A DNA stretch of 64,000 bases from Eutreptiella sp. 'Long Island Sound 2002'. Taxonomy: Eukaryota > Protista > Euglenida. The DNA is taken from assembly GCA_964036045.1 (NCBI GenBank), contig OZ038378.1, positions 94,674,001 to 94,738,000 on the forward strand, given 5' to 3'. The notes beneath the pieces are model-generated. The model ran no database searches, was not told the origin of the DNA, and worked only from the letters and a program-made list of their open reading frames with translations. Shown piece after piece: positions 1 to 64,000 of this stretch (position 1 is the first letter of the stretch; each line of letters opens with the position of its first letter). Both the position numbers and the translations under genes were made by a program.

Positions 1-370
1 ATACAGAGTGCCTACTGTCCACCGCATACCGCCTGTGACATAGCTGTGCACACTGCCCTGCCTACGGCATGCTGCCTGTGACATCATGATGCATGCTGTC
101 TACTTCCGAGTGCACGCTTGACTGCATACTGCCGTGGTTTTTTGCACATTGTGCACAGTGAATACCTTCTACGGCCCACTGCGGAATGCCTGCGGCACGT
201 GGCAGATAGCACACACTGCATACACTGCGTGGCAGAATAGTTCTCCTCGCGACTGTTGAATACCTACCGCCTATGACACAGTAGTGCCTACTGCCCACTG
301 CGCACTGCTGAATGCCTGTAGCATAGTAATACACAGTGCCTAGTGTCCACTGCATACTGCCTGTGACAAT
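1..370. repeat. Degenerate low-complexity tandem repeat (cactgc/catactgc/tgcctactg motifs)
   Basis: Recurring motifs tgcctactg, gcatactgc, cctgtgaca throughout 1-370; similar motifs recur at about 1660-1730. Confidence 0.6.
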
Positions 371-729
371 GCACTGTGCTTAATAGCATAGTAACGGTAT
401 TCTGACACACACCCACTGTTCGTCAGACACAGGGGTTGAACACATGCTGCCCATGGGATAACAGTGACCAAGACATTCTTTCCTTGAGTACAAAATATAA
501 GAGGTTCTACAGGCGTTCTTGGTGCGTCACAGCCACAAATTACCATTGACACGATTGTCATCCTCACGAAATTTTAAGCAGTGTATACTGTGCCACAATC
601 AGCATGCATTGGACAGTAGACAGTATGTACTCTGCAAAGGCATATCTCACGGGGACATTCATAAGGTGCCAACACGGAGCAAATTCAGATTTTTTCAGGT
701 TTTTCTCAACTTTTGGTCTAATGCACCAA

Positions 730-1450
730 AATGTCGTTCCCTTGGGGGGGGGGTATGTGTATGCTTTTCGAAATCTGTGAGAAAAGGCCGTTTCAGAAAT
801 GTATGGGTTGGGGGGGATAGGTGACCATATTTTTGAGTATCGAGGCCGAACTTTTCGGCGTTTCAGGGTTTTCGAGCCTCAGGCTGCTCCGCACACGCGT
901 GCGGGGCACCAACTCGTAGGTGTCCCCGTGGGTGCTCCAACATATTGTAGAGTTGGAGGAAAGTGAAAGGAGATAAATGGTTGCATTTTCACGTGCTGAA
1001 TCCAAATATTGTGGTCTCATGTCCCAACTTGACAGCCTGTTTGAGAAATTCTGCCATCTTTGATTTCTTGCACTCTGGTGAGCTTGATGCTGCAAGTTGC
1101 ACCAGGCATCACCCGGGTGTCCAAGGTAGTTATTGGTCAAAGTCTTCGACATATTGGGGTCTTGAGGGGACCCATGTTGCACATATCTTCTACACATGAA
1201 ATGCAACAAATCCACCCGAATGACTTGACCCTCATATGCCCATATGTTGGAGTAATGGGGGTAGGGTTGCGGTGCAGTCTGTCTGAAACCAGACTAGAAC
1301 AGGCAAAAAAAACCCACCTGTCAACGGTAACGGCCAATTTTCGAAAAATTATGGTTCCGGACCCCCCCCCCTAACCGATACATCTCCGAAAAGCCCTTTT
1401 CAAGGGCTTTCCGAATATACCCACATTACCCCCCTTTTGGGACACTCAGC
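730..1450. mobile_element. MITE-like segment with long imperfect inverted ends
   Basis: 781-830 (gaaaaggccgtttcagaaatgtatgggttgggggggg...gaccatatttttg) matches the reverse complement of about 1340-1400 (gaaaagggcttttcggagatgtatcggttaggggggg...accataatttttc). Exact ends and TSD not resolved. Confidence 0.45.
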
Positions 1451-1810
1451 GGGCACAAATGAGGCGACAATGGCACCAGCCCCTGAAAACGCTCCGTGTT
1501 GGTACCAAATCAGACGTCCCGGAGAGATATGCATACTGCAGCGGGCGGTGCGCACGACAATGATGGGCGGCAGGCGGTGTGCACTATGCCATGGACAGCA
1601 TGCAGTGGACAACATCACCATACACCCTGAGGCATGATGCTTGTGGCATACGATGCCCATTACATACCGCCTGCCCGCTGCCCATTGCCTACTGCAACCA
1701 TGTCCACCTACTGACTCCTTTGCATTGCCTGATGCATACTCCCTAACATCTCTTCCCAATGCTCTGCTCCTGCTGGAAGGCACTCTAGTGAGCAATCTAA
1801 CAAGCACAAC

Positions 1811-2013
1811 CTGGCCACCATGTTGGCACCAAGGTTAAAGCGCTCGTAGTCCCCTCCGTAAATATCCCCCACCAGCTTGTCGACTGCCAGGTTGTCCCCT
1901 TTGTCGCACAGAGCGAGCGCCTCCTCAAATGTATCGGCGTGGGTGAGCAAGCGACAAAGCCCCAAGAAAGTGGCCCCTCCAAGAGCAGTACCGCCCACCC
2001 GTTCAAACTTATC
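1811..2013 (-). CDS. PANK: Internal exon of type II (eukaryotic/fumble-like) pantothenate kinase
   Basis: Translates [67 protein letters not shown](S), containing the GGT.LGG.TF.GL and [10 protein letters not shown] motifs of PanK-II. Bounded by ttcag| (2014) and |gttgtg (1810). No neighbouring exon recognised in the window. Confidence 0.92.
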
Positions 2014-3180
2014 CTGAATCAACATGAAATTGAATGCAAAGCAAAATAAGTCGGCCTTGAGGAACAACCATGCACTGCATGCTTACTGGGTGCACACTGT
2101 GCACATTTGTTGCTGGAACCCACATCGTATACCCATGAAACCATGACCTTCTGATAGTACAGAAAAATACACCAAAACACAGTTCACCATTGTCTCATCT
2201 TCTCTGGAGGCATCTAAATTTGCCCATAACCCATGGTACTGGTTTTTCCCCAGACCAGAGTCAGGCATGAACTGTCAAGTGTCTCCAAGTGAATAGATTC
2301 CATTCAGCACCTGGTGGATGGAATGGGTATCCTGCCTGACGCTCTGTCCACACCTTTCTGTTTCTGTTGCTGCAGCAGGGCGTGCATATCTGGTCTGTCT
2401 GCAGAAATTCAACAAGTACACCCATTTTTGATGTGTATGTATGTGTGCTTTACTTATGTTTGTTTGTGGTGATTCACGGTGAATATTTTGTATCTTGCGA
2501 AACTGTGGGCAATCGGTGAAAGAATATTATGTATCCTATGTATAGCCCCCCGCAATCCAATCCAGCAACATGTTCAATGCATGCAAATGTGAATGCCACA
2601 CGTAAACAACACATGCAGATCAGAGTAAAAGAAACATTGCACAAGAAGCAGAACAGTTGGTGAATTCAGCGTGTCCCAGTAGTGCAACAACATTCCATGC
2701 CGTCATTGATGTATACTTCACGTACCAACACTAGCAGCGGTGTCCTTGTCACGATCCTCACAGTGACAGTGCACCACCAATACATATAGTGCAAAAATAA
2801 TTCGATTGTGTAGTCCTTGTCAAGAACCTGAAAGTGAATGCACTAAACTGTCGGAAACAACCACAAAATGAAACAGATCCTTGTCAGGATCCTCACAGTA
2901 CGTATCAAGCTGTGGCCAAACTGGCATCAAATCCCCTAAGAGAACCTGTACAAAATGGTTAAATACGTATACACTGAGCGCAGTCAGCTGTCTCGGTAGT
3001 ACAATACCTGCAGCCAAAGCAAACACACAGACCAACCACATGATAGCCCCTGAATGAACAGATGGGCATCACAATGACAACTGAATTATTTCAAATCAAA
3101 AGAAATCAACACCAACAAAGGCTGTCACATGACTGAGTACATCAGCAATTTGTGGTGATGCTGCGTTCTTTAGTTTTTAC

Positions 3181-3877
3181 CGGCCATCTTCTCCGTCAAG
3201 AGTGCCAAACCACCTTGCTTCTTCTGCAGTGGCGTAGCTGCAGCCTCATCACCCTTCCTCTTGGACCCCGTCCCCGTCTTGCCCAACTACTTCGTCTCCA
3301 CCTTGGGAACTGGCTTCTGGCCGATCTTCGCGGCGGGCTTCGGGATCTTCTGGCTCGCGGTCTCTTTCGGCTTCTTTGGTGTCTCTATTTACAGTAAATA
3401 TGCAACATTAGAGGCAGGGATGAGGATGAGCAAGGCAAGGGTACTGTCAGGAGTATGCCAGTGAAGATAAAAAAACACTGCTGCATGTACAAAACTACTT
3501 TGTGAACCCCACAAAGACGTTGCCTCACAACCACAGAACCCAACCTTGTCAGGATCCTGACAATGCATGCCGCTGAAGTGCAACAACGCAACATGTGGGA
3601 TTTTGAGGACTTCGCGGCACATGAACAATCGTACCTGGTTCATCCTCCTCGATATCATTGTCACTGGATTCACATTGCAGGGGTTCACCACATGCAAACT
3701 TCTCCGCAACGAGCTTGAAATCCAAACGCTTCCACGAATCCGCCTCATGCATTTGAGCACCCACGTGCTACAACATTGCTTTGCCGGCACTGTTCAAATG
3801 CACAACGTTAAGCTCCACATCGGCCCGCATCAGGAGATCCGCTGGGAGCAAGGCAGTGTGTACCTTTGCGAAAGGGC
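3181..3877 (-). pseudogene. Element F ParB-like gene, 3' exons (3630-3877 and Lys-rich 3181-3390)
   Basis: DSWKRLDFKLVAEKFACGEPLQCESSDNDIEEDE aligns to element A DGLSPIPWNAVFENFAEGCPVDYSC...EQESEED. AG/GT borders present; in-frame stops. Confidence 0.55.
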
Positions 3878-5224
3878 CTGTAGGGAACTTTTGAATGGGG
3901 AGTCAAAATCGCGCGAATATTGGTCCCTAAACCTACCGTTTCGGCCAAAACAAACCCCTCCAATAGGGTTGGGAAAGCAGCAATATTTCTAAAAAAAATT
4001 TTTAGACAAAAAGAATACTGGTCCTTGCACCCGGAAACCCCCCTTTTTCAGCACCCTAGGGGTCCACGGTGCCCCACAAAATGCCCTATTCCTACCGCAG
4101 GTGTTCCCTGTGTCTGCGGTGCCATTGCGAACCATTTTGTTTGCATACCTTGCATTCGCACAGACATCTATTAGTCCATCCACCGCGCTTGCCTTCCTTG
4201 GCTTTCGTGAACGGCAGCGCGTCGTTCTCGAACGCCGTGGGTCCACGCGTCCTTCGCTAGCTCCAGGTGGCAGGGCCCCTGCCAGAGGACCATCTCGCCG
4301 GCGCGGACCGACACGGGGTGGAGACCTGCCGCGGAGCGGGTCAGGACGGTAGGATGGTGGCTGCCAACGGGGGGACCTGCTTGTGCCGGGGGTTCGGGGG
4401 GGTTGAAGACATCATCCTGGAGGTCCTCCACGACCAACCCCAACTGAGCCTCCAAGCCCCCCCCCCCAAAAAAAAGGAGCTGGCCATACGTGGGGACCTC
4501 CCGTTGCTCAACCGGCCCCAAATTTTCTTAGACGGCCCAAGTTGCCCACCCCCCCCCCCAAACGGACCCCCGACCAAAATGTCGCAGATGATGGTCATCA
4601 AAAACGCGTCCTACAGGGGTGAAATTTTAGCAACAAGCAGCGCACGTCTGTTTCCGCTCGTTTTTGACTACCCCCATATACGCTTTTGGCACTTTGCGCA
4701 CAACACCAACTTGAGGCCGGGCCCTGTGAAATATGGGAAAAACAGTCAAATTCTGAGGAGGAACCCCACGGAACGCATGTGTGTCTATGCACGGTTCAAT
4801 ATCACTACACTAGTGGAGGCACTACTCGTCGACGCATACCATTTTCATCAAAATTTGTTCTGCAGACAGTGAAATACTGAAGTTTGTCTGGAAACAGACA
4901 GATCTCACCAAAACATGCTGCACAGGTACAAAAATCGCAAATAGTTGTCTGGTTCCAGACACACGACACGTAACCTGGTGAAAAATTGCTGTATTCCACA
5001 AAAAGAACTATGGTCCGCAACCAAATGACATAAAAAAGTGACAAAGGACTGTCAGTCTTGTGTTCGGGAAGGGAAAAGTGCCAAAACAAGCCACTGGGAC
5101 CTAGAGAGCAGACTGGCACGCCAACAGGTTGGCACAGTGTTTATATGTTATGAATAGATATAGTGGTCACTGAGCAGGCTTACAACAACAGTGTGCAACC
5201 AACAGCAACTACAACAGAGCACGT

Positions 5225-8200
5225 TTAATTCTTTTTGGAGCCATTGAACCGGTCCTTCCATGCCTGAAACCCAATCTTGGCCTTCTTAGAAGCAGACGAC
5301 TGAGAATCGGTTCCCGCAGCTGCAGACTCGTCAGGAGGTGATGCCTGGGCTTTTTTGTTGCCTTTGCCTTTTGACTGTGATCCGGAGGCTCTGTTCTCGT
5401 CTCCTTTGCGTGTGCGACCACCTTTTTTGCCAGGGCCCCATGACTGCTTCGGTGTACCATACACGGCGTTCTCTGGGGTGGCGCCCACCTCTTCCATGTC
5501 CTCCTCAGACTCCTGCTCTCCCTCTGCCTTCTCAGGCACACAGCTGTAGTCCACAGGGCAACCCTCCGCAAAATTTTCAAACACTGCATTCCAGGGGATA
5601 GGGCTCAGCCCATCAGCGATGCGTAAATTGCTGCATACGAGGGCACCAACGTCTGCAATAGACTCCTGCTCCGTGGGCAAACCCAAAACCACACTGATGG
5701 GTACCGGCATGCGCACTGCCAGACTGCAGGCCAGCTTTACAGAACTACTCATCACCAGGAACCATAGGGTACTTGCTTCTGAGGGTACTGCATCCGCCAG
5801 GTGGTGCATGACAAACCCAACAACCTCCGCACACAGCTGGTTCACCATTGAACCACAAGAAAAGGCAAAGTAGCGAGGCACCTGTATAAGGGAATAGTGA
5901 GTCTGAGACCCCTACTCGTGCAGCTGGACTGGCCGATGTTGTCTGCTTCCAGACAGTTTCCCACAATTTACCCTTCTCGGGACGGATTCTGCCTCATACG
6001 TGTCTGGTTCTAGACAAACTTTAGGATTCAACGGTGCACCCAACGTGACTGTGGTAGCAGGCAGCAGCCAGCAACAGCAGACAGCGATACCTTCTTGGCG
6101 GCGGATCTTTGGAAACAATCCATAGCTCACTGAATCCCATCGAGTACTGCTGTGTGAGAGATCCCAGAATAAAGCAGGCCACGCAAATTGTTGTCAACCC
6201 CTCGTTGTCGTGCAACTTTCGGAGACCATCCAGCACTCCCAAGAAGTCACAAGTGGTGCCAACAATTAGAACAAGCGTCCCAGACACCAAGTTGCAGCTG
6301 ACAACGGAATGGATGCCTTCCATATGTCCGTTTGGGACTTCAACAATGATCAGGCAATACGGCATGCTGGCCACCGTAGAGTGCAGCGGCGTACCAGATG
6401 CCATCCCAGTGATATGCATGACCCCATCCAGGGACTTGCTGTCAGTCACCCCCGCCTCTGGGGCCTCAAACCCAATGTTCACGGTGATGAAGTTGGCATC
6501 AGCAGCGATCTTGACCTCAGGGTTCACCAGGGGACGTTTCAGGGCATCACGGAGGGGAGCATACGTGGGGTCACTCCAGATTGCAGCACTGACGACATAC
6601 GTCGAGGGGGGCCAGCAGTTCTTCTCGGACCACTTCCAATTGTACGTCTTGAAGGTGACATGGGTCTTCGACAGGAGACTCTGTTCACAACGGGCCCGTT
6701 CTGCAAGCGTTTTGCGACTGGGGTCAACCAGGTGGTTGTCCGGGTGGCAGAGATGATGTTCCCACAGACGTGCAGCCTTCAGTTGCTTTGCCTTTTTTGT
6801 AAACATTGGCAGTGACACATTGCTGGAGCCCATGTACTGTGTAACCTCCTCGAGGTCTGGTGGGATGAGGCCTTCGATACATTTCCAAAAGTGCAGCTTT
6901 ACTGGCAGTCCACGCTTTTCCAATCCATCGACAGCAGCCACAGCATTATCCCCCATTACTTGCACCCAGGCGGCAATCGGAAACCAGGCTTTTCTTACAG
7001 TGTCCTGCAGAGCAGACAGGGGTGTTGGCAGACACAACAGGAGGAATTCTGCTTTGACAGGCCGCATCAGTGAAATGTTGTCTGGTTCCAGACTTGGAGG
7101 TCCACGCACAGGCTTTGACAGTGATAAAAAAGTTGTGTCTGGCACCAGACACAAACAGGAGGAATTCTGCTGTGATAGGCCGCATCAGTGAAATGTTGTC
7201 TGGTTCCAGACATGGAGGTCGAGGTACAGGCTTTGACAAGGATAAAAAAAAGTTGTGTCTGGTTCTAGACAGACACAGGAGGAATTATGCTTTGACAGGC
7301 CGCATCAGTGAGTTGTTGTCTGGTTCCAGACATGGAGGTCCTGGCACAGGCTTTGACAAAGATAAAAATACATCAGGTGTCTGGTTCCAGACAACTGTGA
7401 CAGCCTTCGTTGTTGCATGGGACAACTGTCCTAGCCAGGGACGCATGTGCACATAGTTCCTCTACTGCCACCCTGTGCAACACGGGGCATACCAGTGTCC
7501 CCTTCTTCAGTGTATAGCCACCCCTCACGTACAGCACTCCCAGGTGTTCTCGTATGGATTTCTCCTCCAGTTCATTGCGGTCCAGCTCAACACGCAGGAG
7601 TTCCATCCGTGTAGACAGCTTCGGCAAGGTCGTGGCAGACTGCACAGCCTGTGATGCGACGGATGGTCACAACAGTTACCCCCCCCCCCCCGACAAAGCG
7701 GCCGGTCACGCACGAGAACGGGCAGGACGAGATGGACGTCACAGGCGCAGGATATTTCACTGGTGTGGGCATGCAGTGTCGGAGTGCACTGTCACAATCG
7801 ATATACCTGTGACATGCCAGCGATTGACTCCCGTATGTGCAGAGTGACATCCGTACGAACCGCTTGATCAAGAAATTGCACTGACCATGTTGGCGGTTCC
7901 AGATGGGCATTCATGTACCCCCGTGAGATTTGTCGACAGGCCTCGGCGATATGCTGCCCCGATGAGATCCAATACTGCCCCACTGTGTCACGCCACACTA
8001 TGATTCGGATTTTTGCTGCACCTGGTGGATTCCTGCGTAGTTTTGTCATCTTGTCCTGGACAAGATCTTCATCCGCCACTCTGATTTGGCCATACTCCCT
8101 TTTTTTGTCCCATTGCAGTCTACTGAGGGGCAGCAGGACCTCCTAGTCTTTAGTATGGTCACCAAGTTTCACTTGAGCACCTTTACGCTTTGCTGTGTCA

Positions 8201-8412
8201 CCACGTTTTGTGCTTGGAGGGGGCATCGTCCACGGCACTGAATTGGGATGCCAGATGAATTGAGGGGTCTGCAGAGGGTTCAATGCTACCTTGTGTAAGA
8301 TCAGACATGTTGGAACCAACTGGGCGCCAAAAGCAAAATGACACAAGGGCGGGCCTTTTAGCAATGTGATTCTAACTTTCCAGACCTCCCGACGTGAGCA
8401 TACTGTTTTCAC
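5225..8412 (-). pseudogene. Element A second gene: ParB/Srx-like domain + helical region + methyltransferase-like fold + acidic/basic tail (multi-exon, with stops)
   Basis: EVLLPLSRLQWDKKREYGQIRVADEDLVQDKMTKLRRNPP...IRIIVWRDTVGQYWISSGQHIAEA (7900-8142); LWEHHLCHPDN; PYCLIIVEVP...LVSGTLVLIVG (ORF 6021-7154); C-terminal ORF 5225-5881. Homologous segments occur in B, C and F. Confidence 0.8.
7019..7393. repeat. Intronic ~120-bp tandem repeat, each unit carrying two TGTCTGGTTCCAGACA palindromes
   Basis: Palindromes at 7079, 7136, 7197, 7256, 7317, 7378; alternate spacers are near-identical. Confidence 0.85.
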
Positions 8413-8460
8413 ACTCAGACCACATCATGTGCAATACACAGGGGTATAAAAAACACAGTC

Positions 8461-8837
8461 TGTCTGGTTCCAAGCACAACATTTTGCTTTTGAAGTGTGC
8501 AACCGGTGTGAAACAATTTAATGTCCGGTTCCAAACAACCATGTACTGTTCTGGCCATGGACAGGGCATAAACAGTCAGTGCCTGTTTGTAGACACATTG
8601 GCGGTCCAAATACGAGTTAGCTGGCTACGCAATGTGATTCTAGCCTTTCCCAAAACAGAGCAGATGACGTTGCAGGCAATGGAGGGTGCAACACACAGTC
8701 TGTCTAGTTCCAGACACAACAGCTTGACTTCAGCAGATGACATGGGTGAAAAATCATTAACTGTCTGGTACCAGACGGCTACGGTACTTCTGTGGGCACT
8801 AGAGGGGGTACAAACAGTTGGTGTCTGGTTCCAGACA
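8461..8837. promoter_or_regulatory. Array of seven 16-bp palindromes at ~60-bp period with non-repeated spacers, between the two genes of element A (putative operator/loading sites)
   Basis: TGTCTGGWWCCAGACA-like sites at 8461, 8522, 8580, (8642), 8701, 8762, 8822. Function is inferred. Confidence 0.6.
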
Positions 8838-9105
8838 CGCATGCATGCAGTGTTTATTGTGCTGGCTTCCTAAACCGGGTATTCGGTTGGTCAGGGTCAC
8901 ATGTTGTGGTTTTGCGGTGAAAGAGGGATGTAAAGCAATGCAACAGTGCACGTACGCGCGCATCTCATCAGTCCAGCACTGCGTTGGTTGACATTAGTGG
9001 CCCCTGCGGGAGTACCCCGATGCTGCTGTGGTAACCAACCCCAGCCCTGTGTGTGGTTCGATACAGACACCTTTGACGTGCCCTGGCCACTTCGGCGGGG
9101 TGTCA

Positions 9106-11242
9106 TCAGTCCATTGAGTCATCCTCCAGACTTACAACCTCGTACTCCTTCATTTCTTGCAGTAGGACAACAGGTGGTGGTTCATCATCCTGTGCGTCCA
9201 CGTCCACTATCAAATCCCCCACGGACCGGTGTGAACTCGAATCCGAGACAATTGCAGCTTCCGGGGCCTCATCGTCATCATCTGCTACCGCAAATGTTGC
9301 GGCCCGCACCCGCTGAGCCTGTGCATCTCGGCCTGCATGCTCGCGGGGGTCTCTGCCTGGAACAATGGTTCTCAACAACCGTGAGACCTCATCGGTGGGC
9401 GAACGCGCTGCACGTGTCAATGTGGAGAGTGATCTAGTCAACAGTCTGTAGTACAGGGCCACACCGCCGTTGTCCAGTTGTTACCCTGGGAATTTCAAGT
9501 CCTCAGGGACAGCGGTGAATGCTGCCTTCTTTCCACTGTTCCATTCAAGATGGACCATGCCGTTTGTTGTAATGGCCAACAGGAACCCGCGTAGCCGTGA
9601 CGACATGATCGCAACCAGTCCAGTGCGGATCTGCCCCCGCGTCTTCTTTTCCCCGCGCTTTGGTGGTGCCATGCTCAAAAAAAAGGTCCAATGTCTGGTC
9701 AAAAGTCTTCATCTGGGGGTATGCGCGGCACCTAGATCCTAGACGACTCAACATGGCCTCCAGGGGCTCCTAAGCATAACAAAAGCGGGGACGGCGTCAT
9801 TCCAGGGTAACCACAACAGAAAGGCAACACAAAGGGTGCGTACGTAGGGGACATTACAGGCACTGTCCATTGACAAGGCTACAATCAATACCAAACTCAA
9901 CTCCAATACTTTGCGGGCCTGTACGGCCTGTCCCTGCTGGTCGACCATCCCAGTTGCAGTCACGAACCAAGTTTCCAAGGAGGAACGCAGCCAGAATGTA
10001 GAAGTGCAGGAGATTCTTCAGTCCAGTCAACCATACGAGCGGTAGCTTGCGGGATGCCTCTGGAAACAGCATAATTGAAGTTTCCTTGTGTACAATGAGG
10101 TCGTCAACGTTGGGTGTGGCTCACAGTAGGGCATAAAATTGCTTCTCAATGTGCAACAGCTTCGGTTGGCACATGATCTCTTCATCTACCGCGGGCATTT
10201 GCTGCCCAAGGTAGCCCAATATGGGGAAGAACTTACGGTGGATCATGGTACACACATACTTATAAGGGTGCCAACAGCCATATAGCATTGGGAGAGTGGC
10301 ATAGTGCTCAGACAACTGACAGGGGTTGTATGTGCGACTGTAGATGAATTTGGCGAGTCTGTAGAATATATCTTCATCCATCACAAGGGGCATGACGTGG
10401 CATGTGTGAACCTAAATGGCTAGGCATTGTTCCATGATGTGGAGCAAGTCCTCATTGGAGCTGGAGACCAGGTTGGCTAGCGTCAGGGGGTACCATTGGA
10501 GAAAACCAATGCTGTCCCGGTGCACATCTAGTGGAACCCGTACGTATTGGGCCTCTGGTGGATCTCGCCTCAAAGCGTCCACCGCTCGTGGGGACTACCT
10601 GAAACTGGCTGCTATGGTCTGTGCTGTTCGCGGGATGCGTTGGAGAAGATCGTCAAGTGTAAGGAAACCCGGGTACATAGGAATCGCAGTTGTATGCAAC
10701 ACTGACATGGCAGTGACATTCCGACAGCATTCAGATCGTACCGGGTCACTGTAGTACCGTCGGCGATACCAATTGTCAAACTCCTCCACCAGCTGCTTCC
10801 CTGCCATTGATCTCCAGATGGCCTTTGTTCTGGCATGTGCCTGTTGCCCAAAAGGCGGTAACCGGCCCGCGGCAAGACCAGCATGTGACAATTGTCTCCG
10901 CATCCCCCTGGATGCACTTATCATTGAGCCAACAGCCTTTTCCTCTGGAAGAGCCATCTTCCGACACAGTTGCATCATCGTGTACGCCTGGCGTGCAAAC
11001 ACTCCATACCACCTTGGCCACGGTGTTTGCCCATGAGCTTTGATCAACCTTGCCATGCTGCGTCTTGTTCGCCGGTTGACCCTCATCTGTGCGCAGAACT
11101 CCACAAGCAGGGCTGCACCTGGTTCCTCATCGCATAAAGCGGCATCCATAAGCTCCAGCGGTGTACCATACTTCGCTCCACCTAAGAAGTCGCGGAGGAG
11201 ACCAAAGGGATCCGTCGCAGCACTGGTCACCTGGCTCATCAA
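9106..11242 (-). pseudogene. Element A DDE-like transposase (Academ/DUF6589-like motif order)
   Basis: EFDNWY..NVTAMSVL..RVPLDV..WYPLTL..VMDEDIFYRL..LYGCWHPYKY..LVRDCNWDG..YVRT..EAMLSRL across ORFs 10595-11242, 10121-10393, 9854-10072, 9545-9754, 9481-9702, 9106-9462. Several stops and frameshifts. Confidence 0.8.
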
Positions 11243-13119
11243 CAGTGGAATAGAATCAGACTAATTGAAACAGTGAACAACAACGAAACAGACGTGCTCA
11301 GTGACTAGAGAATTGGTGGAGAGTGTTTGAAACCACACCCTGCTCACTCAAATGAGGGTCTTAATCACGGAATTTCAGCAAAATGTGTGGAACTAGACAC
11401 ATTTTCCATGTTATGGGGGTGTACATAGGACGTATGACACTCGGGACAGACACCTGGTGACCCCCCCGCCTGAAAGGTTGAAAATTGTTTAGTTTGTCTG
11501 GAACCAGACACTGCGACCTCAAAAACTCGTTGTGACAGGGGTGGAATTTCAAGAGTGTCTAGTTCTAGACACTTTTCGAAATTCCAAGAGAAAGGTACAT
11601 AGTTGGAGAAAGATAACACAGCACAAAGCAAAACTTGTTCACTGAAGCTTAAAAATTGACCATGCGCAGTCACCTGGGTTTGTGTGCGTGGATATGAGAA
11701 CCCAAAAAACAGGCTGTCAGGCAGCCAAATTCGTATACGCGTCTGAATGACTAAAAAACATGCTATGAAATTTTCCACCGGCCAAAATGGCCTTTTTTGC
11801 GTGTTTTGGGCTCATTTACCGGGGTGGGCAACTTGGGCCGTCTAAGATTTTGCTGGAGCAGCGGGGCAGTGGGAGGATCGAGGAAGGTGGCATTGGGCAC
11901 CACAGTGGCACGCCTCTTGTTGGGGGTCCACTGGGTGAAGGTCCCTTGCATGTCTTGGCCGGGGGGGGGGGACCATGGTGGCGAGTGGTGCTCACCATGA
12001 TGAGGACCTCCCCTTGATTGAGGAGAACCTCGTCACGTCTTTCCACCTGGGACTCCCCCAAGGCCGTTCCCACCTCAATGTTCAGGTGGTATTGTGGGGA
12101 AAGAGCCACAAAAGTCGACAAGTGGCAGTCCCGCCCCAAGTTTTCTCCACTCGTTCCCAGGCCCCCTTGCAGTCAGCGGGACCCAGGGCGTCTCCGTTCA
12201 CTGTATATCCAAGCACATTGGCAAAATTGATGGGCATGGGGGGTGCGGGACGGTCGGGGAGGAGAGAGGGGTTAGGGTTTGCATACGCGTAGGGGTCCAG
12301 CAAGGGGGCGGTTCGCAAAGGAGGGGGAGGGGTTGGCCGGTCCCCGATACCAACTAGACCCACGCATTTGATGAAGCGTGGGAAGAGTGATGCCAGGGAT
12401 GTGGTGGAGTGGGCGCATCTTAGGGTGGAAGGGGAAGATCCCCAAGTAATCCCGCCACTGAGCAGTGCCGGTCTGCCACTGAAAGGGGAAAGAAGAATGG
12501 TCCTCCTATTCAAGGCGATCATATGCGCTGTGGGCAACGGGCGAGGTTAGTGGTCAGATTGACGGTGCAAAACCCGATTTCAACTTGCCCGCCCCATGAG
12601 AAGATATAACCCCCAAGAGAGAGTCAATCTTTTTGGGGGCGGGTATAAGGCAGACGGCCCTCAACTCGAGGAGGGCTAGCAGCAGCTGTTGCCACAGCTC
12701 TATGGCCCACCTCTTGTTGCAAAGCGCACCGGCACGCTCGGGCTCCCTCATGTCAATATGGATGAGGTTGGGGGAGGGGTCCCAACCCTTTGCCCACTCC
12801 ACGACCTCCCCCACAGGCAGGCCCGCTATGTAGGTGGCCTCCTTCAGCGTGTGTGGACGGCGTGGGAGGACTTGATAGTGCGCGTGGGTGTTTGCGGGTC
12901 GCTCGGGAAGGCTACCATTTTGCGAGAGGGCCATTGCGAGATAAATCACAACTGCACAAGGGGGGAAAGGTGCAAAGCTCGAAAAAGGTATCGCACATGT
13001 GCGCGATCTTCGCGCGATTTTCGCGCCAATGAGAATTGTAGGCAAATGCGAATGAGACATGAGTACGACAATGCGAATCTTCGGGTGAAATTAACAATTT
13101 TCTCAGAATCTAAGCTGCG

Positions 13120-15260
13120 TTAACAACCACTTGAACTACATTTTGCGCATTTATAAATTTCTTCGGTTTTTGGCGAAGTAAGCAAGGCAAATAGGCACAA
13201 AGACACGGAATCAGGGGCAAAACCCGCCAAAAGTCGGCAACGAGAGCATGTCCATTCAAAAGTGCGGTGCACAAAGGGTACATGGACGTGGCCACCAGCG
13301 CCTAGAGCGTAGAGAGCAACGACATTGTCCGCTACCTCAACTTCGAACATCTAGAACCCAATTGATGACCTCCAACAGCGGGTCCATCTGCTCCGGGTTG
13401 TACGCCACGTACCGCGGAGACTGAGAAATGCAAGAAGGTAGAATCAATGCATCACCACCTGCAGTATGCTTCGTTTCCAAATAAGTCCCGCGGAATACAC
13501 ACATACCTTCTTCGTGCACTTCTAGGACGACTTTTTGAGTCACGTTATAGCGCGTGGGCAAAAACCGGTCTTCTAGAGTGTGGCGGTGTCATGATAGGGA
13601 TCAACATCAAGGTCGTCACCCACCACCTGCAAATAGCTGCTCACATCTCCAGAATCCCTAGCAACGAGGACCAAGTACTCCTCTTTGGCCATTGCTCTCT
13701 TGATCAGTGGATGCACGCCTGCACACTAACCCTTTGGCAAACTTACGGCCAAGAAGGAGAACTCAATGGAGATGATCTCAGGTGCGACGGGCTTACCAGG
13801 CACGCCATGGATCACGTGGACGACTTTCCCGGCAGCATCAGTTTCATGTGGGAGCGTAACTCGATGGCGATCAAAACTATCACTACTGTCAATTTGAGGA
13901 GCAGAAGATGAAAATTAGAAACTAGTTTTATCGAACCATGCTGCATGTGCTGGCAATACTGACAAGGAGTACTTTCAATATCCTATGCCGTACTGTCGGG
14001 ACCCTGACAAACAATCCCATGTAGCCTACTGTCAGAATCCTAACAAATGACCGCATGTGGAGGGCTGCGGACCATATCGTTGCAGGGATGAAAGCTTTAG
14101 CCGAAAGTTGCCGGAGAGGCTCATAGCCGTTGTTGGACCACGACCCTACCTTCATTATACCTCCAATCGGAGGATGCAGACGTTGTACGGACCACCGCCA
14201 TTGGGGTGTGAGGCGAACAGCAAGATCTAACCTAGGAAGCTAATTGAGAATGCGCTGCCACTATACACGGGTCCCTAAACAGGCAGGCATTTGATAGAGA
14301 ATTGCACCAACAAATCCAACGAACAGGTGCAAGAGGTTGCAACACTTCTCGAATAATGCGCGTGCTCGTTGCTTGGATTCACTAGATGCTAGTCGTACAA
14401 ATGATTGGCCTTCATTACCTGACACGGCTTGTGCATTGCTGCAGAGTGAAACTGGTACCGTTGATAAGGGCCACAACCTTGTGCACTTCAAGCAGACCCA
14501 GCACTGCCAGAAGTCCACCTGAAAAGAATAAGGGCAGTTATCGTGTCACGATCTTGACAACACGTTGTGTATTTGTGTTAGGATTATATACTGGATATAG
14601 GATTATGGTAGTGGCACGGTATTTGTCTCACAACATGATTGTATCCCACACACTATTGTTAGGATCCCAACAGTGGCAAGGTATTTGTTTTAGAATAAGA
14701 TTGCATGATGGACGCAGTACTGCAAAGATCCTGACAGTAGCATGGTGCTATATCAAACAACTATATGCCAATTGACATCGAACACACCGTGTAAGAAGGT
14801 CACAATTATAGCTCAACTCACCCGCAGGCGGCGGATCCTCCTGCACGTTGATCCTGATCTCCGCCACGCGGTCCGGATCCACATATCGTGTTTGGCCCAG
14901 GGTTACGCCATCCTGTGACCTTAGTGCCGTCTGGGGTACCACCTCCTTGCGTTAAATCAAGCGGTCAAGCGTGGCCTCATCAGGGTCCCAGGGCGCGGAT
15001 GTGTCGCCGTACATCATTCCACCGTTCTTGCCGCACTGCTGCTTCGTGGCCTTAGGTCCCGATTGCTTTGTGTCATCGCCTTGATCGATGTTCGTGTAGC
15101 TGAACTTCATGTGGCTAGTCATTTGTGCACCCTCTCCTCATCCTCAGATGCTCTTGGGAACCTTCCTGCTGTGCCCTGTTCTTACGCCTCTTGTGTCGCC
15201 CACCCTCTCCACCCCCTGAGGATTGGGATGAGGGGGATGGCGAAGACATGAATGGCTCGT
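13120..15260 (-). pseudogene. Element F ParB-like gene, 5' and middle exons
   Basis: TLGQTRYVDPDRVAEIRINVQEDPPPA|gtgagt (14824-14942); LYD*HLVNPSN (compare LWEHHLCHPDN of A); IISIEFS...EEYLVLVARDSGDV (compare LIIVEVP...GTLVLIVGTTCDF). The GQH exon was not found. Confidence 0.65.
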
Positions 15261-15469
15261 GACAAGACCTATTCTTTCTGAGCGACCAACACCAAACCAT
15301 GCAGAAGGCCCTCTATAGGCTTTCAAGGCAGAAAAAAGTTGGGAATTTACAAAATCTTCTTAAAAGGCAGTTTTTTGTAACTGTCCCCTTTTTCACCACT
15401 ACCAAGTGTTGCAGCTTCAAATGTCATTTTCGGAAAGTACAACATACCACCACCAAATAATAAAACAAA

Positions 15470-16000
15470 TTATGGACACCAGGGACCAAGGCCATCAATT
15501 AGGCCATATCTGTAATATGCATGACTTGGTCCATTACATTCAGCTATGATGTTTGCCAGGTCATCTGCGTTTTGACCTGCTGTCAAGATCCCGATAGTTC
15601 TTGAAGGAACTGTACATGAACCGTCCACCTCATCTCCAGCCCAAGTGTGACGTGCATACGACGATGCACACATTAAAACATACAACACGATTCTTTCGGC
15701 TTTTTGTGCAGTTGGTTGTCCACGTTTTAGGATCCTAACGAAGCGAATGAGCGATGCGGTTGTGTAGGCTATTATGTGGGGTTGGTTTGCTAGTGTGCAG
15801 TATGAGGCTCCCAATGTTGCTCTTAGAGGCACAGCTTCGTGTGCAAATCTTCTCGATTACGCACGGTAGAACGACCACTGGGCCAATACGTGGATGGGCA
15901 TAGATGTCAAGTGCAAAGCGGCGAGCAGGGCGCTAGGGTGCCATCACAGGGGTTCCAAGTTATATGCTTAATCACACTCCACCACCCATGCGCACGTGCA
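15470..16000 (-). pseudogene. Element F transposase 3' fragment
   Basis: YARHTWAG resembles LVRxCNWxG and HGWWSVIKH resembles YGxWHxYK of A/B/C; same orientation, upstream of the ParB-like gene. Confidence 0.4.
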
Positions 16001-16684
16001 TTACTGTCAAGATCCTGACAAACATCCGGAAAAAAATCCGGACGCAACCATGTACGCATACTGTCACGATCTTGACACCAAAAGAACACTAAGCACAAGC
16101 ATGCATAGCCCATTTGCCATTCCCAGGATTGTACAACCAATGTGGTTACACATCATCAGTAATTATTTCCTGCATTATTCAGCAAATGTTTGGATGCCAA
16201 GAAGTACTCGTGCAGTCCCGATAGATGATCATCACTAGACAAAGCATAAAGTGCGTGAACATCTAGGGCACCTTGGGGGCCTGGTTTGGGAGCAGGCTCG
16301 GGTGGGGGCTCAGCCGCATATCTCGGTTGTCTCGGTACTGGTTGTGGTTTTGTTTTGGACCCGGGGGCGGTGGGCGCAGGCTCCTCATTTCTGAATGCAA
16401 ACTACCCCCCTCCCCAAAATAACTGTTGGCCGGAGAATCCTTTTGGGGGGTGGGGGGGTAGTTGGCGTCCTAGGACCCGCGGAATCCCCCCCCCCCGCGA
16501 GGATTTGGGTTTTGATTTGGGTTAGGGTGCGCGTCGCTGGTTAACCCGTTTGGCCACTGCACACAGCCTTTGTTAGGCCGGTCCATCATCCGCAATATCT
16601 GCTGCATTTCGCCCAGGCATGCCTTGAAAGGGCCCCTTAGTGCCTGTGTGTAATGGAACCTTATGCCTAAGACAATGCAACATG

Positions 16685-17110
16685 CCCTTGGTACACGCTA
16701 GAAGACCCAATCTCGTTCTAGCCTAGAACCCGCTGCAATGGGTGAAACGAAAAAAACTAGTGCTTGCCCCGACCCATGGGCATAGGGGGGCGGGGGTATG
16801 AAGGGTGCAAATTGGACCCCTATTACCATACTAGGGGGTCCATACCTTGTTTTTCAGAAAAAAAACCATTTTTCACATGAAATCCAACAAGTACAAAAAC
16901 CCATTCTAGCGACGTTCTAGCGCCCTTCTAGCGCCGCGCCGCTAGAACGGCGCTAGTACGTCGCTAGAAAGCTTCGCTACAACAAGGCTCGAAGAAAAAC
17001 ATACACGCACATTTGGCAAGTAAAAGATACCAATGTGGGAAAGGGGGGGGGGTTCCATGACACATAGACACATAGAAACCATCACATTTGGTACATGTCT
17101 AGTCATATGT

Positions 17111-17150
<40 letters not shown>

Positions 17151-18830
17151 ACATGCACGCATACATTTTGACATAGGCACGGACACTGTGGGGCTGCCCT
17201 CCCTTCGAGCATCCGTTGGGGGGGGGGGCGTCTTTGCTTTTGTCACACATTTTTCAGGGGGGGCTTCAGAACTACCTTAGGGGGGGGGGGTTGAACTCAG
17301 GCGTCTGGGAGGGTGTTCTTTTCTTTGTTTCACAGGTGGTTTTTTTATTGGATTTTTATGATATTTCACCGACGAAATGCAATTTCAAGTTGCAGGTATG
17401 CCAAGCAATGCTGTGCAGTGTTGTACTATGTTGTGGTCTCGTAAGGTGTAAAATAGTGTCATGTGGTGTGGTGTGCTGCGGTGTGCCGCGGTCTGCTGTA
17501 GTGTGTGATCTGCTTGGGTGTGCTGTACTGTGCAAGGCAGTAGTGTGTTGTGGTCACATGACGTGCCCTGTGGTGTGTTGTGGTGTCATGGGGTGCGGTC
17601 GGGTGTCATGTGGTGTGGTTTGGTGTCATGTGGTGTGTTGTGGTGGGGTGGGGTATCGTGTGACAAGGTTGCCCATCTAGTTGGTTGAAGGGTGTGTTGG
17701 CTGCTTGGCCGGTTGGGTTGTTTGGCAGCTTGGGTTATTTGTTGGGTGTTTGGCTGGTTGGGGCACGTTGTGTGGTGTCTGCACCCTGTGGGTGTGTGGT
17801 GCTGTATGCTGTTGTATGCGCTGTGATGACATGTCTCTGGGTACACATGTAATTACTACCATTCCACGGGAGGGGGGGAAGGCGGAAGAGCATTTACTCT
17901 TTTTGTTCTAGCAGCGTTCTAGGTTGTGGGTTCTTTGATGGGTGTTTAGCCGTGTGGGGCATGTTGTGTGGTGTCGGCACCGTGTGGTGTGTGCTGTGGT
18001 ATGTTGTTGTATGCTCTGTGATGTCATGTCTGTGGGTACACATGTATTTGCTGCCATTCCAAGGGAGGGGGGGGGGCTTGATCAGCATCGACTATTTGTG
18101 ACTTAGGGGCATTCGCGGGAACTGGTTTACCGACGTTCTAGCGCCGCCGCTAGAACGTCGCAGAACAGTTCCCTAAAACGCCGCTAGAACAAAAATAGTA
18201 GATGCTTACCAGCCCCCCCTCCCTCCCCTGGAATGGCAACAATCACATGTGTACCCACAGACATGCCATCACAGAGGACACAACAGCATGCGGCACCACA
18301 TACCCTACAGGTTGCAGAAAACACACAACATGCCCCAACCGGCTAAACACCCAACAAATAACACAAGCTGCCCAACAACCCAACCTGCCAAGCATCCAAC
18401 ACACCATTCAACCAACCACACCAACCACACAACATAAAAACACAGCACACCACAACGCACGTCATGTGACCAAAACACACTACCCCCCCACACAGTACAA
18501 CACACCACAGCCAATTGCACACTACAGCAGACCGCAGCGCAGCACAACACACGATAGCACAACACACCACATGACACGAGGCTACAGCACATGACACCAG
18601 ACCGCACCACATGACGTCGCAACACACCACAGCGCACCTCATGTGACCACAACGCAACACACCACGCCACTACGGAGCACATCACACCATAGCAGATCAC
18701 ACACCACAAGAGACTACAACACAGCACACCACACCACTTTACACCTTACAAGACCACAACACAGCACAACAGTGCACCGCATTGCATGTCATACCTACAA
18801 GTGGAAATTGCATTTCGTCAGTCAAATATC
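16685..18830 (-). mobile_element. E1: truncated, inverted copy of non-autonomous CCCTTGGTACACGCTAG-ended family
   Basis: Terminus cccttggtacacgctagaagacccaatctcgttctagcctagaac at 16685; interior matches the reverse complement of the right ends at 28799 and 52241. Contains (CA)n, ACACC-type repeats and ctagaac repeats. Confidence 0.8.
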
Positions 18831-20130
18831 ACCGCCGCCACAATCATTACCCTTGTCGGTTTTTTTTGGTAGTTTCTAGGTTGTGGACGTTTTGGTGAAC
18901 GCCACACACGCCAGGGCCGTCCGTGGGGCCTGGAGAGATGCGGAGAGAGCCCACAACGTACCCATGGAAACCCGCCAGTGGTCCTCTATCAAGTTCTTGG
19001 CAGTGGATCGATATGGAGATTGTTACCCGACAGTCTAGCAAAGTACTGATGCACGGTCAGGATCCTCACGGTGGTCTTATGTCCAGTTCCTGACGATGCT
19101 CAATCGTCTGGATCCTGAGGGTGGCGGTGCTGTGAGGATGTTGGAGGCGAGCTGCTATGAAGTATTTTTTGTATTGCATGTTTTTTTAGAAACGTGACAG
19201 GGAGACTAATGTTCCGTTGTCAGGATCTTGACAATAACTACCAAAACATAATATCGAATGCAGATGTGTTGTTAGGATCGTGTCAACAATGGGAGACAAC
19301 GGTGGATACATCACACAACTTTTTGAGCACCGGAAAGCAATAGTGAGGCAAAGTGAAAGAACGAACACAAGATTAGTTGAAACCAAAACCACATGTAACA
19401 ATAGGATGATACCCGAACCATACAACGATATCCGCATTTCACCTATTGCGAAATAGAAGTAGGATACAGATCCCATGGTGATTGCAATGCTGAATGTTTC
19501 CTTTGGTACACGCTAGAACACCCAATCTTGTTCTAGCCTAGAACACTTTGGCCTAGATGCTTAGGCCACGCCAACTACCCGCCCCATACGACCCAAACAT
19601 GTGCAGTTTTTCGCCTTTTTTGTGTCTTGTTTTTGTGTCTATGTTTTCCATGTGTCGCCTGTACTGTAATAGGTGGTGAAGAATAATTATACATTTATTG
19701 TGTGTCCTATGCATACACACTTTGAAACTCAAATTCACCGTCTCTATTTGCCAAATTTCCCAGGCCCGGGCGAAATTTCCCCTAGCTCCCCCGGATAGCA
19801 AAAAAAGGGATACATATTTTGATGTCTTGATGACCCTGGGCGAAATTTCCCCTAGCTCCGCCTCTTCTGCAGAATGTATAGGTCAAAAACACCAATCAGT
19901 GATCCTGGGCGAAATTTCTTCCAGCCCCCCTCCTGTTGTTTCTTTGCTTGTCTTGTGAGTGATATGTTGCCCTTTGCCTCACTGTCACTTAGGCCCACCA
20001 GTCGATAAAGTTGAACTTGGGCGAATTTTCTTCCACCTTGCCCTTACACCCTTGTACTTATGGGGTGGTACCTGTATTGGGTTCTGTTCACTAAATCTTA
20101 GGGGTGCTTCTGCCAATGTGGCTGTGAGAC

Positions 20131-22060
20131 ATGATTGATGTGCGCTTTCTTCAAACAGCCGAGGGGGGTACTCGCGTTCGGACCCCGAAGGCTGTGATTT
20201 GGGTGGCATTGAACGAAGGGAGGACACTCCCACTGCTGCAGCTGGCACTAGATTTGGGTCACAATCGAAAGACTAGACGCAATGTTGGGCATGTGCGGGC
20301 TGCCTGGGGATCTAGTCGTCCACCAAGATGGTTGTTGGTCATGCAGAAGCAAGTTTTCCCACTGTATAACATTGTGCAAGTGCTCACATATCCCCATGCT
20401 GAGAGAGCCACTGGAGCCCCATATCGCGGTACAATGACACAGTCCATCCGCCGTAAGCCGGCAATGGCAGAGGAATGCAGTATCAATGCTCCTGCTATCT
20501 CGGCCCACGCCATTGTTCAGACTTCATACCTATGGGATTCATTTGAGAGACAACAAATCACACTGTGGTTCGACAATTACCGTCGCTACATCAATGGGGT
20601 GGACCCCCGTAGCGCTGATAAGACTTTGAATGTGACTGCTATCGGTGTGTTGCACACCACTGAGCTGCCCCAGTACCATGGTCTGCCCGGTCTGGATGCT
20701 GCTGCACAACACATACCCGGGATTCTTGACTACCTTGTGCGTTGTGTTGGGTTGCTGTTGCAAAGAAGTACAGGCCCAAATGGGCCTATTCTGCGGACCT
20801 GGGTTCGTGCACCTCTGGACTATGCTCGCAATGCCGTGGTATCCCTCAACTGGAGGCCCTTATTGTTATCACACCTGAAATGCGGAAGTCATGTTGAGTT
20901 ATTGGAGTTTGTTAGGGGGCTAGAATGCTTGCAGGTGAAGACGAGACGGACTGTGCCATTTCTGATTGACATGAAGATCTTTTGCGCACTCCTGAAAATG
21001 TCGTTTGGAGCAAGCTATGCCCCGTGGCACGTAGACCAATTTTTGTTGGGACACCCGTAGCTTTATGGTGTCTGGCACCCATATAAGTATTCGGTGGAGA
21101 TAACCTATAAGGCATTTGCCCCTGTCATTAAATTTCTTGAGCAGGGTTGGGACCTGAAGGCAGGAGCTGTGGTGCCCATGAAAGTCAAATTGCGTCACAT
21201 GGAAAAAACCATTGTTGGTTTGTTCCTGGCTACAACTGCTAACAAAGCACGGCTTGATAGTACCACCCAGGTCCTTATGAGTAATCTTACTGAGCTGTCT
21301 GATGCTCAAAGACTGGGTCTGAGATGCCTGTTAGCCCTGAAAGCCCTGTTATATTTGCACTGTCAAGCACTACTGGCACTAGGGGTTCTTGTGCGTGGAT
21401 GTAACTGGAAGGGTCGCTCTCTGCATTCTACTGCTGCTGCAAAAGAATGTATTGGAATGAGTACTGTCTTGATGATGCATATCATACCTTCTGAAAAGTG
21501 GTTGAGCACTGAATACCTACGCACCAATACTGTAGCATTGCTTTTCTGGTGCGACTGGCACACCCGGGCACCTGGTTGCCTCTTTTCTGAAGAGTACGGC
21601 GAAGCAGTGCTTAGTCGCCTACTCATGAGGTCGAAGGAGATTGGTAATGCCCAGTCAGTGCAGTAGACAACGGATGTTTTTTTAACTCTCCCCCCGACAC
21701 TTCCAGGAGAGAAAAAATGCCAGGGTGTCCTGACGCAGAAGTCTATGGACAAGTACACAACACACGTGCGCTTGTTCATTCACAACATATCACATGCCTG
21801 GCTTCCCATTGCTATTGTGGAAGAGGATAAGTATGTGGTCAAACGTCTTGATGAAGCCCCCTGCATGCACTTTCCCGGAGTGTTGTCGCGTACAAGGGGT
21901 ACAAAAGCAGCAATTCGTGAGCCTTCTTGGGAATAGCCTACGGTGTCTGATTGCCAAGACTAAAATACCCAATGTTGTGGAGGATTTTCTGCATGCACCC
22001 CGTCGGCAACACTCCAATGTTGATCAGAGGCAGCGAAGTGGACAATACCAGAGTATCAAC
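20131..22060 (+). pseudogene. Element B DDE-like transposase
   Basis: LWFDNY..LNVTAIGVL..RAPLDY..WRPLLL..LIDMKIF..GHP*LYGVWHPYKY..LVRGCNWKG..EYLRT..FSEEYGEAVLSRL; ORFs 20131-21060, 21094-21666 and 21745-21936 are in one frame, separated by single stops. Confidence 0.85.
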
Positions 22061-22622
22061 ACAGCCGGTGGTAATGCTCCAAAACCAGCCGCCAAACCCC
22101 TAGCCCGCGGTGTGCAGGTGGTAGTCCCCCCCCCCCTCCCCGAGACCCCCCCACGAAACCCCCTGGCCTACACCCCATGCCTACTGCTGTACCGGTGGTA
22201 GATGATTTTATTTATGTTGACAGTGCCAGTGAGGGCCCAAAAGAGGTGCGTAGTAACTCGTCTCTCGAAATGCTTGATGAGGAAGAGGAGCTGGGACGGA
22301 GTACACAGGGTTGGGATTAATTTGACTCGGTTATATGCTATTGTGCTTCCAGCTGGGCGAAATTTCGCCCAGGCGCCCGACTTTCCTGATTTTGAGCCTG
22401 GTATTATTTCAAACTGCTAGACTTGGGCCAAATTTCGCCCAGCTTTTCGGTCAACGTGAATTTCATAGCCTTCAGCACTGTGTCATCCCTATTGTACGGC
22501 AGTTTCTGTTTCCGAACTTGGTTTATCCAAATTTCACCTAAGTTGGCTCATATCTCTGTCTCAGCACCCATATATCCTCATGTCAACACTCTGCATCTGA
22601 TGTTTTTCTTACCTTTTGAGCG

Positions 22623-25254
22623 ATGTCTTCTATTGAAGTCTCTCAAAATGTTGGTACACAGGCCGAAAACCCGGTGAATGATGAAGAGCATGTTAGTGGA
22701 AGTGAGGGAACGGCTGCTCGTGACACCCCCGCACCACAACCACAGCGCAAACCAGCCGCCAAACCGAGGCCAAAGCCAAAACCCAAAGGAAGTCAATCTA
22801 GAAGTCAATCTAGTAGATTACCTCACGTCCACAAAACGCATTCGTGTGCGATGGGATCGGATCCTAATTGATTCAGACCGCTCAGAAGGCCAGGATCGTG
22901 GGCTGAACCCCGACCAAGTCCAAGCCCGCTGTGATGATTTATTAAGGGCACCGCGACCTGATGGAATTGACGATTTAGTGCTGGTACTTGGCGTGCGTAT
23001 GTTCTGCCCTATCTTGTTTCGATTGTACTCGATCTTCACTGCCATTTCATTTTACTCTGTACTGCCTGGTACGTTATGTACAGCTGGGTTTTGGTATGCC
23101 GTTGGGGGTCAACACATCTACAAGCCTGCTATGCAACATCGCAAGGACAAGGAATCCAAAAATCACGCTCTGCTTACATGGACACGAGAGTTTGAAGGCT
23201 TTGAGGGTAGAAGAGACACTCCTTTGCCCATACGAAGAAAGCTAGCGGGGCTTCATCAAGTGCATACCACAAGCAGTAGTGTGTCAACAACCAGTGAACG
23301 GATGGCACTCCTACTAGAGCATCTTGGGGAGGATCCAGATGCCCCCTTGCTCACCCATACTCAGAACACGTTAGCTGAGATTGGCATTACTGCTCATGAA
23401 GGCAATGTGGTGTGTTCAACCTTTCGAATGTATTCGTTTTTGTTATACATTACTGTAAGCCTGTCTTTTTACCTGTCTCTTGCTGTCTTAGGTTGCTGTA
23501 GCCAAGCGTTCGGCAGGGTTGGGCAAGCTTGTCATATTCATTGCGCAGCCAGCTGTTGTCGCAGTTTATGGGATGCAGAAGCGAGATGTTGAATTGGGGC
23601 TTGGGGTATGCGAAGAGTGCGAAGGATTCATGCTAGACAGACTGTCAAGCATTGTCCGCAACATGTCGGGTACTAAAAGCACAGTACTGGAAATCAAACG
23701 TAAAGTAGAGTTGGCCAAAGTGGAGCAGTTTTGGGGGTGGCATGTGCTGAATCCGGATGCAGTCACTGAGGGGTTTGTGCACGAGTCCATGGGTTTGCTA
23801 CATTATTCTCCACTCTGAGTGGTAGTGATTTCTTAGTTTTTATTTCGTTGTTGACGCTGAGCTAGGCGAAATTTCGCCCAGGTTTCTCGATTTTCGTTCA
23901 TAAGCATACCATTTTTTAACGGCTTCATCTATGTCCTGCGTACACCCCCTGCAGCAAATCTTTGTACTGTGACTATGTGCAAAGAACAATGACGTATTAT
24001 GGCCCATATCCGGGTTCTGTATGGCAGCTGGGTGTGAAGTCCCGAGTCACCTTGGCCATCGTGGGCTTCTGTTGTCAAGGCAGTCTTTTGGACCTCCGAC
24101 CTTTACCAAGGGTTACGTGACAGGCTTCGCAAGCCCCGTGTGACACCATGCAAGTATTGAGAAGGCTGACGGTGGGCATCTGAGTCTTAAGTTGGGTGAT
24201 ACCATCATGAAGACACATACAGGGAAATTTCCGGAGGAGGAGGGTAGAGTCCCTTTGTGGGCAGGCTCCCCTGTTCTCAGCTTTATTCGTGCACTACCAT
24301 TTGTCTGCATCCTAATTGAAGTCCCACGTATGTGGACGTTGGCCCTCCACAATATTGTGGCGCAATTTTTATTGAATGGTATTCTGCTGGCGGTCACTGG
24401 TGAGACTGCCGATGTTCGGGCCTGTGTTAGCAACGTGAAGGCAGCCTCTGCTGTGGAATTTTTCCATGCCGATGTATGTGTGTACAACCTGTCCAAGGCA
24501 TCAGCACTGTAGAGCATTGGACAGGCTGCTCTTGCACTGTGTAGTCTGCACCAGTTTTCTGCATGCCTACCCCGATAGCTTTCTTCTATTCAGGGCACCC
24601 TGAGGAGTGCCATTCCTGTTGAAGTGTTGTGTTATTTGCTGTATACATTAGATTTCATTCAGCAGAACAGTACATGGGTAATTGTTTGCACATAGTAGCT
24701 AGATTTTTCTGCAGCCCTCTTTATTCAAAGCATGTTCCCTTGGAACATTGCAGTTGCATACTTGTCCGAGGAGAAGTCTGTTCCTGAGTCATTTGTTACT
24801 GATTTGAGGGTTGCTGTGTCGAACTGCGACACTCTAACACCAATCCGGTGGAAGCGAGTCTGTAGACCTTGGAGATGGTTTTCTAGTGGATTGGACGGGA
24901 AGGAGGTATGTAGATCAAGAAGACGAGGCGACCCAACCAGAGGAAGAGGACTGTGAGTCCCAGAAACGCCCACCCCCCCCCACAAAGTCAACCGGCTAGC
25001 AGGGGGACGGCACACCCGCCAAGGCCAAAAAACCAAAAGCTGGAGCAAGCAGCTCACAACAAAGCTCCAAGGCTGCATCAAAGCCTCTCCAACAAGGCGT
25101 TGGGCACGTTTGCAGCCCATTTCACACTGTCCGAGCAGACACAAAATGGACCTGGTGCCACTGGTGGTGCTAACAGTGAGATGCCTGGTGACCAGGCACC
25201 ACAAGAAAATGGTGGGCAATTTACCGGAAAGGGTTGCCCAACCAAAGGCACCTA
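22623..25254 (+). pseudogene. Element B ParB-like / methyltransferase-like gene (multi-exon)
   Basis: RIRVRWDRILIDSDRSEGQDRGLNPDQVQAR..GFWYAVGGQHIYK..RRKLAGLHQ; AQPAVVAVYGMQKR..FWGWHVLNPD; LPFVCILIEVP..LLNGILLAVTGET; all align to the element A protein. Confidence 0.8.
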
Positions 25255-26000
25255 GCCTGAGGAGGGGGCGCTAGAGTGACAATGGTGTGTGTCTTGACTG
25301 CTGTGTTGCATGTTTTTCCTGTTACACGTTTGAATGCCGTGCTCCGCTGTCTTTGCAGATACTATGGACGTTTTGCGCACTGTTTTTTTTTGTGTTTTAC
25401 TAAAGCTGGCAAAATTTCGCCTAGGCTCAGGTATTTCCTGGAATACACGGTTGGTTTTTACATTTTTGTTAAGCTGGAAGAAATTTCGCCCAAGGGTCTG
25501 AACAATGGCAAATATAGACCTCGATTATGATGCATGAATTTGAGTGACTGTCAATTGACCGTTATTGGGCGCACACCTGGTGCATCAATATTTGCCAAGT
25601 GTGTGCTGCCCTACTTCTTGCACCGCATCGCCTCGGTGGATGATACATTTGTGTGTAACATTGGAAAGGTTGGTGTATTCCAGAAACCTTCTTTCTTCCT
25701 TTGCTTTTCTAGTATGCATGCATGCCTCCTGTGTTTTGACAACTGGGGTGTGGTTACATGAGAATAGCATTTTAGATAAATACAGGTACTCATTTTTTCC
25801 TACCAGGTACAAGGGGACCCCTAGGTGCGGAATTCATACCCTGTTTTTGGGTGTACTCACAAGGGGCCAGTATGGCCCAACGGACCAAGCCTGTGGGTGG
25901 GGGGGGTGGGCCGTTAGCGTGGCCTAAGAGATGTTCTAGCCTAGATTAGATCAATGCTAGAACAATATAATAGCCTAGGTAGAACGCAAAAACAAATCAT

Positions 26001-26034
<34 letters not shown>

Positions 26035-29000
26035 CACACACATGCACACACACGTTTTGATGTAGGCACGGGCACTGTGGGGCTGCCCTCCCTTCAAGCG
26101 TTGGTGCGGGGGGGCGGGGGGGCTGTGCTTTTGTCACACATTTTTCAGGGGGGCTTGAGAACTACCTTGGGGGGGGGGGTTTGAACTTAGGGGTCTGGGA
26201 GGGTGTTCTTTTCTTTGTTTCACAGGTGGTTTTTTATTGGATTTTGTTGATATTCGACTGACAAACTGCAATTTCAGGTTGCACGTTTGCCATGCATTGC
26301 TGTGCAGTGTTGTGGTGCGTTGTGGTCTGGTTAGGTGTAAATGGTGTGGTGTGTTGTGTTGTAGTCCGTTGTGGTGTGTGATCTACTATTGTGTGATGTG
26401 GTGTGTAGTGGCGTTGTGTGTTTTGTTGTGGTCACATGAGGTGCGCTGTGGTGTGGTGCGGTGTCATGTGCTGTGGCCTCCTGTCATGTGGTGTGGTGTG
26501 TTGTGGTGTGCCGTGCTGCGCTGTGGTCTGTTGTAGTGTGTGATTGGCTCTGGTGTGTTGTACTGTGTGGGGGGGGGGGGGGGGTAGTGTGTTGTGGTCA
26601 CATGACGTGCGCCGTGGTGTGCTGTGTTTTCATGCGGTGTGGTTGGTGTGGTTCGTTGAATGGTGTGTTGGTTGCTTGGCAGGTTGGGTTATTGGGCCGC
26701 TCGTGTTATTTGTTGGGTGTTTAGCCGGTTGGGGCATGCTCCAACCCGTGGTGTGTGCTATGGTATGCTGTTGTATGCTCTCTGATGTCATGTGTGTGGG
26801 TACACATGTATCTGGTGCCATTGCAAGGGAGGGGGGGGGGCTGATAAGCGGCTACCTTTTTTGTTCCAGCGGCGTTCTAGGGAATTGTTCTAGGAGCGTT
26901 CTACAGCGCTCTAGCGGCCCACTAGACCGCCGCTAGAACGCCGCTAGAACAGTTCCCGGGAATGCCCCTAGAACCAAAAAAAAGTAACTTCTTACCAGCC
27001 CCCCCCCCCTCCCTTGGAATGGCAGCAAATACGTGTGTACCCACACACATGACATCACAGAGCATACAACAGCATACCACAGCACACACCATAGGGTGCA
27101 TACACCCCACAACATTCTCCAACCGGCTAAACACCCATCCAATAACCCAAGTTGCCAAACAACTCAACGTAGCTACACATAACACACACCACAACAAACT
27201 AAAACACAGTGTCATGTGGTGTGGTGTGGTGTGGTAGGGTATCGTGCGATAGGGTGACCTATCCGGTTGGTTGAATTGTGTGTTGGTTGCTTGGCAAGTT
27301 GGGTCTTTTGGCAGCTTGGGCTCTTTGTTGGGTCTTTGGCCTGCTGGGGCATGTTGTGTGGTGTCCGCACCCTGTGGTGTGTGGTGCTGTATGCGCTTGT
27401 ATGCTCTTTGATGTCATGTGTGTGGGTAGCCATGTAATTACTGCCATTGCAAGCGAGGGAGGGGGGATAAGAAGTTACTTCTTTTGTTCTTGCGGCGTTC
27501 ACCGGAATTGTTCTAGCGGCGCTGTAGCGCTCTAGCGGCCGCTAGAGCGCCGCTAGAACAGCGCTAGAACGCCTCCCTAGAACGCACCTAGAACAAGAAT
27601 AGTAACTGCTTATCAGCCCCCCCCCTTCCCTTGGAATGGCAGTAATTACATGGTACCTACAAACATGACATCACAGAGCATACAACGGCATACGGCACCT
27701 AACACCACAGGGTGCAGAAACCTCAAAGCGTGCCCCAACCAGCCAAACACCCAACAAACAACCCAAGCTGCCAAACAACCCAACCTGCTAAGCAACCAAC
27801 ACACCCTTCAACCGATCACATAGGCAACCCTATCGCACGATACCCCACCCCACCACACCACACCGCACCACATGACACCAGACCACACCACATGACACCC
27901 GACCGCACCACATGACAACATAGCACACCACAGGGCACATCATGTGACCAAAACACACTACCCCCCCCCCCCCGCACAGTACAGCACACTACAATAGATC
28001 GCACACTACAGTTGACCGCAGCACACCACAACACACCACACTACATGACACCACTTTACACCTTACGGGACCACAACACACCACAACACTGCACAGCATT
28101 GCATGGCATACCTGCAACTTGAAATTGAAGTTTGTCACCTGAATATCCAAAAAATCCAATAAAAAAACCACCTGTGAAACAAAGAAAAGAACACCCTCCC
28201 AGACGCCTGAGTTCAACCCCCCCCCCCGCACAATGTAGTTCTTGAGCCCCCCCTAAAAAATGCGTGACAAAAGCAAAGACCCCCCCCCCCCCAACCAACG
28301 CGTGAAGGGAGGGCAGCCCCACAGTGCCCGTGCCTATGTCAAAATGTGTGTGTGCATGTGTGTGTGTGTGTGCGCGCACATATGACTACACATGTACCAA
28401 ATGTGATGGTTTCTATGTGTCTATGTGACATGGAACCCCCCTCCTTCCCACATTTGTGTCTTTTACTTGCCAAATGTGTGTTCATGTTTTTGTTCCAGCC
28501 TCGTTCTAGGGAAGCGTTCTAGCGACGTTCTAGCGCCGTTCTAGCTGGGCGGCGCTAGAATAGCGCTAGAACGTTACTAGAACGGTTTTTTGTGCTTGTT
28601 GAATTTCAGGTCAAAAATGTGTTTTTCTGAAAAACAAGGTATGGATCCCCTAGTATGGTAACAGGGGTCCAATTTGCACCCTTCATACCCCCGCCCCCCT
28701 ATGCCCATGGGTCGGGGCAACCACTACTTTTTTTCGTTCTAGCCACTGTAGCGGGTTCTAGGCTAGAAGGACGTTGGGTCTTCTAGCGTGCACCAAGGGT
28801 TAGAGCCTTCACCGTCATGATCCCAACCGTGGCAAAATCAAAAATATGTGTATCGCTTCTTGACAGCATCTTTTGAAATGCCATGATCATGTCACCTCAT
28901 GAGCATGTGACATAGTCTGTACAATGGCGCAACTTCTTGAAGAGTCATCTTTGGAAACTTGGCATGGTTATGATTCAGAATGCAGAACCAAAAGGCTCAT

Positions 29001-30599
29001 GTTTAACTTTTGTGAAGATGTGCTTGGAGCTACGTGTAGGACGGAGCACGCATCGGTCAATTCAAGAACTTGAACACGACATCAATAGTAGTAGTTGGTG
29101 GCCTGTTGATGTTGCAAAGCATTTGTTCAACATATGGACGGCCATGCACACTCGGGCTGCTGTGAAGAGTCGCCACCCGGTGGAGCATGTCCTGCAGGGT
29201 TACCGCCAGAAAGGGTGCATCTTGCCGCACGGAGGCTTGCAGCAATGCACGGTGAAACCGTTGCAAGAAAGGGCATGTGAAACTGCTGCTTTTGTGTGGA
29301 CCAAATGTGATCATCACGCTTCGTTTGTTGGGATGCACTCAAAGCAGAGGAACGTACCAGGCCCATTGGGATGCGGACATTGATTGTACTACTTTTGTTG
29401 TGTTACCGTTAATGGAATTGTTTCATTTTGATGGTCATCACAATCCGGCGCAGCTGGTTGACAGGGTGTATTTGTGCATTCGGCATCTGCAGCAAGCAAA
29501 CAATGACCTGACGACCGTACTACAGAATATTATCAATGGCACTGTGAACAAGAAGGATCTTCGAGTGTCTAGATGTGCGCAGACCGCAAGCAGAACCACC
29601 AAAGTGGAAATCCTTGTTGTTGACTTCACATCGCACATCTTTCAACGAGGAACTCGTTGCTATTGTGAGACTGTTGTGTGAGATACACGCCCACACAGGA
29701 CGTGCTTTACCTCTTTCTTGTGAATATGAAGGTGCACCTGTAGGTACTCATATTTCCGTACACTGTCAGGTCTGAAAAGTACAACATGCACCAAGTGAGG
29801 TTTTCTTTACCCATGCATTACGGCATTTGGCGCCCCTACAAGTACGTAGCAATTCTCATGTGGAGACAATTATATCCCATGTTCAATTGCCTTCTCAAAA
29901 TTTACCTAAAAGTAGGAGATGAGGTACTGTGTTACCGCTAGCTGGTTTATTTAGAGGAACTATTTGATGCAATCTTTTAGCCAGTCAATCAACGAAGGCA
30001 ACTGTGGACACCGCTGTGTGTTGTTTATGTTCTATTTAAGCCCCCACCACAAGTGACAGAGAGGTGATCGGCAAGATAAAAGTGTTGCAAACTCTGTCGT
30101 ACACGTATAGTCCTATTGTGTTCCACCTAGGGTACAATATGTGCTCTTGTACGTGAGATGGAAAGCAACAACACACGGGGAGTCAATCCAAAGGTGTTTT
30201 ACAACATTGTTTTACAACATTGTGTTATAGTAATGCGTGCGATGTATGGTACAGACTGCCTATGTACCTGCGCCCCACTTGGAAATGTGAAGTGGGCTAA
30301 GTGGTGTTTTTCAAGGGGTTTCATCTGAAAACGTGTGGCTTTCGGGGGTGGGTTGGGGTTTTGGAATGTCCCCAAAGGGATACCAATCCCTAGTCCAAGA
30401 CAATTTGACCGGGGTTTTTTTTTTCAACGGCTCAGTTGATTGAGCACCCCGACTACGCCGTCACTGAGCCGTCACTGAGCCGACTCACTTAGCTCTCACT
30501 TAGCTCTCGCTTAGCCCTCACTCAGGGCGCCAAATGGCTCACTGCGCGCTCACTGGGCGCTCACTGAGAGCTAATTGAGGGCTCACTGACGGCTTACTG

Positions 30600-32376
30600 A
30601 ACATGCACGGGCACAAATCTTCCATCATACGCACGTACTTGGCCCTTTGTCGCAATGCACGTTCCACAATCCTGCTCACCATGTTATCTCTCCCCTTCCT
30701 CTCCCGCCGGGCACGTGACCAAGTCATGCACCGGCGTTGGAACCCCCTTCGCTTGGTCAAAGCCCTACTCTCCACCTCCCAACCTTCCTTGCGGAGGTTA
30801 TCATCTAGTGTGTGGTTATCCACCACACACGGCAAGCCCGACTTGTTGTTCAGCAAGTTGACCCCCCACTATTCCTAAGCAGCCGCTTCAGTCGCACATG
30901 GTTGCGCTCGAATGCAAAGCAACTAAACTTTGCAATGGTCCCCCACCGTGCAACATACGCATACATGCAGTCAATCCACATGTGCGTCCACGAGGTCTTT
31001 TCCCATCCCAGTTCAAGGTGTCTTGCCCCCATGGTCACTTGGCGTTGCAGCAAGGCAGGTTGTTCTGCACCACTCAGAAAGTCGTCCTTCCAGGCCACCT
31101 CGGCCATGGCAGCAAACGCCTCCCACTATTCCGTGCACACATCAACCCATGGCTTGCCCCCCGCTTGATGGTTCCCGATTACCCGTGCAACCAGCGGCAA
31201 CGGTGGGCCCCACAACCGGGCCTTGACAAAGTGCGCAGCAGCTCCCTGCTCAATGCGCACTTGTCCTTTGGCACTTGCCATGTTCGCCCCCCACTTTCCA
31301 GGCCGCACCGTGCGGGCCACTTTCCGTGCCCCGTTTAGAACCCCCTGCACCATGGTAGCGGCACTCTTCCTAGATACTCCTCCATGGGTCAGGTGCACCC
31401 GCACAATTCCAAGGACTCCCGCAATGGCAACACGCATGACTCCATGCGCACCGAAGTGAGGAACACGGCGGTCCGCCGGGATGTCACGAAACACCCCGGT
31501 CCGACGTACATGGCCCTTTATTCCTTCCACGGCAACCTCTTGTCCCCCGAAGTTGCGCAAAACCGCTTCACGGTTTGCGCCGCAGCCGTGGCACACCATG
31601 GCCCCGGGGCTCTTCTTGGTGAAGCCGTCCCCGCCGGCCAGCACGATACGGGCCTTGCCATCGGCCCGGACGAAGAATAGGGGGCTGCGCGCCAGCCCAT
31701 CCGCATGTGTCAGTTGAAGGGCCGTAGCAGTGCGGAGCAGAGTATCGAAGTCACACTCCGATTGCATGTTGTACACCGTGGCCCACAGCTCGCTACACGC
31801 GAACAACCACCAACTGGCAAGCTGAGTGGGCCCAAAACCCGGAGGCCACGGCACACTGCACGTAGACCCGATTCCACTGGTTGGTGCCTCGCCGATGGTC
31901 ACCCAAGTGTTGCGCTGCGCGCCCGGTCGCAAAGGTTCCAGTGTGCGTACGGCTCGCGCTTCATACAGCAGGGCTAGGCGCTCGGCAAAATTGCAGTGTG
32001 CCCCTTGCATTTCGTACTGCGCCTCAAGGATACAAACCCGCTGGCTAGCGGGTTGGCTGAGGTGCTTCAGCCACGGGGCCACGTCGGCTCAGCTAACGGT
32101 GCTGTCCGATTCGGGCAGCAGGTAGGCCATGTCGCGGCGCGACACCTGGGAACTATGCATCCGCCACAGCACGGGCAAGGCCTCTGACTTGTTGTCAGGG
32201 TTGGTGTCTGTGGGCCGGCTGTAGTCCTCAGGGATTAGCAGAAAGCTACCATCGGGTTGGAGCTGAGCCCGATATTGCACACATAGGAAGGCCGCCACCA
32301 CGGCCACCAAATCCTCAAGCCGGGTTGCGCGCTGGCGCTGCGTCCCCAAAAGGAAAAAGGGACGTTTAGGTGGCAT
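30600..32376 (-). pseudogene. Element D transposase (CMC/EnSpm/Plavaka-like)
   Basis: FFVRADG..IVLAGGDG..VCHGCG..RRVPHFGAHGVMR..WTHMWIDCMYAYVARWGTIAKFSCFAFERNHVRLKRLL; the H...G....FER motif is typical of CMC-group catalytic Glu regions. One stop at 32089 and frameshifts. Confidence 0.75.
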
Positions 32377-32564
32377 TTTGTGTAGTACCTGTGGTATAGG
32401 TGTAGTGCCACATGCGCTCCTCGTGCTTGCGGCAAAATTTACTCTGTTTATATTTTTTTGCTATCCCTCCCAACTATTTCCCCTTGATTGTTGTCCCTTT
32501 CTAGCCCCCCTACCCCTTGCCCCCGCAGGATTCACACTTCGTGTCGGGGTGGGATAATAGGGTT

Positions 32565-32720
32565 GCACCAGGGTGTTTGTCCCATCCCCCCCCCCCCCGG
32601 GGATGCCTCCAAGGTGTTTGTCCCATCCCGCCTTCCCCCCCGAGATGCCGCCAGGGTGTTTGTCCCATCATCCCCCCCTGCCCCCGAGGGTGCCTCCAGG
32701 GTGTTTGTCCCATCCTGCTG
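32565..32720. repeat. Short tandem repeat ccagggtgtttgtcccatc x4 (~42-bp period)
   Basis: Copies near 32568, 32610, 32651, 32696. Confidence 0.8.
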
Positions 32721-33789
32721 CATCACCCCCAGTCCCATTGTCCCCTCCCCCCCCCCTGCGGCTGATCCTGTAATATGCGCTGCAGCCCCCACCTCGCCAC
32801 AGCCATGGCACTGACCCTGTTTTCCGTCACTAGTGGGAATTGGCCTATCCCCCCTCACCCCCTGCCCACAACCACCAGTTTGTGGCGGCCAACGGTCAGA
32901 CTTAGGCGGCTCAAGTTGCATGGTCAAAAACGAAGGAGAAGGTAGGAAAATGACAGGTTTCCAAAGGCATCAAAAAATAGTTGTTTTGATGGATATTTGT
33001 AAACCGTCGCAAACAAGTATGGCGGAATAAATATTTCTATAAGAATGACGTGTCCCATGGGCGAGACAGGGAAAAGTATTGTTTGGTGACCATTCTTTGC
33101 GCGAGGCCTCGCGCAAAGACGTTCATTTGTGTCACATTAATGTGCTACAGCACGACGCATTAGGCAAGTTGTCGAAAAATGGAACCCTGTCGTATTTATA
33201 CACGTAACTTAGTACCATTATCAGGATTGCGTGATAGAGATGGATCTATTAACGAATAAACTGCAACAATGGTGTACCCAAGAATCTTGAAAAGTATAAA
33301 TGTTCCGGAACAAACTGCAGTTTCAAGCGCGAGGCCTCGCGCATGGAACGGCGCATGAGAAACATTAAAGTTTCGGTGATCATTGCGCGAGGCCTCGCGC
33401 AATGGATCTCATAAGCGCTCATAGAAACCAAAAATGGAACAGATCCACCAACTACACAGCATGTGCATTCCCTTGATGCGGCGCTGCTGCATGGGCGCCC
33501 ATACAGGTCCCGCCGGCATCTCCAGTTTTCATACTGTGGTCACCGCTGGCTTCGCTGCCCAACAGCGATGGTAGCGCGCCGCAACTGGCTACCGCAATCA
33601 GGATTAACTAGTCAAATGTGGGATCACCAGACAGTTACAGTTAACGGAAAATGGTGCATGCGACAAGCGAATCACAGAATAATTGGTCGCGCGAAAACTG
33701 TGTGACAGGTTGATGTTTCAAATCAAGAAAGTTTTTCAAACAGCGATCTTTACGTGGATACACATACGCAATTATTCTTCACAGCAACA

Positions 33790-35775
33790 ATGCCCCTGCG
33801 AAAAGAGGTGGACCTTGAGAAGACAGTGGCCGCAGCATCTGGAGTTTTCCGCGATGTCTGCTCAGAGGAACCGCCGTACCACACGGCTGAAGAACTGTGG
33901 GAAGGGCTAAAACAGGGGGACGAGGGCGCGCGATTGTTGTTTGTGTTTTTTCTGCGTCTGCGCAAAAATGAACGGACGCATTGCAGCGTTGAAAAGGCGA
34001 TTGCGGCAGAAGGCAAGAGATGGGTTGGTGTTTTGATAGAGGAGGCCTGGCGCCTTGATTTCCTGATGCGCCACCGCGCAGTTCCATACGAGGGAAAACC
34101 AAAGTCAGTTGTTGCGGTAGAGGGAAGTAGGGCGCAGCGTCGCATTTTAGCAAGGTCAGGTCTGGCGCGATAAAGCGCACCTTCGCTGAAGGAGAAGGCC
34201 GCAGTCAGGTTACAGACTACATGGAACAAAATACACCAACAGTGGGTTGTGTTGTGGATGGACAACTGGTAGAACAAACAGTTTACCACAAATCCTGACA
34301 AGAACGACAAAAGCCTGAACGCAACAGCGTTGGCTGTGTTGCTACTGAAAGATGCACCGCGCTACTGGCATGGTCATCCTAGCCTGGAAGAGCTTGAACG
34401 GCGTGTTCCTGTTGTTGCACGCATGCTAGGGAACACCGAGGGAACATTTGCACGTATCCTGCGTGATCTAGGATTTGCAAGCACGCGTCCTGTTGTTCGA
34501 AACATTAGGGCGCCGCTTGACATTATTCCCCCTGTACCTGCCAAGAAACCACATTGGCGACCCCTTTGTCTAAGTAAAGAAAACGTTAGCGGCAACGTCT
34601 CGCTGCTTAATCTATTGCAATTCACTAGGGACTTGGCGCAGCACACTCGACCAGTCGTGCCTGTTTTATGTGATGAGAACATCCATTACCGCATTTGTAA
34701 GATGATGTACGGTGAAAAAACAACGGGTTGGAATGTCCGGCTTTTCTTGCGGTCACACCCTATATTGTATGGTTTCTGCCACGCGTACAAGTTTTGCGTT
34801 ACACAAACATTTCGCTCATTTTGGCCGATCGTGACTTTCTTCCGTAAAGGTTTGTTGCGCAGCGGTGACAAAGTCCCCTGTTTTCCCAAGCTGATCACAA
34901 TGGAGATAACCGTTGGCGCACTGCTGTTGGGTATGGGCCCCCACATACGGCGCCTTAACAGAAAATGTCATTCCCTTGGGCTGGCACGTCCTGTAAATCG
35001 GCGAGGACGCCTCCGTTACGCTGTGTGTAAGGCCATAGAGGTTCTGTTAACACAATACTGTCCTATGTTACTATACCTAGGTCACCTCGTTAGACAGTGC
35101 AATTGGGCCGGGGAGACGGCCAACACGGGTGTTTTTGCTTCTGAGGGATTGCAAATTGTTATGTGTCTGTTAGACCGTTTGAACATGGGGGACACACTTT
35201 TAAAATACGAACGCACTGTTGCAACTGCGCTATTGTGCCACACTGCATGACACACAGCCATGGCTGGACAGGCTTTTGCCGAGGAGTTTTGTGAAAGTCT
35301 GCTTTCCAGCCTTGTGACAAAGAAGGGCCAAAACAGAGGTGCAGTAACCATTGAAGATGTTGACGATCTGTATCATCTCATCACTATCCGCAAAGAAGGT
35401 CACGGGGTGAACGTCTGCAAAATCCCCAATTCCTTTGTCAATTCCGTGCGTCAGCGGTTAACTGCTTACTTGAACGCAGAGCGTGTATATGTGCCTTGGG
35501 TTAGGTGGTGTGCTGAGCCTACTTGTACCATTCAGGCGCATTGGCCGCGCAGGGGTGTACCTAACTTTCCACCGTCTCTTCTAATTCCAAAGGGTTCTAA
35601 CCACTACAAACAGGTCCTTGTGTCTGTGTTGTTGGTGCTAACGCAGCAGGGGCCGCTTAAGGGTGGTTTTAAGCGAAAACTGTGGGAGCTGATCCCCCAG
35701 CGCAGTGTGTTGGAGGAACAGAGAGAGGCCGACACACTGCCAAACGTTCGAAGAAGATTGGAGAACATGCAGTGA
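33790..35775 (+). pseudogene. Element C DDE-like transposase (single frame, three internal stops)
   Basis: MPLRKEVD..VLWMDNW*..SLNATALAVL..RAPLDI..WRPLCL..LCDENIHYRI..LYGFCHAYKF..LVRQCNWAG..KYERT..FAEEFCESLLSSL; stops at 34171, 34270, 35248. Confidence 0.88.
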
Positions 35776-36010
35776 TGCGCTAGGCCTCGCGCAAACAGCA
35801 TGAAACAACAGGTTAGTACACCCCCTCTCTTGCGCGAGGCCTCGCGCAAGGTTGACAGTCAAAAGCAGTGCCCAGCCCCTTCAGTTTTGCATTCTCAACC
35901 ATACTGTACTCGTATTCGCTAAAATTGCCTCACATATGCATTATCGACGACGATTTTGACCCTTTTCAATGTTATGTTTCCTTCAATACAGGCTTTCTCC
36001 TTATCGCAGA

Positions 36011-38797
36011 ATGGCAAGCCCCGCCAAAAAAAACAACCGAGGAACGAGAAGATACCGACTATGACCCTGGGACCTCAGGATCGGAGGCTGGAACACCAAA
36101 GAAGGGGCGTAAGAAGAAGGAAAAACCAGATCCTGGCTTAACCTTGGGTACTAACATCGAGGACCACCTGAAACCGGATGGGAGGCAGGTGGAGGTTGAG
36201 CTGGACAACGTGAGAATCGACCAGGAGAAGACAAAGGGGCAGATTAGACGGAAAGATATGAAGTTACTGCAGAAGCGTATTGAGTGACTCGAAGCAGCAC
36301 CGCCAACAGGCCCATTACACGTCGTTCTCTGGGAAGATAATAGTATGTTGCCAACCGACTGTTCGCTCTTCTCGTTGCGCGAGCCCTCGCGCATGGACGT
36401 GTCTCATATTTGCAGATGGCGATTATTGGTGTGTATCTGGACAGCACAGTGTGGAAGCGATTGCGAAGATTCGGGAGAAGCGACGCACAGAGTGTCTGGA
36501 TCTGCAGCACTGGCATACTACATGCATCGCCGATATTCTGAAGCCTACGACACCGTGGGCCTTTCGTGCAAAGCTGGCGGGACAAGCACAAGGAAGCGCA
36601 CAAGACGTTGAGCCAATACCCCTGTATGAGGCAGCAGAAAACCTCATTCGATGTGTTGAAGATCAGCGGCAGCGAGGCCTGGCTGACACGTATAGCCATC
36701 TCAAGATCGCCATTGTGGATGCTGTGCAGATGAGTGCCCTGGTTCCAACCGCTGAACTGAAGCAGCCTGGTCAATTCGTATGTTCATTAATCGTTGTTTC
36801 GATGCTGTTCCTTGCGCGAGGCCTCGCGCATAACGTTGTCACTTTCAGGACAAAACGTATAAATTGTGGAAAGATTTTATGACGTTTGCCTACTATGCTG
36901 GTCCGGAAGCTGTGAAAGGTCTGCAGAAGTTCCACGACAAAGAGGAGAAAGTCACGAAGAACGCGCTGAAGAAACTGGACGGGATCCTGCTGCCGGAGTT
37001 CTACAAGAAAGTGGCAGAAGTGATGCAGGAAGAAAAAACAACCCTTAAATCCTTGCCGAATTCGATTGACGACATCATCCTTGACCAGTGGGTCTCAATG
37101 CATCTGGACCACCCGCACAACGGCCAGTACGTTCGACCTGAGAAAGGTGTGTACCATCGACGCGACGTGGGTTCCGCTTCTGCATTGGTGCGCCGCACTT
37201 TCTCCATTTCTGTTCTTTAGCCAAAGACATGCGGACCCGCAAAGAGGTTGCTGCACTTGGAAGGCCTGCCCTGAAGGTGACTCTTGGTACATGGGGCTAT
37301 TGGCGGGAACCTGAAGGCAAAAGTCGCGGTCCATGGCCGGCATGGAAATCCATGATTCGCGCACCACTGTGGCAGGTGGCAGAGAAAGGCAAACCCGCCT
37401 CCTTGAAAATCCTCAACGTCCAAAAACTCCTGGGTCAAGAGCCTACCAAGAGCCGTGTGGTCCCCCCAGCTGCTGGCGTTACTGGTGACTTCAAGACAGT
37501 GGAACAGCAGGATCCATTACTGTCAAGTCAAACTATCACAATTGAGGCGACCCGAATTGCAGCGTTGGCCCACGATCCCCTGAGGCGGTTTATTGAGATT
37601 GACAAGAACCTGATTGTCATCAACGGCGACATATTTGAACAACTTGCTCCTGAGATGATGTGCCCAGCCTGGCTGTATGAAGAGATGGCGCGTGCCGATA
37701 CCCTTATCTGCGGCTCTCAAACTGCTGTTGACAACATGTTCGACGTGCTGGAGACGGAAGCAGATAGGCGTCTCAACGATGATTTCAACGCGCCGCGCAT
37801 GGCTAACATGTTGCGTGTTCCCATCTTCAGTTGGCCAGTCAAACCGAAGCCTGCAGGGGATCCTACAACGTTTGACGTTCGCTGGTTGCTGATTTCGTCA
37901 CCGGAGAGCTGGCCGAGAAAGGTATAATTCCCTCATTACGTCCGCTCTTTGCGCGAGGCCTCGCGCAATAACTTCTCCCTCATTGCAACTTCCGAATTAT
38001 CTGACGTTTGGACCTACTCAAGTGAGGAGATGGATCCTGTTGAATTTGGCGGTCACCTTCCGATGACGACGGTTATGTGGTATTTCGACACTCACCTCTT
38101 TTACCTGAAGCAGGATAAGAGCTTCAAGCCTGCGTTTGTGTTCATTGACCATCAGCCGGATCTGGTGTGCAAGATCGCGTCCATCGAGCCGGATTCTCGC
38201 ATGTACCTTCTTGGTGTTACCTCCGACAATCTCTCCGATCGGGTCAACAGAGTGCAGACTCAATTGAACCACGTATTGACACAAGGGTCGAAACTGGACG
38301 TGTCTGGTGATTGGGAGCAGCAGGCCAACTGGTCAAACCGTGGTATTCCCCTTTGGGTTCGCGATGACAATGTGGGTTCTGATGCGTTGTCGCTGAAGGA
38401 GGAAGAGACTGTTGAGAAAGGTCAAGCTGCAGAAGCACTGGCCCCTGCAAAGCGGAAGTCTACTGGTGGGGAACCAGCCCCCAAGAAGAAGAGGACTGCC
38501 TCCAAGCCTCAGGCAGCGAAGTCGGTTACCGGTGCAGAATCCGACGAGAGCGATGGGGATGAAGAGGGGGAGAGCGAGGAAGAAGAGGAGGAGAAAGCGC
38601 AGGTCTCCCAGGGCAAGGCGGCGAAGAAAGTGGCAGCGAAGCCGAGGTCCGAGAAAACCGGGGCCCGAGCTCCATTCAAGCAGCGAGCCCGTCATTCCCA
38701 ACCAAGAAGCGAGCCCGCAAAGCCACCGCCTAAGGGTAAGACGTCCGTTGCTAAGGCATTGGGTTCTAAGATGCAAACTGTTCCGAAGAAAAAGTAA
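36011..38797 (+). pseudogene. Element C ParB-like / methyltransferase-like gene (5 exons)
   Basis: QVEVELDNVRIDQEKTKGQIRRKD..LHVVLWEDN|DGDYWCVSGQHSVEA..RAKLAGQAQ; WVSMHLDHPHN; IVINGDIFEQL..SDVWTY..LPMTTVMWYF..AFVFID..RMYLLGV. GT-AG introns at 36343-36415, 36778-36848, 37167-37220; a fourth starts at 37922 with a degenerate acceptor. Confidence 0.85.
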
Positions 38798-39409
38798 TTT
38801 CTTCGCTTGTTCTGATATATTATGCGCGAGGGCTCGCGCTATGCATTCCTCTTCGACGACCTTTATGCTATCACCTTGTGCGGCACATTTTTCTCTGTGA
38901 TGCATTTTATTGCGCTGTTGTGTTGGTGTTTGCGCGAGGCCTCGCGCAAAGAAGGGGTGCCAAAAAATGCTTCTTGTCGTGCAGCGTGCAACATGGTTTT
39001 CGAAAATTGGTTTTCCAAAAGATTGAAAGCTCATGGGTGTTTTTATTGCAAAGCATAAGTGGTATAGGAAACAAAAAGTTGTGGTTTTCCCAAAAAAGAA
39101 CTTCATTTTGGTGGAAATAAATCATTTTCCCGGGCAGTCGGTTTTGTTGAAAAAAAAGGAAAATGGACCAGTTAATTGCTTTTCACAGGATTTTAGGTTC
39201 TTGTGTTTTAGGTCCCCCCCAAAAGGACTATTTTTTCGCAGTGCCGTGGAGAGGCAGTTTTGGGGCGCATTTTGACCATGCAACTTGAGCCGCCTAAGTC
39301 AGAGGGCCCAGCCATCCACCGAGCTGAGGGCTCACTGAGCCGTTTCGCGCGCTCACTGTGAGCGCGCCAAACGGCTCAGTGAGCTCTCAATTGGCTCTTA
39401 GTCACTTTA

Positions 39410-40080
39410 GGTGTACACACGAGCACTACACAGGCGCCACACAAGAGGCCGAACATGGTTGAATGCTACAAAATGACGGTGTGCATTCGATCCCAACATA
39501 CCACTGGGGCCAGATGTGGCGCTGATCAGGGTAGCGTTCCGCAAAACGGGCACACAACAGGACTGAAAGTGGTGGCCCCATGCCTCCTTCAAAAATTTGG
39601 CCTTTGTAGAGTGCCCAACAATAATGTATTAAAAAATGCATGTGACTAACAAACTGAATCATGGCACGTTGACTTGTGGAAAAGCGGCACACAATAGGGC
39701 TGAAAGTGGTGGCACCAAGCCTGCTTGAAAATTTTTGGCTCTGCGAAGTGCGCAACAATAATGTTTTCAGATACACATGAATTACCTGGAACTGTGATTG
39801 GCAAAGTGACAGAATGAATCACGGCACTTGGACATGTGGAAAACACGCACACAACAGGGCTGAAAGTGGTGGCCCCAGGCCTCCTTGAAAATTTTCGCCT
39901 GTGTGAAGGGGCAACAACAATGTTTTCAGATATGTATGAATTACATGCAATTGAAATTGGCAGACTGACGGAACAAATCACAACACTTGAACCTGTGGAA
40001 AGCATGCTGAAATCGGTGGGCCCAAACTCCGTAGAAAAAATTTGAGCACTAGGAAGTGCTCAACAATAACGTCCTCAAGT
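39410..40080. repeat. Tandem repeat of ~140-160 bp, 4-5 copies, inside element D
   Basis: cacaacagg(g/a)ctgaaagtggtggcccca recurs near 39551, 39691, 39849, with a degenerate copy near 40008. Confidence 0.8.
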
Positions 40081-42617
40081 ATATGTAGATCAACATACAG
40101 CTGCAATAGGCTGATTGGCTGACAGCCTGACGCGCTTGGAGCTGTGCGAAAAATGCTGCAATTGACCCGAGGCCCGAATGAGGAAAGCCCTCAGCACTGT
40201 GGACGACTGAACAATTCTGTGACCAACTATATACGAACCACGTAGCGGCGGTCACTTTCCCCAGCTACAGCTGCCCCGAGTGCGCACACAACCATGCAGG
40301 TAGGGTTATTTGCGCTGCGGCATTGAGAGGCGAAAAGTGCAGAGCAAAGCCTGTGCAAGGTAGGAGCGCTGTACAAGGAGCGGTGCGGGCGCCGAGGTCC
40401 CGCTTTCGATGCGCTGCATCCTGAGCGGCAAGGTCTTCCTCTCTTCTCCTCCTGCCCTGCAGGATTCACACAGGGGTGTTGGGGGGGGATATCGGTAGTG
40501 GGCGCGGCTGGGTGGTGGTGGTGTGGAGGTGTGGTGGTGGTGGGGTGCACCAGGGTGTTTTGGAAAGGTGGGTTTGGGGCTCTGGGCCTGTGGGGCTTTG
40601 GGCTGGTAGGGGGTCCTTTGCTGCTTTGGGCATGTGTGTCATGCGTGTAATGCCCCACGAGTGGGCTTGGTATGTGCACAGGGTGTTTTGGAAGTGGGCC
40701 TCCTACACATACCGTGGTTGTTTGAGGCTGGCCCTTAAGGGGCCTGTATGGGGCCTGTATCGGGCCTGTGTGGGGCTTGTGTATGGCCTACATGGGGCTC
40801 CACTGAGGCGGCTCAAGCGTCCTGCCACCAGTTGCAGTTGCCAGTGTTGAGGTGCAACTGAGAGCTCACTTAGCCGTTTGGCGCACTCACTGAGCGCTCA
40901 GTGCGCCATTTGCCGCGCTCACCGAGCGCTCAGTGAGCGCTCCCTGAGCGCGCCAAATCGCGCACTGAGCGCTCACTGAGCCCATTTAGCTCTCTCTTTG
41001 CCGGCTCCGTGAGCTCTCAGTGACGTGGAACACGGGACAAGGGTGCTGCAATGCTTTGCTGTTGTTTGCATCTTTATCGAAACTAGTATTTTGGAGTGCC
41101 CCCCCCCCTACATTTGCAGGCTCAATTCCCCATGCACGAGCCTCTAGTTGATGCAAACGGCAGCAAAACAAAGAGTCAACGCCCGGTAACGTCCGCGGCG
41201 CGTAGCGAAGGTGCCAGCAGTTTTACCTCACGCCCCCGCTTCGACGGCAACTGCAACTGGCGTAAGTGACTAAGGAGCCGGTACCAGGGGCATCAGCACC
41301 AGGGCCCCCGATGCAGAGAGCCGCGGGCACCGAGGGGGCAGCGGCGGTTGACAAGGGTCGGGGGCCTGTGGGCCCATCACTCGCCGACCTAGCCATCAGG
41401 TCCCCGGTCCCTTTTCTCCCGGTGCAGGCACCCCGGGCCGATGATGTACGCACGGGCTACTTGGGGCTTAGTGTTTCCCCGGTCAACAGGAAGCCGGCGC
41501 CGGCATACCTCCTTAACCGGACGGTGAACGTGAAGGGGGCAACACGGCACTCCAGCAAGAGGTGGTATTGGAGCTTCACCCTCCACGCGTGCACTGCCCC
41601 GCAGCAAAGGACGTCCAACCAGATGCACCTGCCGTGCAGGGTGACGGTCACCGATGAGTGTGGGCTCGTGGCTGGGTAGGGGGAATTTTTTGAAGGCCAG
41701 TTTGCTTACTAGCTGGGGTCCAAACACTGGTGCTTGGACTTGGCTGTGGGGGCGGAGGGGGGGGGGGGTTGCTGGCCCGCGCTGGCCCATTCCTTTGAAG
41801 CAGGTGGCCTCATGGGAAGTGCATGGGACGAGTTTTTTTGGAGGCGTGGCAGGCCATGCGCGGCCAAGTCGCCACCTTCCGTGCAGCGCCCTGGGAGCGG
41901 ACGTCATCGACCCAGATGTGGTGAGTGATGGGGAGGTGACGGAGGGGGGGAGGAGTGATGGCGCCCACGGTGCAAGCGGCCAGAGTGACCGGAGTTCCCG
42001 TAGTGACGTTCAAAGAGGGAAAAAGCGGGCTGCCAACGACAGCACCCACCCACCCCCCCAAAGCTGGCGGCGACTGCTGCGGGCAATGGAACTGCAGCCG
42101 CACCGCAGAAAGCGGCCCTCGGCAGCCCCCTTCGTGACCCTGGATCTCCGGGCACGGTGCCCATGGCCGTGTAATGAAAGGCATGCCGCGACCGTGACCA
42201 GTTCCGCCATGAGCAGGATGTTGCCCATCTGGTAGCGGAAGCAGCCACCCGTCTCAAGGAAGAGCTGGACACCCTCAAGTGGCACCGGGACGCTGACTCG
42301 TGCCAGCATCTGCAGACCATTGCGGGGCGGGCTGGGACAACCACGATGCCGGACCAGAACGTGGACAACGTGCCGAAGGTGGACGCGGAAGTGAGACCCC
42401 GCCTGCAGAACGCCGACCGGTGGTATCGGTCGGAGGTGGTGGCGGCCGCTCATCAGCCTGGGTGGGAGCCGAAACCCGTGGTTGGCGGTCCGGGGTCATT
42501 TGTCCCTGGAACTGCGGCGTTGTGGTAGCCGCTTGACACCCGAAACCTGCACTATGCACTTTACCTTGTACAAGGTACCTTTCCAGCAGCGATGGGGCGA
42601 GATGAGGCGGCCCAAGG

Positions 42618-44292
42618 TTACTGCAACACGGCGGCCTCCATGGGTGCACTGGTACCCGGGTCGAGCCATGATGGCCTGCTTGTCCACAGGACGTCGCCTT
42701 CCTCCACGTACACGTGGCACCTGGGGTCAGTGGCGTCTAGGGAAGGCCTGGCCAGCAGCAGCGGGTAGTATGGGCAGCCGGGGCCTGACGGACCCACAGG
42801 GGCCAGCCAGTCGTCCAGCTGCTCAAACCGCGGCAAACCGACCGCGCCCTGCAGTCCCTCGCCGAAGGCCAAAGGCTGCCCCGAGTGGCTCAGAGCCGTG
42901 GGGTTGGGCAGCGGCCCGTCTCCCCGTGGCTGTGAAGGCAGCTCATCCTTGGCCCGTGGCAGAGCATCAAGGATGAACCGTTCCACGTCCCCCCACTTGT
43001 GACGCTCGTCAGGGATCAGGAAGCGGAAGAGAACAACCTGCTTCCCCACCCGCGGCAGCGCGGCGAGACCCCGATGTCTAAGGCTGGAGGCAAAGAGAAC
43101 CATGTCCCCACGCTGAAACTCGGAGATCTCGACACGCGGAACGTCATGCTCTCCCAAGTGGATGTAGAAGTGCACCTCCAAATGATCCTTGTCCGAGAGG
43201 ACAAACATCATTGAAAGATGCCCGGGCAGCTCACCCGTGCTAGGGAGCGTACTTCGCAAATTATCGACGCCAGTATGCCACGTTCTCTCCTTAGCATCTT
43301 CCCCGGCGGCAATTGCCAACCACTGCGTTGGGAAGAGATCCTTCATCTCGGGCCAGCAAGCACTGCGCCGCTAACTAGCCCGTTGCAAGGGGTCCCTTCC
43401 CAACACAGAGATACGCTGGCCGGGCCGAGTACCCCAGCACCGTGTCAGTTTGGGATCCGCCAAGCACTCCTCGCGAGGGTGTGCATTGGACAGAAGATCC
43501 CAAACTGCATTCAGCTGCCTGCCGCAGGAGTCGACCAGAATGTGGTACCCGTTCTCGCACTCCTTAGCCTCTACCGCCCCCCTAACCACCCGGAGCCCCA
43601 AGTCGCACAACGACTCATCCGACTCAAGGTCATGAGCCGGGTGTTCATGTGAGAACACCGGGGCAACCGGGGAGATATTGCGGGGACGGGAGGCGGCACC
43701 GCGGAGGAACACGGACTCCTTGGTCCTGTACAGGGCTGGGATGGTGTAGTTGGGCACCACATGGCACCACTCGGGAACAATGGGACAAGCCGAAAGGTTT
43801 TTGGACCGTTCCCCAGACACCACCCCAAGCCCAAAAGGCAGGGCCTCAAGGAGTCCCTTCTTGGGTGCAGCATGGCTGACACTAAGATCTGCAGTAGCCG
43901 TGCTGCAGATCTTTGGTGTCAATAACCCGTGTCCCGAACTCCTCGGGGGTACCGATGAGCTTTCCTGAGGATTGCTGACACAAATCTTGGACACGAGCCA
44001 CATGAAAGCGGAAGCGTACGGCACGAATAGCTCAAAGCACCCGTTGCAACATTTGGTTGCACCCGTGCATCTAGCTCTCTCCAAGAAGGGTCACATCGGA
44101 CACGGTGATGTGGACAACTTCCGGGGAAGGGGCGGGGAGCTGCTGGGCCCACAACTTCAAAGGCTCCAGGTCTGTCGAAGGCACCCCCGGGTACGCTACC
44201 TCTGTGAAAGCGGTACGTAGCCGGGGGCGACTAAGGAAAGAGCAGACAGCCTTTGAATCCGCTGGTTGCAGCCCTGGGGCAACATTAGACAT
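42618..44292 (-). pseudogene. Element D cargo gene: Cys-rich N-terminus + 2OG-Fe(II) dioxygenase-like (PhyH-like) domain
   Basis: ORFs 43371-44084 and 42618-43346 are in frame with one TAG. ENGYHIL..RTWHTG..HLSMMFVLS..FQRGDMVLFASSLRHRGLA fits the H-x-D ... GD.VLF....L.H.G pattern, with Gly at the expected Asp. Confidence 0.65.
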
Positions 44293-45984
44293 GGTGTGAG
44301 AGAGGACCTATGGGAGCAAGAAGGAATGGATGGGTAAGCGGATAGGGGGGCGGAGGAGAGGCGGAAAAGGGGGGGAACCCTCTGAGTGAGCCCCCAATTA
44401 GCTCTCAGTGAGCGCTGAGTGAGCCATTGGGCATGCTCACTGAGAGCTAAGTGAGAGCTAAGTGAGAGCTAAGTGAGCCCGCCCAGTGACGGCCCAGTGG
44501 CACAAATGAGCCCCAAATGAGACCCAACTTCACATTTTCACTTAGCCACCAGTGAGCCAAAAGTACATAGCCTACCAGTGGAATATGAGAGAACATTGTG
44601 CTATGCCCCAGCTTCGTGCCACGACTGGAATAACCGGGCTGCCCACATTTGTCGAGGAAAGCAGTTCAGCCATCATGTCTACGCCAATGGAAGCGTGGAA
44701 TGCCTGTCTTGTACATGGCCAATATCATATGGTAGGGCGCGGGGCTTCCCATCCCACCTCGCTTAGAGGCGGGGCCGCTTTTACACGGGGGAGGGGGGCT
44801 TTTGGCGCTGGGTGCGATGGCATACTTTAGCATTTTGTATTTGGATCTCCGTCGTGTGCCATCCCAATCTTTTGGTAGCCCCATGACCCATGTGTCATGT
44901 TGTTGTGGTGATGTTGCGAGTAATGGCAGAAGCACCAATAGCACCAATGGCAGTAGCACCAGTAGCTACGGGAGCCGCTCCACCCATCTGAGCATGTCTA
45001 GTAGTTGACTTGGAGCCAAAACGTGTGCGTGAGTGACGCGCTGTAGCCAGTTGCCCATTCTTTGCATGCTCCTCAGACCTGTCACATTCAACGAGGCTGA
45101 TTTGCTCATTCAAGAAGGCTGATTAGCTACTTGTTGCTGCGTAGTGCAGTTTAGGTAACGGGTGTTGTAATTGTTGTATTATCTAGATGCAGACTACTTG
45201 CTTATCTTTCAAACGTTTGCCCATCAAATACACTCTCCCTTTAGACCTGTGGCAGTGAGGCACCGGTCGTTAGGATGTATGCAGTGCAAACACTACGCAT
45301 CACTGTTCTAGGCCTGTGGAAGTTTGTACTACTTTTTTCCCCATGGAGTTGCTTCCACCTAAAAAGGTAGGAAGGATGCATCGAAGGCAGGTAGGGTGCA
45401 TCAAAGGCACGTGTGTGTATGCTTTGTAGCTGGCAACAATCAACGCTTTGAAAAGGTTGTGAACACCAACCATCTACATACCACCAAGAATAAACAATCA
45501 CCATCTCGCTAGGACAAAAATGCTATTACTTTTTATTTTCAGTTTCGGCAGTCAAGGATTTGGCCCCATCCCACCCCAACCGTTTCAAGGAGGGGGGTGC
45601 CCTTTGAGGGGGGGGGGAGCGCTTTTGGGATGGGGTGGATGCCCACCCCCCTGCCAAATGAAATTGGAACCGACCCCACATGGCAGAAATATCGGCAATG
45701 ATTGACATATTGCTTTGTCTCCCCGATATTTAGTCGCAGCGTAATAGTGGTAGCGGAACATTCGGGCCAAGATTGCACAAAAGTACGTTGTACATTTTAG
45801 AGGAGACAATTAGGCTATTCATTGCTCACGTGGCAGACGAGAATACACCATTTGCCCCATTTTCGCAAGCCAAAGAAGGAAAAACAGCAATTGACAGTCC
45901 GTGGGACCCATTTTGCCCCGCCCCCCCCCCCCACCACCAGAACATAGTGCAACCACCAAACGACTGAAGCACCTTTTGTGCACA

Positions 45985-46510
45985 CCCTTGGTACACGCTA
46001 GAAGACCCAATCTCGTTCTAGCCTAGAACCCTCTAGCCTAGATTTTCTAGCCTAGAATACATCAATACTAGAACGATATAATAGCCTGGGTAAAACACAA
46101 AAAACAAATCATCACAGTGGGGTTGGGGGGGGGGGGTGCATGGCACATACACCCAGAGCAACCAACACACTAGAGCAAGGCTAGAAGAAGGCTGGAACAA
46201 AAACATGCACACACATTTGGCACGTAAAAGACACCAATGTGGGAGGGGGGGGGGGTTCCATGACACATAGACACATAGAAACCATCACATTTGGTACATG
46301 TCTAGTGATATGTGGACACACACACGCACACACATATGCACGCACACATTTTGACATAGGCACGGGCATTGTGGGGCTGCCCTCCCTTCAAGCGTTGGTT
46401 GGCGGGGGGGCATCTTTGCTTTCGTCACACATTTTTCAGGGGGGGCTTCGGAACTACCTTGGGGGGGGTTGGACTCAGGGGTCTTGGAGGGTGTTCTTTT
46501 CTTTGTTTCA
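45985..46510 (+). mobile_element. E3: left-end fragment of the CCCTTGG-ended family
   Basis: cccttggtacacgctagaagacccaatctcgttctagcctagaac at 45985; interior similar to 49830-50150 and 25930-26230. Confidence 0.8.
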
Positions 46511-49500
46511 CATGTGGTCTTTCATTAACATTAACGTCAGCGTTAACATTCAACTTTGAATACATGCAGTAGCGGCGCAAACATTAATTATTAATCCCTA
46601 CAGATGAACGCCTGCAACTCAAAAAATAATCTACAAGCAGGCACCATACCTCCAAGGCTCCATTGGTGCCTGCCGCCTTCACTGCCCCGATGGCCACTCG
46701 GATGGGGGATGCCGCACTGGGGGCCTCAAAGAGGTCGCCGACGCGGTTAACCTCGGGCGCCGCGGTCGCAGGTTCGGCCGCGTTGGCGGCCTTCGCGGAC
46801 GCCTCTACGAGCCGGGTGCTCATCAGCACCAACTTATCGGATGATTGACAATCACGGTGGTAAACTGACCCGGGTAGAGCCAATATTGCGGCCCACGCTG
46901 ACACTAACGCGAGTGTTTCCCTACCCCCACTACTTGCACTAGTCCCACTAGCACCAGCCGTGCAGTAGCACCATGGAATGGGCCGTTTGCAAACGTACCG
47001 GGCCTGGGTCCCACAGCAACTTCGAGGGAGGCAAACTACCTACAGTGATGCCCTCATGAGGAAAGGGGGAGAGGGGGTCTCGAGGGTGGGGTTGCCACAC
47101 CCTAATCTGCCCCCTATTGCCATCCTTCCCCAAGGTGCCGTTGGATTTCGTGTGACGGCGACTGAGGCACTGTATTAGCCGACAGAAATCCCAAATGAGC
47201 GTTATGTAGTTGTGTGAAAGGAAGGAAAACACTGGCCGGTACCTTACACAACCCTGCTAAAGAACTTGGGCTGACCAGGGGACCGACTCCGCCTTCCTAG
47301 CGTACCGGAGGTGGGGCCCAAGGCCTACACGAGACTTTGGGGGAGGGGGGGGTAGTACTTGGGGCGGGGGAGAGGGGTTTCAACTTGCTCAATGTCCTGC
47401 CCCTCAGTGTCCCCGTCCGGCCGCGTCCCTCACCCCGGTGTCCACCACCACACACCCCCCCTAACCCCCCCCCCCCCCCCTTGGCAGACTTCCCCCCCCG
47501 TGACTTGATGCCCTCTTCGGCCTTCTCTCCTTGTTCGTTTTCTTCACCTGCCATCTTTCTCCCTCCCCCGCCTATGCGAGGAGTCTTCGCTTGACTACCA
47601 GAGGTACAGCAAGTGAAGACGCCCCACAAGTGGCCCCGCTGCAGGTGGTGCTAGGGCTTGAGGTGGGGCTGTAGCTGCTCACGCCAGTCCTTGCTCCACT
47701 TGCACCATTTGTGGCGGAAAAGGTGATGAGAAAGAAGTTTTTTTTACCCCGTCAATTAATTGTTGCAAATTAATACTATCACCCGACAAATGCACTCATA
47801 TATGAATCATTAACCAGAGAAGTGCTTAATACTCATCTACAAAATTCAATGACGGCGCCACAAAAACTAATCGAAACACAAACAAATCTTAGCAAGAGTT
47901 GTTTGTTTGTTTTGAGCATGTGGCCCAAAAGGGGCTTCATTTCCGGTGCGTCCATGGCAAGGCGAAAAAAGAGGTGCGGCTAGGGAAGCAAGACGGGGGG
48001 GGGGCTACGGATGGCCATGAGTTTGGCCATGGTACATGAGGCGGTATGGCGGTTTCCGGAGTTGCGTAATGGGAGGTCCAACTTTCAAAACCACCATTCT
48101 CAAACTTGCAAAGCCACCTTGGCCTACCTTTCTACTTGAGTTGCCCCCGGCATCCACCCGCCCCTTGCCCATGTGGTCATTGTGTGCGCGCTAGAGGATG
48201 GCCACCGCCCGTAGGTACCCGCAACTTGGCTTTTCCGTGTATACGGGGCCGAGGACGTCACCCATGGCCACAACAAGTTTCCCACGCACGATCCTCTTGG
48301 ACGTGGTTCAACATCGGCGGGATTTGTGGCTATGTGAGGAACAATGCACCGCCCTCCTCCCCGTTAGGTGTCGCCCATGCAACCAATTTCACATCCATGG
48401 GCGCCAGATAGACGACCCGTTGCACGGCTTCGGCATTCTCCTTCAAGAGGTGCACAAGGCGTGCCTAAATGAACGCCACTTGGAGCCGGCCAATGGTCAT
48501 TTAACAATGCTACATGCATAGGAGGACCACACATCGATCAATCAGAATATGTGGCTCCCCTACGCACTGCCCATTGTCCAAGCTACCGCCCGTCTCCTTG
48601 TAGCGTCCTCAACATCCAATGTCCGCCCGGTCGCCACGCTGACCCATGCCGCTGCCCCCTTTGTCCCACACCCCAATATTGTGAAGAGAGCGCATCATGG
48701 GTAAAATAGAGATTCCAATATGGCGCCGCACGAAGGATTGGTCCCCCCCGACGACCAACCCACTTGGCATCCGGCGCGATCCCCAGTAAAACTTGTTGTA
48801 TTCTTGGATGCTAGTACCTATGAAGAACGCATTAGTTAACATTTGGAGCAATTTTTGGAGGTTAATATTGAGTTAATTTGTCGGTCGGCGTTTATATTGG
48901 CCAAAAACTGCATATTAATCTCGATAAACTACCGCAAAAATTAACAAACAACGAACGGGCCATAAACTGGCAAGTTCTCGGTCCATATCATTGCTACTGT
49001 GGCCGTGTCCTCGTGCGCGCACACGGCCATCCCTATCACCCACAAATACACGGGTGTGCGGCCTCGCATGCCGTGGTAGAGGAGCCCAACGGAAGGTTGG
49101 GTGCAACTATAACCGGCACTACAGTTACGCCGCCCCGCGCACCATGACGGTGAGGGGCCTTGTCAAATTGATGTGGTCAACTACTGAGTGATGTGATTAG
49201 ATGCACTTGGCCCACAATTGTAGGGGCCCAGAGCGGACACTCGTACGGGGGGCCGGGTGGGACGCGGTGGCCGTATCTCAATGGGGGTGGCCAATTCCCT
49301 CCAGGTGTCCATGAAACTCTCCAGAGTGGGGACTGGCCGGGTGAATGGGAGCCTGGTTGCAGCCGTGTAGGCGGACCCCCGGCGACTCATGAAATGCGAC
49401 ACGTGCTTGAAGCCTAGCTTGGGGACATTCATGTCCATGCATAGCCCGATGAGCTCCGGGGCCGGAGGAAGGCATATTGCTTCACGGCCGCTATTTGCTT

Positions 49501-49829
49501 GTTGCAAATGAGGGGGAGGTCGGCAATCTCTGTGGCCTCGGCGCAATGGCCCCGAGCCAAAGGGGACGAGGCAACCCACTAGCCAAGCAGTTTTGACACG
49601 AAAGGGTCATGCAAACTGTTGGCCCTACTGCAATGCGCAAGCATCATGCTGATCTCAAGAAGGGTGTCCCGAGAGAGAGACATAATAAGACCTACACAAG
49701 GTGGGGAGTGTGGGGAGTAAGGAGGATAGTGGGCAACGAGAGGGGGGGGTGTCCAAGACACCCAACCACACAACATTGCAACCTCTCTGTTAGACCGTTG
49801 TGCAGCAATGCACCACATAACACCCCATA

Positions 49830-51753
49830 CCCTTGGTACACCTTAGAAGACCCAATCTCGTTCTAGCCTAGAACACTCCAGCCTGGATGTTCTAGCCTAG
49901 AATAGATCAATACTAGAACGATATAGTAGCCCGGGTAGAACACAAAAAACAAATTATCACAGTGGGTTCAGGGGGGGTGCATGGCACATAGACTCATCGC
50001 AACCAACACACTAGAGCAAGGCTAGAAGAAGGCTAGAACAAAAACATGCACACACATTTGGCGAGCAAAAGACACCAATGTGGGAGGAGGGGGGTTTCAT
50101 GACACATAGACACATAGAAACCATCACATTTGGTACATGTATAGTCATATGTGCACGCGCGCACAAACACAAACTAAAACGTCGCTAGAACATCGCTAGA
50201 ACAGCTCCCGCGAACGCCGCTAGAACACAAATAGTAAATGCTTACCCGCCCCCCCCCCCTCCCTTGGAATGGCAACAAATACATGTGTGCCCACAGACAT
50301 GACATCACGGAGCATACAACAGCATACCACAGCACACCCCATAGGGTGCAGACACCACACAACATGCCCCAAACGGCTAAACACCCATCAAATAACCCAA
50401 GCTGCCAAACAACTCAACGTAGGTACAAACCAAAGCAAACAAGCAACCATCATAGTAGTCACCCAACCAGACAGCCAACCCTATTGCACGATACCCCACC
50501 ACACCCCACCACATGACACCCGACCACACCACATGACAACACAGCACACCACAACGCACATCATGTGACCACAACACACCACGCCACTACACAGTACGGC
50601 ACACCATAGCAGATCACACACCAAAACAGACTACAACATAGTGTCATGTGGTGTGGTGTGGTGTGGCGGGGTACCGTGCGATAAGGTTGCCTGTCTGGTT
50701 GGGTGAATGGTGTGTTGGTTGCTTGGCAGGTTGGGTTGTTTGGTAGGTTGGGTTATTTGTTGGGTCTTTAGCCGGTTGGGGCATGCTATGTGGTGTCTGC
50801 ACCCTGTGGTGTGTGGTGCTTTATGCTGGTGTATGCTCTGTGATGTCATGTCTGTGGGTAGACATGTACTCACTGCCATTCCACGGGAGGGGGGGGTGCT
50901 GATAAGCATTTACTATTTTTGTTCTAGTGGCGTTCTAGGGCACTGTTCTAGCGACGTTCTAGCGGCGTTCTAGTGGCCGCGAGAACGTCCCTGGAACTAG
51001 AACGACGCTGGAACAAAAATAGTCAATGCTTATTAGCCCAGTTCGGTCGCGTGGAATGGGAGCAAATACAGTGTACCCACGGACATGTCATAACAGAGCA
51101 TACAACGGCATACGGCACCTAACACCACAGGGTGCAAACACCACACAGCGTGCCCTAACGAGCAAAACACCCAACAAATGACCCAAGCTGCCAAACAACC
51201 CAACCTGCCAAGCAACGAACACACCATTCAACCAACCAGAAAGGCAACCCTATTGCACGATATCCCATCACACCACACCACACCACATGACACCACACCT
51301 CACCACATGACACACAACCGCACCACATGACAACACAGCATACCACAGGGCACGTCATGTGACCACAACACACAACGCCCGCCACCAAGTACAACACACC
51401 ATAGCAAATCACACACTACAGCAGACCACATCACACCGCAGCACACCGCACCACATGACACCACTTTGCATCTTACGAGACCACAACACACCACAACATT
51501 GCACAACATTGCATGGCATACGGGCAAATTGAAATTGCATTTCGTCAGTCAAATTTCATAAAAATCCAATAAAAAACCACCTGTGAAACAAAGAAAAGAA
51601 CACCCTCCTTGAGTTCAACCCACCCCAGAAGGTAGTTCTCAAGCCCCCCCTGAAAAATGTGTGACAAAAGCAAAGATGCCAGCCCCCCCCCAACCAACGC
51701 TTGAAGGGAGGGCAAGCACACAATGCCCGTGCCTATGTCAAAATGTGTGCGTT

Positions 51754-51816
<63 letters not shown>

Positions 51817-52241
51817 ACATATGACTAGACATGTACCAAATGTGATGGTTTCTATGTGTCTATGTGTCATGGAACCCCCCCCCCATTCCAGAATTGGTAT
51901 CTTTTACTTGCCAAATGTGTGTGCATGTTTTTGTTCTAGCCTTGTTCTAGCGAAGCGTTGTAGCGACGTACTAGCGCCGTGCTAGCGGGGCGGCGCTAGA
52001 ATGGCGCTAGAACGTCGCTAGAACAGGTTTTTGTACTTGTTGAATTTCAGGACAAAAATGTGTTTTTCTGAAAAACAAGGTATGGACCCCCTAGTATGTT
52101 GATAGGGGTCTAATTTGCACCCTTCGTATCCCCGGCCCCCTATGCCCAGCGCGTCGCGGCAACCACTAATTTTTTTTGTTCGAGCCACTGTAGCAGCGTG
52201 AAGGCTAGAACGAGATTGGCTCTTCTAGCGTGTACCAAGGG
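49830..52241 (+). mobile_element. E4: complete 2412-bp non-autonomous CCCTTGG-ended element with TA target duplication
   Basis: Inverted termini cccttggtacac...gtgtaccaaggg; TA at 49828-49829 and 52242-52243; internal (TG)n at about 51757-51816. Confidence 0.9.
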
Positions 52242-54879
52242 TAGGTGTCAGTGTATGTGGATGAAAAAAAAAAAGGGGGTACAAACGACCCAAACGCAAA
52301 AATAGAATGTGCACCTTTTAATATTTGTGCCATTAAGATATTAAACTGCTATTTTCTCCAAAATCAAAAACTAACAATTTGGTTTGAATCTAGGACACTA
52401 GGGTGTTGTTGTACACTGCCAAACGCACTACGCAACCTAGTATCGTGGAAGTATTAGCAGTTCAGCAGGCAAGGGGTGATGCAGAGCAAAAACGATGCGA
52501 AACACCAATATTTCTTGCGTTGACAAGAATCACAGTGTGCTTCTACAATTTATTGTGAAAAAAGAAGCCCCGATATGTGATGAGCAATGCAACACCATGC
52601 ATTAATGCATTCCTAGGCAAGCTATCACATGACTCTTGTACTTGGGTGTCAATTTACACACGCTAGTGCACCCATGCTTGACAGTGCCCATAGTAGGCCC
52701 ATTTGACCCGCCCCACAGAGGAGTGCAATAACCCCCATAATAGAGCCAATTGAGGGCATTTCGGGGTGTTCTCGTTGGGCCGCCTAAGCTTTCATATCCA
52801 AGCATCATGGTGGCAATCCCCCCCTTGAATCTAATCCAACACTCCCTGCCTGGAGCGGGGGTGTTACCCTAGCTCCACAATCGGTCAACGCATCTATGGC
52901 TAGACCCTATCCCTAGACGTGCAGGGTACTACTAGTAAGGAATTTAGGCCTCCTCTCCATCGCTTGCACGTTGCAACCTTTATAGATCCACCACAACCTG
53001 CACAAGCACGCCTAATTTAATGAGTGCCCCGTGGAATGGATCCAAGAGCACTAAAACCAACCCCAGGCTTGGGTATCTAGCCATGTGCAAAACGGCCACA
53101 AAAAGGGCCCAAAGGCAACCAATTACCTACAGTTGTGTATGCGCTGGGGCGCACACCTACCCACACATCAGTGCGAGGCCCATAGGAGATAGCCCAAGGC
53201 ACGTGGTGCGTTGGCCACACCGACCACGTTATCCACCAAATCAACCGGTAGGCCCGTGCACAAGAACAACCTTCGTGACCTGAAGTAGGGAGGACCATAG
53301 GCAACAATGCCCTGAGGGCCCATCTATCATACACGGGCTTTAGTAGCCCCACCGCACGCCAGCGGTCGGGTGCCGGTGGGCATACCTTCAACGCCTGGTC
53401 ACCCTAGGAGGAGCTGCTCTTGAACCTAGCAGGGGATTTCTATAATTCTTCCTCATGGGTTGGCAATTAATACACTACATAGATGGTGGGGACCATGTGC
53501 GAGGTGCACATCGAATCTAGGCCGTTCCAAAAATTCATGACCAAGGCCACCATGTGTTGTGCTGTCCACGCCAGCACGGTTGCAACTTGTGCAACGCAAC
53601 GCGAGATGTGTCCAAGGAGACCAAATATGGGGTCTCTACCGCCAGAAGGTGCCGCTCCCCCCATAGACATATGGCTGAAAGTGCCAACCTACTGGGGATA
53701 CCATGGCTAAAGAAAACGTTCGGTCGTGTGCACTTTTCTTTTGGTGTAAAGTGGGCATGCAAATAAGTAACAAAACCTTTTGTTACGTAGCACATTGAGG
53801 AAAATGCACGCGAGGCTTCCAAACGAAAGTCCATCTTCATCTTGCCGAGCTTGGATCCGGAGGTGCCTTCGCAGCCACTTCTGACGCCGATTTCGGGCTC
53901 ATTAAGGAATTTCCATGCGATGTGAACTGATCAACATGCGATCAACAATTTTGTGTTGGGCTTATGAGTTGATCCTATCATCATGTGGCTTGACCACCCC
54001 CAACCAAACATCCTGCCACGAGTTTGGACGCCTATTTTGGGATCTCACGCAATAAACCTTGCCGCGCCTTACCCAAGAGCGCCAGGTAGTGGGTGCACAG
54101 CAGCTGCGATTGCTCCTCAAGTTTCCACAGTTGAAAGAATACTGCCCCCTGGCGTGAAAAGCAGCGGTGCTCCGACTATCATTGACAGAGGACCCGGAGG
54201 ATCACCAAAGCCTCGATCACCAATGGCCACGTGAAATTCGCGTAGCAAAAAATGAACCGGTGTCGGCACACGTCCCGACAACAGCCACGGTACCAATTTG
54301 ATTGCCATGGGTTCGTGGACATCCCCGGAAAAACTATTCATGGCCCCCTGGGGCCACCAATGGCACGATCACAACCTCATAACCCCCGTGGCAATAGTCG
54401 AGAGGCATAATCCCAAAATATTTCACACAACTCCCAATGAGGTCACCGCCACAACCATTCCACACTGCAAGGCACACCACAATGGCCTCTAGTACCTTGT
54501 AACAGAGGGAGGGAAGGGGTAGCTCCGAGTGTGGTGGCCTTGTACCTTGTGCAACCGCGAGGTGGAATGCTCGGCACACACGCTCCCACCTGGGTCTACC
54601 CTCCTAGCACGGGGATATGGCCACAACCATGTGCATAGTTGGGAACAAAACTCTGGTCAGCCCACAAAAAAAGCCACTAGCCCGAAGCTTTTTGGCAACC
54701 AGCCAGTAGATTGTGTATTTTGGGGTAATTTTTTTGTGTTTTCCATTTTTTTTGTGAGAAATGTGAAAAAAGTCTACCATTTTTGGTGCTTCGTGCCTCT
54801 TTCTTCCTACCACTTCTCCAAATGTTTCACAAAACACGATTGGTCAATTCATGCATGTGACTTGGACACCACTCTGGTT

Positions 54880-55230
54880 GGGCTGTTTTTTCGACCTCAG
54901 ATGTGTGTTGTTTATTCCTAATTGTCCTATGGACATCATGATATCTTTCTTTTTCACCTGTGGATGGGTGTTGTTTGTTGATGATCGTGATTTGGACATT
55001 ACTCCTATTTTCTTTACAACTTTGGATGGATGCTGTTCATTCTTGATTGAGGACCGGACATCGTTGATGTTGTTCTTCCTCATTGTGATCTGGCCATCTG
55101 TGTTCATTTTTTTTCAGAACTCGGGATGGGTGCCGTTTATTCCTCGTTGTGATCTGGACATGGTTGGTGTTTCTTTTTTGTTTACCATTGTCGATGGGTG
55201 TTGTTCATTCCTCATTCCCCACTTGCAACA
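54880..55230. repeat. Degenerate ~60-bp tandem repeat
   Basis: Recurring ggatgggtgttgtt(c/t)attcctc and ttgtgatctgg(a/c)cat motifs. Confidence 0.6.
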
Positions 55231-56063
55231 CAATGTAGCATGGCATCCATGGGGTCCATGGACACTCCCACTCCAAGGAATACACGTACATTGTCGACAA
55301 CAATCCATAGGATATGCTACTTGCGGACGTGTCACAACGTATTGTGCGTGGGCACAATTGCCCAACTACAAACATTACAAATCTGCCAGCCACTCCGATC
55401 TCTCCCTCTCGTAGGCCGAAAACCCCATGTTCCTCCACCTCTGCCTCCTCCGCCTCCTCTCCCCCCCCTCTGCTCTCCCCTACCCGCTTGACCCTCATCC
55501 TGCGCTTCCTCGGTTTGCTCATCTTTGGTGGCCGTGGACGAACTGGTTAGCGTGAAGGACACAGCCAGCTTGGGGCACCGCAGCGAGAAGCAACTAGAGG
55601 TAAATTCCTTGTCATCGATAGGAAAATAAGTTTCAACATTGGTGTAGGGTTTGGATGCATATATTATCGGTGCCGCTCATCAGCCGTCTCGCTTTGCAGC
55701 ACCATCACCTTGTTGCATGGGGTGCTCAAATAAGGATAATACCTCCTTGAATTGTTCTGAAACCCTTCAAGTACATCAAATCCGCCGGAACGATGAAGAG
55801 GTGCTGCCGTGCCAGCCCAATGATGCGACTGAGATGCTGATGGTTCGTGAGCACCGTCGTGATGTTGTCGCACAAGTAGGGTATGTCCTTGATCGCCACA
55901 TTTACGCGCCGCTAGCTGATTCTCAATTTCAATCATAGGTCATGAGAAAACGGGAAAACTCGGTTAGGGATTGACGGATTAGCGAATTCGGCATTTTATA
56001 AGATTTCTTGGAGTGACTAGGAGCTGGCACTTTGCACTACCCTACCATACCTTACCTCATTGA

Positions 56064-56657
56064 TTGCTTTCCGTCCAGAATGAGCAGTGTTGTGTGGACC
56101 CAAGGGGGGTAGAATGTTGCACGGAAATTCAGACAAACGGAGTAACAGATTGGGCCTTGGCACCTCGGATTGCCTTATCATGCCTTACCTCAAGGCAGGG
56201 GATCCCATTTGGCAAGAGACAGCCCATGGATCTTGCAAAGCAAATAATGCTCTACAGTGACCGCTTTCAAACGGGTGCGCTTAAGCCCCTTGACGTACTT
56301 CAGTGTTTACCACCCCCGTTCCACCACTGTCATTGTATCCGGGCTGGTCAGAAAAACAGAGATGTGTGGATGCGCCTACGCAGCTTTATCCAATTCATTG
56401 AAAACGAAATGCCAAACTTGGGAAACCAAATCGCATATCTGTGCGGGATTGAAAGTGGTGGAGGAGGTAACAAGCAAGTCACAAGGGAGGTTGCCAGCAC
56501 GCAGTTGAGTAAGCAACTTCAGCTTTATTTGCACAGCTTGCTCGTCAGCCTCTGGCAGGGGGGGCAAGGGAGGCTGAAAATGTTCATGGATCACATTGAG
56601 ACACTGGGTACCATGGGCTCTAATGCTCCAGATCGTGCAGCATCCTGCATGTGCTAG
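56064..56657 (+). other. Unassigned 197-codon ORF, possibly a TE protein fragment
   Basis: Open frame in non-repetitive sequence; no motif recognised with confidence. Confidence 0.2.
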
Positions 56658-56957
56658 CAAAAAAAGTCCACGAAACTGGGTGCCTTACCACTGCTTGTGT
56701 GCTACAAAAGCACATGTCCACCCCCTGTGTGTGCCTTTACCAGAAAATTAGCTGATGGAGACTCAAATTTAGCGCGACCATCGGGGTTGTAGGGGGACAC
56801 CATAGAACCAAGTGCTGAAGCCTAGGTAAAAGACTATACCAAGTTGAATTGCTTCACATCACGGCCATCCAAATGCAATTCTAACCAACTCAGCAACCAA
56901 GGCCTCACCACTATGGTCAAGTACAACAGAACCCCGCCCTGTAATTTGGAATGCCTC

Positions 56958-57760
56958 TCACACCGAACCCATGCATGGACCACATCCGAATAAAAAAAAA
57001 GTACACAAAAAAAACTCATTCATCAAAGCAAACAACAATGCATCTCTCCTCCCCCTATTTACCGTCTGGCTCAGTAGAACTTCCAGCAACCCAATTACTA
57101 CAATCACATAGGAGCACTTCATGCGCCGCAATGCATCAACAGAAAACGCACACCAACGACGCGTGCAACGCCCCCAATTTCGAGCATGCCACGTCAAGCG
57201 CCTGGGCCACCCCTTGAAGCATTTTCAACCTTGATGGGGCGTTGTTTGAAAAAAAAAAGCAGATGATTGCACCGCTTCCGAGAGCAAAACAAGGAAACTA
57301 TGCTCGAGGCGAATCGCGGCCTTAAAAGCAAGGTCGCACCTGTGGCAAGATGCATGGATCGGCACAATGACGCCATACTCAGCAACATCTTGGTCACCAA
57401 GGATTTCGATGACACCCCCATTCTCCCCTCGAACCACGCTTGCACCATCCCCACAAGAGAAAAAGAGCTTGGGGATCCAAACCTCTAGATCAACGCCGGC
57501 ACGAGCCATGCTGCGCTTAAATGCGGTGACAATACGGTGAGCGGTGCTGGAGGGGAGGGGTTGATATTAAAAAAAATTGGCAACCATCATTGAATCCACC
57601 ATCGTGCGGAGAAAAAAAAGGTGGTCTTTCTTGGATGTGCAATCGGTGCAAGAATCAAAAGCAATAAAAAAAGACTCACAACTCTTAACAGTGTTACCTT
57701 GAGCAGCACGGAACGGCTCATCAATGGAGCAAAAAAAGTCTTCACCTGGGGGGGGGGGGG
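56958..57760 (-). pseudogene. hAT-superfamily transposase remnant (ZNF862-like)
   Basis: FFIAFDSCTDCTSKKDHLFFLR (first Asp); SCGDGASVVRGENGGV (second Asp, DGASVMxG); IHASCHRCDLAF (CxxHRLxLA); CTRRW (TRW motif). Three frames, frameshifted. Confidence 0.85.
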
Positions 57761-59481
57761 GGGTGATAGTTGGGTATAATGGTGCCTCTTGTGAGCGAAA
57801 TGAGCTCATTATCCCCTTCCACATCTGTTAGGGGACCATATATAGTGCAGCTATAGTGTTAAACCGGTCTGTACACAGTAAGGAAAATTGCTGCAGCCCC
57901 CTCTTGCAAAGTGGCGAACAAAATACCAATACCTAATGTGACGCGCCCACCAGACCGCCACAAGGCTACGGACACATTGTGTGTGCCCCAGTTCTCCTGT
58001 TCATTGACAGTGAACGATTTGGGGGTGGAAATTTCTTGCAGGAAAAACACGGAGCTCTCAAGCTGTGGATGCGCACGTCAGGCCTTGCACCGCATGAGCA
58101 CACACACAAGATTGTACCGCAACCATGGCCGAGCCAGCTGCCATGCATGCGAGAACTTGCGTGCCTTAAGAACAGGGTGAGCCCACACGGGCTCCCGCGC
58201 GGCACTCCACGTACAAACAACGTCAGTGGTGTAGGTGGCATGAACACGGAAAAGACACGCAGGACATTGAGCGGTGTGGGAGGCCAACATGTCCCACATA
58301 CACGACAAATAAATGAAAAACACTATACCGCCCTTTCCACAAGTTGCATGCAGGCCTCATCAATAACCCGGTGGCACATAGTGCATGTGTGCTTGGTGCC
58401 GCAAATATTTGGACTGTATTGTGCATATTGGACGGCCGTGAACCCAAACGATTGCCAGTTGGGCGCAGGTGCCACTGGTGCGCCCTACGACCGCGTGGGC
58501 GAAGCCAGCACAAGGGATGATGGCTTGTGAAATGTGAGGGCATAGCCGTCCCGCATGGCGTTGGCTTTGCCAACCCGCCTGACTTCAGTGGGCTCTCCCT
58601 CCTTCGAACATAAATAGCGGAGGCCCTTAGCAACGCAGGGGAAATGCATCCAAGCAGCACCTTGGGGCGCAATGGGGCCAAGTGGCCGCACCCAAATGAC
58701 AGAACCCACGTCAAGGCTGATGAAAAGAAGGGGGGGGGGTGCAATGACAGCGGAGTGGAACGAAGAACACCCTTGTAAGCAACCTTGTTGTACCACCAAG
58801 TTTGGAGAGGAGGCTGCCCCTATCACCGCCGTTTTTCTACTCTAAATTTTGTCTTCTCCTCTTCCGTACATTGTTGATTACCCTACCCCACCTGTTGATA
58901 CCAACGTTGTTGTGCCACCAAGTTTGGGGAGGAGGCCACCCCTGTTACCAACCGTCGTATACTCCCAAGTTTCGCTCTTAACCATTCTCCTATGCATAGA
59001 TTACCGTAGCCGACCACGCACGCGAAACTTGCCTTGAAAAACATGTAAGAATGGCAACAATGTGAACAAAATGACAAAAGGCACACAACTTGCCAGACAA
59101 AGAAGGTCAATTGCATTATGAAATAGTGCGAACATAGTTATTTTCACCAATTTACACCGAACTTACACATATAAACACCGCCGTGGCCCAAAACTTGGGC
59201 ATTTTCAAAAAATATACGCATATACGCGCAAATTTGCTATTTAACCGCCGACTTGGCCAGCAATCAATCAAAAGCCGCATGCGCCCAGGGAATAATACTA
59301 GGGGAATATTATTAGTTGGGAGCTCCAATGAGAGCTCACGGGTGACCAATCAATTACCTAAATTGTCCTCTGCCTTCCTCAAGGGGAGGGGGGCATCAAT
59401 TCCCCCGCATCTTCTGTCGTAGGTTGGTTCATACATTGGAACCTCCCTGGTGCCCCGTGGTGCCTCCAGACTGTGCTAGTA

Positions 59482-59560
59482 TAACCCTATAACCCTATAA
59501 CCCTATAACCCTAACTCCAACCCTAACCCTAACCCTAGCCCTAGCCCTAGCTCTCAACCC
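59482..59560 (+). repeat. Interstitial telomere-like repeat, C-strand: (TAACCCTA)3 then CCCTAA/CCCTAG
   Basis: taaccctataaccctataaccctataaccctaactccaaccctaaccctaaccctagccctagccctag. Confidence 0.85.
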
Positions 59561-60489
59561 AGAGGGAGGGCAAGGGGAGGTCTCGGGAGCCTTTGCCCCA
59601 CCCACCACCACCACCCCAAATCACCCCACGTGGACGCCCCCCTCCATTTGGGCGAGGAGCAGCTGTGGCAACCACGAGCAAGCCTCGAACTCGTCTCTAT
59701 CATGCTGCTTCCGGGCATTGGTGTCATGTTGCCTATTGGGCATCTTCTTAACTTTGATTCCTCCAGGTAAGGATGATTTCCTTCTCACCACACCCCCTAC
59801 GGTGATGGCAGCATATGGTGAGGTGATACAATTGGCTTTGGCAAAGGGGGGGTAAATGGACTGGGCCTTTGCTCATTGCCCTTGAGCCTCGTGCCTCGTG
59901 TTAATAAGGCCCAAAGCTTACATCTTGTTCCTCCCACTCACCATCTCATTGCCCCATAGCGATTCCCACGGCGAAGATTGTCCCAATGGTGCTGAAAATC
60001 ATGCTGTGGTGGCCTGCCACAACTAGCCCCCGAATCGTTGCACAGTGTGTTAAGCAGTGGCCAATAGCTTGCCCCCTCATGAAGGGTAATACGTAGTGCG
60101 ACGGAAGAAGGGGTGTAAGAGGGTACATTTGCCCGGTGCGCGCCTAGCACGCCGGCCATCCAAATGAATGTTCCCGCCATTGATCACAATGCTTACCCCA
60201 AAACATGACTCCCTCCTCTATACTAGGAACCCAAAGCACAAAACATTGTATGGCTCTTGGCGGTCGATAAAATTCAAACCTTTTTGCCCAACAAATCGGA
60301 CCATCATGTGCAACCTACCCATGGCCACCCGCCTCAAAATCAAAGAATCGCGAGCTTGTGCGTGACGGACCACTGACGTGGCCGGACTGAAGAGTGGGAG
60401 TCCTTCACCCCAATTTGAGGGGCCACACCAAAGCGTGCAAAAACTTTGCCCGGCGCGCTAACACACTCTGTAAACTCGTATTGTGCCTC

Positions 60490-60575
60490 TTAGGGTTAGG
60501 GTCATGGGTAGGGTTAGGTGTAGGGTTAGGAGCAGTCTGAGGGTTGGGGTGGGCGTTAGAGTCAAGTTTGGGTTG
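60490..60575 (+). repeat. Interstitial telomere-like repeat, G-strand: degenerate TTAGGG
   Basis: ttagggttagggtcatgggtagggttaggtgtagggttagg...gagggttggggt. Confidence 0.75.
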
Positions 60576-62739
60576 AAGTATAGCGTTGGGGTGCTCCACC
60601 GCCTGGGCGGGGAGGGATGCTACAAGGGTAATGAAAAAATTTTTGGGGCGCCTTCGGTGCCACCATGTGTATGGCCAGTAGCTATTGACCCTTGGTAACT
60701 AAGTGGGCCCAGAGGGTAGGGAGGGGGGGGGGGAGTCGCGTACCCGAATCAAGGAGACGCCCCCCCCCCCCCCCGTGGTGGCCATGCCTATCTGAGTGTG
60801 TTCAACCAAAACCCCCATGCCACATATTGGAGGAATGATGCCGCAGTGGTGATAAAAAAAAGAGAGCCTAAGATGCAACAATGCGCTACTTTACAAATTT
60901 AAAGATTCCCGGAATCCTAGTTTTGGCGTTGGGTGTTTTGAATTAATACTAAGCAAAATTTTAGCGACACCATCCAAAATGGGCAGAGATGGGCAAAAAT
61001 TATCTTTTTTTCGCCTTTTTTTTGCGGAACCCAGGTTTGCGTAGGGTGTTAGACCGAAAAATCCTTTTTTTTTGCGGCAGGGGAGGGGCGTTTCTGCGAA
61101 ACGTCAAGTCATGGGGTTTTGCCTAAAATTGGCCACTTGGAAAAGGGGGGGGTTACCCCTTTTGCGCGCAACTAAAATTTGCCAAAACGCGCCGTGCGGG
61201 GTTACCTTGGATGTGCAAAGGTGTGTATTTGTCCCGTTTTTCAGCATGAAAAAGGAAATTGGGGGCCGGTTTGCCTCAAAAGTGACGGATCTTTGGATGT
61301 TTACTTGATGCTGCTGTTTCACATATCACGTGTGGCAGGGACACGGTGGCCTCAGGGGTTAGCATACAGCACCGGAGGCTTCCACTCTACCTGCTAACCA
61401 ATGCAATGCTGGTTGTACCCGCCGACCCCTGTCAGGGGGGGCCATGGACGATTACCCTTCTGCGCGGCCCAACAGTGAAGAGGGTGCCTCACAAAGCGCC
61501 CAAGCCTGCAAGGCGTACGTTTTGTCACGTTTCCCGCCTCACATCACCGCTTCATGGGGAGCACAATCCCACCATGCAGTCGTTTTGCGTCGTTTCGTGT
61601 TTCACGGGGTGTCCAGTCCCGGAACTTCGGTTGTGCCAACAACATGTACATCATCCGTCACGCTATGGGTTGTGTGTTATTGTGTCTCTCGCGGCAACAC
61701 GCAGAACTGGTTGACGCATGCACTTCGCGCCCCCCAAAAAAGCTCCCTAGGGGATAGACCCATCTAAGACTTTCAGTACTATATCCACTTCTCAAGCCAC
61801 CGCTTGCATTGCACTCGTCCCAAACCCCCGCCGTAACGTCTCATGCACCTACTTGTGCACCTCAAGTAATCGTCTACTTCCGCTACCGTTTGGACTTGCT
61901 ACTTGACTTCCGTTGTGGTGCTTGTCGCTTCTGTGCCAATGAAGCAGCCGCCACTATCTTCCCACTTTGCGCTCGCTTGGCTTGCTAATTGGGTTGCTTG
62001 GCGGCCTTTTTGTACACTTTCTTTTTCGCGACAACCACTTTGGCAATGCTGTCCGAACTGCTGCTTTTGGTCCGATGATGTAGAGGACGCCCAACCACTA
62101 CTAGAATTGGTCGTTGACGAACTATCCATGTCCTATCCGTCCGACCCATCGGACTTGCGACGCTTTGGACGCCAATCTTCGTCGGCCTCACTTGTGCCAT
62201 ATTTGTCCCCTCCTTCATCACCCGTGGTTGTGGCCTGTCCCGTGCCTTCCTCCGCTTCCCTGCGGGATTTTGGATTCCCAGTCTATTTGTGATTCAAATT
62301 TGGTTGTTGGTTGTCGGTACGTACGTACGTTTTTGGCCTTTTTGCCTGTTTCTTTTGTTTTAGTTGCCTGCATGTGCCACATCATGCTTGTTGGTGCATA
62401 TGTGTGCTATGGACTGCAATTCCACAGTCCAACTAACCAACATTTCTATACCTGTGTACGAATGGACTCCAATCCCAGAGTCCAAGGTACACACGGTTTC
62501 TTGCAATAGCAACAAAAGGAATCAACTCCTATCCCCAAAATGCGAAAAAAAAGAACCGCAAAACAGGGGGGGGGGGGGCGGCGCATCTGCGGAGAACGAC
62601 AAAATGGGGTGCTTTACAATAACTCCCCCCTTTTTCGTTGGCCAATTATTTAGGGCAAAGTAAGGATTTCAGATGACTGAAACCCCCCCTTTTTTGGGTG
62701 AAGGGTTTGCTTAGTCCCCCGATAACAACCATAACCCGA

Positions 62740-63590
62740 CGCAAGGGGTTCTTGTCCCCTTTGATGGGGACCCCCAAGAATGCAGGGATTACGTAGCACG
62801 TCCGCCCTCATGTGGGCCCCCGAGAAGGCAAGTGTGAGGTTGTCACTTTTGATTTTGTCCCCTTTGATGGGGACCGCCGAGAAGGCGGGGGTCACATGGC
62901 ACTTCCGCCCTTGTTGTGGGCCCCCGAGAAGGCAGGGGTGAGGTAGCCACTTTTGCCCTTGATGGGGACCCCCGAGAACGCAGTAGTTACGTAGCACCTC
63001 CGCCCTCATTTGGGCCCCCGAGAAGGCAGGGATGACGTAGCCACTTTTGATTTTGTCCCCTTTGATGGGGACCCCCGAGAACGCAGGAATCACATGGCAC
63101 TTGCGCCCTCATGTTGGCCCCCGAGAAGGCAGGGGTGAGGTAGCCACTTTTGCCCTTCATAGGGACCCCCGAGAACGCAGTAGTTACGTAGCACCTCCGC
63201 CCTCATTTGGGCCCCCGAGAAGGCAGGGGTGACATAGCCACTTTTGATTTTGTCCCCTTTGATGGGGACCCCGGGAACACAGCAGTTACACAGCACCTCC
63301 GCCCTCGTTTGGGCCCCCGAGAAGGCAGGGGTGAGGTAACCACTTTTGATTTTGTCCCCTTGTTTTGGGACACGCGAGAACGCGGGGGTTACGTAGCACG
63401 TGCGCCCTTATATGGGCCCACGAGCAGGCAAGTGTGAGGTAGCCACTTTTGATTTTGTCCCCTTTGATGGGGAGCCCCCGAGAACGCAGCGGTCACATAG
63501 CACTTCCGCCCTCATGTGGGCCCCTGAGAAGGCAGGGGTGAGGCAGTCACTTTGGATTCTGTCACCTATGATGGACCCCCCGGATGGCAA
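62740..63590. repeat. Satellite-like tandem repeat, ~94-104-bp unit (two ~50-bp subunits), about 8 copies
   Basis: gggcccccgagaaggcagggg recurs near 62815, 62919, 63013, 63117, 63211, 63313, 63415, 63519, alternating with gggacccccgagaacgcag. Confidence 0.9.
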
Positions 63591-63720
63591 TAGTTAGCAA
63601 GTGGAAGTTGAATTTCTGTGAGATGGAGAGTTGGGCGGCGTTTATCACGTAGGACGAACAACTTTCGGTTATGTGTTCTTTCACCCCCTATTTCTCACAA
63701 CAAAGCGTTGGGTCTAATGG

Positions 63721-64000
63721 CCGGAGCCATGTGGGTTCTGCGGTCGTTCCACCGGGACCTGTGAAACCATGTTGACCACGTTGAATGGGACCAAGGTGTG
63801 CACCAAATGCCCTTACCGGTATAGCTTCAAGTACAAGAACGCATTGGAGAAAAAGCGCAATGTCCCAAGGAAGTGTCCGGTGCCAATGTGCCCGGCATCC
63901 CCGTTCACATTGAATATCCAATGCCACTTGCAGCTCGTGCATCCTGGATTGGACCCCAAAACAATTGAAGTAAGTGATTGGATTGTGGAGAAGCAAATTG
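63721..64000 (+). other. Cys/His-rich zinc-binding coding fragment running off the window end
   Basis: PCGFCGRSTGTC..VCTKCPYRYSFKYKNA..CPVPMCP..IQCHLQLVHP in one frame after the stop at 63715; not in the ORF track because the frame has no stop inside the window. Confidence 0.5.

Follow-up and report, generated by a model that had tools for sequence, protein, structure and literature searches.

The window, the whole 64-kb stretch of DNA analysed, contains three complete elements, here called A, B, and C. They represent different subfamilies within a single family of euglenid cut-and-paste transposons, and each carries a dispersed palindromic word of its own. Judging from sequence and structure models, the second gene of each element, which encodes a protein with a predicted ParB/sulfiredoxin fold, probably specifies the reader of this word. 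Our preferred, still tentative, reading is that this protein binds only the palindrome of its own subfamily and thereby shields its own copies from silencing by the host, so that they stay active.

The three elements share CTTAG..CTAAG ends, 5-bp target duplications (3/3), a DDE transposase gene (gene 1), and the second gene (gene 2), and their inverted ends match at 23 to 29 of 30 bp in each case. The limits of A, B, and C were set by terminal repeats and target duplications, independently of the motifs.

4527..11846, minus strand: element A, complete, with 26-bp terminal inverted repeats CTTAGACGGCCCAAGTTGCCCACCCC and target duplication ATTTT
9109..11239, minus strand: A gene 1, DDE transposase, disrupted by stops and frameshifts
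5225..8308, minus strand: A gene 2, exons about 8308-7807, 7639-7493, 7004-6093, and 5881-5225, with putative GT-AG introns
19560..25928, plus strand: element B, complete, with ends CTTAGGCCACGC and target duplication AGATG, nested within a different repeat
20131..21939, plus strand: B gene 1, DDE transposase, 2 internal stops
22623..25270, plus strand: B gene 2, ParB-like, broken, with putative introns 22997-23083, 23410-23491, and about 23816-23954
32901..39298, plus strand: element C, complete, with 29-bp terminal inverted repeats CTTAGGCGGCTCAAGTTGCATGGTCAAAA and target duplication TCAGA
33790..35775, plus strand: C gene 1, DDE transposase of 661 aa, with 3 stops here and intact in other copies, e.g., P0003
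36011..38797, plus strand: C gene 2, introns 36343-36415, 36778-36848, 37147-37220 (seen spliced), and about 37922-37991

Only these two genes were found per element; the open frames matched no Pfam family and included no ParA. Element C represents a high-copy family, with loose ends at 32901 and 39299 and an empty-site joint at 32893-39302, and its gene 2 yields a spliced transcript to which a euglenid-type leader is joined at the AG at 35990-35991. In RNA run X20 no splice joint was seen, which speaks neither for nor against splicing. The CpG observed/expected ratio is 0.55-0.67 in older copies versus 0.91 in C, a depletion expected if the host methylates older copies.

The transposases of A, B, and C are 28-34% identical to each other and belong to a widespread family that forms 1,413 clusters when grouped at 50% identity. 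The residues of the DDE layout are well kept in it: D158 in 57 of 60 members, D295 and H331 in all 60, and E498, E499, and E502, any one of which may be the catalytic E, in 56-57. Neither Pfam nor a PDB sequence search gave a match for gene 1, and the DUF6589 (PF20231) model was matched by 0 of 60 members at E ≤0.1. By language-model likeness, 29 of the 30 neighbours of gene 1 carry DUF6589, and the D..D..H..E layout is common to both. DUF6589-like proteins are presumably linked to the Academ superfamily. Academ membership was rejected for this family on the 5-bp duplications found in all three elements, and a helicase or nuclease gene was not seen in them; the target duplications described for Academ measure 3-4 or 9-10 bp (PMC10045372).

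The counts and positions of the palindromes given in the original prediction were confirmed, agreeing within 2-3 bp.

4885..11571: 19 A palindromes TGTCTGGWWCCAGACA, at 4885, 4946, 5940, 6001, 7079, 7136, 7197, 7256, 7317, 7378, 8461, 8522, 8701, 8762, 8822, 9050, 11384, 11495, and 11556
19766..25493: 9 B palindromes CTGGGCGAAATTTCGCCCAG, at 19766, 19836, 19905, 20017, 22353, 22423, 23862, 25405, and 25474
33097..38949: 10 C palindromes TTGCGCGAGGCCTCGCGCAA, at 33097, 33325, 33383, 35775, 35830, 36375, 36812, 37949, 38822, and 38930

Confinement of each motif to its own element, likewise predicted, held within the 64-kb window and in a metagenome relative described below, which is the scope of these counts. 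For the A motif TGTCTGGNNCCAGACA, 14 of 14 sites at ≤1 mismatch fall in A (expected 0.0 from 64-kb Markov shuffles), which holds 19 sites at ≤3 mismatches; 9/9 B sites at ≤5 mismatches fall in B (expected 0.4) and 10/10 C sites at ≤4 mismatches in C (expected 0.0). The palindromes, dyads with conserved arms, also lie outside coding parts, where most had been predicted to be (A 19/19, B 9/9, C 10/10), with non-coding shares of positions of 40, 35, and 29%, respectively. Three C palindromes are placed singly in gene 2 introns, and the outermost palindromes of A, B, and C stand 196-435 bp inward of the element ends. The subfamily-specific spacing of site pairs is a new observation here. In A, exactly 61 bp separate the sites in 8 of 11 close gaps, and in B all four gaps below 100 bp measure 69-70 bp. 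This spacing is constant despite unrelated spacers, of which A has 7 non-homologous classes at 57-61 bp and B has 4 at 69-70 bp. Changes within the palindromes are one-sided in 69 cases and compensated in 3, so that a function as hairpins was rejected; an origin of the words from MITEs was rejected as well, since single sites have neither duplications nor repeats at their flanks.

There are also remains of a nested fourth member, F/D.

2747..19285: F palindromes TGTCAGGATCCTGACA, numbering about 16 and distributed over the segments 2747-3562, 13994-16077, and 19055-19285
3180..15122, minus strand: likely gene 2 of F, degraded and interrupted, with a GQTR box near 14890, a weak profile match at 13821-13576 (E 0.03), and a lysine-rich tail near 3400-3180
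28919..30225, plus strand: D, a decayed transposase of the A/B/C family, continuing at 44581-44760 beyond an insertion

The F segments are separated by nested insertions, A among them, and hold 15 sites at ≤3 mismatches (expected 0.6), a confinement that is partly circular in that the segments were drawn after the motifs had been seen. Six cross-matches of the F motif occur in A, a consequence of the two words differing at just 2 arm positions. Element A sits within the span of a member whose word is nearly its own. D is likely gene 1 of F, in divergent orientation, given that what parts it from the F palindromes at 19055-19285 is the insertion 19500-28799. A search for the ends of F/D did not find them. 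In a FastTree transposase tree, the relations of A, B, and D were not settled, and A and D were not recovered as sisters.

The claim that gene 2 is ParB-like is borne out by profile and model matches of its N-terminal domain, for which a ParB/sulfiredoxin fold is predicted. The fold was tested on family A, where the domain is encoded in exon 1, with a model of pLDDT 68. This model matches ParB 6sdk (E 4.9e-4) and PadC (Z 8.8, rmsd 2.9, 97 residues aligned), and the N-terminal profile retrieved sulfiredoxin from the PDB in 6 of 7 rows (E 0.019-0.045). A PDB search with a single N-terminal sequence and a Pfam search of the gene 2 exons gave no match. All four members retain a QPR-like box as GQ[I/D/T]R. 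The CTP motif GxxRxxA is absent in A, B, and C, where GQH[I/S]xxA (GQHIAEA in A, GQHSVEA in C) or GQHIYKP (B) aligns to GERR, and so is ENxQRE, whose likely place reads AGMSQ, AGLHQ, and AGQAQ; the predicted coating of the element is therefore not upheld in the form of a ParB-like CTP clamp. A helical region follows the N-terminal domain; a search for a helix-turn-helix by HHalign against 28 ParB rows gave a probability of 5% and a pairwise E of 0.008, in an insensitive test that scores the true N-terminal homology at only 0.1%. The C-terminal half was modelled at low confidence (pLDDT 39) with no fold match. Aligned with 11 methyltransferases in a local, insensitive HHalign run, it gave a 127-column colinear match at E 0.11, a non-significant likeness to beta-class methyltransferases lacking DPPY. 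A PDB sequence search with the C-terminal profile found no match, and all scores of a language-model search with this part were below 0.8.

A scan of metagenomes yielded 1 locus out of 381 candidate stretches. This distant relative, L001, encodes a transposase with 36% identity and carries 4 copies of a fifth palindrome of its own (0 in 200 shuffles), one of the four lying inside the transposase frame; a recognisable gene 2 was not found in its 3.1 kb. L001 is a clade-mate of C, and the words of both contain CGCGA-N4-TCGCG. The predicted co-divergence of motif and protein is thus seen for this one pair and for no other; the B and C words have the core GCGA-N4-TCGC in common, though B lies outside the clade of C. 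Viral contigs were searched for the transposase and for the C word, with no match to either. Literature searches, which covered few subscription journals and neither Repbase nor the supplements of preprints, found no account of the A/B/C family or, for euglenid transposons, of palindromes that differ by subfamily.

Between A and C, the ends are identical at 17 of 19 positions while the palindromes are unrelated, a contrast pointing to gene 2, and not the transposase, as reader. We consider it unlikely that the transposase is the reader, with the palindromes serving it at subterminal and internal positions and gene 2 having another role. The transposases of A, B, and C are divergent enough for different words, the word of L001 tracks the transposase tree, and transposases can themselves activate cognate copies, as described for a plant transposase (10.64898/2026.08.24.746577). 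However, the ends, a known kind of transposase substrate, are alike where the words differ and contain no half-site, and gene 2 carries the sole domain predicted to belong to a family that is known to act at palindromic sites. It is improbable that the words are sites for host factors, structures at the RNA level, or neutral by-products of duplication within the locus. The six sites in the second intron of A and two pairs before its gene 2 do derive from tandem duplication, but five unrelated or partly related words are each private to one element, unrelated spacers are equal in length, compensatory changes are nearly lacking, and sites also occur outside transcribed parts. Least probable of all is a true ParB/parS system, in which a CTP clamp would load at the sites, slide, and condense the element. 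The predicted fold, the QPR-like box, and the 16-bp TGT..ACA form of the A and F words speak for it; the B and C words do not have TGT..ACA ends. Against it, the motifs missing from A, B, and C are those reported as required for CTP use (PMC11229316), the elements have no ParA, and few sites would suffice for a sliding clamp. Likeness to bacterial parS itself was rejected as evidence, with 0 matches at ≤3 mismatches.

If the gene-2 protein is the reader, its most probable effect, by analogy with known systems, would be anti-silencing or activation. We regard as rather unlikely that it binds its cognate palindromes as a transposition helper, bringing ends together, licensing only cognate copies, or conferring target immunity. 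Conserved ends would permit cross-mobilisation, making a second layer of specificity useful, the fixed spacing suggests an architectural complex, and site clusters come within 200-440 bp of either end of all three complete elements. On the other hand, many sites are found far inside the element, in introns or ahead of gene 2, and the position of A inside a span with so similar a word fits poorly with immunity. Under our preferred reading, self-recognition with protection from silencing, a dimer of the gene-2 protein would read each dyad, and two dimers would bridge a site pair at the spacing of the subfamily, 61 or 69-70 bp, with the transposase instead reading the conserved ends. The clamp-and-slide CTP cycle has probably been lost, so that coverage of the element would come from many scattered sites and not from spreading, and promoters, introns, and ends may as a result be protected in the manner of VANC.

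More speculatively, and with considerable doubt, a bacterial ParB protein might have turned into a CTP-free self-recognition reader within a widespread unclassified DDE family, telling self from kin by a two-part code of palindrome and pair spacing that evolves while the transposase-bound ends stay constant. If so, eukaryotic transposons would have put a bacterial partition fold to new use in telling self from non-self, and orthogonal readers of 16-20 bp of DNA would be gained. This one genome has no fewer than four pairs of protein and word, among them a gene that is expressed and copies that are intact, and so offers a direct test set.

Bacterial ParB/parS, Noc, and KorB (6sdk, 7ol9, 8qa8) resemble this system in the predicted N-terminal fold and in multiple palindromic sites, whereas gene 2 is a spliced eukaryotic transposon gene without CTP motifs or ParA and with words unlike parS. 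Accessory genes of a ParB-like kind, located next to inverted repeats, were proposed earlier for transposons of red and brown algae, and ParB-like accessory proteins were described as possibly forming a new class across green, red, and brown algae (PMC12477816). In red-algal Plavaka transposons (Bostrychia), the accessory protein PAG3, proposed to bind its own element, is likewise encoded in a DNA transposon, has a ParB-like N-terminal domain, and lies near inverted repeats (10.1101/2025.02.11.637652). That system comprises EnSpm-type elements of 17-19 kb with three accessory genes, tandem arrays adjoining PAG3, and a 2OG-oxygenase domain (10.1101/2025.02.11.637652). Compared by description, A, B, and C are shorter, at 6-7 kb, with a single accessory gene and a transposase of another family; their sites extend into introns, every subfamily has a separate word, the spacing of pairs is fixed, and no enzyme domain was found in the low-confidence model of the C-terminal half of gene 2. 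For Sola1-1_Ec32 of Ectocarpus, the element was proposed to be bound and modified by its ParB-like accessory protein. That protein includes a DNA methyltransferase domain, where the C-terminal half of gene 2 has the non-significant methyltransferase likeness given above, and the term "palindrom" is absent from the main text of that report (PMC12477816).

VANC of Arabidopsis VANDAL transposons differs in that its motifs are 8-9 bp long, non-palindromic, and same-oriented, its elements are Mutator-like, and binding and demethylation are proven; a ParB fold, as predicted for gene 2, is not described in the accessible portion of that source (PMC5735166). The family-specific motifs of VANDAL elements nevertheless accumulate in non-coding regions and introns, have partly spread by tandem duplication, and differ between related families (PMC5735166), and this likeness makes VANC/VANDAL our working model for the A/B/C locus.

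The short dispersed palindromes (words) private to each transposon subfamily are a real feature of this DNA, and their close sites are spaced at a subfamily-specific value. Mapped features of the window are as follows.

1852–2031 (minus strand): host exon, from a pantothenate kinase gene (Pfam Fumble, E 9e-22)
4527–11846: element A, starting CTTAG and ending CTAAG, 5-bp duplication ATTTT
19560–25928: element B, starting CTTAG and ending CTAAG, 5-bp duplication AGATG
28919–30225, resuming at 44581: D, a decayed fourth transposase
32901–39298: element C, starting CTTAG and ending CTAAG, 5-bp duplication TCAGA

In the 64-kb window, all 14 sites of the A word at up to one mismatch lie inside A, which holds 19 at up to three mismatches; B contains all nine sites of its word (up to five mismatches) and C all ten (up to four). 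Markov shuffles of the 64 kb gave an expectation of 0–0.6, except for the A word at its most permissive setting, where three mismatches were allowed and 4.2 sites were expected. F, a nested fourth member known from words in three segments drawn after the motifs had been seen, has 15 sites at up to three mismatches around A, and six cross-matches fall within A because the A and F words differ at two arm positions. With these cross-matches noted, the original prediction that each motif is confined to its own element is borne out within the window, and its positions were correct to within 2–3 bp. As it had also claimed, words stand before each gene, in introns, and at the 3' end; those of A (19/19), B (9/9), and C (10/10) are all non-coding, the non-coding share of positions being 40, 35, and 29%, respectively. 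Deviations from the dyad are one-sided in 69 cases and compensated in three, which rules out a hairpin function.

Eight of the 11 gaps below 65 bp in A measure 61 bp, the others 57, 59, and 60, and this spacing is constant across seven spacer classes without mutual homology. All four gaps below 100 bp in B are 69–70 bp, with unrelated spacers; close gaps are 55 and 58 bp in C and looser in F (25–71). A simple uniform null, chosen post hoc, puts P below 5e-6 in A and below 7.5e-5 in B. Tandem duplicates among the site clusters are limited to the intron-2 cluster and two pairs, all in A. A second gap of 108–113 bp recurs once in each subfamily (A 11384–11495, B 19905–20017, C 38822–38930, F 14544–14657).

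The inverted ends of A, B, and C match at 23–29 of 30 bases, and the outermost words lie 196–435 bp inward. Contigs from public runs stop at 32901 and 39299 and one connects 32893 with 39302, confirming the limits of C. This subfamily is abundant, with 72 clusters at at least 75% identity comprising 667 member sequences (fragments counted), many with an intact 661-aa frame. Since the insertion 19500–28799 separates D from the F words at 19055–19285, the two probably belong to a single older element whose genes are divergently oriented; a search for its ends found none. An orphan CTTAG-family end at 52765–52788 is identical to the A and C ends at 14 of 19 bases, with no partner or transposase found. 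Seven proteins (P0075–P0077, P0080–P0083), 38–48% identical to C, represent a further subfamily, encoded on similar long contigs.

Gene 1 belongs to a family of 1,413 clusters (E ≤0.001), and the near-invariant D158, D295, H331, and E498–502 in 60 aligned rows mark it, by sequence, as a DDE transposase. Among its language-model neighbors, 29 of 30 are DUF6589 proteins; the Pfam DUF6589 model matched none of 60 family members. Membership in Academ was rejected, as the 5-bp target duplication does not fit the 3–4 or 9–10 bp given for that superfamily (PMC10045372).

Gene 2 has GT-AG introns, and the C model splices to a single frame except for one stop and two one-base shifts, defects that other copies lack. 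In run X23, classed as RNA by automatic guess, one contig skips intron 37147–37220, and two start with a leader attached at AG acceptors 35990–35991 and 37087–37088; gene 2 of family C is transcribed. The leader equals the euglenid spliced leader at all letters but one (PMC3621762), although in cDNA libraries such letters may derive from a primer and both contigs are of low depth. A euglenid is thus the most likely host. Attachment at 37087–37091, inside exon 3 (one contig), would yield a message covering the C-terminal half only, without the ParB domain.

The "ParB-like" label of the original prediction agrees with a predicted ParB/sulfiredoxin fold of the N-terminal domain: sulfiredoxins made up six of seven rows in a PDB profile search, and the model (pLDDT 68) matched ParB 6sdk (E 4.9e-4) and PadC (Z 8.8). 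The first ParB box is kept as GQ[I/D/T]R. A helical region follows, with a helix-turn-helix comparison probability of 5% in an insensitive test that scored true N-terminal homology at 0.1%. Along 127 columns, the alpha/beta part at the C terminus lines up colinearly with DNA methyltransferases of the beta class, but the match is not significant (E 0.11) and DPPY is absent.

How might these parts act together? The transposase would act on the conserved ends. The first 19 bases of the A and C ends are identical at 17 positions while their words are unrelated, and because words vary between subfamilies while ends do not, a second protein must be invoked. This weighs against the transposase itself reading the words, which we consider unlikely, although transposases that activate cognate copies offer a parallel (10.64898/2026.08.24.746577). 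Gene 2 as a transposition helper ranks second among the readings, somewhat ahead of that one but still doubtful. That words so confined would be of host or neutral origin is less probable again. Least probable is a true CTP clamp as the basis of the originally proposed coating: GxxRxxA and ENxQRE are both required for CTP use by ParB (PMC11229316), and gene 2 has GQH[I/S] at the former position and lacks the latter.

We tentatively favor, at somewhat below even chances, self-recognition for anti-silencing, in which the gene 2 protein would read the words through a domain from a family working on palindromes. One dimer per dyad, and a dimer of dimers per spaced pair, would be the simplest reading. 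Because the CTP motifs are gone, many scattered sites would stand in for loading and sliding. Observed/expected CpG is 0.55–0.67 in older copies versus 0.91 in C, a loss that suggests a host silencing mark to be countered; together with word placement and spread like those of VANC, the anti-silencing protein of Arabidopsis VANDAL elements, it favors this function.

The one relative found in metagenomes, L001, has an intact transposase (36% identity) and a fifth word, AGTCCGCG-N5-TCGCGGACT, in four copies, three 3' of the gene and one within it; the word occurred in none of 200 shuffles and is absent from the 64-kb window. That intragenic copy (1599–1620) is read in frame as part of a variable transposase loop, and 20 of its bases are the same as in the non-coding copy at 2344. 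The proposed co-divergence of motif and protein is seen for C and L001, which have CGCGA-N4-TCGCG in common and group in one transposase clade (FastTree support 100). The B word also has GCGA-N4-TCGC, yet B falls outside that clade and the tree does not resolve A and D, which leaves C and L001 as the single pair that shows co-divergence. Likeness to parS extends to the TGT..ACA ends of A and F only, with no match to the parS consensus at three mismatches. On the motifs tested, the system does not appear to be a ParB/parS partition member.

Other repeats share the window. The element invaded by C (30295–44580) carries 11-bp units of the GCTCACTGAGC type, arrayed at each end and also internally (30450–30600, 39320–39400, 40850–41030, 44380–44560), and a minus-strand frame near 43100–43300 whose pattern we take to be 2OG-Fe(II)-oxygenase-like; Pfam gave no match for this frame. 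A non-coding repeat family (16685–18840, 19500–28799, 45985–46530, 49829–52242) with ends CCCTTGGTAC..GTACCAAGGG contains many GTTCTAG/CTAGAAC words, GTTCTAGCCTAGAAC palindromes among them, and B sits within one copy. At 59485–59545, 60490–60530, and 62750–63580 there are TTAGGG tracts resembling telomeres and ~100-bp units repeated in tandem.

The closest functional parallel is VANC, whose pattern (PMC5735166) is repeated here: words before genes, in introns, and at the 3' end, with partial spread by duplication. By analogy, the euglenid system may work like VANC/VANDAL. ParB-like PAG3 of red-algal Plavaka elements adjoins arrays of inverted repeats (10.1101/2025.02.11.637652), and Ectocarpus Sola1-1 has a gene joining ParB and methyltransferase, with green and red algal cases cited there (PMC12477816); the general idea of ParB-like accessory genes in algal transposons is thus already published there, as a hypothesis. 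In the literature searched, neither the transposase family, nor dispersed palindromes private to subfamilies, nor fixed pair spacing in euglenids is described; the PAG3 supplements may list repeats per family. The euglenid elements would represent a variant of this proposed class, valuable because several putative cognate pairs occur together in one genome.

Follow-up and report, generated by a model that had tools for sequence, protein, structure and literature searches.

Diverged Eutreptiella transposons that combine a predicted DDE transposase, a predicted ParB/sulfiredoxin-fold protein and lineage-specific palindromes

The 64,000-nucleotide stretch of Eutreptiella DNA analysed here (the window) contains three elements, E1, E2 and E3, each with the same two co-oriented genes, and this raises the questions of what kind of transposon they represent and what role a ParB-like protein, the likely product of the second gene, might have in it. 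When the whole window was scanned exhaustively for CTTAG sites followed 1-15 kb later by a CTAAG, with the same 5 bp flanking both, exactly three pairs emerged, the same three that an earlier note on this DNA had delimited by their terminal inverted repeats (TIRs) and 5-bp target-site duplications (TSDs). There are 33 CTTAG and 29 CTAAG sites in the window, and flanks match by chance with a frequency of 1/1024; all three pairs continue into genuine inverted repeats (26/26, ~22/26 and 29/29 positions, respectively), which excludes chance. E1 (4527-11846, minus strand, 7320 bp) is flanked by ATTTT at 4522-4526 and 11847-11851, and its matching TIRs are located at 4527-4552 on the gene-2 side (CTTAGACGGCCCAAGTTGCCCACCCC) and at 11821-11846 on the gene-1 side. 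E2 (19560-25928, plus strand, 6369 bp; TSD AGATG) has TIRs at 19560-19585 and 25903-25928 with 4 mismatches, and E3 (32901-39298, plus strand, 6398 bp; TSD TCAGA) has TIRs at 32901-32929 and 39270-39298. A TIR core is kept across the lineages, with CTTAGRCGGCYCAAGTTGC present in both E1 and E3. Beyond the termini no DNA similarity between E1, E2 and E3 was detected at E<1e-3 by blastn with a word size of 9, as had been reported. Elsewhere in the assembly, E1 is represented by a second full copy (L004; 7208 bp, 93-94% identical, TSD TTTAT), and outside the window there are also full copies of E2 (L001, TSD TATTT; L010, TSD AAGGA) and a copy of E3 (L009, TSD TCCCT). When tabulated, the TSD is 5 bp in all eight complete copies, the three in the window and five others in the same assembly, consistent with the constant length that had been suggested. 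With TIRs, a fixed 5-bp TSD and more than 100 copies, E1, E2 and E3 are cut-and-paste class II TIR DNA transposons.

Gene 1 is intronless and encodes a protein of about 700-800 aa. Translated comparisons identify the three gene 1 copies as homologous (28-33% identity, E 1e-27 to 1e-38), and the motifs W-x-D-N, N-x-T-A, P-L-D, D, Y-G-x-W-H-x-Y-K and E-E-x-x-E are present; all of the motifs named previously for genes 1 and 2 were recovered. Every copy in the window is a transposase pseudogene, with 1-6 in-frame stops each and all three kinds of stop codon represented. E1 gene 1 (9547-11242, minus strand) lies in one frame with at least 6 in-frame stops and is recognised by tblastn with intact relatives at E 1e-38 to 1e-50, E2 gene 1 (20131-21666, plus strand) has an in-frame TAG at 21058-21060, and E3 gene 1 (33754-35775, plus strand) has stops at 34171, 34270 and 35248. 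The description of the elements as complete is therefore correct for their structure but not for their genes, as gene 1 has stops in all three and gene 2 is broken in E1 and E3. The best explanation, and one that we consider probable, is that E1 to E3 represent three deeply diverged lineages of one eukaryotic class II family, each as an old copy that has lost its activity.

For an intact relative of gene 1, AlphaFold2 produced a confident model (pLDDT 84.9, pTM 0.81), in which a large, all-helical domain is inserted into an RNase H-like fold. The best Foldseek match in the PDB is the P-element transposase (6p5a; probability 0.99, target-normalised TM-score 0.46), Hermes is next (probability 0.3-0.5) and the best viral match is a Pandoravirus hAT protein. 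Residues D149, D233, D283, H319, E360 and E480/481/484 (P0164 numbering) are conserved and, among the gene 1 relatives, the acidic residues D149 in strand 1 (53/53), D283 after strand 4 (58/58) and E481/E484 in the helix after the insertion (48/50) are near-invariant. In the model, these appear to be positioned as in DDE transposases, with the triad assigned from the model and from conservation. The fold and the conserved acidic residues bear out the earlier view of gene 1, and its product is predicted to be a DDE-type (RNase H-fold) transposase.

P-element (THAP9-type) and hAT (Hermes) transposases, the best structural matches, have the same RNase H-like DDE core broken by a large helical insertion, but share only ~10% sequence identity with the gene 1 protein, in which Pfam detects no THAP, GTP-binding or hAT dimerisation domain, and they do not have the second, obligatory gene found here. 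TSDs of P and hAT elements are usually 7-8 bp. Membership of hAT was rejected, as Pfam finds no PF05699 in 59 gene 1 family members and the TSD is 5 bp rather than the usual 8 bp. Membership of the P superfamily was also rejected; the same 59 members have no P-element or THAP Pfam domain, the TSD is 5 bp and the likeness is at the fold level only. Transib elements do have a 5-bp TSD, but the termini here are CTTAG and not CACAGTG-like, and no RAG1/Transib structure is present in the top 50 fold matches.

Alternatively, the elements might belong to a named superfamily without a Pfam model (Academ, Sola, Kolobok, Novosib or Dada), with only their cargo and TSD length being unusual, a serious possibility that we nevertheless regard as somewhat doubtful. 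The TSD lengths of Kolobok, Novosib, Dada and Sola differ from 5 bp and, to our knowledge, no known superfamily has CTTAG termini. In favour of such membership, a 2017 survey found no detectable Pfam similarity for the RNase H domains of these superfamilies, the Academ core being without a Pfam model at that time (PMC5751038), and the empty Pfam result for gene 1 is therefore compatible with all of them. Academ resembles the present elements in combining a eukaryotic DDE transposase with a second DNA-handling activity, an XPG nuclease fused to the transposase in AcademX and a helicase in AcademH, and an Academ/DUF6589 affinity had been inferred from the order of the transposase motifs. Academ TSDs are, however, 3-4 bp (AcademX) or 9-10 bp (AcademH) (PMC10045372), as against 5 bp in eight of eight copies here. 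No Pfam family, DUF6589 included, matches any of the 59 gene 1 family members, and no XPG nuclease or (RecQ-like) helicase Pfam domain is present in gene 1, gene 2 or the 59 relatives. The affinity is not supported, as Academ differs in TSD length and in cargo. The transposase possibly represents an unnamed superfamily.

Gene 2 is spliced and encodes a protein of about 800-900 aa with a lysine-rich C-terminal tail. Translated comparisons reveal weaker homology among E1, E2 and E3 for gene 2 than for gene 1, and all three have the motif G-Q-x-R ... G-Q-H in an N-terminal ParB/sulfiredoxin (Srx)-like domain. E1 gene 2 (5228-8308, minus strand) is multi-exon, with a frameshift and a stop near its 5' end, and its ParB/Srx domain (7795-8142, minus strand; G-Q-I-R ... 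S-G-Q-H-I) is in a single exon with no intron. In E2 gene 2 (22678-25140, plus strand), a 96-nt in-frame intron splits the domain into exons 22834-22992 and 23089-23409. E3 gene 2 (36011-38797, plus strand) has at least 5 exons separated by short GT-AG introns and encodes the lysine-rich tail; its domain occupies 36147-36344 and 36415-36777 (plus strand) with an in-frame stop at 36285 and, as in E1, the gene has both a stop and a frameshift. That gene 2 is expressed and spliced is documented by L007, which is the sequence of a distant lineage, L003, minus two GT-AG introns. A profile of the N-domain matches only sulfiredoxins among PDB sequences (E 0.05, then 0.0044 for Arabidopsis Srx), with G-Q-H standing on the sulfiredoxin G-C-H-R. 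From a shallow alignment, AlphaFold2 generated one confident model of the N-domain (pLDDT 84.7) and four others at 48-66. The ParB/Srx fold is characterised by the order strand-helix-strand-strand-helix-strand-helix, in which helix 2 is preceded by a nucleotide-binding loop that contains glycine, and the top 50 Foldseek matches of the confident model (E 1e-4, probability 1.0; best PDB match 7BNR) are all ParB, Noc, PadC, Srx, KorB, SbnI or pNOB8 ParB. As had been proposed, gene 2 thus begins with a domain that, from the profile and the model, is predicted to have the ParB/Srx fold.

Sulfiredoxin, the eukaryotic member of the fold, is the closest relative of the N-domain by sequence profile, but the gene 2 protein is about eight times longer and has glutamine at the position of the catalytic cysteine of G-C-H-R in all lineages, so that peroxiredoxin repair is not expected and identity with sulfiredoxin was rejected. 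In five lineages, the ParB arginine patch G-E-R-R (G-x-x-R) is replaced by G-Q-H-(I/S/V) and the E-N-x-Q-R box by A-G-x-x-Q at the aligned position. With the CTP-binding arginines of ParB absent, a clamp cycle like that of ParB should not be taken for granted, and gene 2 was not classified as a ParB proper. An analogy with DndB/DGQHR proteins, drawn from the same motif, is not supported either: NCBIfam matches at E up to 10 include no DGQHR family, the motif lacks its arginine, and by sequence the nearest relatives are sulfiredoxins. The remaining ~600 residues of gene 2 match nothing known in Pfam or in a profile search of PDB sequences, and these searches detected no helix-turn-helix domain downstream of the ParB-like domain. 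There is, in this downstream region, a conserved W...H-P-(D/E/H)-N that, speculatively, could include a metal-binding H-x-D motif.

Each lineage also has its own 16-bp palindrome, present in 7-19 copies where 0-1 would be expected by chance. In E1, TGTCTGGWWCCAGACA occurs about 19 times between 4885 and 11571, all in non-coding DNA and at the same positions in L004, with clusters at 4885-4961, 5940-6016, 7079-7393 (six copies, spaced 57-61 bp apart), 8461-8837 and 11384-11571. E2 has 9 copies of GGGCGAAATTTCGCCC (19768-25491; at 19768, 19838, 19907, 20019, 22355, 22425, 23864, 25407 and 25476), and E3 has 10 of GCGCGAGGCCTCGCGC (33099-38947; at 33099, 33327, 33385, 35777, 35832, 36377, 36814, 37951, 38824 and 38932), a sequence found nowhere else in the window. 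The positions are kept between copies of one lineage, and the places occupied are equivalent across lineages, namely 5' subterminal, intergenic, within gene-2 introns and 3' subterminal. Only non-coding parts, spliced introns included, contain palindromes, and there are none in exons. Distant lineages L002 and L003 carry palindromes of their own. The palindromes differ completely between lineages while the TIR core stays conserved, just as gene 2 evolves fast and gene 1 is well conserved.

As all copies in the window are dead, activity is deduced from copy number, TSDs and relatives. The gene 1 protein would bind the terminal repeats, excise the element and integrate it with a 5-bp stagger. 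That each lineage has its own repeated 16-bp palindrome suggests that the element may recognise its own DNA much as ParB recognises parS and, by this analogy, we tentatively prefer the possibility that the gene-2 protein binds the palindromes of its lineage as a dimer. Such binding would mark or organise the DNA of the element, and might serve in end pairing, in protection from silencing or in recruiting an activity of the C-terminal part of gene 2. In bacterial ParB-parS, Noc-NBS and KorB-OB, the N-domain adopts the same fold and the sites are likewise 16-bp palindromes, in several copies and system-specific; here, in contrast, G-Q-H takes the place of G-E-R-R, no helix-turn-helix is identified, there is no ParA partner, and the setting is eukaryotic and nuclear, with introns.

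The palindromes could equally be transposase sites. An alternative is that the transposase, or else a host factor, binds them, as at the subterminal repeats of Ac/Ds, En/Spm and P elements, or that they act as internal enhancers. The ParB/Srx-fold protein would then have no sequence specificity and might assist excision or repair, for instance in an NTP-dependent or nuclease-type role comparable with that of the Academ XPG; taken together, we consider this rather unlikely. Several palindromes are 200-500 bp from each end, the usual place of transposase-binding repeats, the fold includes enzymes (sulfiredoxin and SbnI are among the gene 2 matches), and Pfam and PDB profiles detect no DNA-binding domain in gene 2. 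Roughly half of the palindromes are, however, internal, in intergenic DNA and gene-2 introns, and the TIRs are conserved between lineages with unrelated palindromes, which argues that the transposase already has a conserved site. There is also a published precedent for pairing a ParB-domain protein with repeat arrays, the accessory protein PAG3 of red-algal Plavaka (EnSpm/CACTA) elements, which has an N-terminal ParB-like domain and is accompanied by arrays of inverted repeats (bioRxiv 10.1101/2025.02.11.637652). The authors of the algal-element work propose that the ParB-domain protein binds its own transposon, and a ParB-methyltransferase accessory gene is present in Ectocarpus Sola1-1_Ec32 (PMC12477816).

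Less probable still, gene 2 could be a diverged homologue of PAG3, with its ParB-like domain and 2-oxoglutarate oxygenase, or of the ParB-methyltransferase, modifying DNA or chromatin at the palindromes and so escaping silencing. The N-domain fold is the same, 7BNR is also the best PDB match reported for PAG3 (bioRxiv 10.1101/2025.02.11.637652), inverted repeats accompany both, and the W...H-P-(D/E/H)-N motif could be metal-binding. That interpretation of the motif is speculative, and neither Pfam nor PDB profiles detect an oxygenase, TET/JBP or methyltransferase in the C-terminal pieces of gene 2. The algal elements are likewise eukaryotic DNA transposons that have an N-terminal ParB-like protein and internal inverted repeats, but they are giants of 17-21 kb in other superfamilies. 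It was in them that ParB-domain accessory genes first came to attention; there the ParB gene includes an oxygenase or methyltransferase fusion and belongs to a set of several movable accessory genes, and the repeats form one adjacent array. In the much simpler design here, 6.4-7.3 kb accommodate one transposase, one ParB-fold protein without a detected enzyme domain as its sole partner, and about ten palindromes dispersed over introns and both ends.

A ParB-carrying lineage had been thought possibly undescribed. This no longer stands for the cargo, given the ParB accessory proteins published for Plavaka and Sola1, but may hold for the transposase lineage and the compact two-gene design. As ParB-domain accessory genes with repeat arrays are already reported in algal elements, no new principle is involved; new here are the lineage-specific 16-bp palindromes, as putative parS-like sites for the gene-2 protein. 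With the gene-2 protein taken as a candidate palindrome-binding protein, a wider and decidedly uncertain proposal, on the unlikely side in our view, is that the elements constitute an unnamed eukaryotic DDE superfamily in which the ParB/Srx-fold protein and co-evolving parS-like palindromes are core components and not occasional cargo. If so, they would be a compact eukaryotic counterpart of bacterial ParB-parS self-recognition, by which a transposon recognises its own DNA. It is currently hypothesised that certain eukaryotic transposons code for a protein able to recognise and mark the DNA of its own element, and this becomes directly testable in a system of one protein and one 16-bp site, with natural specificity swaps between lineages.

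The family is widespread. More than 120 protein clusters, on megabase contigs, are about 80-90% identical to E2 gene 1, all sampled loci of these being from assembly ERZ25074135, and at E<1e-3 gene 1 has relatives in 549 clusters at the 50% identity level, distributed over metagenomes and metatranscriptomes, many of them intact and 700-840 aa long. Should the transposase lineage prove unnamed, these would be a substantial addition to the catalogue of eukaryotic DNA transposons, and one to which Pfam-based annotation is currently blind. The pairing of genes 1 and 2 is kept, with the same gene order and intron position, in L002 and L003, and also occurs on the P0159 contig, the ParB-fold gene being the sole partner of the transposase in every lineage examined. 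That the pattern is a product of chance or assembly is scarcely conceivable, given the exact inverted repeats (26-29 bp) and TSDs (5 bp), the copies that occur independently on other contigs and the homologues in unrelated metagenomes and a metatranscriptome. The window also holds a fourth transposase relic (28919-29974, plus strand), for which no element ends were found; it is heavily decayed but recognisable as a member of the same superfamily (tblastn E 1e-4 to 5e-8) and, like the lineage-specific palindromes, does not feature in the earlier note.

An exhaustive scan of the window for CTTAG...CTAAG pairs, spaced 1-15 kb apart and with identical 5-bp flanks required, returned exactly three, with the same coordinates, sizes and target-site duplications (TSDs) as in the earlier note, whose observation is real and well described. 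These are E1 (4527-11846, minus strand; 7320 bp; TSD ATTTT), E2 (19560-25928; 6369 bp; TSD AGATG) and E3 (32901-39298; 6398 bp; TSD TCAGA), with inverted repeats that match over 26/26 bp, ~22/26 and 29/29 bp, respectively. With 33 CTTAG and 29 CTAAG sites, and flanks that match with a probability of 1/1024, the three pairs are not due to chance. There is no nucleotide similarity among the elements at E<1e-3; in translated comparisons the three copies of gene 1, the transposase, are homologous (28-33% identity, E 1e-27 to 1e-38) and similarity is weaker for gene 2, which encodes a ParB/sulfiredoxin (Srx)-fold partner. A search of the window at longer spacings found no fourth complete element; all that it turned up was an orphan family of palindromes and the relic of a transposase. 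The relic, a heavily decayed member of the same superfamily at 28919-29974 on the plus strand (tblastn E 1e-4 to 5e-8), has no detectable terminal repeats. An Rfam scan of the window gave zero matches.

The family is mobile and abundant. Part of E2 gene 1 matches >120 protein clusters, at ~80-90% identity, on megabase contigs, and every contig fetched among these matches belongs to ENA assembly ERZ25074135, from which the window, too, apparently derives. Five complete copies were recovered outside the window, two of the E2 family (L001, 6363 bp, TSD TATTT; L010, TSD AAGGA), two of the E1 family (L004, 7208 bp, TSD TTTAT; L008, 10303 bp with two internal insertions, TSD TTGGA) and one of the E3 family (L009, 8084 bp with an internal duplication, TSD TCCCT). 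The TSD is therefore 5 bp in all eight complete copies, and the length consistency that the earlier note had looked to is borne out. In L006, at positions 9429-20209, bp 1-1925 of the E2-family element, from the left end to mid-transposase, are repeated head to tail at least six times, an unusual rearrangement product. Genes of reverse-transcriptase/RNase H retroelements adjoin E3-family copies at L005:1-2787 and L009:13590-16949. The host is a eukaryote with short GT-AG introns, and transposable elements are very abundant in its genome, where nearly all ORFs lack a Pfam match; 20 flanking ORFs searched against Pfam gave none. The dinoflagellate spliced-leader sequence was looked for and not found.

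The window copies of gene 1 are pseudogenes. The gene occupies one uninterrupted frame per element, and the stops within that frame (TAA, TAG and TGA) number at least six in E1, one in the core of E2 and three in E3. An alternative genetic code is ruled out as the cause, because all three stop codons are present and intact relatives exist. Gene 2, which carries short GT-AG introns, is damaged too in E1 and E3. E1, E2 and E3 are structurally complete yet dead.

With gene 1, HMMER run in full against 1.84 billion representatives matched 549 clusters at E<1e-3; many of these proteins are intact, at 700-840 aa, and come from ENA, JGI and Logan contigs. An AlphaFold2 model of one intact relative (P0164, 747 aa), built with a 59-member transposase alignment (A1), has a pLDDT of 84.9 and a pTM of 0.81. 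Its best PDB match is the Drosophila P-element transposase 6p5a (probability 0.99, E 0.03, target-normalised TM-score 0.46), followed by the Hermes hAT transposase (probability 0.3-0.5); the best match in a viral library is a Pandoravirus hAT protein, and no RAG1 or Transib structure is among the top 50 fold matches. With P0164 numbering, D149 lies on the first strand (conserved in 53/53) and D283 just after the fourth (58/58), and a helical insertion of ~150 residues is followed by a helix that opens with E480, E481 and E484 (46-48/50). D233 in the P-L-D motif, H319 in the W-H motif and E360 are also near-invariant. The conserved residues, as placed in the model, fit a DDE core, and the motif list and 'DDE-like' label of the earlier note are, respectively, correct and supported at the level of the predicted fold.

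Pfam gave zero matches for the long ORFs of E1-E3, for ten intact transposase relatives and for all 59 members of A1, which excludes DUF6589, hAT, P, MULE, CACTA and Plavaka; a transposase profile searched against PDB sequences found nothing relevant. The elements possibly constitute an unnamed superfamily. That they belong to one already named is a credible, if rather doubtful, alternative, since as of 2017 no Pfam models covered the transposases of Academ, Sola, Kolobok, Novosib and Dada (PMC5751038). The affinity with Academ/DUF6589 suggested in the earlier note is unsupported: by comparison with published descriptions of Academ, whose TSDs are 3-4 bp in AcademX and 9-10 bp in AcademH (PMC10045372), the TSD here is 5 bp and the XPG and helicase domains are absent, and DUF6589 was not matched.

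The N-terminal domain of gene 2 is encoded in E1 by a single exon (7795-8142, minus strand). An intron divides it, always at the same point just before G-Q-H, in E2 and E3 as well as in the distant L002 and L003. When a five-lineage profile of this domain was searched against PDB sequences, the top matches were sulfiredoxins only (human Srx, E 0.05), and a broader alignment matched Arabidopsis Srx at E 0.0044; the G-Q-x-R and S-G-Q-H motifs align on sulfiredoxin R-T-R and S-G-C-H-R. For residues 55-169 of an E1-family copy (P0284), the best AlphaFold2 model has a pLDDT of 84.7, the other four reaching only 48-66. All of the top 50 Foldseek matches to this model are ParB/Srx-fold proteins (best E 1.2e-4, probability 1.0), including ParB from Myxococcus, Caulobacter and Bacillus, Noc, PadC, sulfiredoxin, KorB, SbnI and pNOB8 ParB. 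Two independent lines, profile and model, thus support the predicted ParB/Srx fold, as the earlier note had proposed for this N-terminus. Its analogy with DGQHR/DndB proteins found no such backing: in NCBIfam the domain matched only, weakly and below threshold, the model of an unrelated regulator. Lacking the arginine patch, the domain is not a canonical ParB, and lacking the cysteine, it is not a sulfiredoxin.

Gene 2 is homologous end to end between lineages, with 26% identity over 208 aa between the E1 and E2 families (E 1e-18 to 1e-21), a conserved W...H-P-(D/E/H)-N motif and a lysine-rich C-terminal tail. Pieces of gene 2 gave zero Pfam matches, and profiles of its middle and C-terminal parts found nothing relevant among PDB sequences. 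The same two-gene arrangement is present in L002, a 6.6-kb metagenome scaffold with an inverted repeat, CTATGGCGGCCCAAACCGACC, resembling those of E1 and E3, and in L003, from a sediment metagenome; in a further contig (P0159) a transposase is followed by co-oriented ORFs. The transposases of these three are mutually only ~25-38% identical and the gene order is nonetheless the same; the pairing of transposase and gene 2 is ancestral. Compared with L003, to which it is 99-100% identical, a 1034-nt JGI contig (L007, sample 3300017323) precisely lacks two GT-AG introns (175 and 80 nt), which shows that gene 2 is transcribed and spliced.

Each lineage has its own 16-bp palindrome, GCGCGAGGCCTCGCGC in E3 (10 copies, 0 expected, none elsewhere in the window), GGGCGAAATTTCGCCC in E2 (9 copies, 0.2 expected), TGTCTGGWWCCAGACA in E1 (~19 copies, ~1 expected), GCGCGCCWWGGCGCGC in L002 and TCGMTCCATGGAGCGA in L003, at positions conserved in other copies of each family. 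All lineages have a common layout, with about three sites 200-500 bp from the 5' end, an intergenic cluster, palindromes within introns of gene 2 and, close to the 3' end, two more. In E3, all ten fall within the non-coding share of the element (~29%, as estimated from the exon map), one beginning one base past the final base of the gene-1 stop codon, and two L003 palindromes lie in an intron spliced out in L007. Abutted transposon ends were rejected as their origin, the sequences being unrelated to the terminal repeats. The terminal-repeat cores of E1 and E3 are nearly identical (16 of the first 19 bp), whereas their palindromes are unrelated, a contrast that parallels the one between gene 1, which evolves slowly, and gene 2, which evolves fast. 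From these conserved ends, divergent palindromes and differing gene rates, we infer a putative division of labour in which the transposase would read the terminal repeats and the ParB-fold protein the palindromes, an attractive and testable hypothesis of self-recognition.

Two family palindromes at L002:1881-1935 lie inside the transposase frame and are translated as R-A-Q-A-R-N. They fall in a hypervariable insertion-domain loop, where they either are tolerated or form an unspliced in-frame intron. A fourth, 16-bp palindrome family, TGTCAGGATCCTGACA (9 copies with ≤2 mismatches, 0.01 expected), occurs outside E1-E3 and on both sides of E1, at 2747-3562, 13994-16077 and 19218-19233. No transposase or ParB homology was found nearby, and E1 may have inserted into a non-autonomous relative marked by these palindromes.

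ParB-domain accessory genes are already known in eukaryotic DNA transposons. Red-algal Plavaka elements carry PAG3, with a ParB-like N-domain and a putative 2OG oxygenase; tandem inverted-repeat arrays adjoin it, and its authors propose self-binding (bioRxiv 10.1101/2025.02.11.637652). A ParB-methyltransferase gene is present in Ectocarpus Sola1-1_Ec32 (PMC12477816). The ParB-like domains of PAG3 and gene 2 share 7BNR as best match. The novelty of a ParB-carrying transposon, as put forward in the earlier note, was therefore overstated; what does distinguish these elements is a different transposase lineage. In contrast to Plavaka and Sola1, they are also compact, with a 5-bp TSD, palindromes scattered through introns and both ends, and a ParB-fold gene that has no recognisable enzyme domain and is the sole, seemingly constant, partner.

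The window contains several other repeats. Inverted repeats of ~130 bp, built of 11-bp units (GCTCACTGAGN / CTCACTTAG), at 30465-30600 and 44380-44500 enclose 14 kb comprising E3 and, at 40-44 kb, a block of 60-62% GC in which both strands carry long ORFs; another element with terminal inverted repeats probably encloses E3. A ~2-kb repeat family, largely of degenerate 10-bp units, is present at 16685-18830, 25984-28800 and 50000-52150, the first two copies being mutually inverted on either side of E2. Tandem repeats with periods of ~100 and 200 bp occupy 62753-63554.
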